This document shows, piece after piece, positions 1 through 64,000 of a stretch of DNA of 64,000 nucleotides. The notes under the pieces were generated by a model that was not told the origin of the DNA, ran no database searches, and saw nothing but the letters and a program-made list of their open reading frames with translations. Both the position numbers and the translations under genes were made by a program. The stretch is from a virus: IMG/VR virus record IMGVR_UViG_3300023296_001674; one strand, 5' to 3'. Every line of letters begins with the position of its first letter. Positions within the stretch are counted from its first letter, which is position 1.

Positions 1-1748
1 CGACACACCTTAATAATGCTCCAGTAGGCGCTACAATTGGATTGCCACCAGGATTAACGGTTAGTGCATCTGGTATATTAAGTGGATTTTCAACGGTGAC
101 TATAGATACAATATTCTCATTTGAAGTTACAGTATTTGATGGCAGTGCTAATGTACAACAACAATTTACAATAACAATAACCGATAACGCAGCAACGTCG
201 AGCGAGTTGAGTTCATTGAATGTTAGATTAACAGGCAATATTAATAAAGAATTTAAAAATTGGAATACTTCAGATTTGATTTATGACGTAGAGTTATTTG
301 CCGCTGATATTGAGGGATTTGGCAGAGTTGTTGAACCAGATGTATATGTAATGAATAATATACATTCGTTAAATCCTACAACAATTGCAGAGTCATTCAA
401 TATGCATCACAAAACATTTGATTCGCTGATTGGTATGCCAACATTTGCAGTTGTTCGTGATGTAAATGATAATATTATATATGAAGTAGTATATGTTAAT
501 ATAATAGACCCGCAACTTGGATCGTCATTTGATATAATAGATGATTATTCAATGCGCGATGATTCATTAATATTGTCTCCTAAAACAGTTTCACAGAGTT
601 TCACGCATCTTCGCACAGAGCTTCAGGTATTGCCAAATTCTGATGAATTACCCAGTTGGATGAGCGCCGAACAAATATTGGGTGATTCTTCTTCGATTAT
701 TGGGTATAATCCTTCGCTTGTATTAGCATATGTTAAACCAGGATTTGGCGATATTATAATAGATCGTTTGAATACGATAGAAACAACAACTGTTATTACA
801 CCAGCATCTGAAACCACATTCGACGATACTGCGGTATTCGGTGATGAATTTTCACCCGTAGTTAGTCCGGGCGATACATTAACAATCAAAAATGGCACAG
901 CGGCAATGGAAACCGTAACATTTAATGCACCTGGAACATTGTTACAAATAGTACAAGATATTAATGACGAAACCATAGACGGCGTTCACGCCGCAGTAAG
1001 AATAATAGAGCAATTTATTCCAGACAGTCCACCAGCCACTTGGCCAGGAACATTTCAAATAGGTCAAGTATTAGTATTAACATATGATGAAAAAACTATA
1101 GATTTGGGTGGCACCGCATTAACTATTTTGGGATTACCCGCTGTTGGAAGAGAAACATTATGGGATGATGGCACCTCTTTTGATGCATCCACGGGTACGG
1201 AAATTATAATTACTAAAGGTTTAGGATATCAACTTACTGGTCGAAATTTAATCATAGATCGTTATTTATTTGAAGATAATTCATCAGCAGTAACAGACCT
1301 TACTAGTTTTGATGGTGCTACAACGACATTTGACGGCAATTCTACAGCATTCGATTTAGTATTTGGAGTACAAAAATGGATTAAATTCAATTCAGATATA
1401 GATAATCCAGTATGGATAACAAACAAAGGTGTGATTGGCGGTTTTGATACTGGTGATACAGTGTCTATTCAACTAGAAACTGTTAATGATTCTGGTTTGA
1501 CTATATCTTATTCATTAATTTATGGTGCGCTACCAGATGGTTTAACATTAGATAGCGATGGATTGATAAGTGGAACAATAACAGGTAGTTTATACACTTC
1601 TATCTATTTTGTGGTGCACGCAATTGATTCAGATGGTAATTTTTCTGATAGAGGATTTGAGATCGTTGTTGATGGACCAACCACATTCGACACCAATCTG
1701 ACAACATTTACCGATTTGGGCGTTCCAATGACTTTGGATGTTACATAA
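1..1748 (+). CDS. Virion/tail-fibre-associated structural protein with Ig-like repeats (5' partial)
   Basis: Frame is open from nt 3, so the listed TTG at 42 is probably internal. LPPGLTVSASGILSG near the N-end and LPDGLTLDSDGLISGTITG near the C-end resemble bacterial Ig-like (cadherin/He_PIG-type) surface repeats. T/S/D/G-rich. Precedes two fibre-like genes. Confidence 0.55.
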   Translation, partial: THLNNAPVGATIGLPPGLTVSASGILSGFSTVTIDTIFSFEVTVFDGSANVQQQFTITITDNAATSSELSSLNVRLTGNINKEFKNWNTSDLIYDVELFAADIEGFGRVVEPDVYVMNNIHSLNPTTIAESFNMHHKTFDSLIGMPTFAVVRDVNDNIIYEVVYVNIIDPQLGSSFDIIDDYSMRDDSLILSPKTVSQSFTHLRTELQVLPNSDELPSWMSAEQILGDSSSIIGYNPSLVLAYVKPGFGDIIIDRLNTIETTTVITPASETTFDDTAVFGDEFSPVVSPGDTLTIKNGTAAMETVTFNAPGTLLQIVQDINDETIDGVHAAVRIIEQFIPDSPPATWPGTFQIGQVLVLTYDEKTIDLGGTALTILGLPAVGRETLWDDGTSFDASTGTEIIITKGLGYQLTGRNLIIDRYLFEDNSSAVTDLTSFDGATTTFDGNSTAFDLVFGVQKWIKFNSDIDNPVWITNKGVIGGFDTGDTVSIQLETVNDSGLTISYSLIYGALPDGLTLDSDGLISGTITGSLYTSIYFVVHAIDSDGNFSDRGFEIVVDGPTTFDTNLTTFTDLGVPMTLDVT

Positions 1749-1790
1749 ATATAATAAATAGTTTATAGGTTAAACACGGAGAAAATAACG

Positions 1791-2909
1791 ATGTCCATTA
1801 CTGAAATAAATTTAATTGATGAAGCTTTTCCTATCGCCGGAATAGATCAACCATCTGACGGATATAGAGATAACTTTAACAATATTAAAATATCATTGAC
1901 TGATCTGGATACAGCAGTCATCACCGAAATGGATGATATTAGTGATGTTGATACAACTAGTGTTGCGCCCATATTAAATGATATATTCACATTTGATAGC
2001 ACAAATTGGGTTCCTATAGCATTCGAGATTGTGAATGATATTACCCCACAATTAGGTGGATTATTAGACCTTAATGGATTTGGATTGGGTGATGGAACAA
2101 ATATTATTATTAGTTTAGTTGAAGCTGCTACCCCTGTTAACTATCTTGCTTTTGGTAATGCGGATACGGGCGTTTCGCCTATCATTGCATCGATTGGCAC
2201 AGATACAGATGTTGGATTAGTATTAAAACCAAAAAATGCTGGTAAAGTAACCATAAGTTCAGATGATGCAGAAGCAGATATAACAACCGATGGAGTTTTG
2301 CCGTTGTTAATTAGACCTGCTAATTCATTGACATTGCGTTCTGGTGGTAATACATCGGGTAATGGTTATTCCACTGTACTTCGCGGTGGTGATAGCACAG
2401 GTGGCGATGGTGATGGTGGTGAAGTAATTATTAAACCTGGCGTATTCGATGGTTCTGGTAGTCAAGGCGGCGTGACGGTTAGAGATGAAACAGATGATGA
2501 AATAATTAGATTTAGAGGAACAAGCACAGGTACACCAGTAAATTCAATTTTGATTGTTAACTCTATAACCACAGAAGGACCAGCATTGTTAACAATTGGC
2601 GACGACGCCAATGTAGATTTTCTTATTGTTCCCAAAGGAACTGGAAAATTAGATGTTTCTGGTATTTTATATCCAAACACCGATGGAACAACTGATGGCG
2701 ATGTTATGAAAACTGATGCTGCTGGTGTTCTTTCGTTTGACGCACCAACCGATTTAGGTGAATTTACAGTTGCTGGCTTGCCTGCTGCTGCTACGAATGC
2801 CGATTCATGGGCGCTGGCAACAGATGCTAGTGGCGGAAGAACAATCGTGCGTAGCGATGGCACCGCATGGAAGGTGATAGCGTTAGAGAGTGCAACAGTA
2901 GTAACATAA
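1791..2909 (+). CDS. Tail-fibre-like structural protein
   Basis: GGAG RBS upstream. N-terminus GIDQPSDGYRDNFNNIKISLTDL is paralogous to the next ORF. G/T/D-rich composition. C-terminal DGTAWKVIA motif is shared with 2925..3227. Confidence 0.5.
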   Translation: MSITEINLIDEAFPIAGIDQPSDGYRDNFNNIKISLTDLDTAVITEMDDISDVDTTSVAPILNDIFTFDSTNWVPIAFEIVNDITPQLGGLLDLNGFGLGDGTNIIISLVEAATPVNYLAFGNADTGVSPIIASIGTDTDVGLVLKPKNAGKVTISSDDAEADITTDGVLPLLIRPANSLTLRSGGNTSGNGYSTVLRGGDSTGGDGDGGEVIIKPGVFDGSGSQGGVTVRDETDDEIIRFRGTSTGTPVNSILIVNSITTEGPALLTIGDDANVDFLIVPKGTGKLDVSGILYPNTDGTTDGDVMKTDAAGVLSFDAPTDLGEFTVAGLPAAATNADSWALATDASGGRTIVRSDGTAWKVIALESATVVT

Positions 2910-2924
2910 GGCATATAAATATAA

Positions 2925-3227
2925 ATGGCTTCTTCAATAATAGAAACAGACCCACAATCAGGTATAGATCAACCAGCATCAGTTGTTAGAAATAATTTTG
3001 TTCGAGCGAAAATCGAAATAGAAGAGTTGCAGGATGAAAAAATTAATAAATCAGGCGACACTATGTCAGGATTGTTAAAACTTGCTGCCTTAAATATTGC
3101 TGAACTCCCCGATCCAGCAACAAACTTAGCAGGTATTGCAGTAGTAACAGACTCTGGCCCTAACCCTATTCCAGTTTATAGTAATGGTATAGCTTGGCTT
3201 AAATTTTCGGATGATTCTGCTATATAA
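2925..3227 (+). CDS. Short tail-fibre-like protein (paralog of the termini of 1791..2909)
   Basis: SGIDQPASVVRNNFVRAKIEIEEL plus a GDTMSG motif common in phage fibre N-termini. C-terminal NGIAWLKF matches DGTAWKVI of the upstream gene. Confidence 0.45.
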   Translation: MASSIIETDPQSGIDQPASVVRNNFVRAKIEIEELQDEKINKSGDTMSGLLKLAALNIAELPDPATNLAGIAVVTDSGPNPIPVYSNGIAWLKFSDDSAI

Positions 3228-3228
3228 A

Positions 3229-3257
3229 TTGACATTAATACAGTAATCATGTAGTAT
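3229..3257 (+). promoter_or_regulatory. sigma70-type promoter candidate
   Basis: TTGACA (3229-3234), 17 nt, TAGTAT (3252-3257). Intergenic, 33 nt before the mazG ATG. Contains the ATGTAGTAT box. Confidence 0.5.
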
Positions 3258-3289
3258 TCATCAAATAATTAAACTAAAGGTGAATAATA

Positions 3290-3727
3290 ATGACTGATTT
3301 AAACAATACATTTAAACAATATCAAACATTCGTAGAGGGTGTAACTAGTGAAACAAGTAAAGATACTGAAATGTTTCAAAAACGCATTACAGAATTAGAA
3401 CAAGCTGGTATTAATTTTGCAGAATTTGATACTGCTATTGCTGGCATCGGCGGTGAAGCGGGTGAGATTGGCGATTTATGGAAAAAATTAAAATATCATG
3501 GTAAGCCATGGAATGAAGAAAATAGACAAAATTTTATTGACGAAGCAGGAGATATGTTTTGGTATCTAGCAAAATATATGCAATCATTGAATATCACGAT
3601 AGAAGAAGTATTAGATAGAAATGTTGCAAAATTAGAATCGAGATATCCCGGTGGAACTTTTTCAATAGAACGATCAGAAGTTCGTGATAGAGAAATTGAT
3701 CCGAGTTACGAAGGTAAAAATACATAA
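3290..3727 (+). CDS. mazG: MazG-like nucleoside triphosphate pyrophosphohydrolase
   Basis: GGEAGEIGDLWKK ... EAGDMFWYL ... NVAKLESRYP, the EExxE/D helices typical of MazG. AAAGG RBS. Confidence 0.8.
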   Translation: MTDLNNTFKQYQTFVEGVTSETSKDTEMFQKRITELEQAGINFAEFDTAIAGIGGEAGEIGDLWKKLKYHGKPWNEENRQNFIDEAGDMFWYLAKYMQSLNITIEEVLDRNVAKLESRYPGGTFSIERSEVRDREIDPSYEGKNT

Positions 3728-3740
3728 GAGGTATTTAAAA

Positions 3741-4025
3741 ATGCATCCAGGTTTAGAAAAAGAAAAAGCAAGCGAAATGTCTATAGAAGATTGTCACGAA
3801 AAGATAACTGAAATAGATAGACGCATGGGAATAGCATATCAATTAACGCACACTGACGTATTGCCGCAAATGCGATTATTAAAAGAGCATTATCAAATGA
3901 TAATAAAAGATAAAATGGACGCAGAGATGCAAGAAATGATAGATTCTGATCCTAAACTTGGACGCACCGTTATTGATATAGATTGGCCCGATCCTGCTGA
4001 TGAAGAAGATGAAGACACGTTTTAA
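3741..4025 (+). CDS. Hypothetical protein
   Basis: ATG at 3741 is preceded by an AAGAGG RBS. The longer listed ORF (3684) overlaps mazG and is less likely. Acidic C-terminus. Confidence 0.5.
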   Translation: MHPGLEKEKASEMSIEDCHEKITEIDRRMGIAYQLTHTDVLPQMRLLKEHYQMIIKDKMDAEMQEMIDSDPKLGRTVIDIDWPDPADEEDEDTF

Positions 4026-4026
4026 C

Positions 4027-4056
4027 TTGACAGGTGTATAACAAATATATTATATT
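4027..4056 (+). promoter_or_regulatory. sigma70-type promoter candidate overlapped by a palindrome
   Basis: TTGACA (4027-4032), 18 nt, TATATT (4051-4056). 28 nt before the ATG at 4084. Confidence 0.45.
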
Positions 4057-4061
4057 TGTTA
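4039..4061. repeat. 23-bp perfect palindrome (TAACAAATATA-T-TATATTTGTTA)
   Basis: 11-bp arms around a central T, checked base by base. Covers the -10 region of the 4027 promoter. Confidence 0.8.
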
Positions 4062-4083
4062 ACTCTAAAAGAGGATAAAAGTG

Positions 4084-4296
4084 ATGACAAAAGTTTCACA
4101 TGTTGTATTGAGTGCAGAAGACCAAACCAAGAAAGATATCGAATCTTTAAAAACTATATTTACTGAACATGGTATATCGATTGGGTTAAATATTTTACAT
4201 AATGCATGGTCATATAGTTTAATAGAACAATGCCATATCAATCAAAGTGTTGTACACGCAGTAGATGAATATAATACATCAGTAACGGATAAATAG
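4084..4296 (+). CDS. Hypothetical protein
   Basis: AGAGGA RBS. GTG 4081 and ATG 4084 are both possible starts. Confidence 0.4.
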   Translation: MTKVSHVVLSAEDQTKKDIESLKTIFTEHGISIGLNILHNAWSYSLIEQCHINQSVVHAVDEYNTSVTDK

Positions 4297-4298
4297 TA

Positions 4299-4835
4299 GT
4301 GATTAAAGAGTTAAAAGATAGATATATTGATGATATAGGCAGGGTGATAATGACCACCGATGGTCTTATTGATATGTTAATGAAGCAACAATCAATCGAA
4401 GGTTTATTGGTTGAAGAATGTGACGACACACTTAAATATAATACAAATATCGATAACAACAAACAGTTAGAAATATACTCAGACGAGAAAGCGAACGAAA
4501 CACCTGATATATATGATTCAATTGCCACAACTAGGTGGAAAACACCAGAGAAATATCAAATTGCAGATGATGCATTAGTAACGTGGTTATTTGAGAAATG
4601 TAAATCTGAAAATGAATACAACAGAGTTTTAATGGAATTAGAAATGTTTGATGATCGTGGGTTATATCCATTACTTAAACATTTAATATTTTTGGTAGAT
4701 CATTTTAGAAAAAACAATATTGTATGGGGTATAGGGCGCGGATCGAGTGTTTCATCATATATTTTATTTCTCATTGGAATACACAGAGTTAATTCGATTG
4801 ATTTTAATTTAAACATCAACGATTTTTTAAAATAA
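4299..4835 (+). CDS. Stand-alone DNA polymerase III alpha (DnaE) fragment-like protein
   Basis: C-terminal 70 aa (YNRVLMELEMFDDRGLYPLLKHLIFLVDHFRKNNIVWGIGRGSSVSSYILFLIGIHRVNSIDFNLNINDFLK) parallels the DnaE segment ...GYFLIV.DFI.W.K.NGI.VGPGRGSAAGSLVAY.L.IT..DP..F.LLFERFLN. The ORF stops just before the position of the catalytic PDFD.DF motif. GTG start is uncertain. Confidence 0.55.
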   Translation: MIKELKDRYIDDIGRVIMTTDGLIDMLMKQQSIEGLLVEECDDTLKYNTNIDNNKQLEIYSDEKANETPDIYDSIATTRWKTPEKYQIADDALVTWLFEKCKSENEYNRVLMELEMFDDRGLYPLLKHLIFLVDHFRKNNIVWGIGRGSSVSSYILFLIGIHRVNSIDFNLNINDFLK

Positions 4836-4846
4836 GGAAAAATTAA

Positions 4847-5209
4847 ATGGTAAAAAGACATAAAAGTGCTAAAGGTGATCAAATAGATTTTGATCTTTTG
4901 CAACTTAATAATAAAGAAGTGGTAGCCATTGGTAATGCCAGCATGAATGCAAACGGCGATACATTAGGAAGGGGTGGAGTAATTGTTCGAAAAGTAGACG
5001 ATATCCCCAAATCACAATTAGCAGACCCTAATGCAGCATACAATCAACAAAATCCAAAATCGACTAAATTAGTTAGTTTAAAGAGTGCAGTTGTAGTTGA
5101 TGACGTTGTTGTAGAAGCGACACCCGAAGTGGTGGTTGAAGAAACAGTCGTTGATGAAATCGAAAAAAAGCAAAAATCTAAAAGAAAAATAATTGACAGC
5201 GAAGAGTAA
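4847..5209 (+). CDS. Hypothetical protein
   Basis: AAGGAAAA RBS. V/E-rich C-terminal half with a KKQKSKRK tail. Confidence 0.5.
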   Translation: MVKRHKSAKGDQIDFDLLQLNNKEVVAIGNASMNANGDTLGRGGVIVRKVDDIPKSQLADPNAAYNQQNPKSTKLVSLKSAVVVDDVVVEATPEVVVEETVVDEIEKKQKSKRKIIDSEE

Positions 5210-5222
5210 AATGTAGTATACT
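5193..5222 (+). promoter_or_regulatory. sigma70-type promoter candidate
   Basis: TTGACA (5193-5198), 18 nt, TATACT (5217-5222). ATGTAGTAT box at 5211-5219. 33 nt before the ATG at 5255. Confidence 0.5.
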
Positions 5223-5254
5223 TCATTATAATAAAGTATTAATGGAGTATACAA

Positions 5255-5644
5255 ATGGCTACCGATTTTGATTATAGTACAACTGGTGTATTAACACCAA
5301 TTCGCGATCATGTTATAGTTACAGAAATGGACAACGAAGATGAGCGAATAGTTAACGGCATCATTCTGTTAAGTGAAACAGGATCAGACCGTGGCATCCA
5401 CCCAAGACAAGCATATGTAACCGCAGTAGGGCCAGATCAATCAGATGTGGCACCCGGCGATTGGATATTGGTCGAACACGGACGATGGACACGTGGTGTA
5501 AAATTAGACGATGGAAATATATATCGCAAAGTTGACCCATCTTGCATATTGGGAATAACTGGCGATAAGACTGACGATCTTCAGGTAATGGGCGACAAAG
5601 TTGTTAATAATTCTAGACATAATATGGGCGGGTTTGACGAATAA
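5255..5644 (+). CDS. groES: GroES-like co-chaperonin (T4 gp31 analogue)
   Basis: LTPIRDHVIVTEM..ERIVNGIILLSETG...AYVTAVGP....VAPGDWILVEHG follows the GroES pattern (P.GD.V.V...E....GGI.LP......G.V.AVG.G....V..GD.V). TGGAG RBS. Confidence 0.6.
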   Translation: MATDFDYSTTGVLTPIRDHVIVTEMDNEDERIVNGIILLSETGSDRGIHPRQAYVTAVGPDQSDVAPGDWILVEHGRWTRGVKLDDGNIYRKVDPSCILGITGDKTDDLQVMGDKVVNNSRHNMGGFDE

Positions 5645-5695
5645 ATCAAACGATTATACCAGTAAGTTATAACCCCCAATAAAGAGAAATAAAGT

Positions 5696-6619
5696 ATGTC
5701 AATTAAAGAATTATGGACCGAAAAATATCGTCCAAAACGAATCGAAGATTATGTATTTCGTGATGAAAAACAGAAAAAACAAATAGAAGCATGGGTTTCA
5801 GAAAAAGCAATACCACATTTGCTATTATCTGGCACCCAAGGTATCGGCAAAACAACAATCGCGAAGGTTTTATTTCGTGAATTAGAAGTTCCACCAGAAG
5901 ATATATTAGAGTTGAATGCCAGTGATAACACTGGTGTTGACGATATGAGAAATCGCGTTGGTAGTTTTGCAAGCAGAATGCCATTTGGTGAATTTAGATA
6001 TATTTTATTAGATGAAGCAGATTATTTAACACCTAACTCACAAGCAGTATTGCGTGGATATTTAGAGAAATATTCGGCAACCTCGAGATTTGTGTTGACC
6101 TGCAATTACGATTATAAAATCATACCAGCATTGAAAAGTAGAACGCAAGGGTTTCATTTAGAAAAACTTGATCGTGGTGAATTCGATATTCGAATTGCTA
6201 CCATATTGGCGTCAGAAGGCGTTGAATTTGATGCATCACTTATGGATTCATTTATTGAAGCCACATATCCAGATTTGCGCAAGTGTATTAATGATTTACA
6301 ACAAAACGTCGTTGATGGAATATTGACATTACCAGTGGTAAGTTCAGGCAATGATGATTATAAAATATTAATGGTTGAATTGTTTAAAGATAAAAAAATA
6401 AGAGAAGCAAGAAAATTGATTTGCACACAAGCAAGACCAGAAGAATATGATGATATATATAGATTTTTATATCAAAACTTGCAATATTTTGGTAATGAAC
6501 AAAATCAAGAAACTGCCATTATTAAAATAAAAGAAGGTTTGGTTAATCACGCTATTTGTGCCGATCCTGAAATAAATCTTGCCGCTACAATGGTAGAACT
6601 AGGATATTTGATGGAATAA
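5696..6619 (+). CDS. Sliding-clamp loader large subunit (RFC small-subunit / T4 gp44 type AAA+)
   Basis: LWTEKYRPKRIEDYV, Walker A SGTQGIGKTT, Walker B ILLDEADYLT, sensor-1 FVLTCNY, SRTQGF. Confidence 0.85.
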   Translation: MSIKELWTEKYRPKRIEDYVFRDEKQKKQIEAWVSEKAIPHLLLSGTQGIGKTTIAKVLFRELEVPPEDILELNASDNTGVDDMRNRVGSFASRMPFGEFRYILLDEADYLTPNSQAVLRGYLEKYSATSRFVLTCNYDYKIIPALKSRTQGFHLEKLDRGEFDIRIATILASEGVEFDASLMDSFIEATYPDLRKCINDLQQNVVDGILTLPVVSSGNDDYKILMVELFKDKKIREARKLICTQARPEEYDDIYRFLYQNLQYFGNEQNQETAIIKIKEGLVNHAICADPEINLAATMVELGYLME

Positions 6620-6665
6620 TCATGAAAGAAAACGAATAGTTACACAAAAAACACGAGGACATGAT

Positions 6666-6998
6666 ATGAAATTAGTTATTATAGAAAGCCCATTCGCCGC
6701 CCCCACCGATGAAGGTGTTCAAGAAAATATTATATATGCAAGGAGATGCGTTCGTGATAGTCTTGACAAAGGTGAAGCACCAATAGCATCACATTTGCTT
6801 TATACGCAAGATGGTATATTAGACGATACGATACAACATGAACGCGATTGGGGCATAAATGCCGGATTGGCGTGGCGGAAAGTGGCTGAAGGATCGGTTG
6901 TATATACTGATAAAGGTATAACAAAAGGAATGGAATATGGCATTAAAGCCGCAGAAAGTTCTGGTATATCGGTTGAATACCGAAAACTCGATAATTAA
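6666..6998 (+). CDS. Hypothetical protein (possibly nucleoside 2-deoxyribosyltransferase-like fold)
   Basis: MKLVIIESPFA...ENIIYARRC...PIASHLLY pattern is reminiscent of small Rossmann-like phage proteins. Family assignment not secure. Confidence 0.45.
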   Translation: MKLVIIESPFAAPTDEGVQENIIYARRCVRDSLDKGEAPIASHLLYTQDGILDDTIQHERDWGINAGLAWRKVAEGSVVYTDKGITKGMEYGIKAAESSGISVEYRKLDN

Positions 6999-7012
6999 AA
7001 AGGATAAAATAA

Positions 7013-7441
7013 ATGGTTTTTTCAAAATATGACAAAGGTCGCCCATTTTTGGTGGTAACACAAAATTCAAGACCCGCAGAAGGCGAGAATACTTCAACAA
7101 AAAACTGGGGCAAAACTGGCAAGAAAGTAATACAAGAAATGGTTTCAATTGTTGATACCGTCAAAGATAAGCATCTTTTCGAAGCCGCAGTTATTGTTGA
7201 TGTTTTACAACGACGCATCGTTAAATCAAGATTTTCTGATGATAATAGCGCCACATTAACTCATTATTTGACACAATACAAAAAAGAAATTGCTGAAGGT
7301 ATTCAGGTTTGGATGAGTAGACAATATGAAAATCAAGATGAAGCCCAAGCATTCATGGATAATCTTGATTCAGAAATAGTAAAAATGGATGTACCAACTG
7401 ATATAGTGGATGTAGTACCAGATGAAACAGTTAGCGAATAA
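7013..7441 (+). CDS. Hypothetical protein
   Basis: AAGGA RBS. No recognisable motif. Confidence 0.5.
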   Translation: MVFSKYDKGRPFLVVTQNSRPAEGENTSTKNWGKTGKKVIQEMVSIVDTVKDKHLFEAAVIVDVLQRRIVKSRFSDDNSATLTHYLTQYKKEIAEGIQVWMSRQYENQDEAQAFMDNLDSEIVKMDVPTDIVDVVPDETVSE

Positions 7442-8042
7442 TATAATACTTTGCGATATCGATGGATGCTTGCTAAATTGGCTTGATTCATTCATTGATT
7501 ATATGAAAACCCAATGGGGCTATACATGGAACCATGAATTGGGTGAGCCACATCAATATGATATGGCACCACATTTTGGAATAACACATGACGAAGTTGT
7601 TATACATATAACAAACTTCAATGTTGGGTTCTGGCAGTTTGGTGCGTTAAAACCGACTGATGGTGCACAGGATGCTATGATTAAACTTTCTGATATGGGA
7701 TATAGATTTGTTGCTATCAGCAGTTGTTCCACTGATAATAGAACTGTTGCACTTAGAAAAGCAAATTTATATAATCATTTTGGTGATATATTCGATGATG
7801 TGCACTGTATTGACATACATGAAAACAAAAAATCATACTTAACAAAGCATCAACCAACGTTTTGGATTGAAGATAATTTCAACAATTGCGTTGATGGATT
7901 GCAGTATGGTCACAATTGTATACTTGTAAATAGAAATTGGAACGAAAATGATCATCATGATGAAATAACTCGATTTGATGAATGGTCGCAAATAGTTGAT
8001 TTCATTGGAGAAAATAAAAATTTTAATAAAGTCCGCACTTAA
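7422..8042 (+). CDS. HAD-superfamily phosphatase, 5'(3')-deoxyribonucleotidase-like
   Basis: N-terminal ILCDIDGCLLNW (DxDx motif I), ISSCS (motif II-like), FWIEDN (motif IV-like). Confidence 0.55.
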   Translation: MKQLANNIILCDIDGCLLNWLDSFIDYMKTQWGYTWNHELGEPHQYDMAPHFGITHDEVVIHITNFNVGFWQFGALKPTDGAQDAMIKLSDMGYRFVAISSCSTDNRTVALRKANLYNHFGDIFDDVHCIDIHENKKSYLTKHQPTFWIEDNFNNCVDGLQYGHNCILVNRNWNENDHHDEITRFDEWSQIVDFIGENKNFNKVRT

Positions 8043-8121
8043 TAGCACCCAATATTAGACTAAATACTATTAGGTTGAATGGCCGTTCGCCGCTTTCTTT
8101 TAACATAAGCAAAGGAGCATT

Positions 8122-8874
8122 ATGGTGACTAGACATAAAGCGAAACATAAAAAAAACAACCAAGGAAATCAACGATCTAACGATAATATCGTTAATATCA
8201 ATGATTATAAGACCCCAACGAAGAGTAGAAAGACAAAAGTAGATATTATACCACGAAATGAAGCACAGGAAGATTATATTTTCGCAATAGAAGATTGCAG
8301 AGTTGTGTTTGGTGTTGGCCCTGCTGGCACCGGTAAAACATATATTCCGACATTGATGGCAATCAAATCCCTTAAAGCAGGCGAAGTTGAAAAAATTGTA
8401 ATGACTCGACCGATGGTAAGCGTGGATGAAGATATAGGTGCATTGCCAGGTGCATTGCCAGGTGATATTGTGGCAAAAACTGCACCATGGGCTAGACCCA
8501 TTGTTGATATATTAGAAGAATTTTACCACCCAACTCAAATAGCATCAATGATGGAATCGGGAATTATAGAATTTTCACCATTAGGATTTATGAGAGGTAG
8601 AACATTTAAGAACAGCTTTATCATCTTCGACGAAGCACAAAATGCTACCGTATCGCAGATGAAAATGGTATTAACACGGATTGGTCAAGGAAGTCAGATG
8701 GTTATTATTGGCGACTTGAACCAACATGACAGAGGATTTGAGGCGAATGGCCTTAAAGATTTTATTGATCGTTCTATTAATTCAGAAAATATCGACGTAA
8801 TCGAATTTAGCAGGGGTGACATTGAGCGCGACGAGGTTGTTGCAGATGTTCTAGAAATTTACGGCGAAGAATAA
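8122..8874 (+). CDS. phoH: PhoH-like ATPase
   Basis: Walker A GPAGTGKTY, VMTRP, IGALPG, IIFDEAQN, IIGDLNQHD. Contains an in-frame 12-bp tandem duplication at 8437-8460. Confidence 0.9.
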   Translation: MVTRHKAKHKKNNQGNQRSNDNIVNINDYKTPTKSRKTKVDIIPRNEAQEDYIFAIEDCRVVFGVGPAGTGKTYIPTLMAIKSLKAGEVEKIVMTRPMVSVDEDIGALPGALPGDIVAKTAPWARPIVDILEEFYHPTQIASMMESGIIEFSPLGFMRGRTFKNSFIIFDEAQNATVSQMKMVLTRIGQGSQMVIIGDLNQHDRGFEANGLKDFIDRSINSENIDVIEFSRGDIERDEVVADVLEIYGEE

Positions 8875-8891
8875 CAAAATCTCCTAATTGG

Positions 8892-8928
8892 TTAGGTGCA
8901 GATATAAAAATTCTGCACCTAACTATTT
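8892..8928 (+). terminator. Terminator-like hairpin
   Basis: Perfect 11-bp stem TTAGGTGCAGA / TCTGCACCTAA with a 9-nt loop, 18 nt after the phoH stop. The trailing T-tract is weak (CTATTT). Confidence 0.5.
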
Positions 8929-8955
8929 GACATATCATCATTTTTAGTGTATTAT
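8927..8955 (+). promoter_or_regulatory. sigma70-type promoter candidate
   Basis: TTGACA (8927-8932), 17 nt, TATTAT (8950-8955). Confidence 0.5.
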
Positions 8956-9039
8956 ATCGAAAATATGAGATAAATCAATAATGTTTTTTATGTATGTATA
9001 AATAGTATTACAGTTATTACATACATAAAAGGATTTATT

Positions 9040-9933
9040 ATGAAATGCGAAAATGGTTGCGGCAAAGAATCTATATATATAACCAAGCGTGGAAGGCATA
9101 TATGCGCCAAATCTGGAAATTCATGTCCCGCTGTTAAAGAGAGAAAAAAACTATCGTATTTGAAAAAATATGGAGTTGAAAATCCGCAACAATCAAAAGA
9201 AATAAAAGATAAAACAAAAAAAACAAATCTTGACCGATATGGTTCAGAATATATTGTTATTTCTAAAGATTTTAATAAAAAAAGCAAAAAAACATTAATG
9301 GAAAATTATGGTGTCGAATATAATATGCAATCGGATATAATACAAAATAACAGAAGAAAAAAATCATTAGATATATATGGCGTAGATCATCAAAGTAAAC
9401 GTGAAGACATTAAAGATAAAAAAAGGCAGACGTCATTAAAACGATATGGGGTAGAAAGTTATTTTCAAACCGATGAATTTAGAGAAAAATATATAAAAAC
9501 AATGTTGGATAGATATGGCGTCGAGAATCCCATGCATGATAAAAAAATAAGAGAAAAATGTATTAAAGCTGCCATATCTTCATATTATAAAAAGGGCATA
9601 GGTATATCGTCTAACGGTGAACAGCGATGGCTTGATAGCCATAATATAGATATAAAAAATAGACAAAAAGTTATTGAATGTAACAGTGGCAAAATTTATA
9701 GTGTTGATGCATTAGTTGATAATACGGTTTATGAATATTTGGGTGTTTTTTGGCACGGACATCCAAAATATTTTGATCATGAAAAAATTAATACAGTCGT
9801 TGATATATCATTTGGCGAGTTATATATAAAAACAACACAGCGCATTAATGATATTATTGACACTGGATATGAAATTATTGTAGTATGGGAAGATGGAACA
9901 AATTTTACAGGAAATGAAATACATGAGACGTGA
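9040..9933 (+). CDS. Homing-endonuclease-like protein (Zn-ribbon, tandem YGV repeats, restriction-endonuclease-like C-terminal domain)
   Basis: N-terminal CxxC...C..C. About 7 repeats of (K/R)YGVEN..Q......K...T. C-terminal NTVYEYLGVFWHGHP...GELY...GYEIIVVWE is homologous to the C-terminus of 14165..15295. Its 3' end overlaps the start of the topoisomerase gene. Confidence 0.6.
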   Translation: MKCENGCGKESIYITKRGRHICAKSGNSCPAVKERKKLSYLKKYGVENPQQSKEIKDKTKKTNLDRYGSEYIVISKDFNKKSKKTLMENYGVEYNMQSDIIQNNRRKKSLDIYGVDHQSKREDIKDKKRQTSLKRYGVESYFQTDEFREKYIKTMLDRYGVENPMHDKKIREKCIKAAISSYYKKGIGISSNGEQRWLDSHNIDIKNRQKVIECNSGKIYSVDALVDNTVYEYLGVFWHGHPKYFDHEKINTVVDISFGELYIKTTQRINDIIDTGYEIIVVWEDGTNFTGNEIHET

Positions 9934-11284
9934 TATGACATCAAGTGAATATATTTTAGATACATCAAAAGAATATTCTATATACACTTGCCACAAGCGC
10001 GGAATCCCAAGAGTCACCGATGGGCTAAAAAATGGTCAACGGCAAGCATTATGGCTTATTAGAAACAAAACAGAAAAAATAAAAGTTATTGCACTAGCGG
10101 GTGCAATGATTGAATCTGAATTATATCTTCACGGTGATAAATCTGCCGCTGATTCGATATCAAAACTTGCTGCACCTTTTTGTAATAACGTTCCTTATCT
10201 TGTTGGAAAAGGAAACTTTGGAACACGTGTATCACCCGTTGGTGGTATTGGTGCGCCAAGATATGTTTCAGTCAAAAAAGGCCAAGCAGTCGAACGGTTG
10301 ATATATCCTGATTTGGACATAGTTCCATTAATGGATAATCACGATGGTTCAACCAAAGAGCCTGAAACGTTCCTTCCTATCATTCCCACCGTTCTATTAA
10401 ATGGGGTAGCAGGAATTGCCGTAGGTTGGTCAACTGATATCCTGCCACATAAGTTAGAAGATTTAATAAAGGCTACCAAAGCAGCACTAGAAGGCAAGAA
10501 AGTGCCTAAATTGATACCATCATATGATTATTTTGATATCACAGTCAAAAAAGTTCCAGGTGTTGAAAATTCTTGGGAGTTTACTGGAAAAGTGGAAATC
10601 ATTAGCACAAGTGTCGCACGAGTTACCGAGTTACCGCCAGATTTGACATTAGAAAATTTTAGAGCACAGTTAGCACAAATGGAAGATAATGGCGCAATTA
10701 TGGATTATACTGACAAATCCACGAAAGCAATCAATATCGAAATTAAATTCAGACGTGGTTCACTTAAAGATATGTCACCTGAACAATTAATTGATACTCT
10801 TAAATTGAAATCTCGAAAAAAAGAACGCATCGTTGTTATTGATTGGGATGGACAAGCAATTCGCACATATGATAATCCCGAACAAGTTGTGGTTGATTTT
10901 GTTGCGTGGAGATTTACAAAATATATTGAACGTTATGAAAAATTGCGAGATGTAACTAATAGTGAAATAAAATTTTGGAAGGGTGTGCAAATGTGCTATC
11001 TTGATGATCTACCAGATAGATTAACAAAAATGGCAAACAAAGCGGAAATGGACAAAGAAATTCAAGATATAACAAAATCAGTCAAATTATCTGACGCACA
11101 GATTGATCGTATTTCGAATTTTGCATCATATAGATGGACTAAAGATGGATATAAACAATGTGTTGAAAAAATACATGAATTAGAACAACAATATAAAGAA
11201 TATATTAGATTGTTAAAAAATCCTGATGATATCAAAGATATTTTCATTGAAGAAATAGATGCATTAAAAAAGGTTAAGTTCTAA
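9923..11284 (+). CDS. DNA topoisomerase II medium subunit (T4 gp52-like, GyrA-type cleavage core)
   Basis: YSIYTCHKRGIPRVTDGLKNGQRQALW matches the GyrA/gp52 N-terminal motif (AIP...DG.KPVQR). ATG 9923 was chosen because AGGAAA lies 8 nt upstream and the N-terminal length matches T4 gp52 as recalled. In-frame alternatives: 9893, 9914, 9935. Confidence 0.85.
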   Translation: MRRDMTSSEYILDTSKEYSIYTCHKRGIPRVTDGLKNGQRQALWLIRNKTEKIKVIALAGAMIESELYLHGDKSAADSISKLAAPFCNNVPYLVGKGNFGTRVSPVGGIGAPRYVSVKKGQAVERLIYPDLDIVPLMDNHDGSTKEPETFLPIIPTVLLNGVAGIAVGWSTDILPHKLEDLIKATKAALEGKKVPKLIPSYDYFDITVKKVPGVENSWEFTGKVEIISTSVARVTELPPDLTLENFRAQLAQMEDNGAIMDYTDKSTKAINIEIKFRRGSLKDMSPEQLIDTLKLKSRKKERIVVIDWDGQAIRTYDNPEQVVVDFVAWRFTKYIERYEKLRDVTNSEIKFWKGVQMCYLDDLPDRLTKMANKAEMDKEIQDITKSVKLSDAQIDRISNFASYRWTKDGYKQCVEKIHELEQQYKEYIRLLKNPDDIKDIFIEEIDALKKVKF

Positions 11285-11526
11285 TGAGCGATCCACACAA
11301 ATATATAATAACATATGGGCCATGCACGGGCAATCCATCCAATCATTTAAATTTTCAAAAAAAACATGACGGAAATAAAGTGAAAGAAATAAATGACACA
11401 CATGGATTGAATGTCAAAGTTGAATATGATATGGAATTTCATGGTAATGATCTTCATACACTTACCGTTATATACAGTTCGGATGAAGAATCAGATTTGG
11501 TTGCATTTAAATTGTTAACAATATGA
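11284..11526 (+). CDS. AFKLRW-tail family small protein (divergent tail ...DLVAFKLLTI)
   Basis: C-terminal VAFKLL motif. TAATG overlap with the upstream stop and ATGA overlap with the next gene. Confidence 0.6.
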   Translation: MSDPHKYIITYGPCTGNPSNHLNFQKKHDGNKVKEINDTHGLNVKVEYDMEFHGNDLHTLTVIYSSDEESDLVAFKLLTI

Positions 11527-11786
11527 CATTTGAAATAATAGATGCAGATGGTACCAAACCGCAATATATCGACGGCAAAGAAATATATGGATGCACACAT
11601 TATGTTGATTTTGACGGATATGTAAAAGACAAATATGATTGGATGCTTGACAATGTTGCCTTATGGTATTATGATGTTCAGCACGAGCCAATGGATAGAA
11701 ACGGTGATTGTGGCGGTGGTGAATTATTGACAATATATTTTACTACGATTGAAGACGCGATGGCGTTTAAATTAGCATGGACTTAA
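11523..11786 (+). CDS. AFKLRW-tail family small protein (...EDAMAFKLAWT)
   Basis: DWMLDN plus C-terminal DAMAFKLAW. Confidence 0.65.
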   Translation: MTFEIIDADGTKPQYIDGKEIYGCTHYVDFDGYVKDKYDWMLDNVALWYYDVQHEPMDRNGDCGGGELLTIYFTTIEDAMAFKLAWT

Positions 11787-11790
11787 CGAA

Positions 11791-12039
11791 ATGGTGTTAA
11801 AGAATATGAAAAAACAATATGAATATATGTTTTATGGCGACAATTATGATTTCGAAGATGTTCGCGAAATAGAAGAATGGTGTGTGGAAAATATTGTTGA
11901 CATTAATGATTGGTGGTTTGATGAAAAAATAACAAGACATTCTGAAGGTATTAATTATATTGGCACTCAATATGAATATGTATTTGGCTTCAAACACGAT
12001 ACAGATGCAATGGCATTTAAAATATTATGGGTTTTTTAG
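11791..12039 (+). CDS. AFKLRW-tail family small protein (...DAMAFKILWVF)
   Basis: EEWCVEN plus C-terminal DAMAFKILW. Confidence 0.65.
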   Translation: MVLKNMKKQYEYMFYGDNYDFEDVREIEEWCVENIVDINDWWFDEKITRHSEGINYIGTQYEYVFGFKHDTDAMAFKILWVF

Positions 12040-12052
12040 AGAGGAATATATC

Positions 12053-12256
12053 ATGACAACTGCTACGAAAGAAGAACAAATAATGTCTGCTTTTTATCTT
12101 GTTGGTAATAACGATACCGAACATGATATTAGAGCATGGTGGAAACAATATGGTGATTTATACGACGAAGTATTTGCCGATGAAAATAACAGAAAACGAT
12201 CCCAAGAAATAGCCGATGAGTTATGGATTGAAAAATGTCCACTTGACAAATCATAA
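12053..12256 (+). CDS. Hypothetical protein
   Basis: ATG 12053 follows a GAGAGGAA RBS. The listed 11960 start overlaps the preceding gene. Confidence 0.5.
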   Translation: MTTATKEEQIMSAFYLVGNNDTEHDIRAWWKQYGDLYDEVFADENNRKRSQEIADELWIEKCPLDKS

Positions 12257-12271
12257 ATAATGTAGTATAAT
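12243..12271 (+). promoter_or_regulatory. sigma70-type promoter candidate (full consensus)
   Basis: TTGACA (12243-12248), 17 nt, TATAAT (12266-12271). ATGTAGTAT box at 12260-12268. 31 nt before the ATG at 12302. Confidence 0.6.
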
Positions 12272-12301
12272 CAATACATTAACATAATAAAGGACGGCTT
12301 A

Positions 12302-14182
12302 ATGGTCAATAAAGATGAAGAAATTGATGCACTCAATCCATATCAACACTCGCGGTTGCGTACAGAAGTGTATAGTGGTTCAAGACAACCACACACCCAA
12401 GAAGTTATCATATACAATGAAAAACATGAACCAATAATCGAAGAAGTTACGTGGATTCCTGCATTATTAACATATTATAGAGAAATAGTCGATAACGCTT
12501 GTGATGAAGTTATCGGTCTTGGCAATGGCAATCGCGTCGACATAAACTTTGATAAAGACACCTTCGTGTTTAGTTGCACGGATAATGGTAGAGGTATTCC
12601 TATAAAGCCGGTTTCGAAAACTGATGATACACCGATGGCAACCGCCGTATTGACTAGAACTATGATGGGAAGAAATTTTAGAGAGCGCAAACAAGTTGGT
12701 GGACAGAATGGTATGGGTGTAGCCATTTCTGTATATTGCAGCAAGTGGTCTAAGGTAGAAATTCGCCGTGATAAAAAATTGTTTACACAAAGTTTCGCGG
12801 AACACGATATTGAATTAATGATCGAGTTTCCTAAAACAAAAAAAGATAAAAATGTTACCACTGGAACAAAAATAACTGTATCACCAAGTGAAAAGGTGTT
12901 TCATGGTGGATTGATTATGCCTGAACAATTTTTATATTCACGTATATTTGATGTAGCATTGGCTAATCCTACTGTGCAAATATTTTATAACGGTAAGCGC
13001 ATTCGTGTTAGACCGGCAAGTGAAAAAACATTATTTCCTAACGATGATACCGTGTATATCGACATTCGTGAAAATGCATTTCGATCACGATTTATATTGA
13101 AACCAGATTTTCGTGTTGGTGATGTAATGATGCATTCGATTGTAAATAACATACCTGTTTTTGATGGTGGTTCACATATCGATGCTTTCACCACCGCGTT
13201 CTATTCTGGCTTACTTAATGCTATGGCATCGCAAGCAAAGAAACGCAAATTGACGTTGCATAGAAACGACGTCAACAGCGGATTATTAATATACAATATC
13301 ACAACTATGGATGCTCCTGATTTTAACTCACAAGCCAAAACAAAATTGATCAATGAAGATGTTGGTAAGATAATCAAAAATTATTTTACTGATGAAAAAG
13401 TATTCAAAGATATTATTAAAAAGAATCCAACATGGGCCGAATCGATATTAGAACGTTGTGAAGCAAGAACGCAGAAAAAAGAAGAAAAGGATGTTGCAAA
13501 ATTATCCAAGAAAAATCTACGAGGGCGCGTTCCTGAATTGCTAGATGCTGCTGGTAAAGATAGAAGCAAGTGCATACTATTGCTTGGTGAGGGCGATTCT
13601 GCTGTATCAGGCATACCACCAGTGCGCGATCCTGACATTCATGGCGTATTGGGCATTCAAGGTAAGATCATGAACGTTAACGGCGAACGTCCAAAGAAAG
13701 TATTAGATAGTGCAACGCTGTCATCATTGATGACAACCATTGGCTTAGTTATGGGGCAAGTAACTGTTCGCAAAGAAATGAACTACGGTAAAGTTTACTT
13801 TGCTACTGATGCTGACCCTGATGGATTAAATATTGCTGCATTGTTAGCCAATTTCTTTTATACTTATTGGCCTGAATTATTTGACCCTGATAAAGAACCT
13901 GTGTTCTACATCTTCAATACGCCGTTTATTATTGCCCGTAAAGGAAAACAAAATAAATATTGGTATTCACACGACTTTAATGATTTCATACCAACTGAAT
14001 TTAAAGGATGGGAAATAACAAGAGCAAAAGGTTTAGCGGCATTGGAAGAACCTGATTGGATTTATTCATTGGCTAAACCCGATTTATACCCGCTAACTGA
14101 TGATGGCAGAATGGTAGAAGCATTAGATTTGATATTTAATTCGGATTTAGCGGACGCACGCAAATTATGGATCGGACTTTAA
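12302..14182 (+). CDS. DNA topoisomerase II large subunit (T4 gp39+gp60 equivalent, GyrB-type ATPase + TOPRIM)
   Basis: GHKL ATPase motifs EIVDNACDE, DNGRGIP, GQNGMGV. TOPRIM LLLGEGDSA and ATDADPDGLNIAALL. Single uninterrupted ORF. Confidence 0.9.
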   Translation: MVNKDEEIDALNPYQHSRLRTEVYSGSRQPHTQEVIIYNEKHEPIIEEVTWIPALLTYYREIVDNACDEVIGLGNGNRVDINFDKDTFVFSCTDNGRGIPIKPVSKTDDTPMATAVLTRTMMGRNFRERKQVGGQNGMGVAISVYCSKWSKVEIRRDKKLFTQSFAEHDIELMIEFPKTKKDKNVTTGTKITVSPSEKVFHGGLIMPEQFLYSRIFDVALANPTVQIFYNGKRIRVRPASEKTLFPNDDTVYIDIRENAFRSRFILKPDFRVGDVMMHSIVNNIPVFDGGSHIDAFTTAFYSGLLNAMASQAKKRKLTLHRNDVNSGLLIYNITTMDAPDFNSQAKTKLINEDVGKIIKNYFTDEKVFKDIIKKNPTWAESILERCEARTQKKEEKDVAKLSKKNLRGRVPELLDAAGKDRSKCILLLGEGDSAVSGIPPVRDPDIHGVLGIQGKIMNVNGERPKKVLDSATLSSLMTTIGLVMGQVTVRKEMNYGKVYFATDADPDGLNIAALLANFFYTYWPELFDPDKEPVFYIFNTPFIIARKGKQNKYWYSHDFNDFIPTEFKGWEITRAKGLAALEEPDWIYSLAKPDLYPLTDDGRMVEALDLIFNSDLADARKLWIGL

Positions 14183-15295
14183 TTTTATTTTCTTCCAGTC
14201 TCTTTCCCACATTGTAATGACATTATATCCTGCATTTATTAACATTAATTCTTTTTTAATAGTATTATCATATAATTCACCCATTGTGCATTTTGTTCGT
14301 TTATTATAAACCGATCTATCAAATATTTCTGGATTGCCGTGCCAATAATCGCCATTGAATTCATAAACAGTGTTGGTTATTGGGTTATAACCATCTACAA
14401 ATTTATCATTGATTTTTTGTTCTAATATTATATTTTTATCATTTAAACTATTGAACCATTCGGTTGCTGGTTTTGATATACGATACCTACATGATGGACA
14501 TCCGGTACCCATTTTGTGTGAATTTGCCTCTTGATAAAATTCGCCATGTTTTGGACATATTATAATTATTTTTTCAACGCATCCATTATATTCGGTTTTT
14601 GAATAATTGTATTTGTAATTATGTATAATTTCTACCTGTTTAATGTATTCTTCGGTTGATATTAATTTGTCTTTATAAAAGCATTTGATGCATCCACCGC
14701 CATTATAATGCGTATCGATTCGTTTTTTAAAAATTCCATGTGTTTTACATATTATTTTTATTTCTTGTTTATAGTTAGTATATTGATTGATTAACGAATA
14801 GTCATATTTATTATCGTGTACAATATTAAATAAATTTATCATATCGATGTGTGTTTCAAATTGTTTTAATTTATTTCGTCTTATTATTTCACTACATTGT
14901 TGACAGCCTTGACCTTCTAAATGCCTTGACGCTTGTGTGATGAATTTTCCATGCTTTTTGCATATAATTGTAATTTTATCATGTGAGTGTGTGTAGACAG
15001 TATCCGTGTAATCATATTCATTATCAAATATTTTTTTTGATTTTTTAATAAATTCTTGAATATTGCTTTTGTTTTTGATTTTATTTTTAATTCCTGCGCT
15101 TATTCTACCGCATTTATAACAGCCGACCCCTTTTTTATGTTGCCATGCCATTAATTCAAAAATGCCATGTTCTTGACATATAATTTTAATTTTTGTATCT
15201 GCATTTTTATAATCAACTAATGAATAATCAAATCGATTATTCCATTTTTTAACAAATCGATCAATAACAATAGCAGTGGTTAATTTGCTTGACAT
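14165..15295 (-). CDS. Homing-endonuclease-like protein (repeated Zn-ribbon modules, restriction-endonuclease-like C-terminal domain)
   Basis: Five repeats of (Y/F)DYS...Y.....KI.IIC..HG.F......H..G.GC..C. C-terminal NTVYEFNGDYWHGNP...MGELY...GYNVITMWE is homologous to 9040..9933. Its 3' end overlaps the topoisomerase gene by 18 nt. Confidence 0.6.
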   Translation of the reverse strand: MSSKLTTAIVIDRFVKKWNNRFDYSLVDYKNADTKIKIICQEHGIFELMAWQHKKGVGCYKCGRISAGIKNKIKNKSNIQEFIKKSKKIFDNEYDYTDTVYTHSHDKITIICKKHGKFITQASRHLEGQGCQQCSEIIRRNKLKQFETHIDMINLFNIVHDNKYDYSLINQYTNYKQEIKIICKTHGIFKKRIDTHYNGGGCIKCFYKDKLISTEEYIKQVEIIHNYKYNYSKTEYNGCVEKIIIICPKHGEFYQEANSHKMGTGCPSCRYRISKPATEWFNSLNDKNIILEQKINDKFVDGYNPITNTVYEFNGDYWHGNPEIFDRSVYNKRTKCTMGELYDNTIKKELMLINAGYNVITMWERDWKKIKLKSDP

Positions 15296-15317
15296 GGTTT
15301 ATATACCTTGATATAAT
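15289..15317 (+). promoter_or_regulatory. sigma70-type promoter candidate (full consensus)
   Basis: TTGACA (15289-15294, overlapping the start codon of the minus-strand gene), 17 nt, TATAAT (15312-15317). Confidence 0.6.
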
Positions 15318-15392
15318 GTATTACTATACTTATTTAGTCTTTTTTATAGATAATGTATAAATAAAAGAAATAACTTGATAGGAATGATAAAT

Positions 15393-15791
15393 ATGACATC
15401 TAAAATATTGCGTTTTCAAAAAACATTAACCCCAAAATACGTTAGAGTAATGGCGGATTTTGGTGCCGATGGATTGTGGGACAGCCAAGGTCGCATGAGT
15501 GATTGTGATATCGACCTACCCGATGATATTGGATTTCGTTTAGACGAATGGCAGACATGGTTTAGTAGCAAATATGATTGCGAGTTAGACGATAGGTACT
15601 TAACAGAAGTATTTAAAGTTAGAGATTTTGCCGATGAAGGGTTAGAAATCGCACGCGATCTTAAAATTTATTTGGGTGATGCATGGACTGTAGTTTATTT
15701 TGATGCATTTCGATCTATGGTTCATAGCCGTGACAAACTAACTGTAAATAGAACATTTTTTGAGTATGAAATAATATGCGATACAGAGTAA
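15393..15791 (+). CDS. Hypothetical protein
   Basis: ATG 15393 lies 9 nt after AGGA. In-frame alternatives: TTG 15375 and ATG 15384. Confidence 0.5.
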   Translation: MTSKILRFQKTLTPKYVRVMADFGADGLWDSQGRMSDCDIDLPDDIGFRLDEWQTWFSSKYDCELDDRYLTEVFKVRDFADEGLEIARDLKIYLGDAWTVVYFDAFRSMVHSRDKLTVNRTFFEYEIICDTE

Positions 15792-15994
15792 CAACATTAT
15801 TGCGCGAAGGAATCAGAGATAATGCCGGTGTGGCATCAACACTTGCTTTACATCGATTAGGGTTTCCTGACGTCACCAGTGTCCTCATTGGTAATACTTA
15901 TGAATTTGATTACGAAGGAGACGTTGACGAAATCGTAAAAGAGTTGTATAATCCAGTAATGGAAGATTATACAGTGGAGGTTATTGAAGAATGA
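15776..15994 (+). CDS. purS: PurS-like protein (FGAM synthase small subunit family)
   Basis: RVTTLLREGIRDNAGVASTLALHRLGFPDVTSVLIGNTYEF....DVDEIVKELYNPVMEDYTVEVIE parallels the PurS pattern V.V.LK.GVLDPQG.AV..AL..LG...V..VR.GK..E...........V..MC..LL.N.VIE.Y..E. Confidence 0.6.
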   Translation: MRYRVTTLLREGIRDNAGVASTLALHRLGFPDVTSVLIGNTYEFDYEGDVDEIVKELYNPVMEDYTVEVIEE

Positions 15995-16338
15995 AAGTAT
16001 ATTTAGATGATTATCGTAAAATACCAGATGACACTTGGACTTTGGCTACGTCATATCAAAACTTTAGACATGTTATTGAAGATGGCGATGAAGAGATAAC
16101 TGAAATATCATTCGACCACGATTTGGGGGTAGATAGTAGCAACCATGTAGCCTTAACAGGCATGGATGCAGTTAAATGGCTAATCAGCCATATAGAATGC
16201 TTTGCACCAGAATTAAATAGATCATTAAAAGCCATATATGTTCATAGTGCAAATCCAGTTGGTGCAGAAAATATACGTTCATACTGCAAAAGCGCACAAA
16301 AGCACGGAATTTTAAATATGGACGTGGTCGTTAAATAG
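15991..16338 (+). CDS. Conserved phage protein, receiver-like (cyclic-phosphate-processing receiver-type) fold suspected
   Basis: MKVYLDD.R..P..W......F.......ITEISFDHDLG......TGMDAVKWL pattern, recalled from a widespread phage family. Not verified. Confidence 0.4.
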   Translation: MKVYLDDYRKIPDDTWTLATSYQNFRHVIEDGDEEITEISFDHDLGVDSSNHVALTGMDAVKWLISHIECFAPELNRSLKAIYVHSANPVGAENIRSYCKSAQKHGILNMDVVVK

Positions 16339-16382
16339 TATTATAATAAATATATTATACACGATTTAACGAGGATAAGCAA

Positions 16383-16691
16383 ATGAAGCACTTATTACTA
16401 TCATTATCTATACTTATGGGTTTAACGTATACAACAACATCAGCACACGCACAAGCGGTATGTGGACCACGCGATAGCATGGTAAAACAGCTAGGTAAGG
16501 GTTATACAGAAACACAAAAAATGATAGGTTTAGCGGCAAATGGCAGTTTGATGGAAATATTTACATCAGACATTTCTGGATCGTGGACTATTATGTTAAC
16601 TGCGCCAAATGATACCACGTGTTTAATGGCGGCAGGAAAATTTTTTGGTATGGTTAAGGAAACAAAAAAGCCAAATAGTAAAGAAAATTAA
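16383..16691 (+). CDS. Secreted small protein (signal peptide)
   Basis: MKHLLLSLSILMGLTYTTTSAHA/QA gives a signal peptide with an AHA cleavage motif. Two Cys. GAGGA RBS. Confidence 0.6.
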   Translation: MKHLLLSLSILMGLTYTTTSAHAQAVCGPRDSMVKQLGKGYTETQKMIGLAANGSLMEIFTSDISGSWTIMLTAPNDTTCLMAAGKFFGMVKETKKPNSKEN

Positions 16692-16707
16692 CAATTAAAG
16701 GTGATTG

Positions 16708-17169
16708 ATGAAAATTAGATATAAAATAGGAGATTTGTTGGATTGTCCTGAACAAACAATATTGCAGGGAGTTAATATGCAGATCAAAATGCGATCTGGG
16801 ATAGCCAAAGCAATTCGTGAAAAATACCCAGAAGTTTACGAAGAATATAAAAAAGTCGCAGAAACAAAGGGTTTACACCTTGGTGATGTTATATGGGTGG
16901 CAACAGATGATAAATTGATAGCCAATGGTGTCACACAAGAATTTTATGGCAGAGATAATAAGTGCTATATTGATTACGAGGCGATACGAACGGTAATGAA
17001 AACTATTAATTCTTGTGCTATATTGAGTAATATTACGCATGTATCCATGCCATTAATAGGTGCAGGATTGGGCGGCGGCGATTTTAGTATAATTTCAAAA
17101 ATTATTGAAGAAGAGTCCAAGAATTTTCAACCGGTTGTGTATGTATTAACAGAATCTGATCTTCCGTGA
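16708..17169 (+). CDS. Macro-domain protein (ADP-ribose binding / hydrolase family)
   Basis: GVNMQIKMRSGIAKAIREKYPEVYEEY and HVSMPLIGAGLGGGDF match macro-domain signature segments. ATG 16708 preferred over TTG 16705. Confidence 0.7.
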   Translation: MKIRYKIGDLLDCPEQTILQGVNMQIKMRSGIAKAIREKYPEVYEEYKKVAETKGLHLGDVIWVATDDKLIANGVTQEFYGRDNKCYIDYEAIRTVMKTINSCAILSNITHVSMPLIGAGLGGGDFSIISKIIEEESKNFQPVVYVLTESDLP

Positions 17170-18037
17170 GTTTTTTACATTGCCAATTTTTTAATAGTCC
17201 GCGATTGGGTTTATAGTTTTCGTTTTTCCACATTTTGGTTAAAGTCCATATTGGCAAGTTCAAATCTTCCGAAAACGTGATTAAAGTTCCGTATGCTAAA
17301 TATATATTGTTATCGGGTGCAACAATCCTCCAAATATGTTTTTTTGCATTATTATATTTTAATGTATCTGTTCTTTTTTTAATAGACTGTGGTGATAATG
17401 GGTTAGTTTTTATACCTTTATTCCATGGAATATTACCTTTTAGTGTGTTGCTTATTTTCTGTCTCACATCTAATCGTTTTGATGAACTAAGAGCGCCCGT
17501 TCTGCCAGTTGGTCTACCGGTCAAAGTTTTGCTTATTTTTTGTTTTATATTATCTGCATTAGAACCAAATCGTTCCATAAATGATTTTCCTTTATGGCGT
17601 AAACTCATTTCATATTTTATTTGCGTCGCTTTTTCTTTTCCGTATCTTTGTTCTAATGTTATACCTTTTAATTTTTCTCTAAGTAAATTTTTTGTATATT
17701 CTGAAGTTTTGCTACCTTTTCTGTTTGGTGGTCTAAGACCAAGGCATATATTGGTTAATATTCCGTTTTTTTCAAAATCTATTCTGCCATATTGACGAAT
17801 TAATTTATCTTCTAAATCATATGCATCATTTTCAGATAAATGTTTTGATACAATATGTATAATAGGATGTTGACCATTTTTCAATATATTTTGTATTTTT
17901 TTAAACTTTCTTTTATTATCAGCATTGGCTTCAGTTTCCGTCAAATGTATGAGATAGCGATTTTTGCATCCTTTGCCGATATAAAACGGCTCATTGGTAT
18001 ATGGATCATAATAAATATAGACATAATAAGTATTCAT
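17102..18037 (-). CDS. GIY-YIG homing endonuclease (Seg-like) with NUMOD3-type repeats
   Basis: Starts MNTYYVYIYYDPYTNEPFYIGKGCKNRYLIH (GIY-YIG), with an AGGAG RBS 8 nt upstream on the minus strand. The listed start (18193) adds an implausible 52 aa. Repeated K.K.S..L.G. modules. Its 3' end overlaps the macro gene by 68 nt. Confidence 0.85.
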   Translation of the reverse strand: MNTYYVYIYYDPYTNEPFYIGKGCKNRYLIHLTETEANADNKRKFKKIQNILKNGQHPIIHIVSKHLSENDAYDLEDKLIRQYGRIDFEKNGILTNICLGLRPPNRKGSKTSEYTKNLLREKLKGITLEQRYGKEKATQIKYEMSLRHKGKSFMERFGSNADNIKQKISKTLTGRPTGRTGALSSSKRLDVRQKISNTLKGNIPWNKGIKTNPLSPQSIKKRTDTLKYNNAKKHIWRIVAPDNNIYLAYGTLITFSEDLNLPIWTLTKMWKNENYKPNRGLLKNWQCKKLTEDQILLIHTQPVENSWTLLQ

Positions 18038-18091
18038 GCTGTAAACTCCTGTATAGTTTATAGTGTAATTGGGTGTTCCATCACCGCGAAT

Positions 18092-18123
18092 TACATTACT
18101 ATTTATTAATAAATAGTAATGTA
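18092..18123. repeat. 32-bp perfect palindrome
   Basis: TACATTACTATTTATT|AATAAATAGTAATGTA. All 16 pairs verified. Lies in the divergent intergenic region between 18037(-) and 18170(+). Confidence 0.9.
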
Positions 18124-18169
18124 TCCAACAATTGAGGATTAATATTATGCAGGTGAATGACACAATATA

Positions 18170-18784
18170 ATGGCAAATAATGATATACATCAACTTTTAG
18201 TTGAATCAAAACAACGAATATCCAAGTATGATGATATGCTAAACGAAGCAGAACGCACTTTTCGTGAATTAAACTCCCGTAATATGCAAGCAACGTTAAT
18301 ACAGATCGAAGATTTCTTTGACTCCAATAATCTATATGCATTTAATAATTGGTTTGAAGGTATCGTTTGGGATGGCCCAAATATTACCAAATATTGGATT
18401 GAATTAACGTTGAAATATACGTATGAATCAATGCCAGAGCCAGTTGCGATGAATCGTTTCAGTGAAATGGGCGTTCAATATGATTTTGTTGATACCATAA
18501 TAATGAAATCCAAAAAAGTTCAAAATCCTGACGACCTTGATCCAGTGACACGTAAGCCAAAAGAAGAAAAAGAACGTATATGGTTGGTTTCACTTAAGAT
18601 TCCTAGACATTTAGTTGAAGACCCAATGCCTGATGATTCAGAAGATGTTGATAATGTTCAAAACTTAGAAGCCACTGCGAACGCTGAAGAAGAAGCTAAA
18701 GGCAATCCAGACATGGAAGAAGCAGATGATATGACTGCGGACGATGGCGCAAGCGATGAAGGCGGCGACGAACTTGATTTATAA
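18170..18784 (+). CDS. Hypothetical protein with strongly acidic C-terminal tail
   Basis: The C-terminal ~55 aa is D/E-rich (…EEADDMTADDGASDEGGDELDL). Confidence 0.5.
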   Translation: MANNDIHQLLVESKQRISKYDDMLNEAERTFRELNSRNMQATLIQIEDFFDSNNLYAFNNWFEGIVWDGPNITKYWIELTLKYTYESMPEPVAMNRFSEMGVQYDFVDTIIMKSKKVQNPDDLDPVTRKPKEEKERIWLVSLKIPRHLVEDPMPDDSEDVDNVQNLEATANAEEEAKGNPDMEEADDMTADDGASDEGGDELDL

Positions 18785-19526
18785 CATTAACATAAACGAA
18801 GGCTTGAAAGTAGCCGATCTCAATGATTTAGTTGATGAAACTATATCAATAGACAAATTTGCCAGCAAGATTGATACTGACGCAATCGTTGTTGCATTTA
18901 AATCACATAGCACCATAACATTACCAATGGATGACTTATCAGAATTTATAGAAACCGGTAAGAACGAAGTTTTAGATACAGAAGTGAGTGCTGGCCCAGA
19001 TAAAGATGGAAAATACCTATTGTTTGTAGAGTTTTTAAGAAATGAAAATTTTCCTAAAAATTTAATAGAAGTTTTAGATAGTATGAGATCACTAACATTA
19101 ATAAAAAATTGGTCATATACATTTTATGGCGACTCAGATGAAATAAAGGACGTGACGATGGAAAATTTAACCAATGACATTAGATTAGAGAAATTAGACC
19201 GCGATGTTACACCAGATGAAATCAAAGAAACGGTTGAATTCTTCAAAAATAGCGATTTAGATGATATAAATTTCGATGGCGACAATCAAATATGTTTTGA
19301 ACAAACGGGTCAAACCATAGTAAAACAACAAATAGCATTAGGTGACCCAACAATGGTTCTTGATGCATTAAACATGAGAGTTTCTCCTATTCAATTAGAT
19401 AATGACAGTCTTCGCGAATGTAGATACTTGAGGGGTTTTCTTGGGTCGAACTGGGAAGTTACTAAAATAAATGAACATTTCGTTCTAGCCAACGATGCAG
19501 ATGAGAGAGTAATGATTATAAAATAA
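18744..19526 (+). CDS. Hypothetical protein (start uncertain)
   Basis: Long ORF. ATG 18744 overlaps the upstream gene by 41 nt. In-frame TTG 18804 is the alternative. Confidence 0.45.
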   Translation: MAQAMKAATNLIYNININEGLKVADLNDLVDETISIDKFASKIDTDAIVVAFKSHSTITLPMDDLSEFIETGKNEVLDTEVSAGPDKDGKYLLFVEFLRNENFPKNLIEVLDSMRSLTLIKNWSYTFYGDSDEIKDVTMENLTNDIRLEKLDRDVTPDEIKETVEFFKNSDLDDINFDGDNQICFEQTGQTIVKQQIALGDPTMVLDALNMRVSPIQLDNDSLRECRYLRGFLGSNWEVTKINEHFVLANDADERVMIIK

Positions 19527-19532
19527 TAATAC

Positions 19533-19561
19533 TTGACATCACCAAAGCCTTCGTTTAAGAT
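19533..19561 (+). promoter_or_regulatory. sigma70-type promoter candidate
   Basis: TTGACA (19533-19538), 17 nt, TAAGAT (19556-19561). 36 nt before the ATG at 19597. Confidence 0.45.
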
Positions 19562-19596
19562 ATACATAATGTAATAATCTAAACGGAGGTTTTTTT

Positions 19597-20229
19597 ATGC
19601 CAAATACACTAGATGAATGCGCCACCATTGAACAAGTTGCCGAGTTTTATGAAACAAATACGGGAGATGAAGATTTTGACACTGATGTTGTTTATCGCAT
19701 GGCTGAAATTTCGGCTGAAACAGACGAAAATTTAGATAATTCATTAAGTTACCGAAATATGATGATCGGTGCGGATGAATACTGTGAACAACTTATCGGT
19801 GAGATCAATGAAGCAATTGCCGCGTTAGATGAAGCATATGATGCCGAACAATGGGATCAATTAACCGATGACATATTTACTGATTGGGAAAGCGATGAAG
19901 CAATGTCTGATGCCGCAGCGGAAATCGACGATGTAAACAACCTACTACACGACTTTAAAGGATATCTTAATGATATCGGCGAATCAGTAACTGGTTTGTA
20001 TGGCTCCGATTTTGATTTCGGATTCGGCGACATGATGAATGAATCATTTTTTGGTGACTTTTGGGGAACCGAAATGAACATGAATAAAATCCAACAATCA
20101 CAAGACGAAATGGTATTGCTGTTAAATCGCATCATCAATGCACAAGAGAAATTTGTCGATAATTTAGATGATATTGAAACAGAAATTCAAGATCACGTTA
20201 ATGGTGTTTGGGACGATATCGCTGCGTAA
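19597..20229 (+). CDS. Highly acidic hypothetical protein
   Basis: GGAGG RBS. D/E-rich throughout. Confidence 0.55.
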   Translation: MPNTLDECATIEQVAEFYETNTGDEDFDTDVVYRMAEISAETDENLDNSLSYRNMMIGADEYCEQLIGEINEAIAALDEAYDAEQWDQLTDDIFTDWESDEAMSDAAAEIDDVNNLLHDFKGYLNDIGESVTGLYGSDFDFGFGDMMNESFFGDFWGTEMNMNKIQQSQDEMVLLLNRIINAQEKFVDNLDDIETEIQDHVNGVWDDIAA

Positions 20230-20255
20230 TTTAATTTTATATAAGGAGAAATAAT

Positions 20256-20507
20256 ATGACTGAAGAACAGAAAAAAGCAGAACAAAAGAAAAACACTACA
20301 AATGCTGCCGTAGGTGGTAGTGCAGGAATTGCTGGCGAGGACGTTGTTGATACAATTCTTGGTATCGGCGAAACCGCACTGGATGTAACATTGGATGTGT
20401 TATCTGCTGGTACTGAAGTTGCTGGTGATGCATTAGGCGTTGCAGGTGATGTTGCTGAAGGTGCCGCAGAAATCGTTGGTGGCGTGCTTGGCGCAATAGC
20501 AGATTAA
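20256..20507 (+). CDS. Gly/Ala/Val/Asp-rich small protein
   Basis: AAGGAG RBS. Repetitive AG(D/E)(A/V) segments. Confidence 0.5.
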   Translation: MTEEQKKAEQKKNTTNAAVGGSAGIAGEDVVDTILGIGETALDVTLDVLSAGTEVAGDALGVAGDVAEGAAEIVGGVLGAIAD

Positions 20508-20509
20508 TC

Positions 20510-20728
20510 ATGGCTGAACAAAAATTGATTAATGCGCTAGAACGTGAAACCGAAGGGCTACGAATTGATTACATGGATCACTTAAAGGTGCTGACGATGG
20601 TTAAAGATAATGACCATGATGGCGTTCGTGACCAACTGTATGATATGGACACATGCCAACGTGATTCAATTTATAGCGAAATAGAACGATATGATACAGT
20701 GTTTTTTGAAGCATTAGGAGATATGTAA
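20510..20728 (+). CDS. Hypothetical protein
   Basis: Tightly packed between neighbours (TAATG overlap at the 3' end). Confidence 0.5.
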   Translation: MAEQKLINALERETEGLRIDYMDHLKVLTMVKDNDHDGVRDQLYDMDTCQRDSIYSEIERYDTVFFEALGDM

Positions 20729-21267
20729 TGGATGAACGTGAATTTACCAAAACGTGGTGGAAAAATTTGTGTGCAGACGAAGATCGATTGATTAAATGGC
20801 TCCAGAAACTGCAACATACAGAACGACACGGTTTCTACGATAATCACGATGCGATAGAACGATTTACTGATCCAATGAAGGATAAAAATGCAATCAAAGT
20901 TCTTACACAAACCGCTATTGATGAATGGCGTCATGCCGATTTGTTAGTAGGGTTGATTCATAATCGCGGTCTTGCTATTACCGCACCAGTGAAAAGTTTG
21001 TATTGGGACGAAATGGAAAAAGTTATCGTCGACCTTGATACATGCATGGCTGCATTTCACTTGGCAGAGACACTTGCCGCATGGAGATTTGAAATATTCT
21101 ATGAATATGAAAATACACCCAATGATGTGAAACAATGGCTGGAGACAGTTATACCAGATGAACAATATCATGGCAAAATCTTTCGCAAATTAACATCCGA
21201 AGATACTATTGCACGAATTAAAATCGAACAGCAACGTGTCATCGAACTTATGAAATCTAAAAAATAA
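20728..21267 (+). CDS. Ferritin-like / di-iron-carboxylate-type protein (tentative)
   Basis: Two ExxH motifs in helical context (AIDEWRHADLL and IPDEQYHGKIF). Confidence 0.35.
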   Translation: MDEREFTKTWWKNLCADEDRLIKWLQKLQHTERHGFYDNHDAIERFTDPMKDKNAIKVLTQTAIDEWRHADLLVGLIHNRGLAITAPVKSLYWDEMEKVIVDLDTCMAAFHLAETLAAWRFEIFYEYENTPNDVKQWLETVIPDEQYHGKIFRKLTSEDTIARIKIEQQRVIELMKSKK

Positions 21268-21278
21268 TGGAGAGACAA

Positions 21279-21377
21279 ATGGGATTAAATCATAGAAACA
21301 CTTATATCGTGGTGAATATTGATACAGGAATAACATCTATTCTTGACAATGATGAACAACTACAACAGTTTTTATAA
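21279..21377 (+). CDS. Possible 32-aa micro-ORF
   Basis: GGAGAG RBS 4 nt before the ATG. Not in the ORF track (below 60 aa). Overlaps the start of the next ORF in another frame. Confidence 0.3.
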   Translation: MGLNHRNTYIVVNIDTGITSILDNDEQLQQFL

Positions 21378-22260
21378 AGATTCAGTAGAATATTATGAAA
21401 GTGAAGAAAAATTTAATAGAAATAATGTTGTGATTGCAGGTGGTAACATCGTTGAATTGAAAACTAGTGTTATCGTTGTTACTCCTAAAAAAGAACCGGT
21501 AACACGCGATTCTATGATTGAAGATTTATTAGGTGACGCTGGTGTAAAACGCACTCGTATGCGTAATTCTGGTAATGAATTTGTGAAATATACCAAGCTA
21601 CCCAATGACGATGACATCGATGACGATTTGACAGAAGAAGATTATATAAATGAATACGATATTGAAACCGTCGCGTATGATAACAAACAACGAATAAGTG
21701 GCGTTGACGAGGGATTGCTTTACGGTGGTTCAACCGCCAAATTGAATAATGAATTAGCCAAATCTATTGTAGATGATATGGACGACACAGGTAATACAAC
21801 GGATAAACTTGACGAAGTGCTTGATCGCATAGGAAAACGCGTTGAAACACCAACCGAAATCAATAAAATGATTGATCCTATTGTCGAAATAGCCGAAGAT
21901 ACAATCAATAAAGTTACCGATGCAGCACGTGAAGGAATCGTCAGTGCACTTGATCGTATTTCATCACCCGATTATCCTGATTTCATTAATGAAATAGTCA
22001 ATAAAAACATTGATCTTGAAATAGAAAATGATGATACATCATTAGGATCAATGCCACGAGCGTCTGATCCCAAACCACAGGTTGACAAATTGGGTGAAAT
22101 AGACGATACGGAATATTTTAACAGCGATATCATTCGTGGTGGAGTGCCACAAAAAAATGATACACAAGAGAGTGATGCACCTACACCCGAAGCTGAACGT
22201 TTTCATGAAATGCTCCGTAAACGAGATTTCGGAATGGGCGGTGGTGGTAGTGCTGGATGA
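21349..22260 (+). CDS. Hypothetical acidic protein (start uncertain)
   Basis: First ATG of the ORF is 21349. No obvious RBS. Ends GMGGGGSAG. Confidence 0.5.
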   Translation: MMNNYNSFYKDSVEYYESEEKFNRNNVVIAGGNIVELKTSVIVVTPKKEPVTRDSMIEDLLGDAGVKRTRMRNSGNEFVKYTKLPNDDDIDDDLTEEDYINEYDIETVAYDNKQRISGVDEGLLYGGSTAKLNNELAKSIVDDMDDTGNTTDKLDEVLDRIGKRVETPTEINKMIDPIVEIAEDTINKVTDAAREGIVSALDRISSPDYPDFINEIVNKNIDLEIENDDTSLGSMPRASDPKPQVDKLGEIDDTEYFNSDIIRGGVPQKNDTQESDAPTPEAERFHEMLRKRDFGMGGGGSAG

Positions 22261-22477
22261 TGATTCGTTAAAGATAGTTAGAACCGCCGCAAGTGAGGCA
22301 GGAGACTATCTGAAGGATGTGTTAGAACCATGTGAAGGGCATCCTGTGCGAAATGCATACGCACACGTATGGGAGCGCCTTAAACACCATCTAGGCGGGT
22401 GTTCATACAAAGACTGTGATAACGACGATGTTCCACTATTGTTGGAACTGATTGAAGAAATAAGAAACAAAAAATAG
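22205..22477 (+). CDS. Hypothetical protein (start uncertain)
   Basis: ATG 22205, or GTG at 22241-22250, in frame. Overlaps the end of the upstream gene. Confidence 0.4.
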   Translation: MKCSVNEISEWAVVVVLDDDSLKIVRTAASEAGDYLKDVLEPCEGHPVRNAYAHVWERLKHHLGGCSYKDCDNDDVPLLLELIEEIRNKK

Positions 22478-22506
22478 TTGACAGTAAAGGGTTAATGTAG
22501 TAGATT
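22478..22506 (+). promoter_or_regulatory. sigma70-type promoter candidate for the tRNA pair
   Basis: TTGACA (22478-22483), 17 nt, TAGATT (22501-22506). tRNA 5' end is 12 nt downstream. ATGTAGTAG box at 22495-22503. Confidence 0.5.
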
Positions 22507-22517
22507 ATAGATATTAA

Positions 22518-22594
22518 GGGCGTGTATTCCAACCGGTAGAGAAACGAGACTTAAAATCTCGACAGTGTGGGTTCGAATCCCACCACGCCTACCA
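22518..22594 (+). tRNA. tRNA with anticodon UAA (Leu by anticodon) but class-I architecture; CCA encoded
   Basis: Hand-folded cloverleaf. Acceptor GGGCGTG/CACGCCT (G1-U72). D loop with GG. Anticodon stem CGAGA/TCTCG, loop CTTAAAA (TAA at 22552-22554). 5-nt variable region ACAGT. T arm GTGGG-TTCGAAT-CCCAC. Discriminator A, then CCA. Confidence 0.75.
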
Positions 22595-22598
22595 CATA

Positions 22599-22676
22599 GC
22601 TTCCGTCGTCTAACTGGATAAGGCACCCGACTTCTAATCGGGATATTTGTAGGTTCGAGTCCTACCGGGAGCACCA
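22599..22676 (+). tRNA. tRNA-Arg (anticodon UCU); CCA encoded
   Basis: Acceptor GCTTCCG/CGGGAGC. D stem GTCT/AGGC. Anticodon stem CCCGA/TCGGG, loop CTTCTAA (TCT at 22633-22635). T arm GTAGG-TTCGAGT-CCTAC. Discriminator A, then CCA. The variable region reads as 6 nt. Confidence 0.8.
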
Positions 22677-22677
22677 A

Positions 22678-23679
22678 TTAAAAAATATTAATATTTTTTA
22701 AAAACATATGAAATGAACTGTATTCGATATTAAAATATTGTTGAATTTCATTTGGGGTTTTTTTATCTATATGATACATATGGCATAATATATTTATGCT
22801 GTTAAGTATATTGCGTTCAGTGTTATATGGATCACCCAACACAAAATTAAACATTTTGGATAATACTTTTGCTGATATTTTGTTGGGATTATTCCAACCT
22901 AGTGCTGGTTTCAATTTGTTATTATATACACGACCTGTTATAGATGAATATTTAATCGGAGTATATGGATGTTTAATCGCAGAACGTCGATTGATATGTT
23001 TTATATTGGCTGTATCGATTTTTTGTTCAAATAAATAATTGTCAAATGGTTCATTGTGTTTAGTTGCCCATTTTAAAATATTATCAAATAATATTTCTTT
23101 GGATATTGCATTATCTGAACCTTTTAATGAATTAACCGAATTCATTAAAAATTGACAATTAGCAGGATGTGAAATAATATCAGGATGCATTTTTAAATCA
23201 AATCCGCTTTTTACTGAAAACATATGATCATGGCAGACGCCATCTTTTTTTGTTAAGGGATTATAAAATCCATGCTTAACATATAAATCATAACCAAGAA
23301 ATGTATCATAATATTTTTCAATAAATCTAAATGAACATAATTGTTTATATCGTTTATATTGCACGCCGTGCGTTGTAGGCAAACCATTACTTTTTATTAA
23401 TGACGCACGTTGCCGCTGTCTTGATTCGGTTGTGCGTATATTATTAGAATGTATACCACCACATTTGGACGAACAAAAAATATTACCATTTTGATGCTTT
23501 TCGTATGATATAATAGATTTACATATGGAACATAATTTTGGATTTTCTTCATATACATTTTTAACTTTAGCACGACTGTATTTTTGTGAACAGGTTTGTG
23601 TACAAAATTTGCTATGACGCTTATCTTTTGGTGTAAACTCTATTTTACACTGATGGCATATATATTTGTTTGTTGACAT
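22678..23679 (-). CDS. HNH-type homing endonuclease-like protein with N-terminal Zn-ribbons
   Basis: CHQCKIEF...FCTQTC and CSICK...FCSSKC ribbons. DGVCHDHMFSVKSGF....HPANCQFLMNSVNSLKG resembles an HNH (H-N-N) core. Its stop codon lies 2 nt from the tRNA-Arg CCA end. Confidence 0.55.
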   Translation of the reverse strand: MSTNKYICHQCKIEFTPKDKRHSKFCTQTCSQKYSRAKVKNVYEENPKLCSICKSIISYEKHQNGNIFCSSKCGGIHSNNIRTTESRQRQRASLIKSNGLPTTHGVQYKRYKQLCSFRFIEKYYDTFLGYDLYVKHGFYNPLTKKDGVCHDHMFSVKSGFDLKMHPDIISHPANCQFLMNSVNSLKGSDNAISKEILFDNILKWATKHNEPFDNYLFEQKIDTANIKHINRRSAIKHPYTPIKYSSITGRVYNNKLKPALGWNNPNKISAKVLSKMFNFVLGDPYNTERNILNSINILCHMYHIDKKTPNEIQQYFNIEYSSFHMFLKNINIF

Positions 23680-23783
23680 ATTGGTATCCTTTCGATTATA
23701 AATACGATGGCGGTTGGATTTTCCTTTCGGTGTCCTTGTGATATATATTTCCAGTATGTATCACGCCGCTATTACTATTTATC

Positions 23784-23810
23784 TTGACAAACCTTATTTT
23801 CTCCTATAAT
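23784..23810 (+). promoter_or_regulatory. sigma70-type promoter candidate for the fliG/fliM-like operon
   Basis: TTGACA (23784-23789), 15 nt, TATAAT (23805-23810). The spacer is shorter than ideal. 32 nt before the ATG at 23842. Confidence 0.4.
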
Positions 23811-23841
23811 ATGAACACATCATTATAAAGGGAGAAATAAT

Positions 23842-24021
23842 ATGTTTGATATTTTAGAAGATGCATTTGATATTTTAACTGCGCCAATTCGCAACACGGT
23901 TGATGTACTTGAAGGATTGTCGGAAGGCGAACTTCGAACGCATGCTATTGCGCAACTTGGTTCGAGTGCGGTTGCGGGTTTGGAAGCATATGAAATCATT
24001 GAGCTATTGTTGGAAGATTAA
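23842..24021 (+). CDS. Hypothetical 59-aa acidic helical protein (missed by the 60-aa cutoff)
   Basis: AAGGGAG RBS 7 nt upstream. MFDILEDAFDILTAP...EIIELLLED. TAATG overlap with the next gene. Confidence 0.55.
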   Translation: MFDILEDAFDILTAPIRNTVDVLEGLSEGELRTHAIAQLGSSAVAGLEAYEIIELLLED

Positions 24022-24257
24022 TGGCAAAAGTTATTTTACGCGAACCAGTAGATGTAATACGTTGGTGGCCGGGGGGCGACGAAATTGAAAATGTTACCGA
24101 GGTTCGTCATACTCAACTAGGATTTATTGGTCATTTGCAACAAGATGGAAATACGCTCATGGTAAAACCTGGTGATTATGTATTGTCATTTCTTGGAAAG
24201 CAAATAATAATGAATGAAGAAATTTTCAAAATCAACTTTAAAGGTCACAAAGAATGA
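24021..24257 (+). CDS. Hypothetical protein
   Basis: Translationally coupled on both sides (TAATG, ATGA). Confidence 0.5.
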   Translation: MAKVILREPVDVIRWWPGGDEIENVTEVRHTQLGFIGHLQQDGNTLMVKPGDYVLSFLGKQIIMNEEIFKINFKGHKE

Positions 24258-24646
24258 ATCAAGATATATGGGATCGATTAGATAAAGTTAGCACATTCAG
24301 GCTTACTTCATATTTGAAAAATGAATATCCACAAGTGGTTGGTGTCATTCTTTTCAATTTGTCTAGGAAAACGGTTGCTGGTGTAATGGATGAATTACCA
24401 GAAAATTTTGCTATGGAAGTTGTAATGCGTATGTTGCGCACGGATGATGTTCGCAAGGAAGTTATTGATATCATTGAAGACACATTACAGGATGAATTTT
24501 TTAATAATGTAGTCACTTATGACAATAAAGAAAAATTTATAGGTGATATGTTCGATGTTATGGTTCATTCTGATCACATGGTAGAACAGCTTGAAGAACG
24601 CAATCGTGAAATGGCTGAAAAAGTTAAGGGGTATATGGACACATGA
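24254..24646 (+). CDS. FliG middle-domain-like protein (flagellar rotor/switch homolog)
   Basis: LKNEYPQVVGVILFNLSRKTVAGVMDELPENFAMEVVMRMLRTDDV aligns by eye with E. coli FliG [46 protein letters not shown] (recalled), including the EHPQ-type motif. Confidence 0.7.
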   Translation: MNQDIWDRLDKVSTFRLTSYLKNEYPQVVGVILFNLSRKTVAGVMDELPENFAMEVVMRMLRTDDVRKEVIDIIEDTLQDEFFNNVVTYDNKEKFIGDMFDVMVHSDHMVEQLEERNREMAEKVKGYMDT

Positions 24647-25161
24647 TTAATCAATCTATGATAGAAGCATTAATACCGACAATGAAGAACACTGCATTTA
24701 AAGGTATTTGCACTAATCCAGATATTCAACTTGATAATTTGGCACTTATGACATTTGGTGAATATGTTGATACAATACCGCTTCCTGCAATGTGTTGTAA
24801 GTTTGATTTTGCTGGATATGCTGCATTTATCATATTTGATAGTTCATTGATATATTCTATGGTTGATGTTTTATCTGGTGGTCGTCGTGGCACCGCTGCA
24901 ATGCGAATTGAAGGCAGGGGATATACAACAATTGAAAAGCGCATTATTAAAGAATTAGTAATGGAATCAATTGTGAATGAGTTATTGTATGAACTCAATA
25001 TATTATCAAAAGATATATATATGGAAATAGAACATATAAGTCTCAGTCCAGATAATATGAGAAAGCAATTATCTGAAAATGAAATGGTTCAAATTGCACG
25101 AATGAGAGTAGACTTGGATGACCGTGGTGGTCGTTTCGAATTATGCGTTGAAGAACATTAA
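24643..25161 (+). CDS. FliM-like protein (N-terminal peptide + middle domain; no FliN-like C-terminal domain)
   Basis: AAFIIFDSSLIYSMVDVLSGGRRGTAAMRIEGRGYTTIEKRIIKEL versus E. coli FliM GLVVFSPSLVFIAVDNLFGGDGRFPTKVEGREFTHTEQRVINRM (recalled). GGxG motif present. N-terminal INQSMIEALI resembles LSQAEIDALL. Confidence 0.75.
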   Translation: MINQSMIEALIPTMKNTAFKGICTNPDIQLDNLALMTFGEYVDTIPLPAMCCKFDFAGYAAFIIFDSSLIYSMVDVLSGGRRGTAAMRIEGRGYTTIEKRIIKELVMESIVNELLYELNILSKDIYMEIEHISLSPDNMRKQLSENEMVQIARMRVDLDDRGGRFELCVEEH

Positions 25162-25173
25162 AGGAGAAATAAT

Positions 25174-25950
25174 ATGGGTTGTGACATTCACATATATCCT
25201 GAAATATTTAAAGACGGAGTTTGGCAATTATCTGAACCGTTAAATCTTGCTGCATGGTGGGATGAACGTATTTTAGATGAAGCAGATGATTATGATGCTC
25301 TTGATGAAGAACATAAATCTATGTCGAAAGAGCAAATATTAGAACAATATAAAAACGACACGCGTGTTCAATGGGAAGGGCCGTGGGATTCTAATTATTC
25401 ACTTAGGGGTAGAAATTATAATTGGTTTTCGATACTTGCCAATGTTCGCAATGGATATGGATTTGCTGGTGTAGACACTGGTGATAGTTTTGTTCCTATT
25501 CATGCACCTAATGAAGAACCACGCGGTCTTCCTGATGATGTGTCATCGGATGTTAAAAAACTTTCTGATAGTTGGGATTCCGACGGTCATTCACATTCAT
25601 ATAACACACTGCAAGAATTATTAGATTATGATTGGGATGGTCAAACACGGATAACACGTGGTATTGTTAACGTTGAGAATTTCAAAGAATTTAAAGAAAA
25701 AGGTGAACCATCAGCATGGGCGGGTGGTGTTTCTAATGTAGAAATAGTTTCTAACGAAGTCATGGCACAAATCGCATTAGGAATTTATGGCACACTTGAT
25801 AGAAATGAAACTAGATATTATACTCATGTAGAATGGAAAAATACTTATCGTGAAAATGTTGGTGCAAGTTATTTGCAAGGCATTCTTGATGAACTAACAA
25901 AATATGGTAAACCAGAAAATGTAAGAATAGTATTTTGGTTTGACAATTAA
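25174..25950 (+). CDS. Hypothetical protein
   Basis: AAGGAG RBS. Begins MGCDIHIYPE. No family recognised. Confidence 0.55.
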   Translation: MGCDIHIYPEIFKDGVWQLSEPLNLAAWWDERILDEADDYDALDEEHKSMSKEQILEQYKNDTRVQWEGPWDSNYSLRGRNYNWFSILANVRNGYGFAGVDTGDSFVPIHAPNEEPRGLPDDVSSDVKKLSDSWDSDGHSHSYNTLQELLDYDWDGQTRITRGIVNVENFKEFKEKGEPSAWAGGVSNVEIVSNEVMAQIALGIYGTLDRNETRYYTHVEWKNTYRENVGASYLQGILDELTKYGKPENVRIVFWFDN

Positions 25951-25958
25951 GGAGATCA

Positions 25959-26174
25959 ATGATGAAACACAATCTTCGGCATATAAATGATGCCCCTATA
26001 GATAAACCATTTATTGCATATAAAACGGATGGCGATACTGTTATAGCAAAATATGGAGATAGCAATCAACCAGATAATTTACCTTGGGTTAGCGAAAGTC
26101 GTGGTTTTGGTAATGAAGATTTTATTGCTTGGCAACCGCTGCCTGATCTATACATGAATCGTGGTGATTTGTAA
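25959..26174 (+). CDS. Hypothetical small protein (DUF551-like C-terminus?)
   Basis: AAGGAG RBS. C-terminal FIAWQPLPDL resembles the W.PLP ending of DUF551 phage proteins. Confidence 0.45.
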   Translation: MMKHNLRHINDAPIDKPFIAYKTDGDTVIAKYGDSNQPDNLPWVSESRGFGNEDFIAWQPLPDLYMNRGDL

Positions 26175-26611
26175 TGCCACATGACAAAATTATAAAAGCG
26201 CGTGAAGAAATGCGCAAATCATATGGTTTTTATGGAAAACTATTAGATGTGTTTGATATACACGCAACTGGCAATGATGAACAACCTGTTTCGACCATTG
26301 CTATATATGATAATATTATAGAGTATAATCCTGATTTTATAAATGATTTAGAACATGATCAAATTATATTTGCTTTGGCGCATGTTATATTGCTTATGAT
26401 ATTCAAATGCAATGAACGTCGTGGTGATCGTGATCGGTTAATATGGAACAGTGCGTGCAATTATTCAATTAACAATATACTTGTTAAACAAAACATAGGT
26501 CGCAAGACTAATGAATGCTTGCTATCTGATGATTATGATGATATGATAATTGAACAAATTTACGAAGATTTAATATCAAAAGGATTCAATTATGGGCAAG
26601 GTAAAAAATAA
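26174..26611 (+). CDS. DUF2201_N-like putative metallopeptidase-domain protein with degenerate HExxH
   Basis: ...YNPDFINDL....IIFALAHVILLMIFKCNERRGDRDRLIWNSACNYSINNIL follows the family pattern (..HE.lH....H..R.....lWn.A.D..iN..L), but HExxH is replaced by LAHVI. Confidence 0.45.
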   Translation: MPHDKIIKAREEMRKSYGFYGKLLDVFDIHATGNDEQPVSTIAIYDNIIEYNPDFINDLEHDQIIFALAHVILLMIFKCNERRGDRDRLIWNSACNYSINNILVKQNIGRKTNECLLSDDYDDMIIEQIYEDLISKGFNYGQGKK

Positions 26612-26639
26612 TAATTGAATATATTATAGAAAGGACTTT

Positions 26640-27083
26640 ATGATGGGTAAATCCATTTCACAAAACCGCAAAGTGCGCCATAACTATACCATTGATGATG
26701 AGTATGAAGCGGGTATTGTATTACAGGGCAACGAAGTAAAAAGTTTGGCTGTTGGACAGTGCAGCATTGCTGAATCGTATGTTACCATTGAAGGCAATGA
26801 AGCATTTTTGGTTAATGCGCATATTGATCCATATGATTTAGGTTCTAAGTTTGTGGCACAAGAGCCACGACGTCGGCGCAAATTATTGTTGCATAAACGC
26901 GAGATAAAGAATTTGCTTGTCAAATCGCAACAAGGGGGTTATACTATAGTTGCATTATCGATGTACTTCAATGACACGGGCAAGGTAAAACTTAAAATTG
27001 CCACTGCCAGAGGAAAGAAGAACTACGATAAGCGTGCCACGGAGAAGCAACGTGATTGGGATCGTGATAAGCGCAATTTATAG
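26640..27083 (+). CDS. smpB: SsrA-binding protein SmpB
   Basis: NRKVRHNYTIDDEYEAGIVLQGNEVKSL....I.ESYV...........H.DPY.......EPRRRRKLLLHKREI....K.QQGGYTIVALSMY....KVKLKIATARGKK.YDKR matches SmpB end to end. Confidence 0.9.
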   Translation: MMGKSISQNRKVRHNYTIDDEYEAGIVLQGNEVKSLAVGQCSIAESYVTIEGNEAFLVNAHIDPYDLGSKFVAQEPRRRRKLLLHKREIKNLLVKSQQGGYTIVALSMYFNDTGKVKLKIATARGKKNYDKRATEKQRDWDRDKRNL

Positions 27084-27097
27084 GAAAGGTTAATACA

Positions 27098-27457
27098 ATG
27101 GATTCAGTGTTTATTATTTCATCGACCTCGGCTGGATATGAACATTCAGATACTGTGTTACAGGGTGCATGTTTGACTATGCAAGACGCAATAATTTCAT
27201 TGGATCGCGTTAAAAAATGCATTGAGTTTGGTTACTTGAAAAAATTATTTAAAAGATATAGCGAACGCAAATATAACGACAATGATGAAAATTTATATAT
27301 TAACGTCGTTTCACCAGAATATCGAATAATTGTCATGGAACAATATAACCAATTTGTAAAAAGTATGACACACAATGATGATATGTATTCTTGGGATTTG
27401 GGGCACGGCGATTGGATGGATTTGTTTATCGAAGAAGTTGAATTTTTTAATAGTTAA
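27098..27457 (+). CDS. Hypothetical protein
   Basis: GAAAGG RBS. No motif recognised. Confidence 0.5.
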   Translation: MDSVFIISSTSAGYEHSDTVLQGACLTMQDAIISLDRVKKCIEFGYLKKLFKRYSERKYNDNDENLYINVVSPEYRIIVMEQYNQFVKSMTHNDDMYSWDLGHGDWMDLFIEEVEFFNS

Positions 27458-27471
27458 GAAAGGAAGACAAT

Positions 27472-28503
27472 ATGTTTAATTTTAAAGATGTAGGATGGAA
27501 AAAATTAACGGCAGTGGGGACAATTAGTTTCTTTGTTATATATTTCATTGTTACGAGCATTCATGTTCAATACGCATCGGTTCGACCACATGTACTCAAT
27601 GAAAACATTATCGTATATGATGAAATTGATGTTGTTGGTTATCGAACGATTTCTGCTGCAAGGCAGCTTATCACAATGTTGACTAATAAAACTGGTGGAT
27701 ATATGTCTAACGACAAACTACCACCATATAGTTGGGCTGATGATATGCCTAATTGGGAGTTTGGTGTTATTAAAGTTCTTCGTGGTTATAACATTGTTCT
27801 TCGTGAAAACTTTACACGATCACAAACACAATCAGTTGAAGATAAAGACGCGGTTGCAGCGATGACTGCACTTAACGTAGACAATCTTTCATGGATGTTC
27901 CCATCAGTTGAAGGGTGGCCTTGGACAAAGGGCGAGTATGTTAAATCCAGCGAATCGTTGTTTGCACTTGAAAAACGATTACTTGATAACAATCCTGCCG
28001 ACGGAAACTTTTTCACACGTGCTACATCGTTGGCGACATTTATTAATCGCAGCAATAAAGTTTTAGGTAGCCACAGCCAACTATTATCGGCATCTGTTAC
28101 CAAAGAACGCATTAACACCGATATGACGGGTGACAAAAATGCAGAAGAAGCCAAACCACAAGAATATATCAACTCTGATATTTTAACATCGTGGTTACAA
28201 ATCGATGATAATTTTTGGGAAGCACAGGGTTCAATCTATGCATTGAGTGTTATCCTTAAAGCGATGGAAAGCGATTTTTATAAAGTGCTTGAAGATAAGA
28301 ACGCACTGCCAGCGCTACGCCAGATCATTGTTGAACTGGAAACTGCTCAGGGATTGGTTTATTCGCCACTAATTATTAATGGTGCAGGTTTAAACTCGAC
28401 GCCTTATGGACTTGGTGCAAACTATTCGTTAATTTTGGCAAACTACGTTAGCCGTGCAAGTGCTGCATTGACTGATTTGGAAAAGTTGCTTAAAAACGGA
28501 TAA
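27472..28503 (+). CDS. Membrane-anchored protein, DUF2333-like (tentative)
   Basis: N-terminal TM (LTAVGTISFFVIYFIVTSI). NDKLPPYSWADDMPNWEFGVIKVLRGYNIVLRENFTRSQTQSVEDKD resembles my recollection of DUF2333 proteins. Unverified. Confidence 0.45.
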   Translation: MFNFKDVGWKKLTAVGTISFFVIYFIVTSIHVQYASVRPHVLNENIIVYDEIDVVGYRTISAARQLITMLTNKTGGYMSNDKLPPYSWADDMPNWEFGVIKVLRGYNIVLRENFTRSQTQSVEDKDAVAAMTALNVDNLSWMFPSVEGWPWTKGEYVKSSESLFALEKRLLDNNPADGNFFTRATSLATFINRSNKVLGSHSQLLSASVTKERINTDMTGDKNAEEAKPQEYINSDILTSWLQIDDNFWEAQGSIYALSVILKAMESDFYKVLEDKNALPALRQIIVELETAQGLVYSPLIINGAGLNSTPYGLGANYSLILANYVSRASAALTDLEKLLKNG

Positions 28504-28509
28504 TAACAC

Positions 28510-28537
28510 TTGACGTAATGTAGTATTATGTTATATT
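28510..28537 (+). promoter_or_regulatory. sigma70-type promoter candidate
   Basis: TTGACG (28510-28515), 16 nt, TATATT (28532-28537). ATGTAGTAT box at 28518-28526. 33 nt before the ATG at 28570. Confidence 0.5.
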
Positions 28538-28569
28538 GATAATGAAATTGAAACTGTAGGAGAGATTAG

Positions 28570-29649
28570 ATGCAAGAATTTGAAACACAGATTAAAGAAA
28601 TTAGACAACAGATTAAAAATGGTGATGTTGATCAGGATGCGATTGCTGATGTGTTACAAAAATCTGGTATGGATATTGGTGATCTTGGTATTGACATCGA
28701 TATGGAAAATGCCAAACTTTCTGATATCATGCAACAACAAGAAGTTATGACTGGTAACATTGCTGGTTTGATTGTTGATTTGGATGGTGTTACCTCTGCC
28801 TTTGGTAGCCAGTTTAATGAAATGAAAGAAAAAACTGCGCTTGAAACGATTGTTGGTATTTTTATGAAATCCAAATCGATTGAAATGAGCCAAACACGTG
28901 TTCGTAATACTGATATCAGCGGCAACTTGAATGAGTTGATTCGTAAATCAGATACGATCACAACCATTCTCCAACAACAGTTGGAAGTTCTGGACGGCAG
29001 ATTTAATATTTCTAAAGACAGCCTTAAAGGCGTATTATCTGATCGTGAACAAACTGTTGGCGAACTTACTGATACACGTGAAAAGATTTCGGCACTTGAT
29101 CCGAGACTCATTGAAGCGGAACAAGCAGTTGAAAACGAAGCAGACCCCAAATTGCGCACACAAAAAGAAACTGCGTTGCAATTGTTGAATGAAGAATACA
29201 ACACACTTGTTAATGATGAGCAGCGGCTTACTGCACTTTCACAGACGCAAGAAAAATATGTGGAAATGTATAAAACGTTTGTTGATTCATTGGAGAACCA
29301 ACGTTCTACGCAGATGGTGTTGATTGCCAAGTTGCAAACAGACACGAAGCATCGTACTGTATTATATGATGCGTTAGCCAAATCATTGGTTACTGCATCA
29401 CAGCAAGAAGTTGCTCATAAAATCAACGACATCGGTTCAGCGGTTGATAATGAATCACAAGTAACAATGGCAAATCTTGGTTCGGCGGCAAACAATCGCA
29501 TGGCAGATATGATGGAATCACATGATGGCAATATGCTCGTTGCTAAAAAGGTTCAAGAAGAGAAAGCGAAAGCGGATGATCGTTTTGAGCGACGGTTTGG
29601 TGAAATTATGAAAAAGCACGATGCTGGAGAATATGGCAAAGCTGCTTAA
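28570..29649 (+). CDS. Coiled-coil protein, TelA-like (toxic-anion-resistance family) tentative
   Basis: 359 aa, the size and all-helical/coiled-coil composition typical of TelA/KlaA/YaaN. Local resemblance IVGIFMKSKS...LNELIRKSDTITTILQQQLEVL. Unverified. Confidence 0.4.
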   Translation: MQEFETQIKEIRQQIKNGDVDQDAIADVLQKSGMDIGDLGIDIDMENAKLSDIMQQQEVMTGNIAGLIVDLDGVTSAFGSQFNEMKEKTALETIVGIFMKSKSIEMSQTRVRNTDISGNLNELIRKSDTITTILQQQLEVLDGRFNISKDSLKGVLSDREQTVGELTDTREKISALDPRLIEAEQAVENEADPKLRTQKETALQLLNEEYNTLVNDEQRLTALSQTQEKYVEMYKTFVDSLENQRSTQMVLIAKLQTDTKHRTVLYDALAKSLVTASQQEVAHKINDIGSAVDNESQVTMANLGSAANNRMADMMESHDGNMLVAKKVQEEKAKADDRFERRFGEIMKKHDAGEYGKAA

Positions 29650-29686
29650 TCAATAGTTTTTATCTAAGATTAGAAAGGGATAGATT

Positions 29687-30844
29687 ATGAATAATGCGCG
29701 AGTAGTACAACAAGCAAATGACGAACACTTTGAGTTAACTGACAATGCTGAAACGAAAAGATATTTTGCTAAATTCTCGCGCATTATTTCCCTTTTGAGT
29801 TCGATATCGGAATCAGAACGCAAAGCACATAAAGAAGATTATGAAGCCGACATTATCATTGATGAATTAAGAAAGTTGTCGAATACATTCGAAGCATTAT
29901 CGATGAAGTATTTGTTTACAGGTGTTGTTCACAATAAACTACCAAAAAATCTTGAGATTGACACAACCGATTCTGGATTTCCGGTATTTCATGAGATATT
30001 ACAACTTGAAAATGATATGAGCCGGGCAACTGATGAATTTGATTCGTTGCCAGATTTTAAAACATTTAAAGATGATATGATCGATCACATGTTAAAGTAT
30101 CGCACACCCGCCCGTGAATTGCAATTTGGTATGTCACAAAAATGTTATTATGATTTGTTGACGCAGCGACGCATGTTTGTTACACGCAATATGCCAACGA
30201 TTGTTCCAATTGCAACAGAAGGCGACAACGAACTTACTTCAAAAAATAAAAAATATCTTATTCATTGGAGTGTTTATGATAGCGCCAAAAACTATCCTAA
30301 TGTTTATATCATGGTTGTAGAAGATTCTGCCAAACGTTTTGGTGAGAATACATTGTTGGACGATCCTGAAATATTGAAAGAACTTAAAGATACCATTCTA
30401 AATCAATCATTGTCATCATTGAAAATGGTAACGATTGCGATGAATATCGACAAAGATTTTGAACACTTGCATCCATTAAGTTTGAAACGGATTTATATTG
30501 GACCAATGTATAGCAATCGTTATACACACCACAATGATAACATCCAACGGGTTCTTAAAGAAGCAAAGCAGGGTTCAGATTGGGTGTTTGCATGGACGGT
30601 AGAAACATTGCTTTCAAAAGGAACCAAGACAATCAAGAAAGGATTGTTTGGCGACCAATTGCTTCAAGTGTATTATGTTGATCAGCACGATCATGAATCA
30701 TTCCAAAGCGGTAGCACTGAAACTGAGTATCATATGGTATTACCATACGAATCGTATCAGTGTTTACACGAAGACCCAACCAATCCATTGCATGGAATTT
30801 TCATCAAGGTGGTTGATAAAGATGGGCGGATATTGGAATTATGA
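29687..30844 (+). CDS. Hypothetical protein
   Basis: AAAGGGA RBS. 385 aa with no motif recognised. Confidence 0.55.
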   Translation: MNNARVVQQANDEHFELTDNAETKRYFAKFSRIISLLSSISESERKAHKEDYEADIIIDELRKLSNTFEALSMKYLFTGVVHNKLPKNLEIDTTDSGFPVFHEILQLENDMSRATDEFDSLPDFKTFKDDMIDHMLKYRTPARELQFGMSQKCYYDLLTQRRMFVTRNMPTIVPIATEGDNELTSKNKKYLIHWSVYDSAKNYPNVYIMVVEDSAKRFGENTLLDDPEILKELKDTILNQSLSSLKMVTIAMNIDKDFEHLHPLSLKRIYIGPMYSNRYTHHNDNIQRVLKEAKQGSDWVFAWTVETLLSKGTKTIKKGLFGDQLLQVYYVDQHDHESFQSGSTETEYHMVLPYESYQCLHEDPTNPLHGIFIKVVDKDGRILEL

Positions 30845-31068
30845 TACATTTTGATTTTGTATTAAGTGATGTCGATGCAGAGAATTTAATGTCTTTATTC
30901 GGTACTGCTATTGGCAATGATAATAATCAAATCATGAAAGAGATGGTTAAAGACGACCATGATGTTGATATCATTAAAGCATACAAACGCGATATTGAAT
31001 ATTTAAAAGAGTTGAAACTCAAAATGTCGAATACGCGGGTTGCAGAAAATGAAATCATTGCCGAGTAA
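30841..31068 (+). CDS. Hypothetical small protein
   Basis: ATGA overlap with the upstream stop. Confidence 0.5.
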   Translation: MIHFDFVLSDVDAENLMSLFGTAIGNDNNQIMKEMVKDDHDVDIIKAYKRDIEYLKELKLKMSNTRVAENEIIAE

Positions 31069-31252
31069 AGGTCATTTATTTTGGCGCAAAGAATTTTATT
31101 CTATGTGTTCTAAACATCAGATTAATAATCCCGATTGTTCATTGTGTAAAAATGGTAGATGGTGTAATGTATGGAAGCAGCACGTATCGCATATAATATT
31201 TATGATTGCTCCAGAGTTGTGGCGTTGGTGGGTTAATAAAAGGAGATCGTAA
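31049..31252 (+). CDS. Hypothetical Cys-rich small protein
   Basis: First ATG of the ORF. CSKHQINNPDCSLCKNGRWC. Confidence 0.4.
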   Translation: MKSLPSKGHLFWRKEFYSMCSKHQINNPDCSLCKNGRWCNVWKQHVSHIIFMIAPELWRWWVNKRRS

Positions 31253-31253
31253 T

Positions 31254-31439
31254 ATGGCATCATTTTCAAAAGAAGAATACATTGCTTATTTGACTAGCAA
31301 AATGAAACATCGATGCACAAGATATAAACGTGCTTCTGATGATAATCAACTTATCAAAAATGATTTGGATATCATATACGATGAACTATCAGAGTTGGAA
31401 ACAATTATGAATAGTTCTAGAGACACATTTTACTTATAG
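31254..31439 (+). CDS. Hypothetical small protein
   Basis: ATG 31254 lies 7 nt after AAGGAG. The listed 31206 start overlaps the upstream gene. Confidence 0.5.
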   Translation: MASFSKEEYIAYLTSKMKHRCTRYKRASDDNQLIKNDLDIIYDELSELETIMNSSRDTFYL

Positions 31440-31450
31440 GAGATTGTGAT

Positions 31451-31660
31451 ATGACTTTATTATATTTTAATGACGAAGAAAATGCTGCGATTGAAGAATT
31501 GGCGGCAAAACAAGGTCTTAGTTGTGCTGGTGTGTTACGCCAAGCAGTTCGGCTATATCAACAAGCGCACCATGAACTTGAAAAGGGAAATCAACTTGGT
31601 TATTATAATGCACAAGGGAATCGAGTGATTGATAAGCCGTTTGGATGCATGGGCGATTAA
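31451..31660 (+). CDS. Ribbon-helix-helix (CopG/antitoxin-like) DNA-binding protein, tentative
   Basis: TLLYFNDEENAAIEELAAKQGLSCAGVLRQAVRLY shows the beta-strand, helix, helix pattern of RHH proteins. TAGGAG RBS. Confidence 0.4.
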   Translation: MTLLYFNDEENAAIEELAAKQGLSCAGVLRQAVRLYQQAHHELEKGNQLGYYNAQGNRVIDKPFGCMGD

Positions 31661-31668
31661 TAAAGCAC

Positions 31669-31696
31669 TTGACGAATATTGTATTGCGAGTATAAT
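31669..31696 (+). promoter_or_regulatory. sigma70-type promoter candidate
   Basis: TTGACG (31669-31674), 16 nt, TATAAT (31691-31696). Confidence 0.55.
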
Positions 31697-31739
31697 GTAA
31701 TCAAACGCCCTATAATGAATGAAATGGAGATAAAGAACA

Positions 31740-33662
31740 ATGGATAAAAATTTAATGGAAATCAAAGAAGCAGACATTCTTAAACATTATACATCGGTGT
31801 TTGGATTGGTTACTGACTTCAGTTATACTCCTAAAGCCAAAAAAGATTCAGGCACAGAAGAAGTAGTTTCCGATACCACATACGTTCGTCGCACTAAGCG
31901 TTCTCATGTGTCGGGTATTAAATCAACTGGTTCTAAATCTAGTGTTGCATTAATGGATACAATCGAAGGCGTTGATGGTGATGATCCGTTGATTACCGAA
32001 ATTCAAAGCCATATGATTCGTGTCATTCGCCGTGCTATGGCTATTGCCAGTGAAGTGGTAGACGTGTTTGGAAATTCAACTAATCTCAATCGTCTTAAAG
32101 AAGCAAATGGCAATGGACGTGTTTCCGAAATTGAACGAATTGAATTTCAAGAATTATTGAACACTGCGTCATTGATTGGATTGTTTGTTACCACAAGTTA
32201 TGTAACATTTATTCTTTCTGATTATATGACCGACAGTGACACCATGCAAATTTCCATCGATCCAACCGAAGAAATTGTAATTGACAATCCGGTTATCGCA
32301 CTGAAAGGCGCACTATGGGAACTTGATGACAATATTAAAAAATACGCAAAAGATGATATTACGCTAGTCCGCGTAGTGAAAGATTATTTTGCACAGTTGA
32401 TGGCTGAATTGCAAATTCGTAAATCAGGAATTCGTCACGCCGAAGTATTCATTGACAATAACTATCGGGTTGAAGAAGATAAATTTGACATCATTGGTTT
32501 TGATACAGCCAAAAAAGGTAAATCAACCAAACTTATTATGCAATTTGTTAGACCAGATCAAGTTGTTGGTAATCACATCGCGAAATATCAAGCATTAAAA
32601 TTAGCAAAAATGGTTGCACTATATGATTTCACACGCCAACGTAATCCGATATTGGATGTTGCTGGATTTCCACTTGGTGTTATTGGCGACGGTAATCCTG
32701 GAACTGGTAAGACAACTCTTTATCAAATGTTTTGTGGATTGGTTAATGATTATGCACAGGCGCAAAATCGCCCATTCGTTGTTGAAGTGTTTACGCCTGA
32801 TATGATTAGTTCATATCAAGGTAAAACCGCACAGAACGCTAAACAGGCGCTAACAAGCGGTATGGACCCACACGTATTCGGCAGTGTGCTGTTTGATGAT
32901 GTCGATCAAACGACAGCAAGCCGTGGTGATGATAAAGCATCCGCTGGACAACAAGAAGTAACGTCGGTTCTTATGGAAACACTTGCTGGTGCCAATACAA
33001 TCATCCGTGGGAACGCTTCTGCCTTTTTGTTTAGTAATTATCCAGAAAAAGTAGATGACGCCCTACGGCAGCGATGTGGGCTTCGTTGGTTGGTTGATGG
33101 GCCACAAACATTGGAAGATTATCAAGATATTCTTGCTTTATTGTTGGGTAAAAATCATACACTTGACTTGGGTGGTATTGAGTTGTATACTACACAAGAT
33201 ATCAAGAAAGCGATTGGACGTAGTTACGAGAAGCATAATCGCCCCACAGAAACTGCATTGATTGAAGTATTTGATCGCGTAGTTGATGAACAGGGCGAGT
33301 TGAATACCATCGAAAAAGTTGGTATTTACCTGAAAGCGATTCAAGGTGCTGATCCACGATTTACAGGTCGATCAATTAAGAATATTACCGATACTTGTAA
33401 AATGCGTTCGGCTGATTTTGAAGTTCCTGACGAATGGGTTGAAAATCCAGAAGTATTTGTTGAACTTGACTATGATCGCAAGGTTGATATGCTTAAAGAG
33501 TTAGTTACGCCTATTACAAGCGAAATGGTTTTACAAGAAACTAACCGTTATGCTGATTCAGAGTTTCGTTATTCTGATAAAAGCGATGAAGCCGAAATTG
33601 TAAATATGGTTCGTTATCACCATAATAAAACTGAGGCTGACAAACGTATCAGAAATGATTGA
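31740..33662 (+). CDS. Classic AAA-family ATPase with ~300-aa unknown N-terminal region
   Basis: Walker A GDGNPGTGKTT, Walker B VLFDDVDQ, FLFSNYPEKVDDALRQRCG (ATN.P..LD.A..RR-type second region of homology). Confidence 0.75.
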   Translation: MDKNLMEIKEADILKHYTSVFGLVTDFSYTPKAKKDSGTEEVVSDTTYVRRTKRSHVSGIKSTGSKSSVALMDTIEGVDGDDPLITEIQSHMIRVIRRAMAIASEVVDVFGNSTNLNRLKEANGNGRVSEIERIEFQELLNTASLIGLFVTTSYVTFILSDYMTDSDTMQISIDPTEEIVIDNPVIALKGALWELDDNIKKYAKDDITLVRVVKDYFAQLMAELQIRKSGIRHAEVFIDNNYRVEEDKFDIIGFDTAKKGKSTKLIMQFVRPDQVVGNHIAKYQALKLAKMVALYDFTRQRNPILDVAGFPLGVIGDGNPGTGKTTLYQMFCGLVNDYAQAQNRPFVVEVFTPDMISSYQGKTAQNAKQALTSGMDPHVFGSVLFDDVDQTTASRGDDKASAGQQEVTSVLMETLAGANTIIRGNASAFLFSNYPEKVDDALRQRCGLRWLVDGPQTLEDYQDILALLLGKNHTLDLGGIELYTTQDIKKAIGRSYEKHNRPTETALIEVFDRVVDEQGELNTIEKVGIYLKAIQGADPRFTGRSIKNITDTCKMRSADFEVPDEWVENPEVFVELDYDRKVDMLKELVTPITSEMVLQETNRYADSEFRYSDKSDEAEIVNMVRYHHNKTEADKRIRND

Positions 33663-33678
33663 TTGAAGGGATAAAATA

Positions 33679-34956
33679 ATGCAATTACTTGTCGATAATG
33701 AGTTAAAGTATGGAAATTTGTTGTTGGTTGATTCTGCACATTTAATCGCACGGTATAATCGTGCATTGAATGTTATATGTGGAAAAAAGACCGAGTTGGA
33801 AATTTTTCATATTGATGGCAGTGGATATAGCCCCGAAGTCGCGAAAGAACTCGACGATAAAGAATATATGAATCCACACGGTGTTAATAAGAAAATCATC
33901 ATTTTGTCATTAGAACAAGAAGGTCTTCCAGTATTGGATTCTTATTTCTCCACTACACGTGATTTGATTAGACGATTTATTCAAGATAATAAATCTGAAC
34001 TTTTTGCACTAACGAGTCGTGATGTGGTTTATGGCGAACTGGAGAATTCAACATTCAAAATTGAAAGTTTCACGGATTTGCTATGTATTAAACGCATCAT
34101 ATTTGAAATCAATACAGTTGGTGATTCCATCAAAAAAGGAAAACAGCTTACCAGTTTGATTAAATCATTTATGGTTAACGATAATATGTGGCATGATGAA
34201 AAAACGGTTGAAGAGATTATTGGGTTATCATCTGTGGTTGGTGATATTCGTCGACACCAAGTGACGCCGTCGCACACCGAATATAAACAAATCAATTTTT
34301 ATTCACGGCATTACGGCGGCGTATATGTATTCAATCACGACAATGGTGATTATACAGTTATTGCGCATGAAGAACAATACAGAAAAGAGGCTGAAACTTG
34401 TCATTTAAATGTTAAATTCATCCACATAGATGATAAAAAAGAAGTGATTGCATTTTTAAAGAAGAATAACATCGTTGAGATGTATAGTGATCGATATTTG
34501 CGCAAGAATATAGATTTGATGCGTGAAAAAATTAATTTCATCGCAATTGATCATATGTCACAGACGCACACAGACGCAGATTTGACGGATATTAGCGATG
34601 ATGAAATTAAAAAATATATTTATGATCACTATGATGAGTTACCTAAAGAGTTCCGCGTTCTTTCAAAAGCAGTAAAATTGATTGATAACGGATATTCTGT
34701 GGATTTGGAATCTGGTTCTGATGATATATTTTTCTACTTTGCTCGTTCTAGCGATCACGATCTCAAAGATTTGGTTAATCAATTGATTGCGTATTACACG
34801 CCGTTAGATTTTCTAAATGTGTTTATATCCAACAAACGTGCTTTTTATGAGTTGTATGACGAGTGGTCCAATAGTAAAAAATCATTTGTTGTTAATTACT
34901 TGGTTAGAGAATATCAACAAGATAAACACAGAATTAAAGGTAAATTCTTTGGGTAA
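33679..34956 (+). CDS. Hypothetical protein
   Basis: GAAGGGA RBS. 425 aa with no motif recognised. Confidence 0.55.
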   Translation: MQLLVDNELKYGNLLLVDSAHLIARYNRALNVICGKKTELEIFHIDGSGYSPEVAKELDDKEYMNPHGVNKKIIILSLEQEGLPVLDSYFSTTRDLIRRFIQDNKSELFALTSRDVVYGELENSTFKIESFTDLLCIKRIIFEINTVGDSIKKGKQLTSLIKSFMVNDNMWHDEKTVEEIIGLSSVVGDIRRHQVTPSHTEYKQINFYSRHYGGVYVFNHDNGDYTVIAHEEQYRKEAETCHLNVKFIHIDDKKEVIAFLKKNNIVEMYSDRYLRKNIDLMREKINFIAIDHMSQTHTDADLTDISDDEIKKYIYDHYDELPKEFRVLSKAVKLIDNGYSVDLESGSDDIFFYFARSSDHDLKDLVNQLIAYYTPLDFLNVFISNKRAFYELYDEWSNSKKSFVVNYLVREYQQDKHRIKGKFFG

Positions 34957-34972
34957 TGCAAAATATCGATAT

Positions 34973-35614
34973 ATGAAAACTCGCGAACAACAATGGAAAT
35001 ATGATGTTGAGGCAGTAATATGTAGATTGGAGCAATACACTAAACTCGCAGTGCATAATATATATAATTTTTCTCACGACCATGAAGTAATGCGTTATGG
35101 ATTGTATAAAACATGCAATTATAAAATGACAAAAAATAAATGGTATGTTACATTAATGCGGTGGATTAAAACTGAAGATGTATTTGGGCCGTTTGATTCT
35201 AAAAAAGAAGCAGAAGAATATATCGAAATTAACCATGTTATATATTTAACATCGGGAACCAAATTTGATGAGTTAAAAAAAGGCAACGCAATGAATAATT
35301 TAGAAGCAGAAAGCAAAGAAGCAATCGTGGATTGGATTAAAGAAAATAGCGGATATGTGTATTCACAATTTACATTTGTAAAACAAACCGAAGACGAAAT
35401 ATTACCAACAGTTGACGAGTTTGAAAAAAATTTATATAATGTAGCTGAATGGTTGCTTGAATCCGAAGAAGTGTTATCTGATGAAAATAGAGACAATTAT
35501 CCAGATGCAGAATATCATCAAAAATATATTTTTGGTCCACTTGATGGTAATTTATATGCACACACCTTTTCAAATGAAAGTGGTGATATTCTATATGTAG
35601 TTGTCGGATCGTAA
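34973..35614 (+). CDS. Hypothetical protein
   Basis: First ATG downstream of the upstream stop (34956). The listed 34817 start overlaps by 140 nt. Confidence 0.5.
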   Translation: MKTREQQWKYDVEAVICRLEQYTKLAVHNIYNFSHDHEVMRYGLYKTCNYKMTKNKWYVTLMRWIKTEDVFGPFDSKKEAEEYIEINHVIYLTSGTKFDELKKGNAMNNLEAESKEAIVDWIKENSGYVYSQFTFVKQTEDEILPTVDEFEKNLYNVAEWLLESEEVLSDENRDNYPDAEYHQKYIFGPLDGNLYAHTFSNESGDILYVVVGS

Positions 35615-35698
35615 AAATAATCTATATATATTAAAACCGTATAATATAACTGATAAATATATCATAAATATTAAACCGAAACAGTTGAGGATAAAACA

Positions 35699-36574
35699 TT
35701 GTTTACAGGATATGAAAGTTGGGTGGAGCAATATTTCAAAGATATTGAATCATCAGAAAAAGTCGTTATTTGTTGTAACGATACATCTGCGTGGAAAATG
35801 TATCCAGACTATAATTGGGTGTACAATAAACTTGAGTTATGCAAATCACAAAATATAGAATCTGGCCCACATGGCGTAAAGCCATCATTTGAACCTGTTT
35901 TTAGTAAACCAGTTATTAATTTATATGGTCAAAATCGTCGTGCGTTGAAAATATTCAGTTGGGAAGATGCGGAGTATTATCCTGGACATTTTTGGATGCC
36001 GGTATTTAATGGAACACATCTATCGTCTGATATGGCTTTGGTTGATGGCGTAAGTCAATGGTGTTATACAATGCAAGCATTTGAAAACGATGACGGGCAA
36101 TTAACAAGGTATGAATCTGCAAATGGCGAATTTGAAGAATTGGTTGACAAAGCAAAACTTTGGGCACTGACTAATTTAAAAGGTTATACAGGTATCGTTA
36201 ATATAGAAACCATAAATGGTAAAATTATTGATTGTCATTTGCGTATGATGCCACGATTGGTTGATTTATATAGCGAGGGTTGGTTGGAAGCAGTTTCTAT
36301 ATTATATGACAAACAAACATGGACTTTTAATCGTGGCACTGAAAGTGGATACAGTTATACGTTACGTGCATCAGAAAATGGAACATGTTTGATATCTGAT
36401 AAGGATCGATTTGATGAAATAAAAAACACAGTGAGTTCTATTCAAAAAATATTTAAAAACGATTGTAATATAGTAAAAAATGGGAGACTTGTAATAGTTA
36501 ATGGATGCGATGCAACAATAGTAAATGATGCAATAAATGAACTTAATGAAATTATTATTTTGACTGATGAATAG
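35699..36574 (+). CDS. ATP-grasp-fold enzyme (tentative), TTG start
   Basis: GAGGA lies 7 nt before TTG 35699, and there is no in-frame ATG for 32 codons. PVFSKPVINLYG......pGHFWMP...G.H.S.D and GIVNIETINGKIIDCHLRM resemble ATP-grasp segments. Confidence 0.45.
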   Translation: MFTGYESWVEQYFKDIESSEKVVICCNDTSAWKMYPDYNWVYNKLELCKSQNIESGPHGVKPSFEPVFSKPVINLYGQNRRALKIFSWEDAEYYPGHFWMPVFNGTHLSSDMALVDGVSQWCYTMQAFENDDGQLTRYESANGEFEELVDKAKLWALTNLKGYTGIVNIETINGKIIDCHLRMMPRLVDLYSEGWLEAVSILYDKQTWTFNRGTESGYSYTLRASENGTCLISDKDRFDEIKNTVSSIQKIFKNDCNIVKNGRLVIVNGCDATIVNDAINELNEIIILTDE

Positions 36575-36618
36575 ACAGTGTGTTATTATATATAAAATAA
36601 CATAATGGAATATTATAA

Positions 36619-37419
36619 ATGACAAAAATTCAAGAATTTCTACAAGAAGCTACCGTAATAGATACCGAAACTACCGGCGTAAATTTTAAAGAAGATGAAG
36701 TAGTCGAAGTTGCAGGTGGACGTTTAATAAATGATGAATGGAAAGTTGAATCGCTTCTCATGGGTTCAAATAATCCAGTTCCACCCGGTGCAAGTGCCGT
36801 TAATAACATCAGTAATAAAATGATTGCAGGGCTACCAAAATTTGATCAATGCATAGAAACTATAAATGATATTGTACATGTAGATTCAACAAAATATATG
36901 GTTGCACATAACTCCAATTTTGATAGACGAATGATGCTTGTTTCTTATGAACGAGCAAATGATACAGTATTCAATAAATTCGAAATTCAAGAAGATTGGA
37001 TTTGCACATGGAAACTGGCACAACAATTATATCCAAAAGATGGTGTGATGAAATACAGTTTGGCGTATTTGCGATACTATCTTGAGTTAGACATCAGTGA
37101 TGATATGCTTGCTCACCGCGCTGGCGCAGATGTTACAATGTGTGGCATATTGCTTCAACGATTGATAGAAGAAGCCATCAAGCAAGATAAAATCGATGAT
37201 ACACAAGACATTGGTACACAATTACAAAAACTTTGTTGGCAACGAATGAATATAGATTTATGGCCTTTAGGAAAGCACAAAGGAACTAAGATATCAGAAG
37301 TTCCAACAAAATATCTCATGTGGTGCACCGATAAAATTGATTTATTGGATGAAACTCACACTAAATTCGATAAAGATTTATTCACTTCAGTAGTAAAAGT
37401 ATTAGAATCGAGGCTGTAA
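36619..37419 (+). CDS. DnaQ/ExoX-like DEDDh 3'-5' exonuclease
   Basis: Exo I VIDTETTG, Exo II MVAHNSNFDRRM, Exo III HRAGADV. C-terminal KHKGTKISEVPTKYLMWC resembles the ExoX C-terminal module. Confidence 0.85.
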   Translation: MTKIQEFLQEATVIDTETTGVNFKEDEVVEVAGGRLINDEWKVESLLMGSNNPVPPGASAVNNISNKMIAGLPKFDQCIETINDIVHVDSTKYMVAHNSNFDRRMMLVSYERANDTVFNKFEIQEDWICTWKLAQQLYPKDGVMKYSLAYLRYYLELDISDDMLAHRAGADVTMCGILLQRLIEEAIKQDKIDDTQDIGTQLQKLCWQRMNIDLWPLGKHKGTKISEVPTKYLMWCTDKIDLLDETHTKFDKDLFTSVVKVLESRL

Positions 37420-37462
37420 TAGCCGGTTTTTAATAAATATCATTAGATCAAAGGGAGATTTA

Positions 37463-37981
37463 ATGATGTTTGGATTGGGTACACTTGGAACTAAATTAAT
37501 TATTGCTGGTATTGTAGTTGCCGTTATTAGTACTGCTGTTGGTGGGTTTTTTCTTTATCAAAAAAGCATTGTTTCGGATTTGCAAGATAAAATAGACTTT
37601 CAGGCTGAAGAAATAACGACGCTGACTGGCAATGTTATAAAGTTGAAGGCAAGCAATGAAAGCTTGGAGTTACAGGCAACAAAAAAAGCAGCAGAAACAA
37701 AAGCAGCGTATGCTGAAATAACACGCTTGCGTGTGGTAGACAGCGAATCTACGGCTCGGGTTAATGAAGTGGAAAGTATACTTCGTGATAGTAATAGAAA
37801 TAAACAATTAGATTCTGTCAGAAAATCTAAAAGAGCTAGTTTTCTACTTAGATTGATGGATTTGGATGCTACATGTCAAGTTGTTAATTTCGATAATGTT
37901 AATGGAAAATGCGTAAGAGGAAAATGGGTTCCAAAAGGAGAAAGAGTTATTGAGTTGGAGGTAAAATCCGATGAAAAATAA
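37463..37981 (+). CDS. Membrane-anchored coiled-coil protein (i-spanin-like candidate)
   Basis: N-terminal TM (LIIAGIVVAVISTAVGGFFLY) followed by coiled-coil. Overlaps the next (lipoprotein) gene by 11 nt. Confidence 0.45.
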   Translation: MMFGLGTLGTKLIIAGIVVAVISTAVGGFFLYQKSIVSDLQDKIDFQAEEITTLTGNVIKLKASNESLELQATKKAAETKAAYAEITRLRVVDSESTARVNEVESILRDSNRNKQLDSVRKSKRASFLLRLMDLDATCQVVNFDNVNGKCVRGKWVPKGERVIELEVKSDEK

Positions 37982-38531
37982 CATTTTATATGCCGTAGTA
38001 TTATTGATGGTGTTAACTGGATGTGAACAAGTGCAAAAAACTGAATCTATTAAATTGGTAACTGCTACCACTTATCCTGAATTACCAGACATCGAACCAT
38101 TATCTGATCCGGGGTTACTACCATGGAAACATAATATGCCACGCGATATGGAAGTTATGTCAGTTATAAACAACACTGCATGTCGTAAAGTTAAAACCAA
38201 AATAAATGAACGCATACCTTATGTGGTTGAACCTGTTGAAGAACAAACTAAAACATGGTGGAAAAAATGTGGTGAGCATCCAATATTTCCAGAAACTAAT
38301 ATTCATGTTGGTTTCGATTTAGAAAATTGGAATATAGTACTTTCTAATTTATTCAAATTAAAAGAACGCAATTGGCAGTATAAACAACGTGTATTGGAAA
38401 TAAATAATCAACGCGAAACATGGCGCAATCAAGCAGAGCGCGAACGTATAAAAATACCCATAGAACCACCAAAAAAAGAAGAACCAAAAGAAGAAAAATC
38501 GTTTTTTAAATCATTGTTCAGTGACGATTAA
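37971..38531 (+). CDS. Lipoprotein (o-spanin-like candidate, unusually long)
   Basis: Signal peptide plus lipobox LLMVLTG/C. P/E/K-rich C-terminus. Confidence 0.5.
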   Translation: MKNNILYAVVLLMVLTGCEQVQKTESIKLVTATTYPELPDIEPLSDPGLLPWKHNMPRDMEVMSVINNTACRKVKTKINERIPYVVEPVEEQTKTWWKKCGEHPIFPETNIHVGFDLENWNIVLSNLFKLKERNWQYKQRVLEINNQRETWRNQAERERIKIPIEPPKKEEPKEEKSFFKSLFSDD

Positions 38532-38535
38532 GTTA

Positions 38536-38564
38536 TTGACAAATATGCATTATTGACGTATATT
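38536..38564 (+). promoter_or_regulatory. sigma70-type promoter candidate abutting the dnaJ start
   Basis: TTGACA (38536-38541), 17 nt, TATATT (38559-38564). The ATG at 38571 lies 7 nt after the -10. Confidence 0.45.
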
Positions 38565-38570
38565 ATATCT

Positions 38571-39416
38571 ATGAAAAAATATTATGAAACATTAGAAGTC
38601 GAAAAAACAGCAACCGATGCCGAAATTAAAAAATCGTATCGCAAGTTGGCTATGAAATATCATCCTGATACAAATCCCGATGATGTAACAGCCGAAAATA
38701 ATTTCAAAGAAATAAATGAAGCATATGAGGTTTTATCCGACGAAACGAAAAAATCTAACTATGATACATTTGGCGATCCTGATGGTAGACCTACACCACA
38801 CACTAGCCAGCACGGTTTTGGTGGTGGTTTTCAATCAGCAACAGATTTTAATGATATTTTCAATGATATTATGAATGCACGAAGTGCACCAAAAAATGCT
38901 CATGCACAATCACAAATGACTATTACATTGGAAGAGGCGTATGTAGGATCATCAGTTGAGATAGAAATAACTAATCATAAAAATATATCATCAAAGCAAA
39001 ATATAAGAATTCCCGCTGGTATTAAACATGGTATGACGTTACGCCTTGCGGGTGCCGGTCATCATCACATTGAGGAGTTGCCACCCGGTGATTTATTGGT
39101 TAATATACAAATCACACCACATTCCATATTTACTGTGGTAGATTACAATTTAATCATGGAAGAAAAAATTAGCATGATCGAAGCCGTGTTTGGCAAGGAA
39201 ATAGAAGTTACTACATTGGCTGGAAAAACTTTGAAATTAGAAATTCCAAAAGGAACGCAACCAAATCATAAAATTCGATTAAAAGGTAAAGGAATGCCCG
39301 TATTAAACAGAAAAGATGTATTTGGTGATTTATATATAATTGTCAATGTTGAAATACCTACGAATATAACACAAAAACAACGAGATTTATTAAGTGAATT
39401 TAATGAAGTTTCTTGA
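38571..39416 (+). CDS. dnaJ: DnaJ/CbpA-like J-domain co-chaperone (no zinc-finger domain)
   Basis: J domain YYETLEVEKTATDAEIKKSYRKLAMKYHPD. G/F region GFGGGF. C-terminal beta domains. No CxxCxGxG repeats. Confidence 0.85.
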   Translation: MKKYYETLEVEKTATDAEIKKSYRKLAMKYHPDTNPDDVTAENNFKEINEAYEVLSDETKKSNYDTFGDPDGRPTPHTSQHGFGGGFQSATDFNDIFNDIMNARSAPKNAHAQSQMTITLEEAYVGSSVEIEITNHKNISSKQNIRIPAGIKHGMTLRLAGAGHHHIEELPPGDLLVNIQITPHSIFTVVDYNLIMEEKISMIEAVFGKEIEVTTLAGKTLKLEIPKGTQPNHKIRLKGKGMPVLNRKDVFGDLYIIVNVEIPTNITQKQRDLLSEFNEVS

Positions 39417-39441
39417 CAAAATATAAGTGTTAAGTTATAGT
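39413..39441 (+). promoter_or_regulatory. sigma70-type promoter candidate
   Basis: TTGACA (39413-39418, overlapping the dnaJ stop), 17 nt, TATAGT (39436-39441). 33 nt before the ATG at 39474. Confidence 0.5.
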
Positions 39442-39473
39442 TAGTTAATAGTTAATAGCACATAGGATGAAAT

Positions 39474-40004
39474 ATGATAGAAATTGTTTTAGAAGATGAT
39501 CCAGCATTAAAAATTGTTGTGCCACTATATGATTTTGACGAGCCGTTGAATATTGTAACTACACAAGATGAATTCGGTTTAACTGAATTCATTGATGCTA
39601 TGTTTGTGACCATGAAATTGAATAAAGGTCTCGGTTTGGCGGCTAATCAAATAGGACAAAACGTTCGCGTATTTGTTATGGATTTTTACGGCGAAGAATT
39701 TATTTGTATCAATCCAATAATTGAACAGTCATCAACAGAATTTACAATAGATCAAGAAGGCTGTTTAAGTTTTCCAGATTTATCATTAAATGTAAAACGA
39801 TCATCTGAAATATTTGTATCGTATTCAAATATCGATGGCGTTGAAATTCAAAGATGGTTATCTGGTATTACAGCTAGGTGTTTTCAACATGAACTAGATC
39901 ATTTGAATGGGATAACATTCGATTCACAAGTTGCAAAGCTAAGTTTAAAAATGGCTAAAGACAAAAGAAGAAAAAAAATAAAACAAAAACAAAGGAATAC
40001 CTAA
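39474..40004 (+). CDS. def: Peptide deformylase
   Basis: Motif 1 GLGLAANQIG, motif 2 EGCLSFP, motif 3 QHELDHLNG. Confidence 0.9.
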   Translation: MIEIVLEDDPALKIVVPLYDFDEPLNIVTTQDEFGLTEFIDAMFVTMKLNKGLGLAANQIGQNVRVFVMDFYGEEFICINPIIEQSSTEFTIDQEGCLSFPDLSLNVKRSSEIFVSYSNIDGVEIQRWLSGITARCFQHELDHLNGITFDSQVAKLSLKMAKDKRRKKIKQKQRNT

Positions 40005-42263
40005 ATGCCTAACGGATTTGACCAACGACACATTTCTATAATGCTTCAAAAAGCAGTAACATTAGCAGAAAAATACGATCACATATATATAACATTAGAA
40101 CATATCAGTTTAGTATTACTGGATGATAAGTCCGTTGATCACGGTATTAAAGAATGCGGCGGCGACATAAAACTTATTAAAGAAATGGTTTTGACTGCAT
40201 TGTTAGATGAAGCAGATATAACTGAAGCAGGAACTGAGCCACAACCAACAAGAGCAGTCATCAATGTTATTCAACGGGCAATCCAGCATTCTGTTGGATC
40301 AGGCCGCAATACAGTTGAACCATTTTATCTTATGGCAAGTTTGTTAATGGAAAAAGATTCCGTTGCTGTATGGGCATTAGCACAACAAAATGTTGATCGT
40401 GTAAGTTTTATTAGAACTATAAATGTTCCACCATCAGGACAAAATAAAGGTGGCCCGATGAATGAACTCGATCCTATAACGGGTCAACCTATGCCACAAC
40501 CTGAAAATGCATTAAGAGATTATTGTGTTAATTTGAATGAAAAGGTAATTGCTGGTGATATTGATCCATTGATAGGTCGCGAAAAAGAAATTGAACGGTC
40601 ACTACAAGTTTTATCTAGACGACGCAAAAACAATCCATTGCTTGTTGGTGAGCCAGGAGTTGGTAAAACCGCTATTGCAGAAGGATTGGCATGGAAAATT
40701 GTTAATGAAACCGTGCCAAATTATATCAAAGATTCTATTGTATATTCGTTGGATATTGGTGCACTTATGGCTGGTGCCAAATTTCGCGGTGATGTCGAAG
40801 AACGATTAAAAGCGGTTCTTGCCGGATTGGAAGAAGTTGGCAAAACCAACAAAACCATATTATTCATTGATGAAATTCATACCATTATTGGTGCGGGTGC
40901 TACATCAGGTGGAAGTATGGATGTTAGTAACCTATTGAAACCCGCACTTGCTGCTGGTTCATTACGTTGCATGGGTTCCACCACATATGCTGAATATAAT
41001 AAGTATTTCGAAAAAGATGCGGCACTTAAGCGTCGTTTCAAAAAAATTGATATTATTGAACCTACTGTTGATGAAACAAAAACTATTATCAAAGGTTTGG
41101 CAAAATATTTTGCTGAGTATCATGAAGTTAAATTCACAAAAGAAGCATTAATGAGTGCAGTTGATTTATCCGTTAAGCATATACACGATAACAAACTTCC
41201 AGATAAAGCGATTGATGTTATTGATGAGGCGGCGGCAGCACAAAGATTATTCGATGGCGAAGATCGCCTTGAAATCATTGATGTTAAACAAATTGAAGAA
41301 ACCGTTGCAAAGATTGCAAGGATTTCTATTGATGCAACATCAAAAACCGACAAAGATAGATTGCGTAACCTTGCAGAAAATCTAACAACACATGTGTTTG
41401 GTCAAGAAGAAGCGATTGATGTTCTAACCAAGGCAGTTAAATTAAGCAAATCTGGATTGCGTGAAGAAAATAAACCGATTGGTAATTTCTTATTCAGTGG
41501 ACCTACAGGCGTAGGTAAAACCGAAGTTGCAAAACGTCTTGCCGATGAACTAGACGTTCCGTTGGTGCGATTTGATATGTCTGAATATATGCAAAAGCAC
41601 GAAGTGTCTAAACTTATTGGATCGCCACCTGGTTATGTTGGTCATGATGATAGTGATGGATTTTTAATTGAAGAAATTGATAAGCATAATTATTGTGTTT
41701 TATTGTTAGATGAAATCGAAAAAGCACACCAAGATATATTCAACGTTCTGTTACAAGTTATGGATAATGCAACACTAACCGGTGGTCGCAATAAAACAGT
41801 GCGCTTTGACAATGTTATAATCATCATGACATCAAATGCTGGTGCATCAGACCTTGCAAAAGAAGTTATGGGATTTGGCAACGAAGAGCGAGTTGGCGAT
41901 GATCTTATAGCCATCGAAAAATTATTTACACCTGAATTTAGAAATCGTTTGGATAAAATCGTTGGATTTAAACCATTACAACAAGAAATAATGAATAAAG
42001 TTGTTGTTAAATTTATAAAACAATTGAAAGTTCAACTTAAAACACAGGATGTTAAACTTACGTTGATGAAGAAAGCCATTGAGTGGCTTGCCGTTAAAGG
42101 ATACAGTTCCAAATATGGAGCACGACCACTTTCGCGTGTAATAGACAATCATATCAAGCAGCCAATATCTGAAGAGTTATTATTTGGTCAACTTGAAAAT
42201 GGTGGTTCAGTTAAAATTGACATCGTTGAAGACGAACTTGAATTCACTTACAAACCAAAATAA
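40005..42263 (+). CDS. clpA: ClpA-type double-AAA+ unfoldase
   Basis: N-domain [67 protein letters not shown]2 [13 protein letters not shown] and [10 protein letters not shown]. About 750 aa without a long ClpB middle domain. MGFG loop in the ClpP-docking position. Confidence 0.9.
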
Positions 42264-42277
42264 CGGAATAATACGCG

Positions 42278-42463
42278 ATGACAGAAGTATTAAAATCATT
42301 ATATATACAAAGTGAAATATCGCGCATAACTAAACGCATTAAACAATATAATCAAATTTACCATTCGTTAGAAATAAAAGATTTGAATTTAAAACGATTG
42401 ATAACTAATAAACAACGAGAAATAGATATCTTAGATATGATATCAAGAGGAAACAATCAATGA
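42278..42463 (+). CDS. Hypothetical small protein
   Basis: Coupled to the next gene (ATGA overlap). Confidence 0.45.
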   Translation: MTEVLKSLYIQSEISRITKRIKQYNQIYHSLEIKDLNLKRLITNKQREIDILDMISRGNNQ

Positions 42464-42783
42464 CTGAAATAGAAACAAGAGCTACATTATTCGCCGTAAA
42501 ATCTATGTTCCCAGCAGAACACATTGAAACAGCCAATCGATTAGAATGGTGTCAAGAAAACAACATGGAATTTTTTAATGTTAGCATTCGTGGCACCAAA
42601 GTGGGTGATGTATTTTATGACGAACAAGAAATGCAAGAAATTGGCGTTCTTGAATTGCTTGATGCAGATGGTGTCAAAAAAGGCGAGATAAACCTTGAAA
42701 CATTACCACCAATCAACATCGGTATGGGATTTGTGTTTCATGATGAAACAGATGCCGCAGCATTTAAGCTGCAATGGAACTAA
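42460..42783 (+). CDS. AFKLRW-tail family small protein (...DAAAFKLQWN)
   Basis: LEWCQEN plus C-terminal DAAAFKLQW. Confidence 0.65.
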   Translation: MTEIETRATLFAVKSMFPAEHIETANRLEWCQENNMEFFNVSIRGTKVGDVFYDEQEMQEIGVLELLDADGVKKGEINLETLPPINIGMGFVFHDETDAAAFKLQWN

Positions 42784-42977
42784 TAAAAGTATCAGTTGGC
42801 AGTGATACAAATTTAGTTGATAATTCTATAATATGGTGCAAAGAAAATAATATAAACTTTGAAAAATATGAACCAATTCATAAATCTAATAAATTTGATC
42901 GTGATATAATCGTTGGTTTTATTTTTTATTTTTTAGCAGAAGAGGACGCGTTTGCATTTAAACTGCGATGGGTTTAA
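42774..42977 (+). CDS. AFKLRW-tail family small protein (...DAFAFKLRWV)
   Basis: IIWCKEN plus C-terminal AFKLRW. Its ATG is embedded in the CAATGG (Q-W) codons of the upstream tail (10-nt overlap). Confidence 0.65.
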   Translation: MELIKVSVGSDTNLVDNSIIWCKENNINFEKYEPIHKSNKFDRDIIVGFIFYFLAEEDAFAFKLRWV

Positions 42978-42980
42978 GTG

Positions 42981-43009
42981 TTGACATTACCATATTATTA
43001 ATATATTAT
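42981..43009 (+). promoter_or_regulatory. sigma70-type promoter candidate
   Basis: TTGACA (42981-42986), 17 nt, TATTAT (43004-43009). 35 nt before the ATG at 43044. Confidence 0.55.
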
Positions 43010-43043
43010 ATAGTATAGTGAAAATAGAGAAGGATTATAAAAT

Positions 43044-43823
43044 ATGAAATTTACATTTCTAGGTGCAGGTAGCGCATTTACGATGGAAAACTATCAATCT
43101 AATATGATAGTGACATCAGATTCTGGAAAAAATTTATTAATTGATTGCGGTGGCGATGTGCGCCATAGTATGAAAGCGGCAGGATTTGGCGTAGCCGATA
43201 TTGATGCGATATATGTCAGTCATCTACATTCAGATCACACTTCTGGAATCGAATGGTTGGCGTTTAATACATATTTTAATGATGCCTTAAAACAACCAAA
43301 AATGTTTATCAATGAAAAACTTTCACGTGAACTTTGGGAAAATACACTACAAGGTGGACTTGGAAGCATACAAGGAAAAATAACCACCCTTGATTCATAT
43401 TTTGAAGTTACTCGTGTTATAAAAAACAAATGTTTCATTTGGGAGGATATTGAATTTAGACTCGTTCAAGTGATTCATTATATGGATGGATTTGACATTG
43501 TTCCATCATATGGTTTGTTGTTTACAGTGAATGGATTGAGATATTTCTTAACTACTGATGCTCAACATGCTCCTTCGCAAATTCAAGATTTTTACAACAT
43601 GAGTGATGTTATCTTTCAAGATTGTGAAACTACCCCGTTTGCATCCGGTGTTCATGCGCACTATGAAGAACTTATAACACTTAATGAAGAAACAAAAGCC
43701 AAAATGATACTATATCATTATTCAGATGGCGACAAGAAAGATTGCACCAACGATGGATTTAGATGTTGGGCAACAAATCAAATGGAAATTGATTTAAATA
43801 CAGGAACGGTAATTAACGCATGA
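43044..43823 (+). CDS. Metallo-beta-lactamase-fold hydrolase (RNase Z/PhnP-like)
   Basis: LLIDCGG, then the HxHxDH motif SHLHSDHTSG, then a later TTDAQH. Confidence 0.75.
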   Translation: MKFTFLGAGSAFTMENYQSNMIVTSDSGKNLLIDCGGDVRHSMKAAGFGVADIDAIYVSHLHSDHTSGIEWLAFNTYFNDALKQPKMFINEKLSRELWENTLQGGLGSIQGKITTLDSYFEVTRVIKNKCFIWEDIEFRLVQVIHYMDGFDIVPSYGLLFTVNGLRYFLTTDAQHAPSQIQDFYNMSDVIFQDCETTPFASGVHAHYEELITLNEETKAKMILYHYSDGDKKDCTNDGFRCWATNQMEIDLNTGTVINA

Positions 43824-44023
43824 CAAAAACGTGGTGGTTTTGGATAATGTTAGCATTGGGTATTATAATACAATATCCATTTGAATTATTCACTTATGGA
43901 ATGTTGCTAGAGTCAGGCGTGGCTGCATTTTTAGGACTCACATCTGGACTAAATATTTTAGAATATTATATGTGGGTTTTGGTGCTATATGCATATCATA
44001 TGGACAAATTATATATTAAATAA
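43820..44023 (+). CDS. Small membrane protein
   Basis: Two hydrophobic segments. ATGA overlap. Confidence 0.5.
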   Translation: MTKTWWFWIMLALGIIIQYPFELFTYGMLLESGVAAFLGLTSGLNILEYYMWVLVLYAYHMDKLYIK

Positions 44024-44055
44024 TATAGACAATCTAACACAAAAATGGTATTATA

Positions 44056-44364
44056 ATGGCAGAACTAAGTGAAGATGAAGAATTAAAACAACTATTAGAC
44101 GACGATGATTTAAGAGATTATTTCAACGGACGCGACCCTAATAGAAAAAAATCAGACCCTTTTATATCTGAAGAGACCGCGAACCGTCATAGAGGAAAAT
44201 CCACTGTTTTAACGACAAAGGATGTTCCAGAAGAAAAACAAGAAACACACGGAATATCTTTTACACAACACGTTAAAAGCATTAAAGAAACAGCTAGGCA
44301 ATACATGTGGATAGGCATATCTGTTGGATTATTCTTAGCAATTATCATAACCTTAATATTATAG
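44056..44364 (+). CDS. Tail-anchored membrane protein
   Basis: Charged N-terminal region and a C-terminal TM (WIGISVGLFLAIIITLIL). Confidence 0.5.
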   Translation: MAELSEDEELKQLLDDDDLRDYFNGRDPNRKKSDPFISEETANRHRGKSTVLTTKDVPEEKQETHGISFTQHVKSIKETARQYMWIGISVGLFLAIIITLIL

Positions 44365-44373
44365 AGGAAAAAT

Positions 44374-44745
44374 ATGCAATCTATCGATACATTTATGGCC
44401 GATTGGTCATCTAGACAAGATGCACCGGCACATACTTCCCGTGCTAAAATTTATGAACATTTATTAGTTGAGCTAACAAAGAGCGCACGCGACAATAAAA
44501 CGGTTCGTATTAACCACATTAAATCAACATATAACAGAAGTGGCGATTTAAGAACTTTCTTGAAATGGATTACTGGCGAAGCTGATCAAAAATCATTTTC
44601 GTTAACTATGGCAGTTCAACCATCTGGTCGTCATTTTGAAGATGCCCCCAACAAAGATAAGTTGAAAACTGTCGCAGAAAAGTATGGATTTAGGGTCAAA
44701 TTTGAATATCCTGATAATCAAGGGTATGAGATGGAACGAAACTAG
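44374..44745 (+). CDS. Hypothetical protein
   Basis: AGAGGAAA RBS. Followed by a strong terminator. Confidence 0.55.
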   Translation: MQSIDTFMADWSSRQDAPAHTSRAKIYEHLLVELTKSARDNKTVRINHIKSTYNRSGDLRTFLKWITGEADQKSFSLTMAVQPSGRHFEDAPNKDKLKTVAEKYGFRVKFEYPDNQGYEMERN

Positions 44746-44765
44746 GATTCCGAACGTATGTTAAC

Positions 44766-44805
44766 AAAAAAGGCTACAACGATAAATATTGGTGTAGCCT
44801 TTTTT
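44766..44805 (+). terminator. Rho-independent terminator
   Basis: AAAAAAGGCTACA-(loop)-TGTAGCCTTTTTT. GC-containing stem flanked by an A-tract and a T-tract, so possibly bidirectional. Confidence 0.75.
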
Positions 44806-44984
44806 ATGGGAAATTATTGATACATGGAAGACAAAAAAGATTTATGGTGGGTGCTTTACGAATATGGATTATATGATGCTATTAAAATTATATATCCCCC
44901 ACCTTGGAATTTTACATATATATCAAAAAACTAGCATATAAGGTTATTAAACTGATAATATAACTAATACGGGTGGAAAAAACT

Positions 44985-45221
44985 ATGAAAAACATTAGAC
45001 CTGCTACCGATTATAAAATATCTTGTCAAATTACTGAATACTTTGCGGAATATAACGAAATAAGCAAATGTGTTGAAATGCTATCAGAAAAAATAGATAA
45101 TACATCATTATCACCAAAAGAAATGGATATGATTCATCAAGAATTGGATGAAAACATGGGAAAACTGGAGGAAGTATCTGGCATCCTTGCAGATTTGGGT
45201 TATATACGATTATATGATTAA
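44985..45221 (+). CDS. Hypothetical small protein
   Basis: ATG 44985 after GGGTGGA. GTG 44973 is the alternative. Confidence 0.5.
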   Translation: MKNIRPATDYKISCQITEYFAEYNEISKCVEMLSEKIDNTSLSPKEMDMIHQELDENMGKLEEVSGILADLGYIRLYD

Positions 45222-45275
45222 ATAATGACTATTTACTAAATTTATGCTACAATAATAAAAAATAAGGAAGCATTA

Positions 45276-46064
45276 ATGAAGCAATTTACGAATAATATAT
45301 ACTTAGGCGATACTCTCGATATGATGAAACAGATTGATGACGAATCTATTGATCTGATTATCACCGATCCACCATACGGAATGGCTTATCACGGCAATAG
45401 ACGCAATGAAAAGGCTGATGCATGGGGAAATGTCGATAAAAAATTTGATCATATCGAAAATGATAGCGGCGAAGAGTTTGAAGCGTTATTGTTGAGTTAT
45501 ATCACGGAATGCCTACGTATAATGAAACCAGATACTGCAATGTATATGTTTTGTAGTTGGCACAAAGTTGGTTTCTTTCAAGCAGAACTTGAAAAGCATT
45601 TCACATTAAAGAATTTATTGGTGTGGAACAAAAATAATCATACAGTTGGTGATTTGTACGGCAGTTATGCACCAAAGCACGAACTTGTGTGGTTCTGCCA
45701 TAAAGGTCGCGTGACTATGCAAGATACCAAAAGACACACCGATGTATTAGATCACGATGATGAAACTATATTGAATGATATGGTTATAATGGATCATAAA
45801 AAAATACATGATCCAGTTCATCCAACAATGAAACCGATTGATATGTTACGAAAGTTTGTTAGAACATCAAGCAAAGAGAATGATTTGATATTTGATGGAT
45901 TTATGGGTAGCGGCTCAACTGCGGTTGCAGCAGCAAAAGAAGGTAGACAGTTTATGGGTGCAGAACTATCACCTGAATATCATAAAATAGCATCAGATAA
46001 AGCAAATGCAGCCATACAGGATAAGGAAGCAGAAGATGCTAGTAAAAGTTACCTTGAATGGTAA
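45276..46064 (+). CDS. DNA methyltransferase, beta-class (N6-A or N4-C)
   Basis: Motif IV IITDPPYG is N-terminal. HPTMKP. Motif I FDGFMGSGST is C-terminal. Confidence 0.85.
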   Translation: MKQFTNNIYLGDTLDMMKQIDDESIDLIITDPPYGMAYHGNRRNEKADAWGNVDKKFDHIENDSGEEFEALLLSYITECLRIMKPDTAMYMFCSWHKVGFFQAELEKHFTLKNLLVWNKNNHTVGDLYGSYAPKHELVWFCHKGRVTMQDTKRHTDVLDHDDETILNDMVIMDHKKIHDPVHPTMKPIDMLRKFVRTSSKENDLIFDGFMGSGSTAVAAAKEGRQFMGAELSPEYHKIASDKANAAIQDKEAEDASKSYLEW

Positions 46065-46066
46065 AT

Positions 46067-46291
46067 TTAGCCCCAGCGTAGCTTAAAAGCCATCGCTGAT
46101 TCAAGATTAAAAAATAAAACACCAGTGGAACACATGCATGCACCACTGGTGTATCCATCTAAAATAAAATCTTCTTTTACTTTTAGATTTTCAAATAACC
46201 AATTATCTATAAATTTTTCAGATATCACTGTATCATATTCAAAATATAAATCACTTGTTCTTCTTATTTTATAAAATTCTTCTACAGCCAT
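46067..46291 (-). CDS. AFKLRW-tail family small protein (...SAMAFKLRWG)
   Basis: NWLFEN plus tail. Its ATG is embedded in the AGATGG (R-W) codons of the upstream member. Confidence 0.65.
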   Translation of the reverse strand: MAVEEFYKIRRTSDLYFEYDTVISEKFIDNWLFENLKVKEDFILDGYTSGACMCSTGVLFFNLESAMAFKLRWG

Positions 46292-46488
46292 CTCATTTTG
46301 AATCCCATTGAATCTTCTTCATCTAACAACCAGACCACCGATGATGGTGGTTTTCGGACATCGGCAGAATCACATATGGCATAACTGTCTTCATCGATAT
46401 TGTCGATCAGCCATAGTTTAACTTCATCCATTTCGTTGTTGGAAATATAGAATTTTGTGTTGTTTATTTGACGTATTTTCATATCCAT
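46282..46488 (-). CDS. AFKLRW-tail family small protein (...[10 protein letters not shown])
   Basis: KLWLIDN plus tail. 10-nt overlaps on both sides. Confidence 0.65.
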
Positions 46489-46847
46489 CGTAATTTAAAT
46501 GCAACCACGTCGCTTTCATTATTGAATACAAATTTATACGTTAAATTATTTCGTTTGTCTTCAGTATAAGACCGGACGTAATATTCTTCAACGTTTTCTT
46601 TGAGCCACTCATTCATGTTATTTACCGTGACTTCATCATAGTTTTGCAACAACGCATAATATGATTGCTGTTCAACAATTTCAAATGATGGCTCCAATGA
46701 TTTAGACTGAACTGTGTGTATCGTTTCACTGCATATATCAACGCATTCATTGCAAATATATACATCTACACTAGCAATTAAATGTTTTACTTGCGATTGA
46801 TCTTTTTTACAAAATGAACATGTAGGTACTTTATTTTTTATAGCCAT
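46479..46847 (-). CDS. ClpX-type C4 zinc-finger fused to an AFKLRW-tail domain
   Basis: [34 protein letters not shown] versus E. coli ClpX [34 protein letters not shown] (recalled). C-terminal NEWLKEN...[10 protein letters not shown]. Confidence 0.75.
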
Positions 46848-47188
46848 TTTAATTTAAACGCTGTAACGTCTTCCTTGCATGTAAAGGTGAATTCAACGGT
46901 ATTAGTGCCGTTGATCGAATAATTGGTTTTGTTTTCAAATATGTATACTATATCATTATCCACGCACCAATCATCTATTAAATCAACGCCGTCTGCAATC
47001 ATGGCTGAATATACGTCATACGTTACAATAAATTTATACTTAAAAAATTTTTCTACTTGAGAATGAAAGCCAACTATATCATTTAATAACGTAATATTTG
47101 TTGGATTGTTTATTTTTTTAGTATCGACATCAAAATCTTGTAATATTTCAAATAATACTGCTTTGCGTAATGTATCTATATCATTCAT
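46838..47188 (-). CDS. AFKLRW-tail family small protein (...[10 protein letters not shown])
   Basis: DDWCVDN plus tail. Confidence 0.65.
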
Positions 47189-47207
47189 AATACTCGCCCA
47201 TTATTTA

Positions 47208-47555
47208 TTATATCCATCTTAATTTAAACGCCATCGCAGATTCTTTGTCATCATAAAACAACACTTCTATTTCTACCATTCCATTATCATCTTCGTCCCA
47301 ACCAGACCAATCCCAACGCCAATCACTAGTGCAATTTTCAAGCAACCAATCATGTTCTTCGTGATTGTTAAAATCCCATTCTTCACTAACTTTCGTTCCG
47401 TTTTTTTCACGACGTGGTGGATTTATTTTTGTCCCTGATATTTTAATATTAACTGTATTTTCGGATATGATCGATTTGTTATATGATGGCGTCGGTATAG
47501 ACGCTGTCGATACTTCTAATGTATATTTTCTACCACAATGAATATCGCCTTCCAT
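47208..47555 (-). CDS. AFKLRW-tail family small protein (...SAMAFKLRWI)
   Basis: Start moved to MEGDIHCG (47555), which has an AAAGAGA RBS and its own promoter upstream. DWLLENC plus tail. Confidence 0.6.
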   Translation of the reverse strand: MEGDIHCGRKYTLEVSTASIPTPSYNKSIISENTVNIKISGTKINPPRREKNGTKVSEEWDFNNHEEHDWLLENCTSDWRWDWSGWDEDDNGMVEIEVLFYDDKESAMAFKLRWI

Positions 47556-47591
47556 GATTAATCTCTTTTTAATTGTTAATACTTTTTCAGT

Positions 47592-47621
47592 ATAATACCA
47601 AATATATACTGATAATGTCAA
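47592..47621 (-). promoter_or_regulatory. sigma70-type promoter candidate (minus strand) for the 5-gene family cassette
   Basis: Minus-strand TTGACA (47621-47616), 18 nt, TATTAT (47597-47592). Confidence 0.5.
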
Positions 47622-47627
47622 TATCTC

Positions 47628-47655
47628 TTGACATACATTAATGATGTGATATAGT
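47628..47655 (+). promoter_or_regulatory. sigma70-type promoter candidate (plus strand), back-to-back with the 47592 promoter
   Basis: TTGACA (47628-47633), 16 nt, TATAGT (47650-47655). 33 nt before the ATG at 47688. The two -35 boxes are 6 nt apart. Confidence 0.55.
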
Positions 47656-47687
47656 GTTCTTATAACTGATCTTGAAAGGATTTTATA

Positions 47688-48431
47688 ATGGCTTATGTTC
47701 GCGCAGTTCAAAACATTTTAGATATGGAAATTGAAGATTTATATTTTGAAAGTGATGGAAAATATCACAAAAAAGGCGAGTTGAGGCGATTGGGTGCACG
47801 CACAAAATACGTCAAATTAAAGATTTTATTTTATAGTGCACAAGACAACATGGATGACGAATTGGCATCACAAGCAGAAAAAGCAGCAGATGAAATTAAA
47901 AATCCTTGTTACGTCGGCGATGAACGTCGCGAGGAAATTTTAGCAAAAATATCACACATCACAGAAGAAGAACGTGCTCAAGGTAAAACGAAACATGCCA
48001 CATTTTCAGTGGAGGATCGCAACTGGCGCACAAAAGGTGTTCATGGTATATTTCATAATGAATCTAATTCTATTGTTATTTTCAAAGAGAAACATGGTGA
48101 TTCATTGTATGATATGAGTTCTGCATTTAATGCTGCTAGCGCGTTTCTTACTGTGCTACGCGAACGATTGAATGATGGTTGGTATAACGATCAACTCGAG
48201 GATGAAGATCATGAATCCAACCAATTGGATTTATTGAAATCCAATGAAATTATATTAACCGAAGAACAGGAAGCTAGAAAAATTGTCGACATGGCTACCA
48301 ACCGTAAAATAACAGGAGATTTTATTCGTGCTGGAAAAGATGCGTATGAATTCTTGCAAGATCGTAGCGAATATGAATATGGTTGTTTTTCTATTGAGAC
48401 GCCATCGGTTGCTGATTTTACATTGACATAA
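47688..48431 (+). CDS. Hypothetical protein
   Basis: GAAAGGA RBS. No motif recognised. Confidence 0.55.
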   Translation: MAYVRAVQNILDMEIEDLYFESDGKYHKKGELRRLGARTKYVKLKILFYSAQDNMDDELASQAEKAADEIKNPCYVGDERREEILAKISHITEEERAQGKTKHATFSVEDRNWRTKGVHGIFHNESNSIVIFKEKHGDSLYDMSSAFNAASAFLTVLRERLNDGWYNDQLEDEDHESNQLDLLKSNEIILTEEQEARKIVDMATNRKITGDFIRAGKDAYEFLQDRSEYEYGCFSIETPSVADFTLT

Positions 48432-48450
48432 TTGATTAATGTGTTATTAT
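48423..48450 (+). promoter_or_regulatory. sigma70-type promoter candidate (extended -10), followed by an 8-bp hairpin
   Basis: TTGACA (48423-48428), 16 nt, TGtTATTAT (48442-48450). Hairpin TCTATATG-AAA-CATATAGA at 48451-48469, just before the RBS. Confidence 0.5.
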
Positions 48451-48483
48451 TCTATATGAAACATATAGAAAAGGATTATCGCT

Positions 48484-48879
48484 ATGGTACAAAAAATGAC
48501 ACGTGACGAATTTCAAAAAATGGTTGATGACGCGGCTGGTTATCAGTGCAAGAAAACTGATGGAGTGGTGACTGCACTTAAAATCGAATGGTCTGTTGGC
48601 GGTCAATCTGGTGGTAGTTGTTGGGATGAAGGAGACTCGACATATCATGGAACAAGCGGTGAAGCAGAGCCAGAGTTCGAAGACCTTGATAGTATCTTGC
48701 TGGCGGTTGCCCCACAACTCAGTTTTTTACATTATAAAAAATTAATGCAAAAAATTGAAACCGACGATTACCGTCAAAACGATTACTATGGAAACTACAC
48801 CGATTACGCAACAAAAACAATCACAGTCGATGATATTTGGGTGTTTTTGATTGAGTATGACATGATTGAACAAGCATGA
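48484..48879 (+). CDS. Hypothetical protein
   Basis: AAAGGA RBS. Confidence 0.55.
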   Translation: MVQKMTRDEFQKMVDDAAGYQCKKTDGVVTALKIEWSVGGQSGGSCWDEGDSTYHGTSGEAEPEFEDLDSILLAVAPQLSFLHYKKLMQKIETDDYRQNDYYGNYTDYATKTITVDDIWVFLIEYDMIEQA

Positions 48880-49256
48880 CGCATATATTTTTAATAATCG
48901 GTTTGCCCGGTAGTGGTAAAACACACTTAGCAAACCGATTAAAAAATACTTGTGGTTTAATCATAGATGATATTGTATCATTAGATCAGTTGCCTGATGA
49001 CGGTAATATCATCATCACTGATGTAAATTTATGCGATAATGGCATCTACCATAAAGCATGTGATAAGTTAAAAGAAAAATATGACAATGATGTTAACATA
49101 CATTCAATATTTTTTCAAAACAATTCTTATGCTGCACGATGCAATGTTGAATATAGAAACGACGGACGCGATGTTGAAGGAACTATTCGGAGGTTTGAGA
49201 AGATTTATAAACCGCCTATTAATGCAAGGAAAATATGGAATGGTGTTAACGGTTAA
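48876..49256 (+). CDS. Small P-loop NTPase/kinase-like protein
   Basis: Walker A IGLPGSGKTHLANRL at the N-terminus. ATGA overlap. Confidence 0.55.
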   Translation: MTHIFLIIGLPGSGKTHLANRLKNTCGLIIDDIVSLDQLPDDGNIIITDVNLCDNGIYHKACDKLKEKYDNDVNIHSIFFQNNSYAARCNVEYRNDGRDVEGTIRRFEKIYKPPINARKIWNGVNG

Positions 49257-49308
49257 TCAGTTCTATGATTATTTGATAATTGTAATATATTTTCCGCTAA
49301 TTTTTGCA

Positions 49309-49337
49309 TTGACATTATCTATTTTTACTGTTAAAGT
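49309..49337 (+). promoter_or_regulatory. sigma70-type promoter candidate
   Basis: TTGACA (49309-49314), 17 nt, TAAAGT (49332-49337). 35 nt before the cysS ATG. Confidence 0.45.
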
Positions 49338-49371
49338 GTATTATTATTTATCATAAAAAGGATTAATTATA

Positions 49372-50673
49372 ATGACACATATATCGTTATATAATAGCAT
49401 GTCGAGAGAAAAAGAAAAATTCAAACCAATAGACGATTCTCGCGTAACTATGTATTATTGCGGTATCACCCCTTATGATAAACCACATCTTGGTAACGTA
49501 AGAGCGAGTATCACTGGTGATATGATATATAGACTGTTGCGGGTTTTTTATAAATCAGAAAATGTCATATATGCTAGAAATATTACTGACATAGATGATA
49601 AAATCGAAGCAAAAAGCCAAGAAACAGGAAGGTCTGCGATTGATATAACGAATGAAACTATTCAATGGTTTCATGAAACTATGAAAGTATTACATGTATT
49701 GCCACCGGATTTGGAGCCAAGGGTTTCTGATAATGAAGAATCTATGATGGATATGATTAACATATTACTTGATAAAAATATCGCATATAAATCAAATAAT
49801 GGTGACATTTATTTTGAATTAGATAAATTTCCAGAACACGGAAAATTATGCCGCCACAGTCGCGAAGATTTAAATATAAATGAAGAACATTCTTCAGAAA
49901 AAAAACATCCACAAGATTTTGTTTTATGGAAAGAAAATCATCAACGATTTGGTTGGCATATTGAATGTTCCGCGATGATTAAAAAGCATTTGGGTGACAC
50001 TATCGATATTCATGGTGGTGGTGGTGATTTACGTTTCCCACATCATGAGAATGAAATAGCTCAAAGTGAAACTGCTAATGGTGTCCCATTGGCTAATTAC
50101 TGGATGCATAACGGTATGATTACAGTGAACGGAAAGAAAATGGCTAAATCTACTGGAAGCTTTATTACAGTCGATGAAGCACTAGATCGTGTTCCCGGCG
50201 AAGCGATACGATTTTACATGCTTAAGACGCATTACCGTAAACCGTTTGATTGGTCGTGGGATGGTTTGATGGAAGCCAAGTCTGAACTTGATGGGTTATA
50301 TAGAAAGATGCAGAAACGCACTTATGTTAAAATGGGTGGCGTGTCAGTACAAGTATTATATGCGTTGGCTGATGATTTGAATACACCATTGGTGATATCA
50401 GAATTATACAAAGAAGCGGATAAGGAAATATCTTCTTTATTGGATTCGGCGCAGCTATTGGGTATACTGAATCATACACCAGAAGAATGGTTTCATGGCA
50501 CAACGAAAGATTCATTACTTGATGCATCGTCAATCGAGGCACTTATTGAAGTACGGAAACTATTGAAAGAAAATGGCGACTATGAATCTGCGGATATAAC
50601 AAGAGATATATTATTAGGACAAGGCATTATACTTGAAGATAAACCAGATGGGACAACTTGGCGAAAAATATGA
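49372..50673 (+). CDS. cysS: Cysteinyl-tRNA synthetase
   Basis: MYYCGITPYDKPHLGNVRA (HIGH-type), GWHIECSAM, HGGGGDLRFPHHENEIAQSE, KMAKSTGS (KMSKS). Confidence 0.9.
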   Translation: MTHISLYNSMSREKEKFKPIDDSRVTMYYCGITPYDKPHLGNVRASITGDMIYRLLRVFYKSENVIYARNITDIDDKIEAKSQETGRSAIDITNETIQWFHETMKVLHVLPPDLEPRVSDNEESMMDMINILLDKNIAYKSNNGDIYFELDKFPEHGKLCRHSREDLNINEEHSSEKKHPQDFVLWKENHQRFGWHIECSAMIKKHLGDTIDIHGGGGDLRFPHHENEIAQSETANGVPLANYWMHNGMITVNGKKMAKSTGSFITVDEALDRVPGEAIRFYMLKTHYRKPFDWSWDGLMEAKSELDGLYRKMQKRTYVKMGGVSVQVLYALADDLNTPLVISELYKEADKEISSLLDSAQLLGILNHTPEEWFHGTTKDSLLDASSIEALIEVRKLLKENGDYESADITRDILLGQGIILEDKPDGTTWRKI

Positions 50674-50921
50674 TTATAACACAACAAACTAATAGTCTAG
50701 ATGAGTGTAGATATGTATGTTTGGACGACAATCAAAATCTTACAGAATTAATGGATTTACTATATTGGCTGTCTGAAAATTGTTATAGAGTGCCAGGATT
50801 GGAATGGGTGTTTAGACGATTGGATCGATATAATCAAATAATTATCACATTTGGTTTTAATTCATTAAGTGATTGTTATAATGATGAATATCATATGGCA
50901 TTCAAGTTAAAATGGTTGTAG
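50670..50921 (+). CDS. AFKLRW-tail family small protein (...YHMAFKLKWL)
   Basis: ATGA overlap with the cysS stop. LLYWLSENC plus tail. Confidence 0.65.
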   Translation: MIITQQTNSLDECRYVCLDDNQNLTELMDLLYWLSENCYRVPGLEWVFRRLDRYNQIIITFGFNSLSDCYNDEYHMAFKLKWL

Positions 50922-51005
50922 TATAATGTAAATAATAGATAGACAATTACTTAATAAAGTGTTATATTTAAAGAACATAATATTTTAAAATAGGAAGAGT
51001 TATAT

Positions 51006-52060
51006 ATGTTATATAATGACGATTGTTTAGTCGCAATGAAAAAATTAATTGAAGAAAATACACAAGTGGATTCTATTGTAACCGATCCGCCATATCATCT
51101 AACCAACACAAATGATGAAAATAAAGGTTTCATGGGTAAACAATGGGATGGTGGCGATATTGCGTTTAATGTTGAAACATGGAAACTCGCATACGATCTT
51201 TTAAAACATGGTGGTCATTTAATAGCGTTTAGTGCATCAAGAACATATCATCATATGGTGGTAGCCATTGAAAATGCGGGATTTGAAATACGTGATCAAC
51301 TTATGTGGCTTTATAGTTCAGGTTTTCCTAAAGGACATAATATATCTAAAGGATTAGAAAAAACCGGTGCAACACCTGTTGACATTGAAACATGGGAGGG
51401 ATGGAATACGGTGTTAAAGCCAGCACATGAACCAATAGTTTTAGCCAGAAAGCCATTAGAACCTGACTCGACTATTGCGCAAAACGTGTTGAAACATGAC
51501 ACAGGTGGTTTGAATATAGCCGACTGTAGCGTGGGCGATGAAAAAAGATTCAATCCAAGTGCAAGTAGCAATAAAATTTATGGTCAATTTGAAGGATCAG
51601 AAAAAGATGGTAGAGATTCTACAGGTAGATATCCAACAAACGTAATTCATGATGGATCAGATGATGTCAATGACGCTTTTCAAAAATATGCCCAATCGGG
51701 TGAAAATCCTATTCGTTTTTTTATGGGTCTAAAACATCTGAAACTGAACGCAATCATGGATCAGCAAATATTAAAAATACACACCCAACTGTTAAACCAC
51801 AAGATTTGATGCGTTATTTATGTCGTCTTATTACGCCTAAAAATGGAATAGTGTTTGATCCATTTATGGGTTCTGGATCAACCGGAATAGCTGCTAAAAC
51901 TGAGGGTTTTGATTTTATTGGCATTGAACGCGAATTAGAATATTTTGAAATATCTAAAAAACGAATAGAAACTGCATATCATGTTCCTAACAAAAAAGTA
52001 GTGTTGTCTACAGACAACAATGATTCTGTGCCAGACCTTGATGATATATTCAAAGAATAA
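51006..52060 (+). pseudogene. Beta-class DNA methyltransferase interrupted by a frameshift at a T7 run (pseudogene, sequencing error, or slippage-dependent)
   Basis: ORF 51006..51809 carries motif IV VTDPPYH. ORF 51806..52060 carries motif I FDPFMGSGST. Frame 2 is open from 51706 and reads ...FFYGSKTSSETERNHGSANIKNTHPTVKPQDLMRYL. The frames meet at TTTTTTT (51716-51722), and one extra T would give a single ~351-aa ORF. Confidence 0.75.
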
Positions 52061-52080
52061 ATGTAATAGATTTAAATAAA

Positions 52081-52329
52081 ATGTGTAATCCATATATAAA
52101 AATATTTGAATATATCATGGATACACAATATTCAGAGATATATAAATGGTTGCGCAATCACGGCGAAGATGGTATAGATTGGTGCATAGAAGACTACAAT
52201 CAACAATATGTAATCAATGGTATGGATAATAACGTGAGTGTGGAATGTGATATGGTTGTAAAAATATATAATATTGATGTAGCGGCAGTTTTTGAAATGG
52301 AGCAAGTTGGTGGGCATAATGGAAAATAA
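52081..52329 (+). CDS. Divergent AFKLRW-family-like small protein (tail degraded to ...VAAVFEMEQVGGHNGK)
   Basis: IYKWLRNHGEDGIDWCIEDY resembles the family N-motif. The C-terminal motif is degenerate and extended. Confidence 0.45.
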   Translation: MCNPYIKIFEYIMDTQYSEIYKWLRNHGEDGIDWCIEDYNQQYVINGMDNNVSVECDMVVKIYNIDVAAVFEMEQVGGHNGK

Positions 52330-52540
52330 AAATAGACATATATCAGAAACAGGGCGTCATATTCTTGAAACACATCCATATGTAGTTGAGAATATTGATG
52401 ACAGCGATTGTTTTGTTGATATCATATATTGGACACGGGCGGTGTTTGGTGGTAAGGAAGAACGGGTAATAACATGTTGGAATAATTATTATTTTAGACA
52501 TGAAGTCGATTGTTTTAATTTTAAAATGAGGTGGTTGTAA
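52319..52540 (+). CDS. AFKLRW-tail family small protein (...DCFNFKMRWL)
   Basis: ATG 52319 after GGTGGG. TTG 52292 is the alternative. Confidence 0.6.
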   Translation: MENKNRHISETGRHILETHPYVVENIDDSDCFVDIIYWTRAVFGGKEERVITCWNNYYFRHEVDCFNFKMRWL

Positions 52541-53133
52541 TGATTATAGGATTGACTGGTGGAATGGCATGTGGTAAATCGACATGTTCTAATATGATTA
52601 AGAAAATGGGAATTCAAGTGTTTGATGCTGATGCAGAAGCACACAAGTTGCTTGAGAGAGATGTGCGTGTTATTCGTGATATACAAGATCAACTACCACA
52701 GGCGGTGGACACAATTGATAGTAAAGAATTTATTAGTCGTGATAAATTATCGAAATTAATGCTAAATGATGATTCAGTTATTGAAATAGTCACTGAAGCA
52801 ATAACTATTCCATTAAAATATGCTTTACTCCGATTTATTGAACGCAATCGAGATAATAGATTCGCCGTTGTGGATGCGCCGATGTTATTTGAGTATAAGT
52901 GGGATACATATTGTGAAAAAATAATCACAGTTGATGCACCGAGAGATCGACAAGAATTGCGAATAATGAAAAGACATGGTATGACTGAATTAAAAATGAT
53001 GATATTACTTGATTTGCAGATGACATCAGAAGAACGAAATTTAAAATCAGATTATGTCATAGATAATGGATCGAGTTTATATAATACCAATGAACAAATA
53101 GTAAATATATTCTTGACATTGCAGCAAATATAA
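52540..53133 (+). CDS. coaE: Dephospho-CoA kinase
   Basis: MIIGLTGGMACGKST.....K..GIQVFDADAEAHKLL. ATG 52540 (TAATG overlap), or GTG 52531 embedded in the upstream AGGTGG (10-nt overlap). Confidence 0.85.
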   Translation: MIIGLTGGMACGKSTCSNMIKKMGIQVFDADAEAHKLLERDVRVIRDIQDQLPQAVDTIDSKEFISRDKLSKLMLNDDSVIEIVTEAITIPLKYALLRFIERNRDNRFAVVDAPMLFEYKWDTYCEKIITVDAPRDRQELRIMKRHGMTELKMMILLDLQMTSEERNLKSDYVIDNGSSLYNTNEQIVNIFLTLQQI

Positions 53134-53141
53134 AGTAAAAT
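53113..53141 (+). promoter_or_regulatory. sigma70-type promoter candidate
   Basis: TTGACA (53113-53118), 17 nt, TAAAAT (53136-53141). 27 nt before the ATG at 53168. Confidence 0.55.
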
Positions 53142-53167
53142 ATATTTTTAATCAATGGAGTATAAGA

Positions 53168-53329
53168 ATGGCAAAAAGTTCAAGAGGGCGCGGAAAAGGA
53201 TCAACTGGAACCCGTAGCAAATCAAAACATAATAGCAAACGCGGTAAAGGCGTATTGAAAAAGGCAGCACGTCGTGTGACACGAACTAATTGTGTCCGCC
53301 GACCATGTCGTCAAGCAAGAAAGACATAA
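53168..53329 (+). CDS. Very basic 53-aa protein (missed by the 60-aa cutoff)
   Basis: TGGAG RBS. MAKSSRGRGKGSTGTRSKSKHNSKRGKGVLKKAARRVTRTNCVRRPCRQARKT. Own promoter. Confidence 0.5.
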   Translation: MAKSSRGRGKGSTGTRSKSKHNSKRGKGVLKKAARRVTRTNCVRRPCRQARKT

Positions 53330-53333
53330 TACA

Positions 53334-53936
53334 ATGCAGTTTCCATTCATCAAATCAAATGTAACATTGGGGCTATTCATGAAAAATGAATATGTCAAAG
53401 TGAAATCACGATATACCAAATTATATGAACTTGCGAGACATTATTGGTTTGAATTGGTTTGTTTATCTATTTTAATGATGGTTATTATATCAAGTATGGA
53501 TAAAACATATACGCCAGTGGTTATAACACCAGTAGGTGTGGAAACAACATCAAACACTATCGCCGTTCAACCATCAAATACATACATTGATTTAAATTCA
53601 ATTGTGCGATATAAATCGACGATGATGGACAATGAAACTGTTGGTGATATAGAACGGCACGATCTTATTAATGCGCATGAAAACAAGTTTGTTGGTCAAC
53701 GTATAATTCACACTGGCAAACTTGATATAATAGATACAAAATATGATCATTATGCATTATATATATCAACCGCCAGTATATATGATGACGCGAAGTGTAA
53801 AATTGATATAGATGATAAAAAAATAATATATACACTACGCGAGGACGCAATTGTAACTATAAAAGGGTCAATTGAAGAAATCACGTTCAATTATAATATT
53901 GCAGATTGCGTTGTTGTGATGCCTGATGAAAAATAA
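53334..53936 (+). CDS. Single-pass membrane protein
   Basis: First ATG after the basic ORF. TM WFELVCLSILMMVIISSM. Confidence 0.5.
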   Translation: MQFPFIKSNVTLGLFMKNEYVKVKSRYTKLYELARHYWFELVCLSILMMVIISSMDKTYTPVVITPVGVETTSNTIAVQPSNTYIDLNSIVRYKSTMMDNETVGDIERHDLINAHENKFVGQRIIHTGKLDIIDTKYDHYALYISTASIYDDAKCKIDIDDKKIIYTLREDAIVTIKGSIEEITFNYNIADCVVVMPDEK

Positions 53937-54190
53937 TGAGTGATGAAAAATCTATATTTCATGACGTTGAAGAATCCAACACCGACGTGGGAATTGAGTA
54001 TACACTTTGGGGAAGTTATGATATAATCATCGAAGTTATGAATTGGCTACATGAACATTATCCATCGACGTGGGGAATTGAATGGACTGTCGATCATCAT
54101 AATAGACACGACGCGATAAACGTTGTATTCAATTTAAAAGAATGCAATACTGATGCAGCACTTATGGGGTTTAAATTGAGATGGTTGTAA
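53936..54190 (+). CDS. AFKLRW-tail family small protein (...ALMGFKLRWL)
   Basis: VMNWLHEHY plus tail. TAATG overlap upstream. Confidence 0.65.
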   Translation: MSDEKSIFHDVEESNTDVGIEYTLWGSYDIIIEVMNWLHEHYPSTWGIEWTVDHHNRHDAINVVFNLKECNTDAALMGFKLRWL

Positions 54191-54570
54191 AAAATTTTAT
54201 AGCATTGCCACACGATCCGTATTTTTCTAATGTAGTAATAACTAATAGAGAGCCGGATAAAATGAGAGTGTATATACAACATAAAGGAGCAACGCCGTAT
54301 AATAATCAATCACATACAACATTATCTATATTGGCTACATCTGTTTATGTAATAGAATTAAACACCATGCCAATAGCAAAATATGTTTTTATAATGTTGT
54401 ATCATTCAGATGTCATATTGATAAAAAATTTTGTTAAACAAAACAACCTTGCTTGTTCGTTTTCAACGGGAAAAATTATAAAGGATCGAAATAATAATAA
54501 AAAGACTGGTTATCTATGTTCTACTAATGATGAAACCGCCGCAATGGCTATTAAAATGATGTGGAGTTGA
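54181..54570 (+). CDS. AFKLRW-family-like protein (tail ...AAMAIKMMWS)
   Basis: Its ATG is embedded in the AGATGG of the upstream tail (10-nt overlap). Degenerate tail. Confidence 0.5.
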   Translation: MVVKNFIALPHDPYFSNVVITNREPDKMRVYIQHKGATPYNNQSHTTLSILATSVYVIELNTMPIAKYVFIMLYHSDVILIKNFVKQNNLACSFSTGKIIKDRNNNKKTGYLCSTNDETAAMAIKMMWS

Positions 54571-54573
54571 ATA

Positions 54574-54849
54574 ATGAAAATTAACTGCGTGGAAAAAATG
54601 GATCATAAACCGGCATATGAAACTGTTGATGTTTGTAATGACGGAATACAGGTACATATAATAAAACAGTGCCCGGCAAAATATACATGTTTGTTTCCTA
54701 CTAGAAATGAGGCAATTATTTTTATTCGTGAATTGAAAAAAATACCAAGTATTGATTATCAACAGTATCATTTGGGTGATAGAAATCTATTGGAAGTTAA
54801 TATTCATTCGAAAGACGCATTATTTTTGTTTTCATTGAGATGGTTATAA
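54574..54849 (+). CDS. LRW-tail subfamily protein, tandem copy 1 (...ALFLFSLRWL)
   Basis: About 91 aa. Collinear with the next two ORFs (..HKP.....). Confidence 0.6.
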   Translation: MKINCVEKMDHKPAYETVDVCNDGIQVHIIKQCPAKYTCLFPTRNEAIIFIRELKKIPSIDYQQYHLGDRNLLEVNIHSKDALFLFSLRWL

Positions 54850-54850
54850 T

Positions 54851-55129
54851 ATGTCAATACATATAGAATGCGTAAATCGAATGATTGAACGACCTGTATT
54901 CGTAGACATCGAAACTGTTGGTGGTAGAGGTGTTATAATACAAGACCAGCATGATTCGATACCAGCAGAATTTAATATATTTTCAGATACGAATAAAGAG
55001 TTGCATAAAATAATGAATGAAATATCACGTATGCATGGTGTAACAATTACAGATACTCGTGATCTCTGGGCAACTATTAATGTTAATACAAAAGAATCAT
55101 TGCTTTTGTTTTCATTGAGGTGGCGGTAA
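54851..55129 (+). CDS. LRW-tail subfamily protein, tandem copy 2 (...SLLLFSLRWR)
   Basis: Shares IPAEFNIF / VPAEFICN and the K(E/D)(S/T/A)LL(L/I)F(S/W)LRW ending with copies 1 and 3. Confidence 0.6.
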   Translation: MSIHIECVNRMIERPVFVDIETVGGRGVIIQDQHDSIPAEFNIFSDTNKELHKIMNEISRMHGVTITDTRDLWATINVNTKESLLLFSLRWR

Positions 55130-55130
55130 T

Positions 55131-55412
55131 ATGACGGAATTGTATATACATCAAACTGTGCGGATGCACCATAAGCCATCATTTGAACAATACAACACCT
55201 TGGGTGGTGGTGGTTACATCAATTATACGAATGAGTTTGTACCAGCAGAATTTATTTGCAACGCAGATGATTCTGCAACATTACTTGCGTTTATAGACGA
55301 GTTGAGAATATTACCCGGTCTTCAAGTTGACAGAGAGCATCATCAATCTGAGATTACCGTTAAAATTCATTCAAAAGAAACATTATTAATATTTTGGTTG
55401 AGGTGGATGTGA
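55131..55412 (+). CDS. LRW-tail subfamily protein, tandem copy 3 (...TLLIFWLRWM)
   Basis: Same length class and motifs as copies 1 and 2. Confidence 0.6.
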   Translation: MTELYIHQTVRMHHKPSFEQYNTLGGGGYINYTNEFVPAEFICNADDSATLLAFIDELRILPGLQVDREHHQSEITVKIHSKETLLIFWLRWM

Positions 55413-55570
55413 TGTTATATAGATTTAAAGATATGGACGTTAAGCCGGATGAAAACATAAAAGAATGGTGCAATGAAAATTTAACAGACGGTGAAGTAGA
55501 ATTTGGTGCTACTACCATTTACATACAATCGGAGATAGATGCAATGGCGTTTGAATTAAGATGGATTTAA
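55412..55570 (+). CDS. AFKLRW-tail family small protein, 52 aa (...DAMAFELRWI), missed by the 60-aa cutoff
   Basis: TGATG overlap. IKEWCNEN plus DAMAFELRWI. An in-frame GTG at 55403 would recreate the 10-nt overlap. Confidence 0.6.
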   Translation: MLYRFKDMDVKPDENIKEWCNENLTDGEVEFGATTIYIQSEIDAMAFELRWI

Positions 55571-55572
55571 CA

Positions 55573-56295
55573 TTATTTATGTTTACAATTGTCATTATGC
55601 CACCTATTTAATGCTCCATAATTTCGAGTTGATAAATTGCAATGAGGGCATGTTTTATATGGCTGTGATAATTTTGCTTTAGACATTTTATTTTTAGCCG
55701 ATATTGTTTTAGGTTTTCCTTTTGCCGCATTGCTCATTTTTTGTTTAGTTGTTTCGGAGTGTGTTCTTCCGTATTTACCTGTTAATGCCGCGCTAATACA
55801 TTTTTTAGTTTCTTTGCTGAGTTTTTTACCTATATTCGCCAAAAATAATTTTTGTTTGGTTTCTGCTGTATGTTTTTTGCCTACCCCCGCTAAAGATAAT
55901 TTTTGTTTGGTTTCTTCTGATAATTTCTTACCTTTATGAGCATTGCTTATTTTTAATTTAGTTTTTTCAGTATGTTTGTATCCACTTTTACAATAAAATT
56001 TATTGTCGCCGTTGTGTTGATTTAGATAATTTGTATTATTGGCTGCGTCAATTTTTGATAAAACTTTGCTTTCCCATAATCTGGCTTTTTTTGGATTATT
56101 TGGAAATTCTTTACGTATTTCATATATAAAATTTTCTAATCCATATTTTTGTATAAGGCTTTCGATAATTGCCGATGAAGTAAAATATGTAGACCACAAA
56201 TCAGATGGGTGGCAGTTTTTAGCATATCTTACCCCATAATAATGTTGGCCCGTTTCTAAAAAAGTTATGCGATATGTATAAGGTATATGATTCAT
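55573..56295 (-). CDS. GIY-YIG homing endonuclease (Seg-like) with NUMOD3 repeats
   Basis: YTYRITFLETGQHYYGVRY (GIY-YIG). Five repeats of HTEKTKLKISNAHKGKK-type modules. C-terminal CPHC..C Zn motif. Confidence 0.85.
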   Translation of the reverse strand: MNHIPYTYRITFLETGQHYYGVRYAKNCHPSDLWSTYFTSSAIIESLIQKYGLENFIYEIRKEFPNNPKKARLWESKVLSKIDAANNTNYLNQHNGDNKFYCKSGYKHTEKTKLKISNAHKGKKLSEETKQKLSLAGVGKKHTAETKQKLFLANIGKKLSKETKKCISAALTGKYGRTHSETTKQKMSNAAKGKPKTISAKNKMSKAKLSQPYKTCPHCNLSTRNYGALNRWHNDNCKHK

Positions 56296-56425
56296 CTTGA
56301 TTTTCCTTGGCTTTTATGATAGTATAAATAATAAAGTAGTGGGACAGCCCAACTTCCTTGGCGGGTTTTAGTTGTTGAAACCAACTAATTACCACTATAT
56401 CTATTTATTTTTTGGAGTTAAAATC

Positions 56426-57643
56426 ATGAATGACCATCGCGAGATTGCTACAGCTTTAGACTTATTTCATTTTGAGGAGCATTCACCAGGAATGGTATAT
56501 TGGCATCCTGAAGGGTTTAAATTATATCGAACCATAGAAGAATATATGCGAAGCATGCATGAAAAATATGGATATAAAGAAATTAGAACACCAATAATGG
56601 TCAATAAATCTTTATGGAAATTGTCTGGTCATTGGGATAAATTTCAAGACAATATTTTTATTGCTGGTGAAATAGGTGAAGTAATAAGCGATGAGTTAAT
56701 TTATACTGACGGGCAATATGTAATGTCTCCGATGAATTGTCCAAATCATATACAAGTGTACCAAAAGGGAACAAAGTCTTACAAGATGCTACCTGATCGT
56801 TTATTTGAATTTGGTGTGGTGCATCGCAATGAACCATCTGGATCATTGGCTGGCATTATGAGATTGCGAAGTTTTACACAAGATGACTCGCATATACACT
56901 GTACTGAAGATCAAATTTTGAGTGAAACAACCAATTTTATCAATATGCTTCAAGAAGTTTATTCTAAGTTTGGGTTCAATGACGTCGCTGTAAAACTTGC
57001 CACTCGATGTGAAGAACGCATTGGCGACGATGCCAGTTGGGATAAAGCCGAGAAAGCATTAGAAGATGCTTGTATACATCTTGGATTGGAATACACAATT
57101 AATCCCGGTGAATCAGCATTCTATGGCCCAAAACTTGAGTTCACGCTACAAGATAGCCTTGGTCGTGATTGGCAATGTGGAACCATCCAGATTGATTTTA
57201 ACATGTGCGAACGATTGGGTGCTACATACATTGACGAAAATGGTGATAAGAAACATCCGGTATTGATTCACCATGCTGTATTGGGAAGTTTGGAACGCTG
57301 GGTTGGTGTATTGCTTGAGAACAGCAATGGTGAACTACCGTTGTGGCTTGCCCCTACACAAGTGGTTGTTGCCAGTATTACCAGTGATGTTAATGACTAT
57401 GCTGAAGAGAAAATGGTTACACTTAGTGGTATCGGATATCGAGTTGAGTTGGATGACCGAAATGAAAAAATCGGTAAGAAAATCAAAGACGCACAGAAAC
57501 GACGTATTCCATATATGCTTATTGTGGGTAAAAAGGAAAAAGAGAATCAAATGGTCAACGTTCGCAAATTGAACGGCGACCAAGATGATATGGAGTTGAT
57601 AGATTTTATAGGATCATTCGTCAAATCTACAAATGAAAGGTGA
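56426..57643 (+). CDS. thrS: Threonyl-tRNA synthetase, catalytic + anticodon-binding domains only (no TGS/editing region)
   Basis: Starts MNDHREIATALDLFHF.E.SPGMVYWHPEG, the segment that opens the ThrRS catalytic core. HRNEPSG, FTQDDSHIHC, class II motifs. C-terminal anticodon-binding domain. TGGAG RBS 8 nt before ATG 56426. Confidence 0.85.
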   Translation: MNDHREIATALDLFHFEEHSPGMVYWHPEGFKLYRTIEEYMRSMHEKYGYKEIRTPIMVNKSLWKLSGHWDKFQDNIFIAGEIGEVISDELIYTDGQYVMSPMNCPNHIQVYQKGTKSYKMLPDRLFEFGVVHRNEPSGSLAGIMRLRSFTQDDSHIHCTEDQILSETTNFINMLQEVYSKFGFNDVAVKLATRCEERIGDDASWDKAEKALEDACIHLGLEYTINPGESAFYGPKLEFTLQDSLGRDWQCGTIQIDFNMCERLGATYIDENGDKKHPVLIHHAVLGSLERWVGVLLENSNGELPLWLAPTQVVVASITSDVNDYAEEKMVTLSGIGYRVELDDRNEKIGKKIKDAQKRRIPYMLIVGKKEKENQMVNVRKLNGDQDDMELIDFIGSFVKSTNER

Positions 57644-57836
57644 ACGTGTTTTTGATAAAATGAAACTCCCATATCCATGTTACGTTAATTATGGCGTTGA
57701 CCCAGATATGGTAATCGAATGGTGTGATGAGAATATCGAGTGTAAATGGGGGTATTTTCATCAAAATAACGGAACTCTTTATATATACATTACAGATGAT
57801 GTATATGGAATTGCATATAAGTTAAAATGGTCTTGA
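57633..57836 (+). CDS. AFKLRW-tail family small protein (...YGIAYKLKWS)
   Basis: VIEWCDEN plus tail. Overlaps the thrS end by 11 nt (alternative ATG at 57660). Confidence 0.6.
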   Translation: MKGERVFDKMKLPYPCYVNYGVDPDMVIEWCDENIECKWGYFHQNNGTLYIYITDDVYGIAYKLKWS

Positions 57837-57859
57837 CTGTTTTTATTTCTGTGTTAATA
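57832..57859 (+). promoter_or_regulatory. sigma70-type promoter candidate (extended -10)
   Basis: TTGACT (57832-57837), 16 nt, TGtTAATAT (57851-57859). 29 nt before the ATG at 57888. Confidence 0.5.
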
Positions 57860-57887
57860 TACGTATGAATATTAATGGAGAAGTAAA

Positions 57888-58193
57888 ATGGGCATGTTTG
57901 ATTGGGTTAAAAGTGAATATTCGCTGCCACAAATGCAACCACCAACCGATGAGTTTCAAACCAAAGACGCTTTCTGCAATCTTGATGTATACACATTAGA
58001 TAAAGATGGCATACTGTGGGTTGAATATCAAGATTGGAGCATGAATGATCTTGGTGATAAAAAACTATCACATTTTGATGGCGAAATGTATTTCTATGGG
58101 TCTACCAAAGCTACAGGGCGCATGCAAGAATACTTAGCAGTATTCATTGATGGGACACTTGAAACAGTAGAGAAAGTTAATTATGGGCCGTAA
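57888..58193 (+). CDS. Hypothetical protein
   Basis: TGGAGAAG RBS. Confidence 0.55.
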   Translation: MGMFDWVKSEYSLPQMQPPTDEFQTKDAFCNLDVYTLDKDGILWVEYQDWSMNDLGDKKLSHFDGEMYFYGSTKATGRMQEYLAVFIDGTLETVEKVNYGP

Positions 58194-59337
58194 ATCAAGA
58201 CAGCGCGAAGAAGAAATGTTGGCTGGTGAACAAAAAATCACCAACCGCTTGAGTTCGCATACGTCACAAACAAAGAAAAAATTTGGCGCACTTGGATGGC
58301 AGGAAGTTATATTCAAAGCGATTGCTGAAAATCATAAACATTGGATCAATGCACCATCAACGTGGGTGAACACCAAAAAAACTAAAAATATAGACGCGTT
58401 GCGCCACGACATGGTTCGTTATGTATTCGGTGTATACAAGTGTCCCAAATTTCTTGAAGACGTTTGGCTCCCAACCCATCGCGAAACATATAATTATGCT
58501 AATCATAGACGGCATGAATCAGATGAAATTGAGAATAAAGATGTTCATTATGTTGCATGGTATCTAACTGTCGCACAGGGCGGATCGTTATATAAGTCCA
58601 ACACCAAAGGTATACTGACCAAAAAAGAAACACATGCATTTTTACATGCACCCAAGAATAACACAGTCAAACAAAATATTTGGTGGGCACGTGCTTATTG
58701 CGAGAGTGATAACATTGGAACAGCAACAAGAATTGCTCAATCCAGACTTGTAAATCGCTCGATGTCTAATGAATTTTGGATTTCGGTGATGAGATTCTTT
58801 TCAAAATATCCAACCAGCGTCAATGAAATAAATGATTTGTTGGATTATTTTATATACGCATTACAAGAAAACGAGGATTACACACTTAAAGGTCGTTCAT
58901 TGGAAGCGGTAAAAATTAGTTGCGTGGAATGGCATAGATTTCTTAACAAACAAAAATCTATTGGTGGTGGAACGTGGGCTGGAAGTGCCGTTGATAACGG
59001 AAGTTATACCACAGGAAAAGATGAACATAAAGTCAAGTGGTTGATAACACAAATCAGAACAGGCAATGAATTACTCAAAGAAGGGCAGAAAATGCGCCAT
59101 TGTGTTGTTTCATACAAACGACGATGCTCAGAAGGGCATTGTTCTATTTGGTCACTAACTTCACATGATATGATTGGTAATAACAAACGCTGTTTAACAG
59201 TCGAGTTATCTAGTAACAATCAAATCATTCAGTGTCGTGGATTGGCGAATCGTATGCCGAGACCAATTGAAAATAATATCCTTGGACGATGGTGTGTTGA
59301 TAATAGTCTTCAGGCCAATCGTAATTCAAGATGGTAA
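58183..59337 (+). CDS. PcfJ-like protein
   Basis: C-terminal EGQKMRHCVVSYKRRCSEGHCSIWSL.....KRCLTVEL..NNQIIQCRGLANR matches the PcfJ-like domain pattern (recalled). Confidence 0.55.
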   Translation: MGRKSRQREEEMLAGEQKITNRLSSHTSQTKKKFGALGWQEVIFKAIAENHKHWINAPSTWVNTKKTKNIDALRHDMVRYVFGVYKCPKFLEDVWLPTHRETYNYANHRRHESDEIENKDVHYVAWYLTVAQGGSLYKSNTKGILTKKETHAFLHAPKNNTVKQNIWWARAYCESDNIGTATRIAQSRLVNRSMSNEFWISVMRFFSKYPTSVNEINDLLDYFIYALQENEDYTLKGRSLEAVKISCVEWHRFLNKQKSIGGGTWAGSAVDNGSYTTGKDEHKVKWLITQIRTGNELLKEGQKMRHCVVSYKRRCSEGHCSIWSLTSHDMIGNNKRCLTVELSSNNQIIQCRGLANRMPRPIENNILGRWCVDNSLQANRNSRW

Positions 59338-59344
59338 TGAATGG

Positions 59345-59373
59345 TTGACATTATGTTGATTATGATTTATACT
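59345..59373 (+). promoter_or_regulatory. sigma70-type promoter candidate
   Basis: TTGACA (59345-59350), 17 nt, TATACT (59368-59373). 29 nt before the ATG at 59402. Confidence 0.55.
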
Positions 59374-59401
59374 CCATATTGTAATAATATAGGATACAAA
59401 A

Positions 59402-59752
59402 ATGCATAAACGAAATATACTCGACGAGCCATATTTTGCCAGAGAGCCTGATTGCAGAGGCGAAGGCGATGATGGCTATATCGGATTTGGCGCAGGTAGT
59501 GATTTTAATCGTGAAATAATCGAACCTGGAATTAACGATAATTATCCTGATGGTGTTGTTGGTGTTCGCATTGATGGTGATTATTGGGTGGTTGCTATTT
59601 TGCCGTATGAAACATATAAAGACGTCTCGATGCAGGACATTATTTCAGAATATTGGCCCGAGTTTACCGACGTCGTATGTAGGCCAGATAGTGGCGATCC
59701 ATGGTGGGACGATGTATATTGGAAGAGAGATTATAAAGATGGAGAAAAATGA
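59402..59752 (+). CDS. Hypothetical protein
   Basis: TAGGA RBS. W/D/Y-rich. Confidence 0.5.
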   Translation: MHKRNILDEPYFAREPDCRGEGDDGYIGFGAGSDFNREIIEPGINDNYPDGVVGVRIDGDYWVVAILPYETYKDVSMQDIISEYWPEFTDVVCRPDSGDPWWDDVYWKRDYKDGEK

Positions 59753-59753
59753 T

Positions 59754-60173
59754 ATGAGCGACACAGATGAAATAAGAACACCAGTAGAAAATATTGATGC
59801 AATTCTTGATGTCGACAATTATTTTAATTTGCAAGAAAAAATTCACAATTATTTTGGATATGTTGAAGATTGGAAAGTGATGGCATTGGTCGATCATCGA
59901 TCTGATTATTGGATATTACACGAAATTAAAAATGATGACGGTGAAACATATGGCGGCGAAGTTTTTTATCACGATGATCCATTTATAGATGGATATAAAA
60001 CCGAAGGAAATTACTACAGCGCAGTTCTTTATATGCAACGATTTCTTCCACAGTGGATATATCGTACAAAAGATTTTACCATGATTTGTATGGACACGCA
60101 ATGCGACGATAACAAATATATTGGTATATTTTCTAATATGAATGAACAACCAAATATAGTTCCATACGTATGA
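59754..60173 (+). CDS. Hypothetical protein
   Basis: ATG 59754 lies 9 nt after GGAG. The listed 59550 start overlaps the upstream gene by 200 nt. Confidence 0.5.
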   Translation: MSDTDEIRTPVENIDAILDVDNYFNLQEKIHNYFGYVEDWKVMALVDHRSDYWILHEIKNDDGETYGGEVFYHDDPFIDGYKTEGNYYSAVLYMQRFLPQWIYRTKDFTMICMDTQCDDNKYIGIFSNMNEQPNIVPYV

Positions 60174-60445
60174 TAATACGTTATTCAGACTCTTCAAAAT
60201 TTTGGAGATATTTAACATTATTTATATTGCCAAAACATAAAGCACGTGTATATAATGCAACAGATGAGGAAATAAACGAGTTAAAAAAATGGCTGAGTGA
60301 TCAAAAAATATGGTTTTTTAGTAATAAAATAGATTACTACTCTGCTAAAAATGCGGATCATGCAAAATCATCCAAACCATTGATAACAATACATATTAGA
60401 GATGAAGAAGTATTGATGGGTATGAAATTGGCATGGGAAAATTAA
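60170..60445 (+). CDS. AFKLRW-family-like small protein (tail ...VLMGMKLAWEN)
   Basis: ELKKWLSDQKIWFF plus MGMKLAW. ATGA overlap. Confidence 0.5.
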   Translation: MIIRYSDSSKFWRYLTLFILPKHKARVYNATDEEINELKKWLSDQKIWFFSNKIDYYSAKNADHAKSSKPLITIHIRDEEVLMGMKLAWEN

Positions 60446-60468
60446 TAAGATAATAAAAAGGAAAAACA

Positions 60469-60762
60469 ATGAGTAATATGTATACCATACAGTGGATGGG
60501 GTTTAACGAACAACCCAATTACAATCGCGTCTGGGGTCATATAAAAATGAAAGACGGCAGAGATTATGTTTTTTGGGGAGTCAAAGATAAAAAAATAGAA
60601 TTCAAACTTCATGATCACGATAATAAAATATCTTATATTATTAACCAAAATGAAAAAAAAGGTTATAAAAAAATACATCCCGCACACTATGAAATAATAT
60701 GTCCAGATTTTATTGAGAATATGGAAATATGGTTTACCACACACGTGTTAATGGGAGATTAA
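60469..60762 (+). CDS. WGR-domain-like protein, tandem copy 1
   Basis: YTIQWMGF.....YNRVWGHI......YVFWGVKDKKIEFK.......NEKKGYKKI resembles the WGR pattern (...WGRIG..G......K..KGY). Paralog of the next ORF. Confidence 0.5.
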   Translation: MSNMYTIQWMGFNEQPNYNRVWGHIKMKDGRDYVFWGVKDKKIEFKLHDHDNKISYIINQNEKKGYKKIHPAHYEIICPDFIENMEIWFTTHVLMGD

Positions 60763-60763
60763 A

Positions 60764-61063
60764 TTGAACGGTTCATATGAAATGCAGTGGGTGGGATGGG
60801 ATAACTCAAAAAACCATGATAAAGTATGGGGTTGGTTTATCATGAAAAACGGCAAAGCTTGGTGTTTTTGGGGTGCAAGAGGTAAAAAATTAAAATTTAA
60901 AATACATCCATCACATGATTCTGCTGAAAAGGTTATGGAACAAAAAGAAAAAGCAAAATATAAGTTTGTTCCACCGTCGAAGTATGATACACTGGTTAAA
61001 GATTTCCTCGACGACGTTGAAGTATGGTGTATGACCGCAATAATAGAAGAAAAGGTAATGTAA
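60764..61063 (+). CDS. WGR-domain-like protein, tandem copy 2 (TTG start)
   Basis: GGGAG lies 6 nt before TTG 60764. N-terminus is collinear with copy 1 (MNGSYEMQWVGW versus MSNMYTIQWMGF). CFWGARGKKLKFK. Confidence 0.5.
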   Translation: MNGSYEMQWVGWDNSKNHDKVWGWFIMKNGKAWCFWGARGKKLKFKIHPSHDSAEKVMEQKEKAKYKFVPPSKYDTLVKDFLDDVEVWCMTAIIEEKVM

Positions 61064-61761
61064 TGAAAATATTATTAGTAAGGCACGGACAATCCGAAGC
61101 TAATGCAAATAAAGATTTGCATTATACAATGGCGGATCATGCCATACCATTATCAGAGTTGGGTGTAAAGCAAGCACGCGAAGCCGGTAAATTTTTAGGA
61201 ACTTATTTAGATAACATTGTTGGTATTCCTGCGGTCAAACCACTTATAAGATTATGGTTAAGCCCATATGAAAGAACTCGCAGAACCGCAAGTAATATAA
61301 TGATGGGCATCAATGACACCGCCAAGAGCGGCAAACATTCAACTTTTAAAATGGATAAACGCGAAAGCATCCGATTGTGTGAACAGCAGTTTGGATTGTT
61401 TGATGGTATACCCGACGATGAACGCCACATTAAATATCCTGATGAGGCAGATCATTATCAAAAATGCGAAGATCAAAATGGTCATTTTTGGGCACGGATG
61501 CCTCTTGGTGAAAGTCGATTCGATGTAGCAAATCGTGTTCACGAAACATTTGGAACATTTCATCGAGATAATGAAAAACACGGCATTAATACTATTGTTG
61601 TGGTATGTCACGGTGTTACGTTGCGTGCATTTGTGATGGAATGGTTACATCTTACACCCGAATGGTTTAATGATGAACCCAATCCTGGTAATTGTGATAT
61701 TCGATTGATTGAAAACAACAAGGATGAAGGTTATATTCACAGAGGTAAAATAGATGAGTGA
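61063..61761 (+). CDS. Histidine phosphatase (phosphoglycerate-mutase superfamily)
   Basis: MKILLVRHGQSEAN (RHG motif), SPYERTRRTA, VVCHGVTLRAF. TAATG overlap start at 61063. Confidence 0.85.
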   Translation: MKILLVRHGQSEANANKDLHYTMADHAIPLSELGVKQAREAGKFLGTYLDNIVGIPAVKPLIRLWLSPYERTRRTASNIMMGINDTAKSGKHSTFKMDKRESIRLCEQQFGLFDGIPDDERHIKYPDEADHYQKCEDQNGHFWARMPLGESRFDVANRVHETFGTFHRDNEKHGINTIVVVCHGVTLRAFVMEWLHLTPEWFNDEPNPGNCDIRLIENNKDEGYIHRGKIDE

Positions 61762-62056
61762 TATTACTATAACCATAACTGAACGCGAACGTGAAATATT
61801 AAACACAATCGTCAATGTTTGGGGCAGCGAGGATGATGATTTACTTATGCATGGTCATGCATCATATTCAGAAGTTAACGATTTATTAGAAAAAATGAAT
61901 ATTGATATTCCAGAAGGATTGGCTAACATGATGTCTGGAAAAACATTTAAAAGATATGAAGATATCAAAAAACGTCAAGAAACAAAACATCATTTTGATA
62001 AAATAATTACCGACAATCTTAATTCAAAATTTATGGAGACTAAAAATGACAAATAG
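61754..62056 (+). CDS. Hypothetical protein
   Basis: Overlaps its neighbours by 8 and 11 nt. Confidence 0.5.
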   Translation: MSDITITITEREREILNTIVNVWGSEDDDLLMHGHASYSEVNDLLEKMNIDIPEGLANMMSGKTFKRYEDIKKRQETKHHFDKIITDNLNSKFMETKNDK

Positions 62057-62306
62057 TATAGATTTTAATATTAATGAAATGGTTCGTGTTAAACTTACTG
62101 ATCATGGTCGGATGATGCACAAAAAATTTCATGATGATTTATTTATGGATTTCTTATTGACACAAAAATATACGCCACCCGAAGAAGATTCCGAGGGATG
62201 GAGTAGATGGCAACTTTGGATGTTGATGGAAGTGTTTGGTTCGCATTTTTCACATGGCTGTGATCTTCCATTTGATATGGGCATACAAATAATACAGGAG
62301 AAATAA
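62046..62306 (+). CDS. Hypothetical protein
   Basis: Compact operon context. Confidence 0.5.
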   Translation: MTNSIDFNINEMVRVKLTDHGRMMHKKFHDDLFMDFLLTQKYTPPEEDSEGWSRWQLWMLMEVFGSHFSHGCDLPFDMGIQIIQEK

Positions 62307-62307
62307 T

Positions 62308-62745
62308 ATGGGAATTTATATGACACATTACGCATTCATTGGGGTTAAATTTTCACCTAGTACACAACTTGTTGATCGCATACAACGTGGATGTAGTCAC
62401 GATGGTGCAAAAGCCAAATTTTGTTCCGAGTGTGGTGCTCCGATGTGGAAAGACAAACAAGATCGCGTGAATCAATTTGACGATATACATGAGGAATTAA
62501 TAGAACCACTATATGAAGAACTAGAAGAGCATTTTAATGAACATGTAGTTGTTGGAACAGATCACGATGGTGATGCGATTTATATTGGATACGGAACATC
62601 TGTTGAAAATTTTGAAGAATCTAATATTCCATTAATTGACCAAGAAATTGTAAAAAGTGTGTTACAGCCCATTCTTGAGAAATATAAAATATGGAATCAA
62701 TGTTCTGATACATTAGGATTTTGGCTTGTGAGTACAGGGCATTAA
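62308..62745 (+). CDS. Hypothetical protein with zinc-ribbon motif
   Basis: GGAGAA RBS. CSHDGAKAKFCSECGAPM. Confidence 0.5.
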   Translation: MGIYMTHYAFIGVKFSPSTQLVDRIQRGCSHDGAKAKFCSECGAPMWKDKQDRVNQFDDIHEELIEPLYEELEEHFNEHVVVGTDHDGDAIYIGYGTSVENFEESNIPLIDQEIVKSVLQPILEKYKIWNQCSDTLGFWLVSTGH

Positions 62746-62751
62746 TAATAT

Positions 62752-62904
62752 ATGAAAATATTCAGTCCATGCATTGGTCGATGTAATCTTAAAGAAAATG
62801 TATGCACAGGATGTTTACGCACTAAAAATGAAATAATTAAATGGCGAAATATGATATTCACTGAACGCATTAATGTAATTAAACGAATTTCTTCTATAAA
62901 ATAA
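62752..62904 (+). CDS. DUF1289-like small Cys-rich protein, 50 aa (missed by the 60-aa cutoff)
   Basis: SPCIGRCNL.ENVCTGCLRTKNEIIKWRNM...ER follows the DUF1289 pattern SPC.G.C.L.....C.GC.RT..EI..W (recalled). Confidence 0.5.
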   Translation: MKIFSPCIGRCNLKENVCTGCLRTKNEIIKWRNMIFTERINVIKRISSIK

Positions 62905-62912
62905 ATCAACAC

Positions 62913-62941
62913 TTGACATAGATGTTAATTCGTTATATATT
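62913..62941 (+). promoter_or_regulatory. sigma70-type promoter candidate
   Basis: TTGACA (62913-62918), 17 nt, TATATT (62936-62941). 30 nt before the ATG at 62971. Confidence 0.55.
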
Positions 62942-62970
62942 ATTCATACACAGAATGAAGGATAATTGCT

Positions 62971-63228
62971 ATGAAAACCAATCATCGACGCAGTTTCAGT
63001 GATAAACGACATTCACGTGCTGTATTCAATGAATACATTGTCGGCAATTTTTCCAAAATTGCCGATGATGGAAAATATATATCTGCGGGATCGACGTCGG
63101 GTGATCATTGTTGTGGTAAACGCGGTATTCGACGCGATAAAGCGGGTGCAAAGAAATATGTAAATTCGCGCACAAGATTTCATAACAAAATGGCATTAGA
63201 TAGACAGATAAACGAAGTGGAGATTTAA
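62971..63228 (+). CDS. Hypothetical basic protein
   Basis: GAAGGA RBS. R/K/H-rich. Confidence 0.5.
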   Translation: MKTNHRRSFSDKRHSRAVFNEYIVGNFSKIADDGKYISAGSTSGDHCCGKRGIRRDKAGAKKYVNSRTRFHNKMALDRQINEVEI

Positions 63229-63229
63229 A

Positions 63230-64000
63230 ATGAAAACCGATGAATACGGAAATCGCATGAAAGATTACGAAAGAATGGAAACCGGAAGACGGTTTATGCC
63301 ACTTCTACCCGTATATGCGCGGATTGATGGTCGTAGTTTTAGTAAGTTCACCAAAGGAATGCGCCGCCCTTATGATAAACGCATGTCACGATGTATGATT
63401 GAAACAGCAAAATATCTTGTCGATCAAACCGACGCTATGATAGGATATGTCCAAAGTGATGAGATTTCTCTTGCATGGTATAGCGATTCAGTTGATAGCC
63501 AAATTTTCTTTGATGGCAAGATTCAAAAGATGGTTTCAGTTCTTGCTGGTATGGCATCAGTTAAGTTTCTCCACGAATATCGAAATACATTTGGTGCACA
63601 GGCAGATATGGATGCGCTACCGTTGTTCGACGCACGTGTATTTCAACTACCTACTAAGGTAGAACTTGCAAACACATTTCTTTGGCGAGAACGTGATGCT
63701 ACCAAAAATGCTATCAGTATGGCTGCACGATCATTTTATAGCCATGCTGAATTACATAAAAAATCTGGTTCTGAAATGCAAGAAATGATGTTCCTAGCAG
63801 GACAGAACTTCAACGACTATCCAGCATTTTTTAAACGTGGAACATTTGTTCGCCGTGAATTAGTAGACATTGAACTGTCTGCTGGTGAATATGCCAACAT
63901 TCCAGATCGTCATAAACCACATAGCATGTGGGTTAAACGCCATCGCATGGTTGAAATGGATATGCCATCATTTGGAACAGTAATGAATCGCGACGATGTA
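63230..64000 (+). CDS. tRNA-His guanylyltransferase (Thg1)-like protein, 3' partial
   Basis: Not in the ORF track because it runs off the window. GAAGTGGAG RBS. PVYARIDGRSFSKFTKGM..PYD.RM, then YVQSDEISLAW.......FFDGKIQKMVSVLAGMAS..F, the Thg1/TLP signature segments. Confidence 0.8.
   Translation, partial: MKTDEYGNRMKDYERMETGRRFMPLLPVYARIDGRSFSKFTKGMRRPYDKRMSRCMIETAKYLVDQTDAMIGYVQSDEISLAWYSDSVDSQIFFDGKIQKMVSVLAGMASVKFLHEYRNTFGAQADMDALPLFDARVFQLPTKVELANTFLWRERDATKNAISMAARSFYSHAELHKKSGSEMQEMMFLAGQNFNDYPAFFKRGTFVRRELVDIELSAGEYANIPDRHKPHSMWVKRHRMVEMDMPSFGTVMNRDDV

Follow-up and report, generated by a model that had tools for sequence, protein, structure and literature searches.

How can a gene resemble the catalytic subunit of the bacterial replicase, end just short of the catalytic residues, and recur as a separate gene in phage after phage? 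An ORF of 178 aa raises this question in the window, by which we mean the whole 64,000-nucleotide stretch of viral DNA analyzed here (34.7% G+C, with nearly all coding on the + strand). The answer we favor, with a probability of roughly 70%, is that we are looking at one of two genes for a minimal C-family nucleotidyltransferase of giant phages of the RaK2/PA5oct/Atu_ph07/SCTP-2 type ('group 2.2'), the one for its N-terminal subunit. We refer to the product of the ORF as the N unit and to the proposed partner as the C unit. The gene and its parts are:

4299..4835, + strand: N-unit gene; GTG start, 178 aa, TAA stop, C-terminal end ...NINDFLK
4299..4592, + strand: residues 1-98; N-terminal alpha/beta-plus-helix subdomain, conserved in the family, no DnaE sequence match
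4593..4829, + strand: residues 99-177; segment homologous with the start of the Pol III alpha palm (residues 313-392 of E. coli DnaE)
4725..4745, + strand: W143-G-I-G-R147-G148-S149 loop; the G[GS] loop of the Pol-beta-like nucleotidyltransferase fold
4833..4835, + strand: stop codon at the conserved fission point, directly 3' of ...[ED]FLK and ahead of the site of the DxD strand

The relationship to Pol III alpha is confined at the sequence level to the second part of the protein. A Pfam scan of the N unit placed residues 99-177 on positions 16-94 of the 260 in PF07733 (DNA_pol3_alpha; E 8.2e-9, 35.9 bits against a gathering cut-off of 23.9), the sole Pfam domain in the 178 aa. When the protein was searched as a single sequence against PDB sequences, residues 99-177 aligned weakly with residues 313-392 of E. 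coli Pol III alpha (E 1.5). A profile of 55 homologues matched Pol III alpha chains exclusively (E 0.002-0.02), and hhalign aligned a profile of 86 sequences to residues 323-394 of E. coli DnaE (86.7% probability, E 4.3e-6). The AlphaFold2 model computed from the 86-sequence alignment has a mean pLDDT of 93.3, and all 15 of its best PDB matches in Foldseek are C-family polymerases. The N unit carries the Pol-beta-like palm with its G[GS] motif (PF07733), and in the alignment G146-R147-G148-S149 coincides with G361-R362-G363-S364 of the E. coli enzyme (GPGRGSG). A preliminary description of this DNA had noticed that the last ~70 residues parallel DnaE and that the ORF stops just before the catalytic aspartates. 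Both observations hold: the last residue aligns to E. coli N393, and D401/D403 lie about 8-10 residues beyond.

What the polypeptide leaves out is considerable. It covers about 12% of a bacterial DnaE, and the three catalytic carboxylates (D401, D403 and D555 in E. coli) are absent from it. Pfam found no PHP domain, thumb, fingers, beta-clamp-binding motif or OB fold in the N unit. Residues 1-98 are conserved within the family, with G14, W80 and P83 invariant or nearly so.

The preliminary description called the ORF an orphan fragment, a label that does not survive comparison with the databases. Residues 3-178 match positions 2-171 of the 171-position profile of PHROG 11127 (phrog_11127; E 3e-45). 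A search of 5.8 billion proteins returned 347 homologues, and all of the 120 best listed are 160-193 aa long. When 1.84 billion cluster representatives were searched exhaustively with HMMER, 492 clusters matched at E<=1e-30; the best 150 of them have representatives of 157-196 aa that place the last position of the profile at or near the C-terminus. The homologues, which number in the hundreds and come from isolates and metagenomes, show 33-71% identity. In 86 aligned sequences with identities of 36-71%, W80, R109, E113, W143, G144, G146, R147, G148, S149, S153, L156 and L177 are invariant; F176 is nearly so, and the ending ...[ED]FLK is typical of the family. The HMM match reached the final profile position in 80/80 IMG/VR loci, with a stop codon immediately after the profile end at 73 loci and no more than 6 residues later at any of the 80. 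The N unit carries no intein half at its C-terminus; its final residues are those of the segment homologous to DnaE. The N unit is thus an intact member of a large stand-alone family of ~175 aa, and the constant length, stop position and active-site loop among the homologues rule out a pseudogene or a sequencing error, both of which had been entertained earlier. The same 178-aa gene, again with PF07733, was called on the source contig ena:ERZ27315719:k141_202852 (570,549 bp), and the identical protein is encoded on six independent contigs (from ENA and Logan assemblies at least, including Logan run SRR7528804). The stop at 4833..4835 is therefore no assembly accident.

A split enzyme of this kind has a published precedent. 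Iyer et al. (2021, Viruses 13:63, PMC7824862) reported that jumbo phages of group 2.2 have a 'minimal' Pol III alpha whose N- and C-terminal units are encoded by distant genes. They suggested that it acts beside the family B polymerase in the synthesis of one strand or in repair, and they proposed the minimal enzyme as a model for an ancestral form (PMC7824862). The ORF at 4299..4835 fits the N-terminal unit of that enzyme, which was known in 2021 and is not new.

The distribution of the N unit among phages agrees with this assignment. By tblastn it was found in 96 phage genome records, and those listed are large myoviruses of the RaK2, 121Q/PBECO4, PA5oct, Atu_ph07, SCTP-2, XacN1 and RsoM2USA types, with the exception of one weak match in a 132-kb Clostridioides phage record. 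SCTP-2, Phosso, Atu_ph07 and PA5oct gave the closest matches. Atu_ph07, RaK2 and MIJ3 each encode the N unit as a CDS of its own, 169-178 aa long. The members of PHROG 11127, including RaK2 ORF162 (YP_007007317.1), Atu_ph07 gp316 (YP_009611981.1) and CBB_328, share with the protein of the window its length, the ...EFLK end and the GRGS loop. The N unit of the window, which comes from an uncultivated phage contig of ~570 kb, is just 31-40% identical to the versions of isolated phages. Earlier genome papers labelled CBB_328 and Atu_ph07 gp316 as a truncated 'DNA polymerase III alpha', and in the annotation of phage Phosso both halves are named 'DnaE-like DNA polymerase III alpha'.

The residues that the N unit lacks are found on a second phage protein. 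Scanning the RaK2 annotation led to ORF124 (YP_007007279.1, 115150..115791, 213 aa), labelled 'DNA polymerase', which is the C unit and matches phrog_11778 with an E of 6e-104. Members of this family (PHROG 11778) are ~190-215 aa long and carry TDIDID within 5-20 residues of the start. RaK2 ORF124 has ...TDIDIDV near its start, followed by HNSGVHF, KVDIL, MIRPGK and FKKPHAYAY. When the C units of RaK2, SCTP-2, PA5oct and Atu_ph07 are aligned with E. coli DnaE, their motifs fall on PDFDVDF (D401/D403), KFDFLG (K553/D555), VFQLES and FRPGP. Besides TDIDID, the family motifs can be written HNxG, K.D.L, IRPxK and FKKSH..Y. Invariant in 36 C units are D8, D10, D12, H39, G42, K71, D73, R140, P141, K143, F171, K172, K173, H175 and Y179.

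At the level of whole profiles the similarity between the C unit and DnaE is weak (hhalign E 0.014, 3% probability), and the C-unit profile had no match among PDB sequences. RaK2 ORF124 fell below the cut-off of Pfam DNA_pol3_finger (E 0.024); individually, 21 of the 36 C units matched this domain, all below the cut-off (best E 1.2e-3). The AlphaFold2 model of the SCTP-2 C unit has a pLDDT of 91.5, and Pol III alpha chains make up all 12 of its best PDB fold matches (E 3e-3 to 0.5, probability 0.41-1.0), with a query-normalised TM-score of up to 0.55. Shared motifs, predicted fold and the published analysis (PMC7824862) together point to a link between the C unit and DnaE. The end of the N unit and the start of the C unit correspond to the same point of the DnaE sequence. 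The two families therefore jointly account for all the catalytic motifs of the Pol III alpha palm together with the first finger motifs, and the thumb and most other parts of Pol III alpha are deleted from the combined set.

The two units keep company across phage genomes. The C unit, like the N unit, was found by tblastn in 96 phage records, and the organism counts are close for N and C (Escherichia 34/34, Pseudomonas 11/11, Klebsiella 11/10, Erwinia 8/8, Salmonella 8/8). At least 48 accessions are common to both lists, and among the phage records we saw no complete genome with one unit but without the other. Shared presence does not extend to adjacency. No C unit lay within 10 kb of the N unit at any of 80 viral N-unit loci, and no N unit within 3 kb of the C unit at any of 80 viral C-unit loci. 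The preliminary description had suggested checking relatives for an intact gene at this position; the N unit is always separate, and no fused N+C protein was seen among the 80+80 viral loci, the best 150 cluster representatives or the protein matches listed. The distances between the two genes are:

Alishewanella phage Slickus01 (141-kb genome): 10.8 kb
RAS14 and XacN1: about 15 kb
121Q, RaK2 and CBB: 31-34 kb (33 kb from RaK2 ORF162 to ORF124)
PA5oct: 44 kb
SCTP-2: 116 kb
Atu_ph07: 182 kb
Phosso: 224 kb

Each unit has surroundings of its own. In RaK2, SCTP-2, Atu_ph07 and PA5oct the C unit lies upstream of a small reverse-strand gene, a further gene (annotated as structural in RaK2, Atu_ph07 and PA5oct), the gp61 primase and the gp41 helicase. 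The neighborhood of the N unit in the window includes:

4027..4056, + strand: match to a sigma-70-like promoter (TTGACA, 18 nt, TATATT; 11/12), intergenic, preceding the 71-aa ORF, the N-unit gene and the 120-aa gene
4081..4296, + strand: upstream ORF of 71 aa, with its stop 2 nt ahead of the N-unit GTG
4847..5209, + strand: downstream gene of 120 aa, phrog_14844 (E 2e-16), in the same conserved block as the N unit
5255..5644, + strand: GroES/gp31-like gene, conserved block
5696..6619, + strand: gp44/RFC-type clamp-loader ATPase (Pfam AAA/RFC), conserved block
36619..37419, + strand: stand-alone DnaQ/RNase T-type 3'-5' exonuclease (PF00929; phrog_192 'DNA polymerase exonuclease subunit', E 2.7e-46)

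The order N unit, phrog_14844 gene, GroES-like gene and gp44 clamp loader is common to the window, Atu_ph07, RaK2 and MIJ3, and the phages represented in PHROG 11127 share this block with the window, as fits the genome of a large T4-related phage of group 2.2. HMM searches found the phrog_14844 gene in 77 of 80 loci, in 74 of them no more than 83 nt downstream of the N unit and in the other three at 212, 499 and 3568 nt. It is missing from three loci, of which two offer hardly any downstream sequence. The GroES-like gene is present in 77/80 loci and the clamp loader in 67/80, and the upstream side is variable. The 71-aa ORF at 4081..4296 had no Pfam or PHROG match and is present in none of the 80 loci. 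The match at 4027..4056 hints at a possible promoter, in a region where the total of promoter-like matches is not above that of shuffled controls. A similar promoter-like match lies at 5193..5222, ahead of the GroES-like gene. The RaK2 homologue of the exonuclease, ORF117, is 4.4 kb from the C unit, and it is tempting to speculate that the DnaQ-type exonuclease may serve as a proofreading partner. The window also holds several homing-endonuclease genes.

The gene immediately downstream of the N unit was considered as a continuation of DnaE, its start (...QIDFDLL) recalling PDFDVDF. The second acidic position of this motif is D, E, A, S or G in 77 homologues, the profile of the family is without DnaE similarity (hhalign E 0.29) and had no PDB sequence match, and the DxD sits on the C unit instead. 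Phrog_14844 genes encode ~70-215 aa, and the resemblance of IDFDLL to a DxD in their product is, judging from these comparisons, a coincidence. Phmmer with E. coli DnaE and the C-unit HMM likewise found nothing further in any frame of the window, which bears out the earlier remark that no continuation is visible downstream and that the next gene is unrelated.

The same remark had been followed by the proposal that the ORF is one half of a split gene whose partner lies elsewhere. Relatives bear this out, with a gene for the DxD, third-aspartate and finger motifs 11-224 kb away; in the 82 kb of this genome that were searched, the partner was not found. No other DnaE piece was detected in the window, either with E. 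coli DnaE in phmmer or by Pfam among all called genes, and PHROG scans of ten window ORFs of ~200 aa gave none. The C-unit HMM, applied without filters to the six-frame ORFs of the window and of 8-9 kb of contig sequence on each side, returned noise (best E 0.75). These 82 kb correspond to ~96.3-177.2 kb of the 570.5-kb source contig, where the N unit is at about 164.2-164.7 kb, so that the earlier call for a search of the rest of the genome for other DnaE domains has been answered for this span. The source contig was absent among the best 120 of at least 6134 matches of the C-unit profile in a large protein database, and it was not among what scans of IMG/VR and JGI metagenomes gave. From the distances in relatives, a distant partner would be expected in this genome, and we infer by analogy that the partner gene is present.

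How might two such proteins make one enzyme? The active-site analogy draws on the Pol III alpha structures reportedly described by Lamers and colleagues and Bailey and colleagues in 2006 and by Wing and colleagues in 2008. In Pol III alpha, the G-S loop and the arginine preceding it hold the incoming triphosphate, and three carboxylates hold two metal ions. We propose that the gene was divided long ago by a fission within the Pol-beta-like palm, which left the G[GS] loop and the helix after it on one side and the DxD strand on the other; the break would fall between two adjacent elements of one beta-sheet. The N unit would have kept the helices, the first strand and the W-G-x-G-R-G-S loop, which would bind the triphosphate of the incoming nucleotide. 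The C unit (PHROG 11778) would supply the TDIDID strand, the K-x-D strand and the IRPxK and FKKSH finger motifs. On association the two proteins would form one beta-sheet and one active site, and neither half would be catalytic alone. By analogy, then, the units may be obligate partners in a heterodimer and restore one active site between them. Residues 141-150 are the part of the N-unit model with the lowest confidence (pLDDT 80) and form no strand, which is consistent with a loop that needs the sheet of its partner.

The reconstituted enzyme would have no PHP, thumb, clamp-binding or OB domain. It could give the phage a second polymerase next to its T4-type family B enzyme, with repair, gap filling or the synthesis of one strand as conceivable tasks. 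The context of the clamp loader on one side and of primase and helicase on the other, together with the DnaQ-type exonuclease, would fit a replication-linked role without proving it. Mutual binding of the units, enzymatic activity and role are all inferred.

It is possible that the two halves do form one enzyme that is no template-dependent DNA polymerase but a terminal transferase, a primer-making or primer-extending enzyme or some other nucleotidyltransferase. An enzyme with no thumb, no clamp-binding motif and little of the fingers may be no conventional polymerase; it also lacks the PHP and OB domains, these phages encode a complete family B polymerase in any case (RaK2 gp43; PMC7824862), and the C unit adjoins primase and helicase genes. 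Against this, the finger motifs that contact template and nucleotide (RPG-like and KSH-like) have been kept without variation, replicative Pol III alpha chains are the best matches in fold, and both genes lie within replication modules. We consider this reading unlikely. Quite unlikely, in our estimate, is an enzyme of more than two parts, in which the N and C units would work with the phrog_14844 protein, a link to the clamp loader and the DnaQ exonuclease as a small proofreading second replicase or as a non-replicative nucleotidyltransferase, built wholly of separate small subunits, or else a phage in which the C unit is absent and the N unit acts alone. For the larger assembly, the N-unit and phrog_14844 genes may share a promoter in the window. 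As for a lone N unit, its confident predicted fold (pLDDT 93) makes an independent role possible. The preliminary description had raised such a role in the form of a domesticated fragment, and we have weighed an N unit that serves, without catalysis, as a replisome adaptor or regulator or as a binder of host replication proteins. The predicted monomer fold, the location in a block with the GroES-like gene and the clamp loader instead of the C unit, and the failure to find the partner in 82 kb of this genome would all suit such a protein. A pure binding module would have no need of an invariant W-G-x-G-R-G-S loop, however, and the same isolate phages carry a gene with exactly the missing catalytic residues. 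In E. coli the contacts of DnaE with beta, tau and epsilon map to parts that are absent from the N unit. The binding of host replisome proteins thus found no support, the invariant part being a nucleotide-binding loop, and we consider a domesticated fragment improbable.

The remaining explanations concern the integrity of the gene itself. Cyanobacterial DnaE is split and healed by a split intein, and with several homing-endonuclease genes in the window one might imagine that an intein, an intron or a homing element interrupts the gene and that trans-splicing rejoins the product. This has a very slim chance of being correct: the N unit stops precisely at the DnaE junction and has no intein-like extra sequence, the C unit starts within 5-20 residues of TDIDID, and the genes are always separate and 11-224 kb apart. 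To a decaying remnant of a full-length dnaE, or a contiguous dnaE hidden by a sequencing or assembly error, we give practically no chance. An abrupt end before the catalytic motif in a protein covering ~12% of a bacterial DnaE would be expected of either, but hundreds of homologues at 33-71% identity have equal length and the same stop, which stands at the junction in 80/80 loci. Their active-site loop is conserved as well, the identical gene occurs on six independent contigs, and no DnaE-like sequence follows downstream in any frame.

The N-unit gene marks this uncultivated ~570-kb phage as a relative of the RaK2/PA5oct/Atu_ph07/SCTP-2 group, and the two-piece, stripped-down Pol III alpha would extend to phages of about that size. 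The split enzyme would be the smallest known version of the catalytic core of the bacterial replicase. In annotation, 'Pol III alpha-like, N-terminal unit of a split enzyme' would describe the gene better than 'DNA polymerase III alpha', 'truncated' or 'pseudogene', names that are better avoided.

Compared with the complete enzymes, the reduction is severe. Bacterial Pol III alpha (DnaE; E. coli, PDB 2HNH and 5FKU) and PolC have ~1160 aa against the 178 aa of the N unit, in which the PHP domain, catalytic aspartates, thumb, fingers, beta-binding region and OB fold are missing. PHROGs also contains other partial DnaE families of phages: phrog_13169 (463 positions), phrog_12219 (823) and phrog_11165 (782) either match the same segment as the N unit or start near the same junction, with the phrog_12219 profile starting at about E. 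coli residue 399. In contrast to the N unit, these are much longer and keep the PHP domain or complete fingers. A counterpart in organization is found in cyanobacteria, where DnaE-n and DnaE-c come from two distant genes, the break lies at a different place in the protein, and the halves are joined again by a split intein. Both systems draw a C-family catalytic subunit from two distant genes. The phage version differs in that it carries no intein sequence and is broken inside the palm before the DxD, and its halves presumably act as separate polypeptides.

The N-unit gene, which encodes the N-terminal piece of the split minimal Pol III alpha-like enzyme, has a near-constant companion immediately downstream:

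4847..5209 (+): small conserved gene, phrog_14844

Scanning of IMG/VR loci that contain the N unit detected this companion in 77 of 80, and in 74 of those 77 it lies no more than 83 nt downstream of the N unit. In its product, some 50 residues at the N-terminus form a conserved domain with the pattern G-K-x-[VI]-D ... N-E ... A-V-G-N ... N-A-R-G-D ... G-G, whereas the tail is charged and variable; comparisons with Pfam, the PDB and DnaE found similarity to none of them.

The window also encodes a stand-alone exonuclease:

36619..37419 (+): DnaQ/RNase T-type exonuclease (PF00929; phrog_192, 'DNA polymerase exonuclease subunit')

In RaK2, a homologue of this gene and the C unit, the separate partner gene bearing the catalytic aspartates, are 4.4 kb apart. 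It is possible that this exonuclease could serve as the proofreader of a Pol III-like enzyme without a PHP domain.

Other genes in the window are as follows:

14165..15295, 17102..18193 and 55573..56295 (-): three genes with homing-endonuclease-type domains (DUF723, GIY-YIG, NUMOD3)
22518..22676, 26640..27083, 38553..42263, 49372..50673 and 56372..57643: translation and proteostasis gene cluster
24254..24646 and 24643..25161 (+): two small neighbouring genes with precomputed Pfam matches to FliG_M and FliM
43044..43823 (+): metallo-beta-lactamase-fold protein (Anti-Pycsar Apyc1 Pfam match)
51006..51809 and 51806..52060 (+): a pair of successive ORFs that overlap, each matching the N6_N4 DNA methyltransferase family

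The homing-endonuclease-type genes run against an otherwise plus-strand region, and the one at 14165..15295 immediately follows the gene for a GyrB-like topoisomerase II subunit. The methyltransferase gene may be split or frameshifted. The metallo-beta-lactamase-fold protein makes a candidate for a counter-defence nuclease acting on cyclic nucleotides. FliG_M and FliM are flagellar switch proteins, and such matches are unexpected for a phage. The translation and proteostasis cluster encodes SmpB, DnaJ, peptide deformylase, an ATPase of ClpB-like type and two aminoacyl-tRNA synthetases, one CysRS-like and one of class II, as well as tRNA-Leu(taa) and tRNA-Arg(tct). Further genes, for ClpS, Thg1, a SpoU methylase and an NAD-dependent DNA ligase, lie in the flanks outside the window.

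Both units of the split enzyme are present as separate genes in Alishewanella phage Slickus01 (OQ508957.1):

68346..68957 and 79796..80308: the two units, 10.8 kb apart, with an RFC-type clamp loader gene in between

Because this genome, at 141 kb, is under the jumbo size limit, the split enzyme is not confined to jumbo genomes. Further phage DnaE-like families (phrog_12219, phrog_13169 and phrog_11165) appear from their PHROG profiles to be larger fragments. The phrog_12219 profile begins at about E. coli DnaE residue 399, close to the junction at which the N and C units are divided, and phage dnaE genes may therefore have been split at this point more than once.

Follow-up and report, generated by a model that had tools for sequence, protein, structure and literature searches.

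The window (the whole 64,000-nt stretch of viral DNA analyzed here) encodes about 20 copies of a ~60-residue domain that, judged from sequence comparisons, represents an undescribed protein domain family, which is so far found in phage or virus-like sequences only. The copies are a true paralogous protein family, and the conservation of their C-terminal motif, AFKLRW, acts at the peptide level. The codons for L-R-W are also selected at the RNA level, as a Shine-Dalgarno site or a start codon for the next gene. Taken as a whole, the best explanation of the data is probably an undescribed domain family with dual-use codons and a putative role as a binding module.

A paralogous family in the window

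An earlier note on this DNA had listed 21 small ORFs that have the tail, and all of them are present (Table 1), with the minus-strand genes having been listed by their low coordinate. To control for chance, we considered ORFs of at least 50 amino acids that end with the loose pattern [FYIM][KSWE][LMI]xW plus 0–3 residues. The pattern ends 20 ORFs in the window, versus a mean of 0.08 (maximum of 1) in 50 shuffled windows. (One of these 20, at 27311-27475 on the minus strand, is a chance match.) With leave-one-out HMMs, 19 of the 21 members were identified at E < 0.01 in a search against the window's 985 six-frame ORFs. As a stricter test, we used an external HMM whose sole source was 607 members in unrelated metagenome contigs, and it recovered 16 members at E ≤ 3e-4. 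The members at 11284 and 52081 were marginal, and the triplet at 54574, 54851, and 55131 was not recovered (E > 0.6 or not listed). These three lack WxxEN and match only the final 23 columns of the family profile (hhalign probability 85%, E = 6e-6); their apparent tie to the family (54574-55412) is weak. HMM searches found no additional members elsewhere in the window. Overall, the HMMs and the shuffle control confirm the proposed family of about 20 paralogs, and its WxxEN motif was borne out as well.

The neighbors that had been claimed for these genes were also found: topoisomerase II subunits, CysRS, ThrRS, CoaE, two N6/N4 methyltransferases, and a GIY-YIG/NUMOD3 endonuclease. Another neighbor is an Apyc1-like metallo-beta-lactamase protein (93 bits versus a cut-off of 50). 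In the window, one short ORF separates phage clpA from the first family gene after it; the array of the related phage (L001/L002) is directly downstream of phage clpA and adjoins dnaJ and def. On the minus strand, an array of five members (46067-47555) lies downstream of a divergent intergenic region (47556-47687) with a sigma-70-like promoter match, which suggests early transcription by the host RNA polymerase; sigma-70-like sites are not more numerous in this region than in shuffles, and this is a match to the consensus only.

Table 1. Family members and related features in the window. E values are from the external HMM unless otherwise stated.
Feature	Position	Strand	Evidence	Remarks
Marginal member, VAFKLLTI without terminal W	11284..11526	+	E=0.006; leave-one-out E=0.19	Between topoisomerase II subunit genes; stop overlaps ATG of next member (ATATGA)
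Member, DAMAFKLAWT	11523..11786	+	E=1.3e-11; leave-one-out E=4e-8	
Member, EEWCVEN ... DAMAFKILWVF	11791..12039	+	E=1.9e-15	
Member, LEWCQEN ... DAAAFKLQWN	42460..42783	+	E=2.4e-10	Second gene after phage clpA; syntenic ortholog in L002 63% identical; CAA-TGG holds embedded ATG of next member
Member, IIWCKEN ... DAFAFKLRWV	42774..42977	+	E=3.2e-14	67 aa, essentially the bare domain; ortholog 60% identical
Array last gene, DNWLFEN ... SAMAFKLRWG	46067..46291	-	E=9.5e-12	CTA-CGC-TGG, not Shine-Dalgarno-like; downstream coupled gene absent (junction sequence)
Member, KLWLIDN ...	46282..46488	-	E=7.7e-12	Ortholog 40% identical; AGA-TGG holds embedded ATG of next member
Member with N-terminal ClpX-type zinc finger, NEWLKEN ...	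46479..46847	-	E=1.9e-18	Ortholog in L002 61% identical
ClpX C4 zinc-finger domain, residues 9-44 of 46479..46847 product	46716..46823	-	Pfam PF06689 E=1.9e-15	56.9 bits versus cut-off of 27; also NCBIfam clpX N-terminus, E=1e-11; CxxC...CxxC
Member, DDWCVDN ...	46838..47188	-	E=3e-12	AAA-TGG holds embedded ATG of next member
Array first gene, DWLLENC ... SAMAFKLRWI	47208..47555	-	E=7.6e-12	
Sigma-70-like promoter match TTGACA-18-TATTAT, TG extended	47592..47621	-	11/12 consensus positions	
Member, YWLSENC ... HMAFKLKWL	50670..50921	+	E=8.6e-9	Start overlaps cysS stop by 4 nt (CysRS Pfam match, 49372-50673)
Degenerate member, tail lost, DWCIED ... AAVFEMEQVGGHNGK	52081..52329	+	E=0.03; broader HMM E=0.002	Syntenic ortholog 42% identical, tail likewise degraded
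Member, CFNFKMRWL	52319..52540	+	E=1.3e-7	coaE ribosome-binding site inside last codons
Junction AGG-TGG-TTG-TAATG	52529..52542	+	Junction sequence	R-W codons are Shine-Dalgarno-like (GGTGG); one spacer codon; stop overlaps coaE ATG (52540)
Member, MNWLHEH ... LMGFKLRWL	53936..54190	+	E=3.2e-8	AGA-TGG holds embedded ATG of next member
Divergent basic member, AAMAIKMMWS	54181..54570	+	E=2.8e-4	pI 9.4
Triplet subfamily copy 1, ALFLFSLRWL	54574..54849	+	E=0.94, not significant; hhalign	Shares strand 3 and helix 2 alone with family
Triplet subfamily copy 2, SLLLFSLRWR	54851..55129	+	As copy 1	Ends TTG-AGG-TGG-CGG-TAA-T-ATG, with GAGGTG upstream of next start
Triplet subfamily copy 3, TLLIFWLRWM	55131..55412	+	E=0.64; hhalign	
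Canonical family junction AGG-TGG-ATG-TGATG	55401..55414	+	Junction sequence	R-W codons serve as Shine-Dalgarno site, then one spacer codon; stop overlaps ATG of 55412
Smallest member, 52 aa, KEWCNEN ... DAMAFELRWI	55412..55570	+	E=4.6e-14	Ortholog 69% identical
Member, IEWCDEN ... GIAYKLKWS	57633..57836	+	E=4.2e-10	Overlaps thrS end by 11 nt; syntenic ortholog, likewise after thrS, 55% identical
Divergent member, KKWLSDQ ... LMGMKLAWEN	60170..60445	+	E=4.1e-5	

The family in other genomes

The earlier note could not place the family, and it does not match a characterized one: no family match was found in Pfam, NCBIfam, PHROGs, or sequences from the PDB. Among 1.84 billion proteins, its members form 488 metagenome clusters at 50% identity, and 607 members are spread across 283 kb of metagenome contigs. 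No relative of the canonical motif was found in 185,579 cellular genomes. The genes form tightly packed, co-directional arrays. The densest array has 30 members in 11.8 kb; such arrays are found in T4-like phages, where they adjoin T4-type gp20/gp23. The median pI of the members is 4.7, and fused or extended forms include tandem two-domain, membrane-anchored, zinc-ribbon, and ClpX zinc-finger proteins.

Junctions between family genes

Most members (502 of 555, or 90%) stop exactly one residue past the W of the motif. The arginine before this W is encoded by AGG in 68% of cases, versus 9% elsewhere in the same genes (AGG is 4% of the arginine codons in the window), and the leucine before that is encoded by TTG in 53% of cases, versus 17% elsewhere. 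TTG-AGG-TGG spells GAGGTG, which is complementary to the 3' end of the 16S rRNA and lies 5–6 nt ahead of a start codon overlapping the stop codon (TGATG, TAATG, or ATGA). Alternatively, the next gene's ATG lies inside xxA-TGG. For 79% of members, the next ATG is located between -12 and +4 nt relative to the stop, and the share of AGG drops to 31% if no ORF follows. Junctions with R-W as the Shine-Dalgarno site and an overlapping stop occur in hundreds of metagenome members, and also in high-GC contigs, which have the equivalent layout CGG-TGG-NNN-TGATG. In the window, dual-use codons are seen at 52529-52542, at 55401-55414, and at five embedded ATGs.

Because the L-R-W codons have this dual use, each family gene bears the translation-initiation site of its follower, which would ease tandem amplification. 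The dual use fits the near-fixed ending of W, one residue, and stop. However, the one-residue rule is also kept without a coupled downstream gene, by six members in the window and by 105 of 112 “uncoupled” metagenome members, so Shine-Dalgarno spacing cannot be the whole reason for it. A free C-terminus may be needed at exactly W+1.

The earlier note had held that conservation acts on the peptide and not on the DNA. The first half of this stands: synonymous codons do vary (GCG, GCA, GCT, or GCC for Ala; TTA, TTG, CTG, or CTA for Leu; CGA, CGC, AGA, or AGG for Arg), and viral contigs with 59–63% GC retain DDAFAFKLRW with entirely different codons. The second half does not, as the family-wide bias indicates that the L-R-W codons are selected as RNA too.

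Selection on the paralogs

Across 594 unique sequences, conservation is 0.97 for W, 0.79 for N, 0.91 for F, 0.87 for D, and 0.88 for A, followed by A (0.96), F (0.94), K (0.96), L (0.93), R (0.78), and W (1.00). The entropy of the remaining columns is ~4 bits, and the sheet, the loops, and the N-terminal extensions are nearly unconstrained between paralogs. In 245 ortholog-like pairs (45–92% identity), the median dN/dS is 0.28, and just 3% of pairs are above 1; within the motif dN/dS is 0.10, versus 0.30 for the remainder. Synonymous divergence is not reduced in the 12 motif codons (pS of 0.54 versus 0.40 elsewhere). Only one of these 245 close pairs is from the same locus, and the paralogs are ancient. 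Syntenic orthologs in the related phage are 40–69% identical, and at 55–69% identity they resemble the neighboring ClpA, CysRS, and ThrRS. These rates show that purifying selection maintains each paralog among related phages, and therefore diversifying selection, which had been suggested for the family, is not supported.

A family of this kind might be an arsenal in an arms race, with rapidly diversifying inhibitors of host defense as in anti-CRISPR or anti-restriction loci. Such a role would suit the numerous paralogs in plastic regions, the hypervariable sequence outside the two motifs, the neighboring Apyc1-like protein and DNA methyltransferases, the sigma-70-like promoter match upstream of one array, and the absence of relatives of the canonical motif from the cellular genomes that were searched. 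But the orthologs are under purifying selection and are as conserved as their housekeeping neighbors, the paralogs are ancient, and 20–30 or more distinct inhibitors in one genome would be unprecedented. We consider such an arsenal to be unlikely.

Predicted fold and the position of the motif

Two AlphaFold models have core pLDDT of 80–97. For 42774-42977, the pLDDT is 93.8 (56 of the 67 residues exceed 90), with strand 1 at residues 4–8, helix 1 at 12–24, strand 2 at 31–38, strand 3 at 44–53, and helix 2 at 56–66; for 46479-46847, the core pLDDT is 80–90. The models show a predicted core of ~55–60 residues with a compact strand-helix-strand-strand-helix fold. WCxEN is in helix 1 and DAxAFKLRW is a C-terminal amphipathic helix: F-x-x-E-E-D-A-x-A-F-K-L-R-W corresponds to the end of strand 3 and all of helix 2, and the chain ends at W+1. 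Helical-wheel reasoning is the basis for judging which of the conserved residues would be exposed. The motif co-varies with the W, E, and N of helix 1, and in proteins with two tandem domains it also lies inside the chain. These observations do not agree with a free, degron-like tail, which the earlier note had raised.

More specifically, the C-terminus could be a degron or an adaptor-docking tag for a Clp-type unfoldase (host ClpX/ClpA or phage ClpA), and the proteins would then take part in regulated proteolysis as substrates, decoys, or adaptors. One member in the window and at least seven homologs are fused to a genuine ClpX zinc-binding domain; an array follows phage clpA in L001/L002, and nearly so in the window; and the tail is hydrophobic and basic, with its W as the penultimate residue in 90% of members, also where no coupled gene follows. 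Yet in both models the motif is part of a well-packed helix, it is conserved jointly with the W/E/N of helix 1 and the F of strand 3, and tandem-domain proteins have it internally. Also, no Clp gene was found among the neighbors examined of the large arrays beside T4-like capsid genes, and the fixed ending is also compatible with Shine-Dalgarno-to-start spacing. A Clp tag thus seems quite improbable.

We have still less confidence that the domain forms an ACT-like dimer that binds small molecules, to sense or sequester amino acids or signaling nucleotides. The tandem two-domain forms do hint at dimers, and several members abut aminoacyl-tRNA synthetase genes, but Pfam's ACT models give no sequence match and the fourth strand is absent. 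ACT domains bind their ligands at the strand1-helix1 loop, whereas in the family this loop is unconserved and conservation instead falls on helix 2 and the last part of helix 1.

That the motif is mainly an RNA or DNA feature, such as a translation-initiation or recombination cassette at junctions with the protein family as a by-product, is largely refuted: the A/T-rich stretch and then Shine-Dalgarno-like sequence of TTT-AAR-TTG-AGG-TGG-NNN-TGATG, the strong L-R-W codon bias, and the coupling of 79% of junctions speak in its favor, but the motif codons combine unreduced pS with low dN/dS, the peptide is retained under different codons in the window and in the 59–63% GC contigs, D-A-x-A-F and WCxEN (35–45 codons upstream) are outside any ribosome-binding site, AlphaFold folds the domain from the alignment (pLDDT of 94), and terminal array members such as 46067 hold LRW in codons that do not resemble a Shine-Dalgarno site.

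Proposed role

Our best guess is that the family is a protein-docking module that is expressed early. The two conserved helices would be a constant face through which members self-associate or dock to a single shared partner, and specificity would come from the variable sheet, the loops, and N-terminal additions (ClpX zinc finger, membrane anchors, zinc ribbons, or a second copy of the domain). The members would mostly be acidic cytoplasmic protein-binding modules that are made early, from sigma-70-type promoters, for host takeover. We propose this role as a whole tentatively, as a possibility with somewhat less than even chances; in its favor are the low median pI, the fused and extended forms, and the promoter match ahead of the minus-strand array. 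Nearly all of the conserved residues may be required for the folding of such a small domain, in which case there would be no constant docking face.

Among known folds, the family is similar to the ferredoxin/ACT-like sandwich in its beta-alpha-beta-beta-alpha order and differs from it in that the fourth strand is missing.

Homology and membership in the window

The earlier note proposed that the window encodes a paralogous family of about 20 small proteins with a conserved C-terminal tail, AFKLRW(L/I). All 21 of the ORFs that it named are present in the window (which is 34.7% GC), and the family is real: an external HMM, leave-one-out HMMs, and a shuffle control agree. A loose form of the tail ([FYIM][KSWE][LMI]xW followed by 0–3 residues) ends 20 window ORFs of at least 50 amino acids, whereas 50 shuffles averaged 0.08 such ORFs and never gave more than 1; among the 20, the match at 27311-27475 (minus strand) is due to chance. 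Leave-one-out HMMs supported 19 of the 21 members. We regard the external HMM, which was built from 607 members from unrelated metagenome contigs only, as the fairest test of homology. It matched 16 window ORFs at E ≤ 3e-4, with marginal scores for 11284 (E = 0.006) and 52081 (E = 0.03). (Members are named by their start coordinate or, on the minus strand, by their low coordinate.) The triplet 54574/54851/55131 was not significant with the external HMM, and its alignment to the family profile is limited to strand 3 and helix 2 of the domain (hhalign probability 85%); we treat it as a probable divergent offshoot. Profile searches found no further members elsewhere in the window.

Distribution and novelty

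A HMMER scan of 1.84 billion representatives (clusters at 50% identity) returned 488 clusters at E ≤ 1e-3, nearly all of them 55–120 amino acids long and ending in EDAMAFKLRW-x. Two proteins from this search (P0028 and P0117) were excluded as unrelated repeat proteins that matched one motif only. Across 80 metagenome loci with 283 kb in total, there were 607 members (2.1 per kb); examples of dense arrays have 30 members in 11.8 kb (L021) and 29 members in 10.3 kb (L030). On several contigs, the array lies directly 3' of T4-type gp20/gp23 genes, and some contig-accession prefixes (e.g., LAZR01) belong to marine-sediment data sets. The family is rare in IMG/VR (four loci), and two of these four loci are at 59–63% GC yet keep DDAFAFKLRW. 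The cultured phages Phosso and Atu_ph07 have a few members, which are mostly degenerate and are annotated as hypothetical; the proteins concerned include AUZ95037.1, AUZ95034.1, and AUZ95014.1 (Atu_ph07) and XYS97422.1 (Phosso). In 185,579 genomes of bacteria and archaea, no relative of the canonical motif was found. As seen here, the domain family is confined to phage or virus-like sequences. The large subunit of the window's topoisomerase II has no more than 48% identity to its counterparts in Atu_ph07 (Agrobacterium), Phosso (Sinorhizobium), and RaK2-like jumbo phages, and a 570,750-bp contig carries the same proteins as the window.

Like the earlier note, we could not place the family in any characterized family, in our case with searches of Pfam-A, NCBIfam, PHROGs v4, and PDB sequences. 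Scanning the window members and 60–89 metagenome representatives against the first three gave scattered single chance matches, none of which recurred. With profiles A1 and A3, PDB sequences matched only at E ≥ 0.16, except for a designed repeat protein (7rdr); no stretch of that match passes alone, and we treated it as compositional. With single members as queries, tblastn matched only Phosso and Atu_ph07, and 6 kb of window sequence had no megablast match among 50,697 phage records. The source databases have no informative names for the members, a literature search for "AFKLRW" found no paper, broader keywords yielded nothing of use, and the family is absent from a survey of jumbo phages (PMC7824862). 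Overall, the family is genuine and undescribed. Among uncharacterized families from big environmental phages, it is one of the larger seen here, it is absent from the libraries searched, and its compact and confidently predicted new domain can be defined as a family (for instance, in Pfam).

A small domain with an invariant C-terminal helix

AlphaFold modeled the 67-residue member 42774-42977, using an alignment of 89 sequences, with a pLDDT of 93.8. The model has a strand (residues 4–8), a helix that holds WCKEN (12–24), two more strands (31–38 and 44–53), and a second helix that holds DAFAFKLRW (56–66, with pLDDT block means of 97 and 93). The zinc-finger member 46479-46847 has a matching core (pLDDT 80–90), with its tail segment also predicted to be helical (residues 111–121). 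Because DAFAFKLRW falls in a helix in the first model and the second model has the same core, the invariant tail is predicted to be the C-terminal helix (helix 2) of a small alpha/beta domain.

Among 594 unique members, the conserved positions are W (0.97), E (0.65), and N (0.79) in helix 1; F (0.91) in strand 3; and D (0.87), A (0.88), A (0.96), F (0.94), K (0.96), L (0.93), R (0.78), and W (1.00) in helix 2. The remaining alignment columns are near maximal entropy.

The earlier note suggested that the expansion reflects a diversifying role, such as a set of host-factor or anti-defense binders. Instead, purifying selection acts on the orthologs: just 3% of pairs have a dN/dS above 1, and the ratio is 0.10 for the motif as compared to 0.30 for the rest. 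Only one of 245 pairs of close relatives (45–92% identity) lies within the same locus, and such relatives are nearly always on different contigs, so the paralogs are old and the close pairs are orthologs. A related phage (L001/L002) has syntenic orthologs of seven window members at 40–69% identity. Five of the seven are at 55–69%, which is like the identity of other proteins from the same two phages (ClpA 70%, CysRS 59%, ThrRS 72%, DnaJ 51%, and deformylase 61%), whereas paralogs within the window are only 13–39% identical to the first aligned member. As judged from these sequence comparisons, this argues for many individually maintained functions and not for an arms-race regime, which we consider unlikely.

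A second suggestion was that the tail is a free C-terminal peptide, perhaps a degron that is recognized by Clp proteins. As with ssrA-type tags and other ClpX C-terminal motifs, the conserved sequence is at the extreme C terminus, and the window's phage has a Clp-related context. However, both AlphaFold models predict a helix that is packed within the folded domain, not an exposed and disordered segment, and the segment is internal in tandem-domain proteins. Also, the family's tail does not resemble the known LAA-type endings. We view a degron or Clp-related role for the tail as distinctly improbable. A membrane-targeting amphipathic helix is opposed by the predicted packing, the acidic residues that precede it, and the existence of separate transmembrane-anchored variants.

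The fold resembles ACT domains, such as the regulatory domain of the prephenate dehydrogenase TyrA (PDB 5v0s), and this might suggest a ligand binder. However, the family is only 13% identical to it, has no match to Pfam ACT, is predicted to lack the fourth strand of the beta-alpha-beta-beta-alpha-beta fold, and is conserved in helix 2 and at the end of helix 1 instead of in the ligand loop between strand 1 and helix 1 (entropy is about 4 bits in the columns that precede helix 1). Because RRM, S6, MzrA, and polymerase palm subdomains are nearly as similar, the ACT resemblance is a shared generic fold and is no evidence of common ancestry, and an ACT-like ligand binder is very unlikely. Membership in the RRM and other nucleic-acid-binding ferredoxin-like domains, which have aromatic-basic RNP1/RNP2 motifs on the sheet and a basic surface, was also rejected: the family's sheet shows no conserved positions, Pfam RRM gave no match, and the proteins are mostly acidic (median pI of 4.7, with a negative net charge for 18 of 21 window members).

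The codons of the tail also serve the next gene

In 502 of 555 metagenome members, the stop codon comes exactly one residue after the tail W, and a typical junction reads TTT-AAR-TTG-AGG-TGG-NNN-TGA-TG. The Arg codon just before W (W-1) is AGG in 68% of members, versus 9% at other Arg positions in the same genes (a 7-fold bias), and the Leu codon at W-2 is TTG in 53%, versus 17% elsewhere. The sequence TTGAGGTGG includes GAGGTG, which is perfectly complementary to CACCUC at the 3' end of 16S rRNA. The next ATG overlaps the stop codon at offset -1 (126 cases) or +2 (126 cases), lies just past it at +3 or +4 (79 cases), or is embedded in xxA-TGG at offset -7 (81 cases). (Embedded starts were counted for ATG only, as every AGG-TGG has a GTG in the downstream frame.) Together, coupled members account for 79% of the total. 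Where no ORF follows, the AGG share falls to 31%, and high-GC contigs have the same layout with CGG-TGG-NNN-TGATG. In the window, where AGG is 4% of all Arg codons, it occurs at W-1 in three members, which are exactly those with a successor that starts 5–8 nucleotides later (see table).

These arrays are dense and translationally coupled, and the tail codons have a dual use. The claim of the earlier note that selection acts on the peptide holds; in addition, the L-R-W codons are under selection at the RNA level. A DNA repeat or mobile cassette was rejected: codons vary, synonymous divergence is not reduced in the motif (pS of 0.54 versus 0.40 elsewhere), and the codon bias is confined to L-R-W, where translational coupling explains it. 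That the motif is purely an RNA-level artefact is scarcely credible, given that the peptide is conserved. The fixed ending of W, one residue, and stop fits the spacing from a Shine-Dalgarno sequence to a start codon; because this rule also holds in uncoupled members, there may be a protein-level need for an exact C-terminal end as well.

Gene context and fusions

In the related phage, the array begins directly 3' of the phage's clpA and is contiguous and co-directional (L002 9483-11140). The window's counterpart is split and partly inverted by an insertion of about 3 kb that contains an Apyc1-like gene, small ORFs, and a methyltransferase. Comparison of the window with L002, in either direction, leaves some members without an ortholog, which indicates gain and loss. 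A sigma-70-like promoter match (11 of 12 consensus positions) faces the minus-strand array. There is no enrichment of the T4 late-promoter motif, TATAAATA, which has just one occurrence near a member.

The topoisomerase II subunit genes are separated by three members and a small ORF; because members lie between them, this gap is an insertion site for the family. The endonuclease-like gene that follows has its homolog at a different position in L002, so it is consistent with mobility. In Phosso, a family member lies directly 3' of the peptidyl-tRNA hydrolase gene (L005 20769-21421), and the domain has a weak structural match to BFVD A0A385EBZ8 (Caulobacter phage CcrBL9, 243 amino acids, annotated as peptidyl-tRNA hydrolase). 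Members also follow cysS, thrS, and a metS-like gene. Together, these positions and the match hint that ties to translation genes recur, which may be due only to shared plastic regions.

Features of the window and of its family members
Coordinates	Strand	Feature	Observation
8874-9893		Gap (about 0.8–1 kb)	No convincing ORF by simple gene call; no tRNA or Rfam families found
9893-11284		Topoisomerase II subunit gene	
near 12053		Small ORF between the topoisomerase genes	Start is probable
12302-14182		Topoisomerase II subunit gene	
14165-15295	minus	Endonuclease-like gene after topoisomerase large subunit	Weak zinc-ribbon and DUF723 matches (below Pfam cutoffs); opposite strand to neighbors; homolog in related phage 37.5% identical (L002 668-1756)
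22518-22676		Adjacent tRNA-Leu(UAA) and tRNA-Arg(UCU)	Read TTA and AGA, common codons for motif L and R in the window
34956-35798		Gap (about 0.8–1 kb)	No convincing ORF by simple gene call; no tRNA or Rfam families found
38571-42263		Proteostasis cluster: dnaJ (J domain and C-terminal domain) and def (peptide deformylase), then clpA (full-length double-AAA+ unfoldase)	ClpA has 937 bits to TIGR02639, just below cutoff of 993; cluster syntenic in related 257-kb contig
42460		First family gene after clpA, one short ORF further on	Next ATG inside (R/K/Q)-W
43044-43823		Metallo-beta-lactamase fold, anti-Pycsar Apyc1 family; within array-splitting segment	93 bits versus Pfam cutoff of 50; candidate cyclic-nucleotide-degrading counter-defense gene
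46067-47555	minus	Five inverted family members	
46282	minus	Family member	Next ATG inside (R/K/Q)-W
46479-46847	minus	Family member with ClpX zinc finger	Next ATG inside (R/K/Q)-W
46838	minus	Family member	Next ATG inside (R/K/Q)-W
51006-52060		N6/N4 DNA methyltransferase, seemingly split in two ORFs with one-base overlap	51006-51809 matches first half of Pfam methyltransferase model only; 51809-52060 holds S-adenosyl-methionine motif DPFMGSGST; could be frameshift, pseudogene, or assembly error
52319		Family member	AGG at W-1; before coaE
53936		Family member	Next ATG inside (R/K/Q)-W
54851		Family member	AGG at W-1; before 55131
55131		Family member	AGG at W-1; before 55412
55573-56295	minus	GIY-YIG and NUMOD3 endonuclease-like gene between family member and thrS	Opposite strand to neighbors
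60219-60226	minus	T4 late-promoter motif	Inside family member 60170-60445

Fusion partners of members elsewhere include membrane anchors, zinc ribbons, a further copy of the domain, and uncharacterized N-terminal regions. Scans of ten fusion proteins with long N termini against Pfam, PHROGs, and NCBIfam gave no family that recurred, and the N-terminal regions had no Pfam match. In one subfamily (L012, L025, L035, L042, L052, L054, and P0097), at least two predicted N-terminal membrane helices and a conserved linker, RDFWMAFGH, precede the domain. Because positive residues follow the last predicted membrane helix, their sequences suggest that the domain faces the cytoplasm.

The N terminus of 46479-46847 is a ClpX zinc finger (PF06689, E = 1.9e-15, 56.9 bits versus a cutoff of 27, residues 9–44), with the four Cys of the C4 motif, and the fusion is kept in at least seven homologs. 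Among the members, only this one resembles the ClpX N-terminal domain. In ClpX, the zinc finger is followed by an AAA+ module; this 122-residue protein lacks that module and has the family domain instead (residues 61–121). The ClpX zinc-binding domain forms dimers, and it binds some substrates as well as adaptors such as SspB. Member 46479-46847 might act as a decoy or an adaptor. This fusion is a lead to host manipulation by huge T4-like phages that carry ClpA, DnaJ, deformylase, and aminoacyl-tRNA synthetases.

A possible constant face

The mechanistic suggestions of the earlier note were borne out only in part: the free tail and the diversifying role were not, and a role in binding is retained in the following proposal. 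The two conserved helices would form a constant face by which members self-associate or dock to a common partner, with specificity coming from the variable parts. This seems to us possible, if somewhat short of probable; the degron, arms-race, ACT-like, and RNA-artefact explanations are less well supported.

A more specific variant, which we consider quite unlikely, is a phage-exclusive "plug-in" adaptor, in which the two-helix face would dock all of the paralogs on one hub (such as a host AAA+ unfoldase or chaperone, or the ClpA/DnaJ set of the phage itself). The hypervariable sheet, loops, and N-terminal additions would each capture a different host protein. As every gene has the next gene's ribosome-binding site or start codon at its end, the cassette could be duplicated or inserted anywhere and still be expressed, which would explain arrays of 30 or more genes. 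Such adaptors would be a bacterial-virus counterpart of the F-box and PRANC expansions of eukaryotic viruses. If the constant helical face does dock to a common hub, then the family would be a new class of modular viral adaptors.

Comparison with known systems

Translational coupling by overlapping stop and start codons, with the Shine-Dalgarno sequence inside the upstream gene, is classical in bacterial operons and phages. The family's junctions share the ATGA, TGATG, and TAATG overlaps and the Shine-Dalgarno-like sequence 5–6 nucleotides upstream within the preceding coding region. Unlike in the classical cases, the Shine-Dalgarno sequence or start codon is built from the family's most conserved residues (R-W), and at hundreds of junctions. 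This makes the family a clean natural example of dual coding, in which the most conserved residues, L-R-W, also provide the next cistron with its Shine-Dalgarno site or start codon.

Expansions of small domains are also seen in other jumbo phages. Bacillus phage G has about 35 copies of a zinc ribbon, which is a lineage-specific expansion (PMC7824862). In both cases, a very large genome holds a single tiny domain in dozens of paralogous copies, with functions that are conjectural. However, our family has a different fold, is found in many phage lineages (30 to 63% GC), forms far denser arrays (about 2 genes per kb), and has a nearly invariant helix with a second role in translating the next gene. 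The expansion of a tiny domain in a huge phage thus has precedents, and it is the scale, the helix, and the dual role that make this variant unusual and worth experimental follow-up.

Follow-up and report, generated by a model that had tools for sequence, protein, structure and literature searches.

Flagella serve as receptors for phages, and bacterial hosts brake their own flagellar motors. The YcgR-type PilZ brake and the EpsE clutch of B. subtilis are small, soluble proteins that are proposed to stop or uncouple the rotor via FliG or FliM, and neither dismantles the flagellum. Another organelle is the target of Tip and Aqs1 of Pseudomonas phages, which inhibit the pilus ATPase PilB; here, an early phage product disables a receptor organelle, resulting in superinfection exclusion. 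The locus described in this study lies in a 64,000-nucleotide stretch of viral DNA (IMG/VR record IMGVR_UViG_3300023296_001674), the whole of which is referred to as the window. It may resemble the pilus inhibitors in concept, but its organelle and target are different, and Tip and Aqs1 have no homology to their target. It also differs from YcgR and EpsE, which are host-encoded proteins with unrelated folds that bind the rotor from the outside, whereas the phage candidates are virus-encoded pieces of the rotor itself. Virus-encoded rotor-switch pieces are not described in the literature that we searched for phage-encoded FliG or FliM, flagellar auxiliary genes and reviews of jumbo phages. These searches yielded no more than lists of host genes, auxiliary genes labelled broadly as "flagellar motor protein" and a critique of contamination in another genome, and no paper was found that mentions the sample accession. 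The lack of a description agrees with the statement in a first-pass annotation of the window that no phage system of this kind was known, and we likewise found no publication on the phage fliG-fliM-fliN cassettes introduced below, even though such relatives exist in public phage contigs.

For the bacterial C-ring, the FliG domains D3, D4 and D5 and the FliM middle domain (FliM_mid) have been defined (PMC11087270). The interface between FliM_M and FliG_M is formed by the GXXG and EHPQR motifs, an ARM-C hydrophobic patch also contributes to the association with FliM_M, and FliG subunits stack via ARM_M-ARM_C contacts (PMC7355467). The window encodes stand-alone pieces of exactly this part of the rotor switch, i.e. 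D3 plus D4 of FliG and the middle domain of FliM, which together supply both sides of the FliG_M-FliM_M contact in the middle of the C-ring. As listed in Table 1, the two genes are the last of four plus-strand open reading frames whose stops and starts overlap (in order, TAATG, ATGA and ATGA). No Pfam or NCBIfam family was found for the product of the first gene, and the second has no homologue adjoining the cassettes of other phage contigs. A candidate promoter is located upstream, in a 162-bp divergent intergenic region, with TTGACA at 23784 and a second hexamer that is either TATAAT (15-nt spacing) or TAATAT (17-nt spacing). Perfect TTGACA...TATAAT sites are found three times in the 64-kb window vs. 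0.24 expected, and all three are just upstream of plus-strand genes. Of the earlier description as a four-gene, translationally coupled operon behind a sigma70-like promoter, the coupling and the promoter candidate are retained but the four-gene limit is not: there is no terminator between the fliM-like gene and the next one, so that the transcription unit probably comprises more than four genes. A gap of 12 nt separates the fliM-like stop from the 258-residue gene that follows, which has a near-identical ribosome-binding site and is probably part of the same transcript; its homologues are found in Paenibacillus, Mycobacterium and other phages.

Table 1 Features of the switch locus and a receiver-like gene elsewhere in the 64-kb window.
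Feature	Position	Strand	Remarks
cREC_REC receiver-like gene	15991-16338		
Sigma-70-like promoter candidate	23784-23812	+	Consensus match only
First operon gene, 59 aa	23842-24021	+	Phage protein; PHROG phrog_13459, E 3e-11
Second operon gene, 78 aa	24021-24257	+	Weak PHROG match (E 0.02)
fliG-like gene, 130 aa, 15.4 kDa	24254-24646	+	Pfam FliG_M
EYPQ	24323-24334	+	Alphaproteobacterial form of the EHPQR FliM-docking loop of FliG_M
fliM-like gene, 172 aa, 19.6 kDa	24643-25161	+	Pfam FliM
INQSMIEALI (FliM fragment residues 2-11)	24646-24675	+	Resembles the alphaproteobacterial CheY-P docking motif LNQ[DA]EIDSLL
GGRRG loop	24877-24891	+	GGXG-type FliG-contact motif; identical to alphaproteobacterial relatives
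Next gene, 258 aa	25174-25950	+	Phage family; PHROG phrog_10141, E 1e-51

The surroundings are clearly those of a jumbo phage related to Agrobacterium phage Atu_ph07. In agreement with the phage setting assumed for the window, we find a clamp loader, PhoH, an exonuclease subunit of DNA polymerase, a virion structural protein (phrog_13138, E 3e-33) and a split T4-type topoisomerase II, the best phage matches of which are in Agrobacterium phage Atu_ph07 and Sinorhizobium phage Phosso (48% identical); no capsid, portal or terminase gene was seen in the 64 kb. The host is probably a swimming alphaproteobacterium. Given that the flagellar genes of another jumbo "phage" have been argued to be contamination (PMC13623518), an obvious concern is that bacterial DNA was mis-assembled into a phage contig, or that the contig is not from a phage. 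This is extremely improbable. ENA and Logan assemblies, made independently, both contain the identical locus, on a contig of 570,549 bp (k141_202852 of ENA ERZ27315719), with neighbourhoods of 12.6 kb and 20.5 kb that are identical between separate assemblies, and the GC content is uniform at ~35%. The locus lies among phage hallmark genes, the fliG-like and fliM-like genes are translationally coupled to open reading frames of phage families, and host DNA would not be expected to supply genes that are both shortened and divergent. The FliG and FliM fragments are almost certainly genuine and phage-borne.

The product of the third gene is a real FliG homologue. It matches Pfam FliG_M (PF14841) with an E-value of 5.4e-17 (62.2 bits; cutoff 25), covers positions 113-238 of the 338 in the TIGR00207 profile, and aligns in a PDB sequence search with residues 6-121 of T. 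maritima FliG in 4fhr_B; the PDB searches with both phage proteins returned no chains other than FliG and FliM. The AlphaFold2 model (pLDDT 75) has an rmsd of 1.0-1.4 Å to FliG middle domains and consists of ARM_M (D3, ~residues 14-87) followed by helix_MC and ARM_C (D4, ~88-130), both homologous to their bacterial counterparts. The N-terminus of the protein coincides with the beginning of ARM_M, where FliG_N ends. Compared with bacterial FliG, the fragment lacks the FliF-anchoring FliG_N (D1-D2) and the C-terminal domain with the torque helix that contacts the stator (D5), is 130 rather than ~340 residues long and, at 36.7 bits, is far from the TIGR00207 equivalog cutoff of 226.7. A weak, 18-bit match to FliG_N falls below the cutoff and reflects similarity between internal ARM repeats. 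At the C-terminus, YMDT occupies the position of the bacterial MFTF hinge (MFxF). While overall identity to bacterial FliG is ~44%, 26 of 31 conserved positions are kept in the ARM_M core, including the EYPQ loop and the LPENFAMEVVMRMLR helix, both of which are the same as in alphaproteobacterial FliG; within the aligned alphaproteobacterial FliGs, NEYPQ is invariant. The genomic arrangement also differs, as the phage copy adjoins fliM, whereas in bacteria the two genes are more than 3 kb apart.

The product of the fourth gene is a real FliM homologue. The match to Pfam FliM (PF02154; E 2.8e-22, 80 bits, cutoff 27) extends over profile positions 19-180 of 192, and that to TIGR01397 over positions 55-214 of 320 (70.4 bits vs. 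an equivalog cutoff of 219.6). The AlphaFold2 model (pLDDT 78) superposes on FliM from Salmonella C-ring cryo-EM structures with TM scores of 0.83-0.86 over 167-172 residues. The fragment is the complete middle domain and nothing else: the L1 tether, the L2 helix and the FliN-like C-terminal domain of bacterial FliM are missing, and there is no match to PF01052 (SpoA, FliN-like). The alpha/beta sandwich is shared with CheC, CheX and FliY (Foldseek E 1e-5 to 1e-8), but the phage protein is much closer to FliM in both sequence and structure, and a regular-expression search did not find the CheC-type phosphatase motif [DS]-x3-E-x2-N-x22-P. We therefore rejected a CheC-type phosphatase identity, given that the active-site motif is missing. 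Likewise, a role as Zorya or stator decoy was ruled out by reasoning, since the stator-binding domain is absent.

The first-pass annotation had recognised both proteins by eye and suggested profile searches and structure predictions as checks. These bear out the assignments, with both Pfam matches well above their cutoffs and both models matching solved C-ring structures, and they confirm for FliM the middle domain, the GGxG contact motif and the loss of the FliN-like domain. For FliG, homology and the EHPQ-type motif hold up, but the description as a middle domain alone does not, given the presence of helix_MC and ARM_C. The claim that the ring-assembly domains are absent from both proteins is likewise correct only in part: FliG_N and the FliN-like domain are indeed missing, but the FliG piece reaches through ARM_C and hence still has one of the two faces by which FliG subunits stack in the ring. 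What is absent are all of the anchoring parts (FliG_N, the FliM L2 helix and the FliN-like domain) as well as the torque helix that meets the stator.

In both fragments, the motifs for their mutual contact are almost perfectly preserved. The divergence of the FliM fragment is far from uniform. The middle domains of the bacterial clade are 84% identical to each other, compared with 39% between them and the phage copy. Counting the 105 positions that are ≥90% conserved in bacteria, 28 of 32 are kept in the segment around GGRRG (residues 66-100), which includes a GGRRGTAAMRIEGR loop identical to that of alphaproteobacterial FliM, and 8 of 11 in residues 151-172. By comparison, only 3 of 27 are kept in residues 101-150, and none of the five in helix 1. 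Going by the cross-linking literature, helix 1 and residues 130-150 would form the lateral FliM-FliM contact.

A survey of related phages for the gene pair, another suggested check, was successful and identified a conserved fliG-fliM-fliN cassette in uncultured phage contigs (L003/L004, L088 and L089/L090). The cassette FliGs always start at the same ARM_M residue as the window protein, have lost FliG_N and the MFxF hinge, and share a 9-residue deletion over the segment with the sequence RAAKMLKED in bacterial FliG, where it carries the torque-helix charges. The cassettes encode a full-length FliM with an intact CheY-P motif (LNQDEIDSLLGF in L003 and L089, LDQDEIDALLSF in L088), a FliN and a degenerate FliG D5. 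A 543-kb phage has full-length FliG and FliM and two FliN genes, and a PopZ-like helix has been added to the N-terminus of some phage FliMs, a motif that we sought in the window and did not find. Besides the FliG start residue, the cassettes and the window have in common that fliG is directly followed by fliM (with an ATGA overlap in the window, L003 and L088, and a short gap in L089), that the motifs are of the alphaproteobacterial type, and that a Cpn10-like gene, an N6/N4 methyltransferase and cREC_REC genes are present; in L088 and L089/L090 the latter are just downstream of the cassette. On the other hand, no FliN-like open reading frame is present in the 64 kb of the window, full-length FliM and FliG D5 are lacking, and the neighbouring genes differ without synteny, with the S21/AAA_28 arrangement absent from the window. 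Judged from these comparisons, the window appears to be the most reduced of the phage versions.

What could a phage gain from rotor pieces that cannot be anchored? As regards function, the most likely reading of the locus is that it interferes either with the switch complex of the host or with its CheY-P signalling. More specifically, we favour a dominant-negative effect on the host C-ring, to which we assign a probability of roughly 0.4. Both proteins would be made early from the host-type promoter, in roughly equal amounts owing to the overlapping genes, and would form a soluble, unanchored FliG_MC-FliM_M unit with contact surfaces that are still host-like. This unit, or either half, could then compete for the FliG_M-FliM_M and ARM_M-ARM_C contacts during C-ring assembly or subunit exchange, capping the ring in a dominant-negative manner, so that rotation and switching would be disabled or de-regulated. 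The phage might gain a block of superinfection by flagellum-dependent phages, a fixed pattern of swimming in the cell that it infects, or a halt in flagellar assembly. Two observations make an action as motor poison or CheY-P sink, as originally proposed for the pair, more plausible: conservation is concentrated at the FliG-FliM interface, and FliG of the related cassettes combines the loss of the FliF-anchoring domain with a deletion in the torque segment. The contact surface has stayed close to that of the host, as would be needed for a host-directed binder, and the maintenance of a FliG without anchor and torque segment over long divergence fits interference rather than replacement. Evolutionarily, a lineage of large phages of motile Alphaproteobacteria may, as part of the same tentative reading, have captured switch genes and whittled them down to a virus-made inhibitor or re-programmer of the rotor. 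The proposed series would run from a full-length set, via an anchor-less, torque-deleted FliG with FliM and FliN, to the minimal FliG_MC/FliM_M pair. Two considerations could run counter to interference. Tightly bound fragments might neutralise each other as decoys, and the full-length FliM and FliN of related phages, accompanied by full-length FliG in the 543-kb phage, could point to a constructive role.

The N-terminus of the FliM fragment raises the question as to whether the target might be the chemotaxis signal. With a score of 25, INQSMIEALI is the best match to the CheY-P docking motif among 21,440 ten-residue plus-strand windows (runners-up 23 and 22), and such a score has a frequency of 4.2e-5 per position in 6.8 million shuffled windows; versus the start of helix 1 the score is ≤7. 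The likeness to LNQDEIDSLL thus appears to be beyond chance (p about 1e-3), a resemblance that stops short of established homology. The likeness noted in the first-pass annotation is supported as a resemblance, and a docking function would be putative. The conserved Glu of the motif is replaced by Met, residues 4-21 are predicted by AlphaFold2 to form a single helix that includes the peptide, and the true motif in related FliMs is ~40 residues upstream of helix 1, a tether that the phage protein lacks. The motif would seem to be vestigial at best. CheY-P binds FliM_N first, followed by FliM_M and FliN, and one can envisage the FliM fragment, stabilised by the FliG fragment, as a soluble CheY-P receptor that drains the signal via the docking-like peptide and the middle-domain site and so locks the motor in its default state. 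The intact motifs of the cassette FliMs, which make the motif common to all versions, speak for such a sponge or sensor. Nevertheless we consider it unlikely: in addition to the missing tether and Glu, the model packs the peptide into helix 1 on the domain, and the FliG fragment with its perfectly kept FliM-binding face would be left without a role.

The FliG_M-FliM_M pair could have been repurposed as an adaptor or scaffold for a non-flagellar task during infection, for instance binding a phage receiver-domain protein or some other factor of the phage or host. The strong divergence of the surfaces outside the mutual interface would fit with this, as would the receiver-like genes in the window and downstream of two of the cassettes, and the PopZ-like helix gained by some phage FliMs shows that functions are being added. 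However, the kept interface is exactly host-type, no partner was identified and the receiver-like gene in the window is 8 kb away, making this quite unlikely. An inherited cassette that is eroding without current function would readily account for the window having the shortest version in an apparent reduction series, for its great divergence from bacterial FliM_M and for its being a singleton at the 50% clustering level among 1.84 billion representative proteins. Neutral decay does not predict the non-uniform divergence of FliM, though, with 28/32 conserved positions kept at the interface vs. 3/27 elsewhere, and neither reading frame is broken: both stop at domain boundaries and are still translationally coupled, with complete predicted folds; we regard a decaying remnant as improbable. 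Finally, the proteins could replace or supplement host C-ring subunits in order to keep the cell swimming during a long infection. The full complement of switch genes in the 543-kb phage would be in line with this, as would the exchange of FliM and FliN in working motors (cited in PMC7355467). Yet the window proteins have neither the domains needed for being held in the ring (FliG_N, FliM L2 and C) nor the torque domain of FliG, and both are far below their equivalog cutoffs, so that motor maintenance is very improbable.

If dominant-negative interference is correct, this would be the first case of a virus that acts directly on the core of the flagellar motor, and the pair would define a minimal FliG-FliM unit that is able to engage a working motor. 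It would also illustrate how large phages control an infected swimmer, be it for superinfection exclusion, dispersal or energy use, and fragments that interfere with the C-ring would constitute a natural dominant-negative tool. In the related phages, the graded cassettes allow a rare look at how a host machine, once captured, is reduced to a single interface.

Outside the cassettes, close relatives are scarce. Neither megablast of the locus nor tblastn of the FliM fragment gave a match in GenBank phages (50,697 records), scans of IMG/VR and JGI metagenome contigs with the FliM fragment produced no relative, and HMMER searches of the 1.84 billion representative proteins gave none closer than 41%. 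PHROGs has no family for the FliG-like or FliM-like protein, and the BFVD viral structure set contains no FliM-like fold. Four short FliM-like representatives (P0148, P0186, P0196 and P0200) were rejected as they seem to be bacterial FliM genes called with a frameshift or truncation rather than phage-type fragments. For FliG, P0290 and P0322 are related short proteins, and the fragment has one match among the GenBank phages, an unverified faecal "Bacteriophage sp." record with full-length FliG.

The last two ORFs of a compact four-gene block in the window encode homologues of flagellar C-ring domains, as the first-pass annotation had recognised by eye. Both score well above their Pfam cutoffs (Table), PDB sequence searches with either fragment return only FliG and FliM chains, and AlphaFold2 models made from homologue alignments (pLDDT 78 for the FliM-like and 75 for the FliG-like chain) superpose on the corresponding middle domains. 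The FliM-like model matches FliM of the Salmonella C-ring cryo-EM structures with TM-scores of 0.83-0.86 across 167-172 residues and FliM middle-domain crystal structures with target-normalised TM-scores of 0.74-0.79; the FliG-like model fits FliG middle domains to 1.0-1.4 Å across 66-88 residues. Because family matches, PDB searches, models and superpositions agree, the original observation is confirmed. No CheC-type phosphatase motif was found in the FliM fragment. NCBIfam equivalog scores are far under their cutoffs (36.7 vs 226.7 bits for the FliG and 70.4 vs 219.6 bits for the FliM fragment), and, judged from sequence, the fragments are domain homologues and not functional FliG or FliM. 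The families are known; the stand-alone architectures and the viral setting are new. Full-text literature searches gave no description of a phage-encoded FliG or FliM, in line with the earlier statement that no such phage system was known. PHROGs holds no family for either fragment, and a search of BFVD viral proteins for a FliM-like fold gave nothing with E at or below 0.001; the TM-scores of the 50 matches listed do not exceed 0.23.

Limits of the FliG fragment were set from alphaproteobacterial FliG, T. maritima FliG (4fhr_B, residues 6-121) and the TIGR00207 profile, which it matches at positions 113-238 of 338. It starts at the first ARM_M residue and ends (...KVKGYMDT) at the exact position of the bacterial MFTF hinge. 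Its description as a FliG middle domain was thus right for ARM_M but too narrow, as the alignment also covers helix_MC and ARM_C; in Salmonella naming this content is D3+D4 (PMC11087270). It has neither the FliF anchor (D1-D2) nor the torque-helix domain (D5) through which FliG contacts the stator. The FliM fragment matches TIGR01397 at positions 55-214 of 320, the middle domain only, without an L1 tether, a domain-swapped L2 helix or, as had been claimed, a FliN-like C-terminal domain. Its divergence is strongly uneven. Bacterial FliM middle domains of the same clade share 84% mutual identity, against 39% between them and the phage copy; among 105 positions at least 90% conserved in bacteria, it keeps 0/5 in helix 1 (residues 1-24), 12/30 in residues 25-65 (including FG.Y...IPLPAM), 28/32 in residues 66-100 (a helix and the GGRRGTAAMRIEGR.YTTIE loop), 3/27 in residues 101-150 and 8/11 in residues 151-172. 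Going by cross-linking work, helix 1 and the 130-150 region presumably make the FliM-FliM lateral contacts. In the FliG fragment, the ARM_M core keeps 26 of 31 conserved positions, including LKNEYPQ and LPENFAMEVVMRMLR, and ARM_C about half. Published structures assign the GXXG and EHPQR motifs to the FliM_M-FliG_M interface and ARM_M-ARM_C stacking to the contact between adjacent FliG subunits (PMC7355467); the retention pattern and the published contacts together indicate that the mutual, host-type docking surfaces were preserved while much else drifted.

The start of the FliM fragment, INQSMIEALI (residues 2-11), had been likened to the CheY-P docking peptide. In related bacterial FliMs the docking motif LNQ[DA]EIDSLLGF is almost invariant and lies ~40 residues upstream of middle-domain helix 1, where the phage fragment, judged by length, begins. 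Among 21,440 ten-residue windows from plus-strand reading frames, INQSMIEALI is the top match to the motif (score 25; next best 23 and 22), and it scores 7 or less against the start of helix 1. Scores of at least 25 occur at 4.2e-5 per position in 6.8 million composition-matched shuffled windows, which comes to about 8e-4 for one protein's first 20 positions. Given this rank and frequency, the resemblance is unlikely to be chance, and it may stem from an internal deletion fusing the docking motif onto helix 1. The likeness therefore stands, but docking function is opposed by replacement of the conserved Glu by Met and by loss of the tether, and the segment falls within a single helix (residues 4-21) in the model.

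How might such a pair act? Domain content, translational coupling, a sigma-70-like promoter consensus and interface retention lead us to favour tentatively, at a probability of about 0.4, a structural poison. Both fragments would be produced at similar levels and join into a soluble, unanchored FliG_MC-FliM_M unit. During ring assembly or subunit exchange, this unit or its halves would compete for two host C-ring contacts, FliG_M-FliM_M and ARM_M-ARM_C, leaving the motor disabled or de-regulated. Interference is preferred over replacement because the FliF anchor and torque segment have been lost repeatedly in the related cassette described below; with every anchoring domain missing, a role in motor maintenance is very improbable. 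A weakness of every decoy model is that mutually binding decoys could neutralise one another. That the FliM fragment is a CheY-P sponge, for which its docking-like N-terminus and the intact docking motifs of related cassettes speak, is unlikely and would leave the FliG fragment without a role. Less likely still is a repurposed adaptor, and below it we place a decaying remnant, which sits poorly with non-uniform conservation and intact domain boundaries. An assembly artefact can be discounted almost entirely; a 570,549-bp ENA contig and a Logan assembly contain the identical locus, and six contigs carry the protein.

Other uncultured phage-like contigs (L003/L004, L088, L089/L090; at least five samples, GC 30-32%) carry a conserved fliG-fliM-fliN cassette in the order ribosomal protein S21 ... 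(AAA_28) ... FliG, FliM, FliN ... cREC_REC, with syntenic flanks (S21, AAA_28, cREC_REC and an N6/N4 methyltransferase). Encoded are a FliG without N domain (197-203 aa), a full-length FliM (368-429 aa) with the LNQDEIDSLLGF-type motif intact, and a FliN (90-101 aa). The cassette FliGs and two related short FliG proteins (P0290, P0322) share the ARM_M start residue with the window FliG; all have short C-termini, no MFxF hinge and a common 9-residue deletion over the bacterial RAAKMLKED segment, which we take, from alignment to established E. coli residues, to be the charged stretch of the torque helix. The fliG-fliM ATGA overlap of the window recurs in L003 and L088, whereas no fliG occurs within 3 kb of fliM in bacteria. 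The window also shares a Cpn10-like gene and an N6/N4 methyltransferase (48% identity) with L003, and a cREC_REC gene with L088; cREC_REC homologues lie directly downstream of the cassettes in L088 and L089/L090, and a tie to the FliM/CheY theme is speculative. In the 543-kb phage IMGVR_UViG_3300024239_000011 (GC about 49%; regions L006 and L007), fliG lies ~240 kb from fliM/fliN, between virion structural (phrog_11065, E 6e-76) and tail-fibre-like genes, the FliN-like genes adjoin a TrpRS-like gene (identified by eye in the translation), and FliM_M has 78% mean and 87% maximum identity to bacterial sequences. The cassettes, this phage and the window resemble stages in a process of capture and reduction, of which the window would be the minimal end.

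A PopZ-like helix starts FliM in L003 (9632-9685, MEDILASLRRILMEDED; NCBIfam PopZ_fam E 7e-7), L006 (about 7533-7590, MEDILTSIRRVLTEDDD) and L089 (about 8683-8735, MDEILGSIRRILSKDDD). None of the 80 bacterial fliM loci examined has this motif, nor does the window; it may confer polar targeting or mimic the helix with which PopZ binds its clients. A full-length three-domain FliG (334 aa) is encoded at 4653-5657 of MT835480.1 (L005), a 75-kb unannotated human-faeces record labelled 'UNVERIFIED Bacteriophage sp.'. At a contig edge of a Pseudolabrys MAG (L091, 1-1032), a protein of 343 aa shows FliG_M and FliG_C matches and a faint FliN-like one, and the profile search places it immediately below the phage-type FliGs; a fusion or an edge artefact may explain it.

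Features of the fragment locus, its surroundings and related loci
Sequence	Feature	Coordinates	Strand	Remarks
Window	Four overlapping ORFs	23842-25161	+	stop/start overlaps TAATG, ATGA, ATGA
Window	FliG fragment, third ORF, 130 aa	24254-24646	+	Pfam FliG_M E 5.4e-17, 62.2 bits, cutoff 25
Window	FliM fragment, fourth ORF, 172 aa	24643-25161	+	Pfam FliM E 2.8e-22, 80 bits, cutoff 27
Window	Perfect TTGACA...TATAAT site	12243-12271	+	just upstream of + strand gene or gene block
Window	Perfect TTGACA...TATAAT site	15289-15317	+	just upstream of + strand gene or gene block
Window	Perfect TTGACA...TATAAT site	23784-23810	+	just upstream of operon's + strand gene block
Window	Homing endonuclease	9040-9933	+	likely mobile
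Window	DUF723 protein	14165-15295	-	likely mobile endonuclease
Window	cREC_REC receiver-like protein, 115 aa	15991-16338	+	Pfam E 5e-24
Window	GIY-YIG protein	17102-18193	-	likely mobile endonuclease
Window	tRNA-Leu(TAA) and tRNA-Arg(TCT)	22518-22676		translation-related
Window	Cys-rich ORF, 333 aa	22678-23679	-	likely mobile endonuclease, directly after tRNAs
Window	DUF2201_N metallopeptidase-like protein	26174-26611	+	
Window	SmpB (tmRNA partner)	26640-27083	+	phage-encoded
Window	DUF2333 protein	27472-28503	+	
Window	DUF6638 protein	33679-34956	+	
Window	ClpB-like double-AAA+ ATPase	40005-42263	+	
Window	Cysteinyl-tRNA synthetase-like gene	49372-50673		translation-related
Window	Class II aminoacyl-tRNA synthetase with anticodon-binding domain	56372-57643		translation-related
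Window	Virion structural protein			phrog_13138, E 3e-33
L003 (also L004)	fliG-fliM-fliN cassette	9021-11144		
L088	fliG-fliM-fliN cassette	2530-4509		
L089 (also L090)	fliG-fliM-fliN cassette	8005-10192		
L006	Full-length FliM and two FliN genes	7449-9344		UViG_3300024239_000011
L007	Full-length three-domain FliG	7683-8699		UViG_3300024239_000011

The source of the window is a phage, with GC ~35% throughout and nearly all genes on one strand; besides the virion structural protein it encodes a clamp loader, PhoH, a DNA polymerase exonuclease subunit, homing endonucleases, a split T4-type topoisomerase II, a ClpB-like ATPase and two aminoacyl-tRNA synthetases. The closest topoisomerase large subunits (48% identity) are those of Agrobacterium phage Atu_ph07 (490 kb) and Sinorhizobium phage Phosso (469 kb), in neither of which tblastn detects a FliM or FliG homologue. 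The nearest FliM/FliG sequences are from Rhodospirillales and Acetobacterales (37-48% identity, no close donor), and the host is probably a motile alphaproteobacterium. No FliN-like ORF is present in the 64-kb window. Both expression features put forward for the operon hold: the stop/start overlaps couple all four genes, and a candidate sigma-70-like promoter, by consensus only, precedes them. It is among three perfect-hexamer sites in the window, where chance predicts 0.24; their positions just ahead of plus-strand genes suggest that they form a class of promoters (early?) used by the host RNA polymerase. Through an imperfect 14-nt inverted repeat (23798-23811 / 23824-23837, 79% complementary), the -10 region can pair with the ribosome-binding site that serves the operon's first gene; since the 5' arm is probably not transcribed, the repeat is likely without meaning. 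SmpB is encoded in the 64-kb window; an ARAGORN scan of the whole window gave no tmRNA gene. The DUF723, GIY-YIG and Cys-rich ORFs are the few on the minus strand. The ClpB-like, DUF6638, DUF2333 and DUF2201_N genes lie in one plus-strand array, and the homing endonuclease gene lies upstream of both topoisomerase II subunit genes, its 3' end inside the start of the small-subunit gene.
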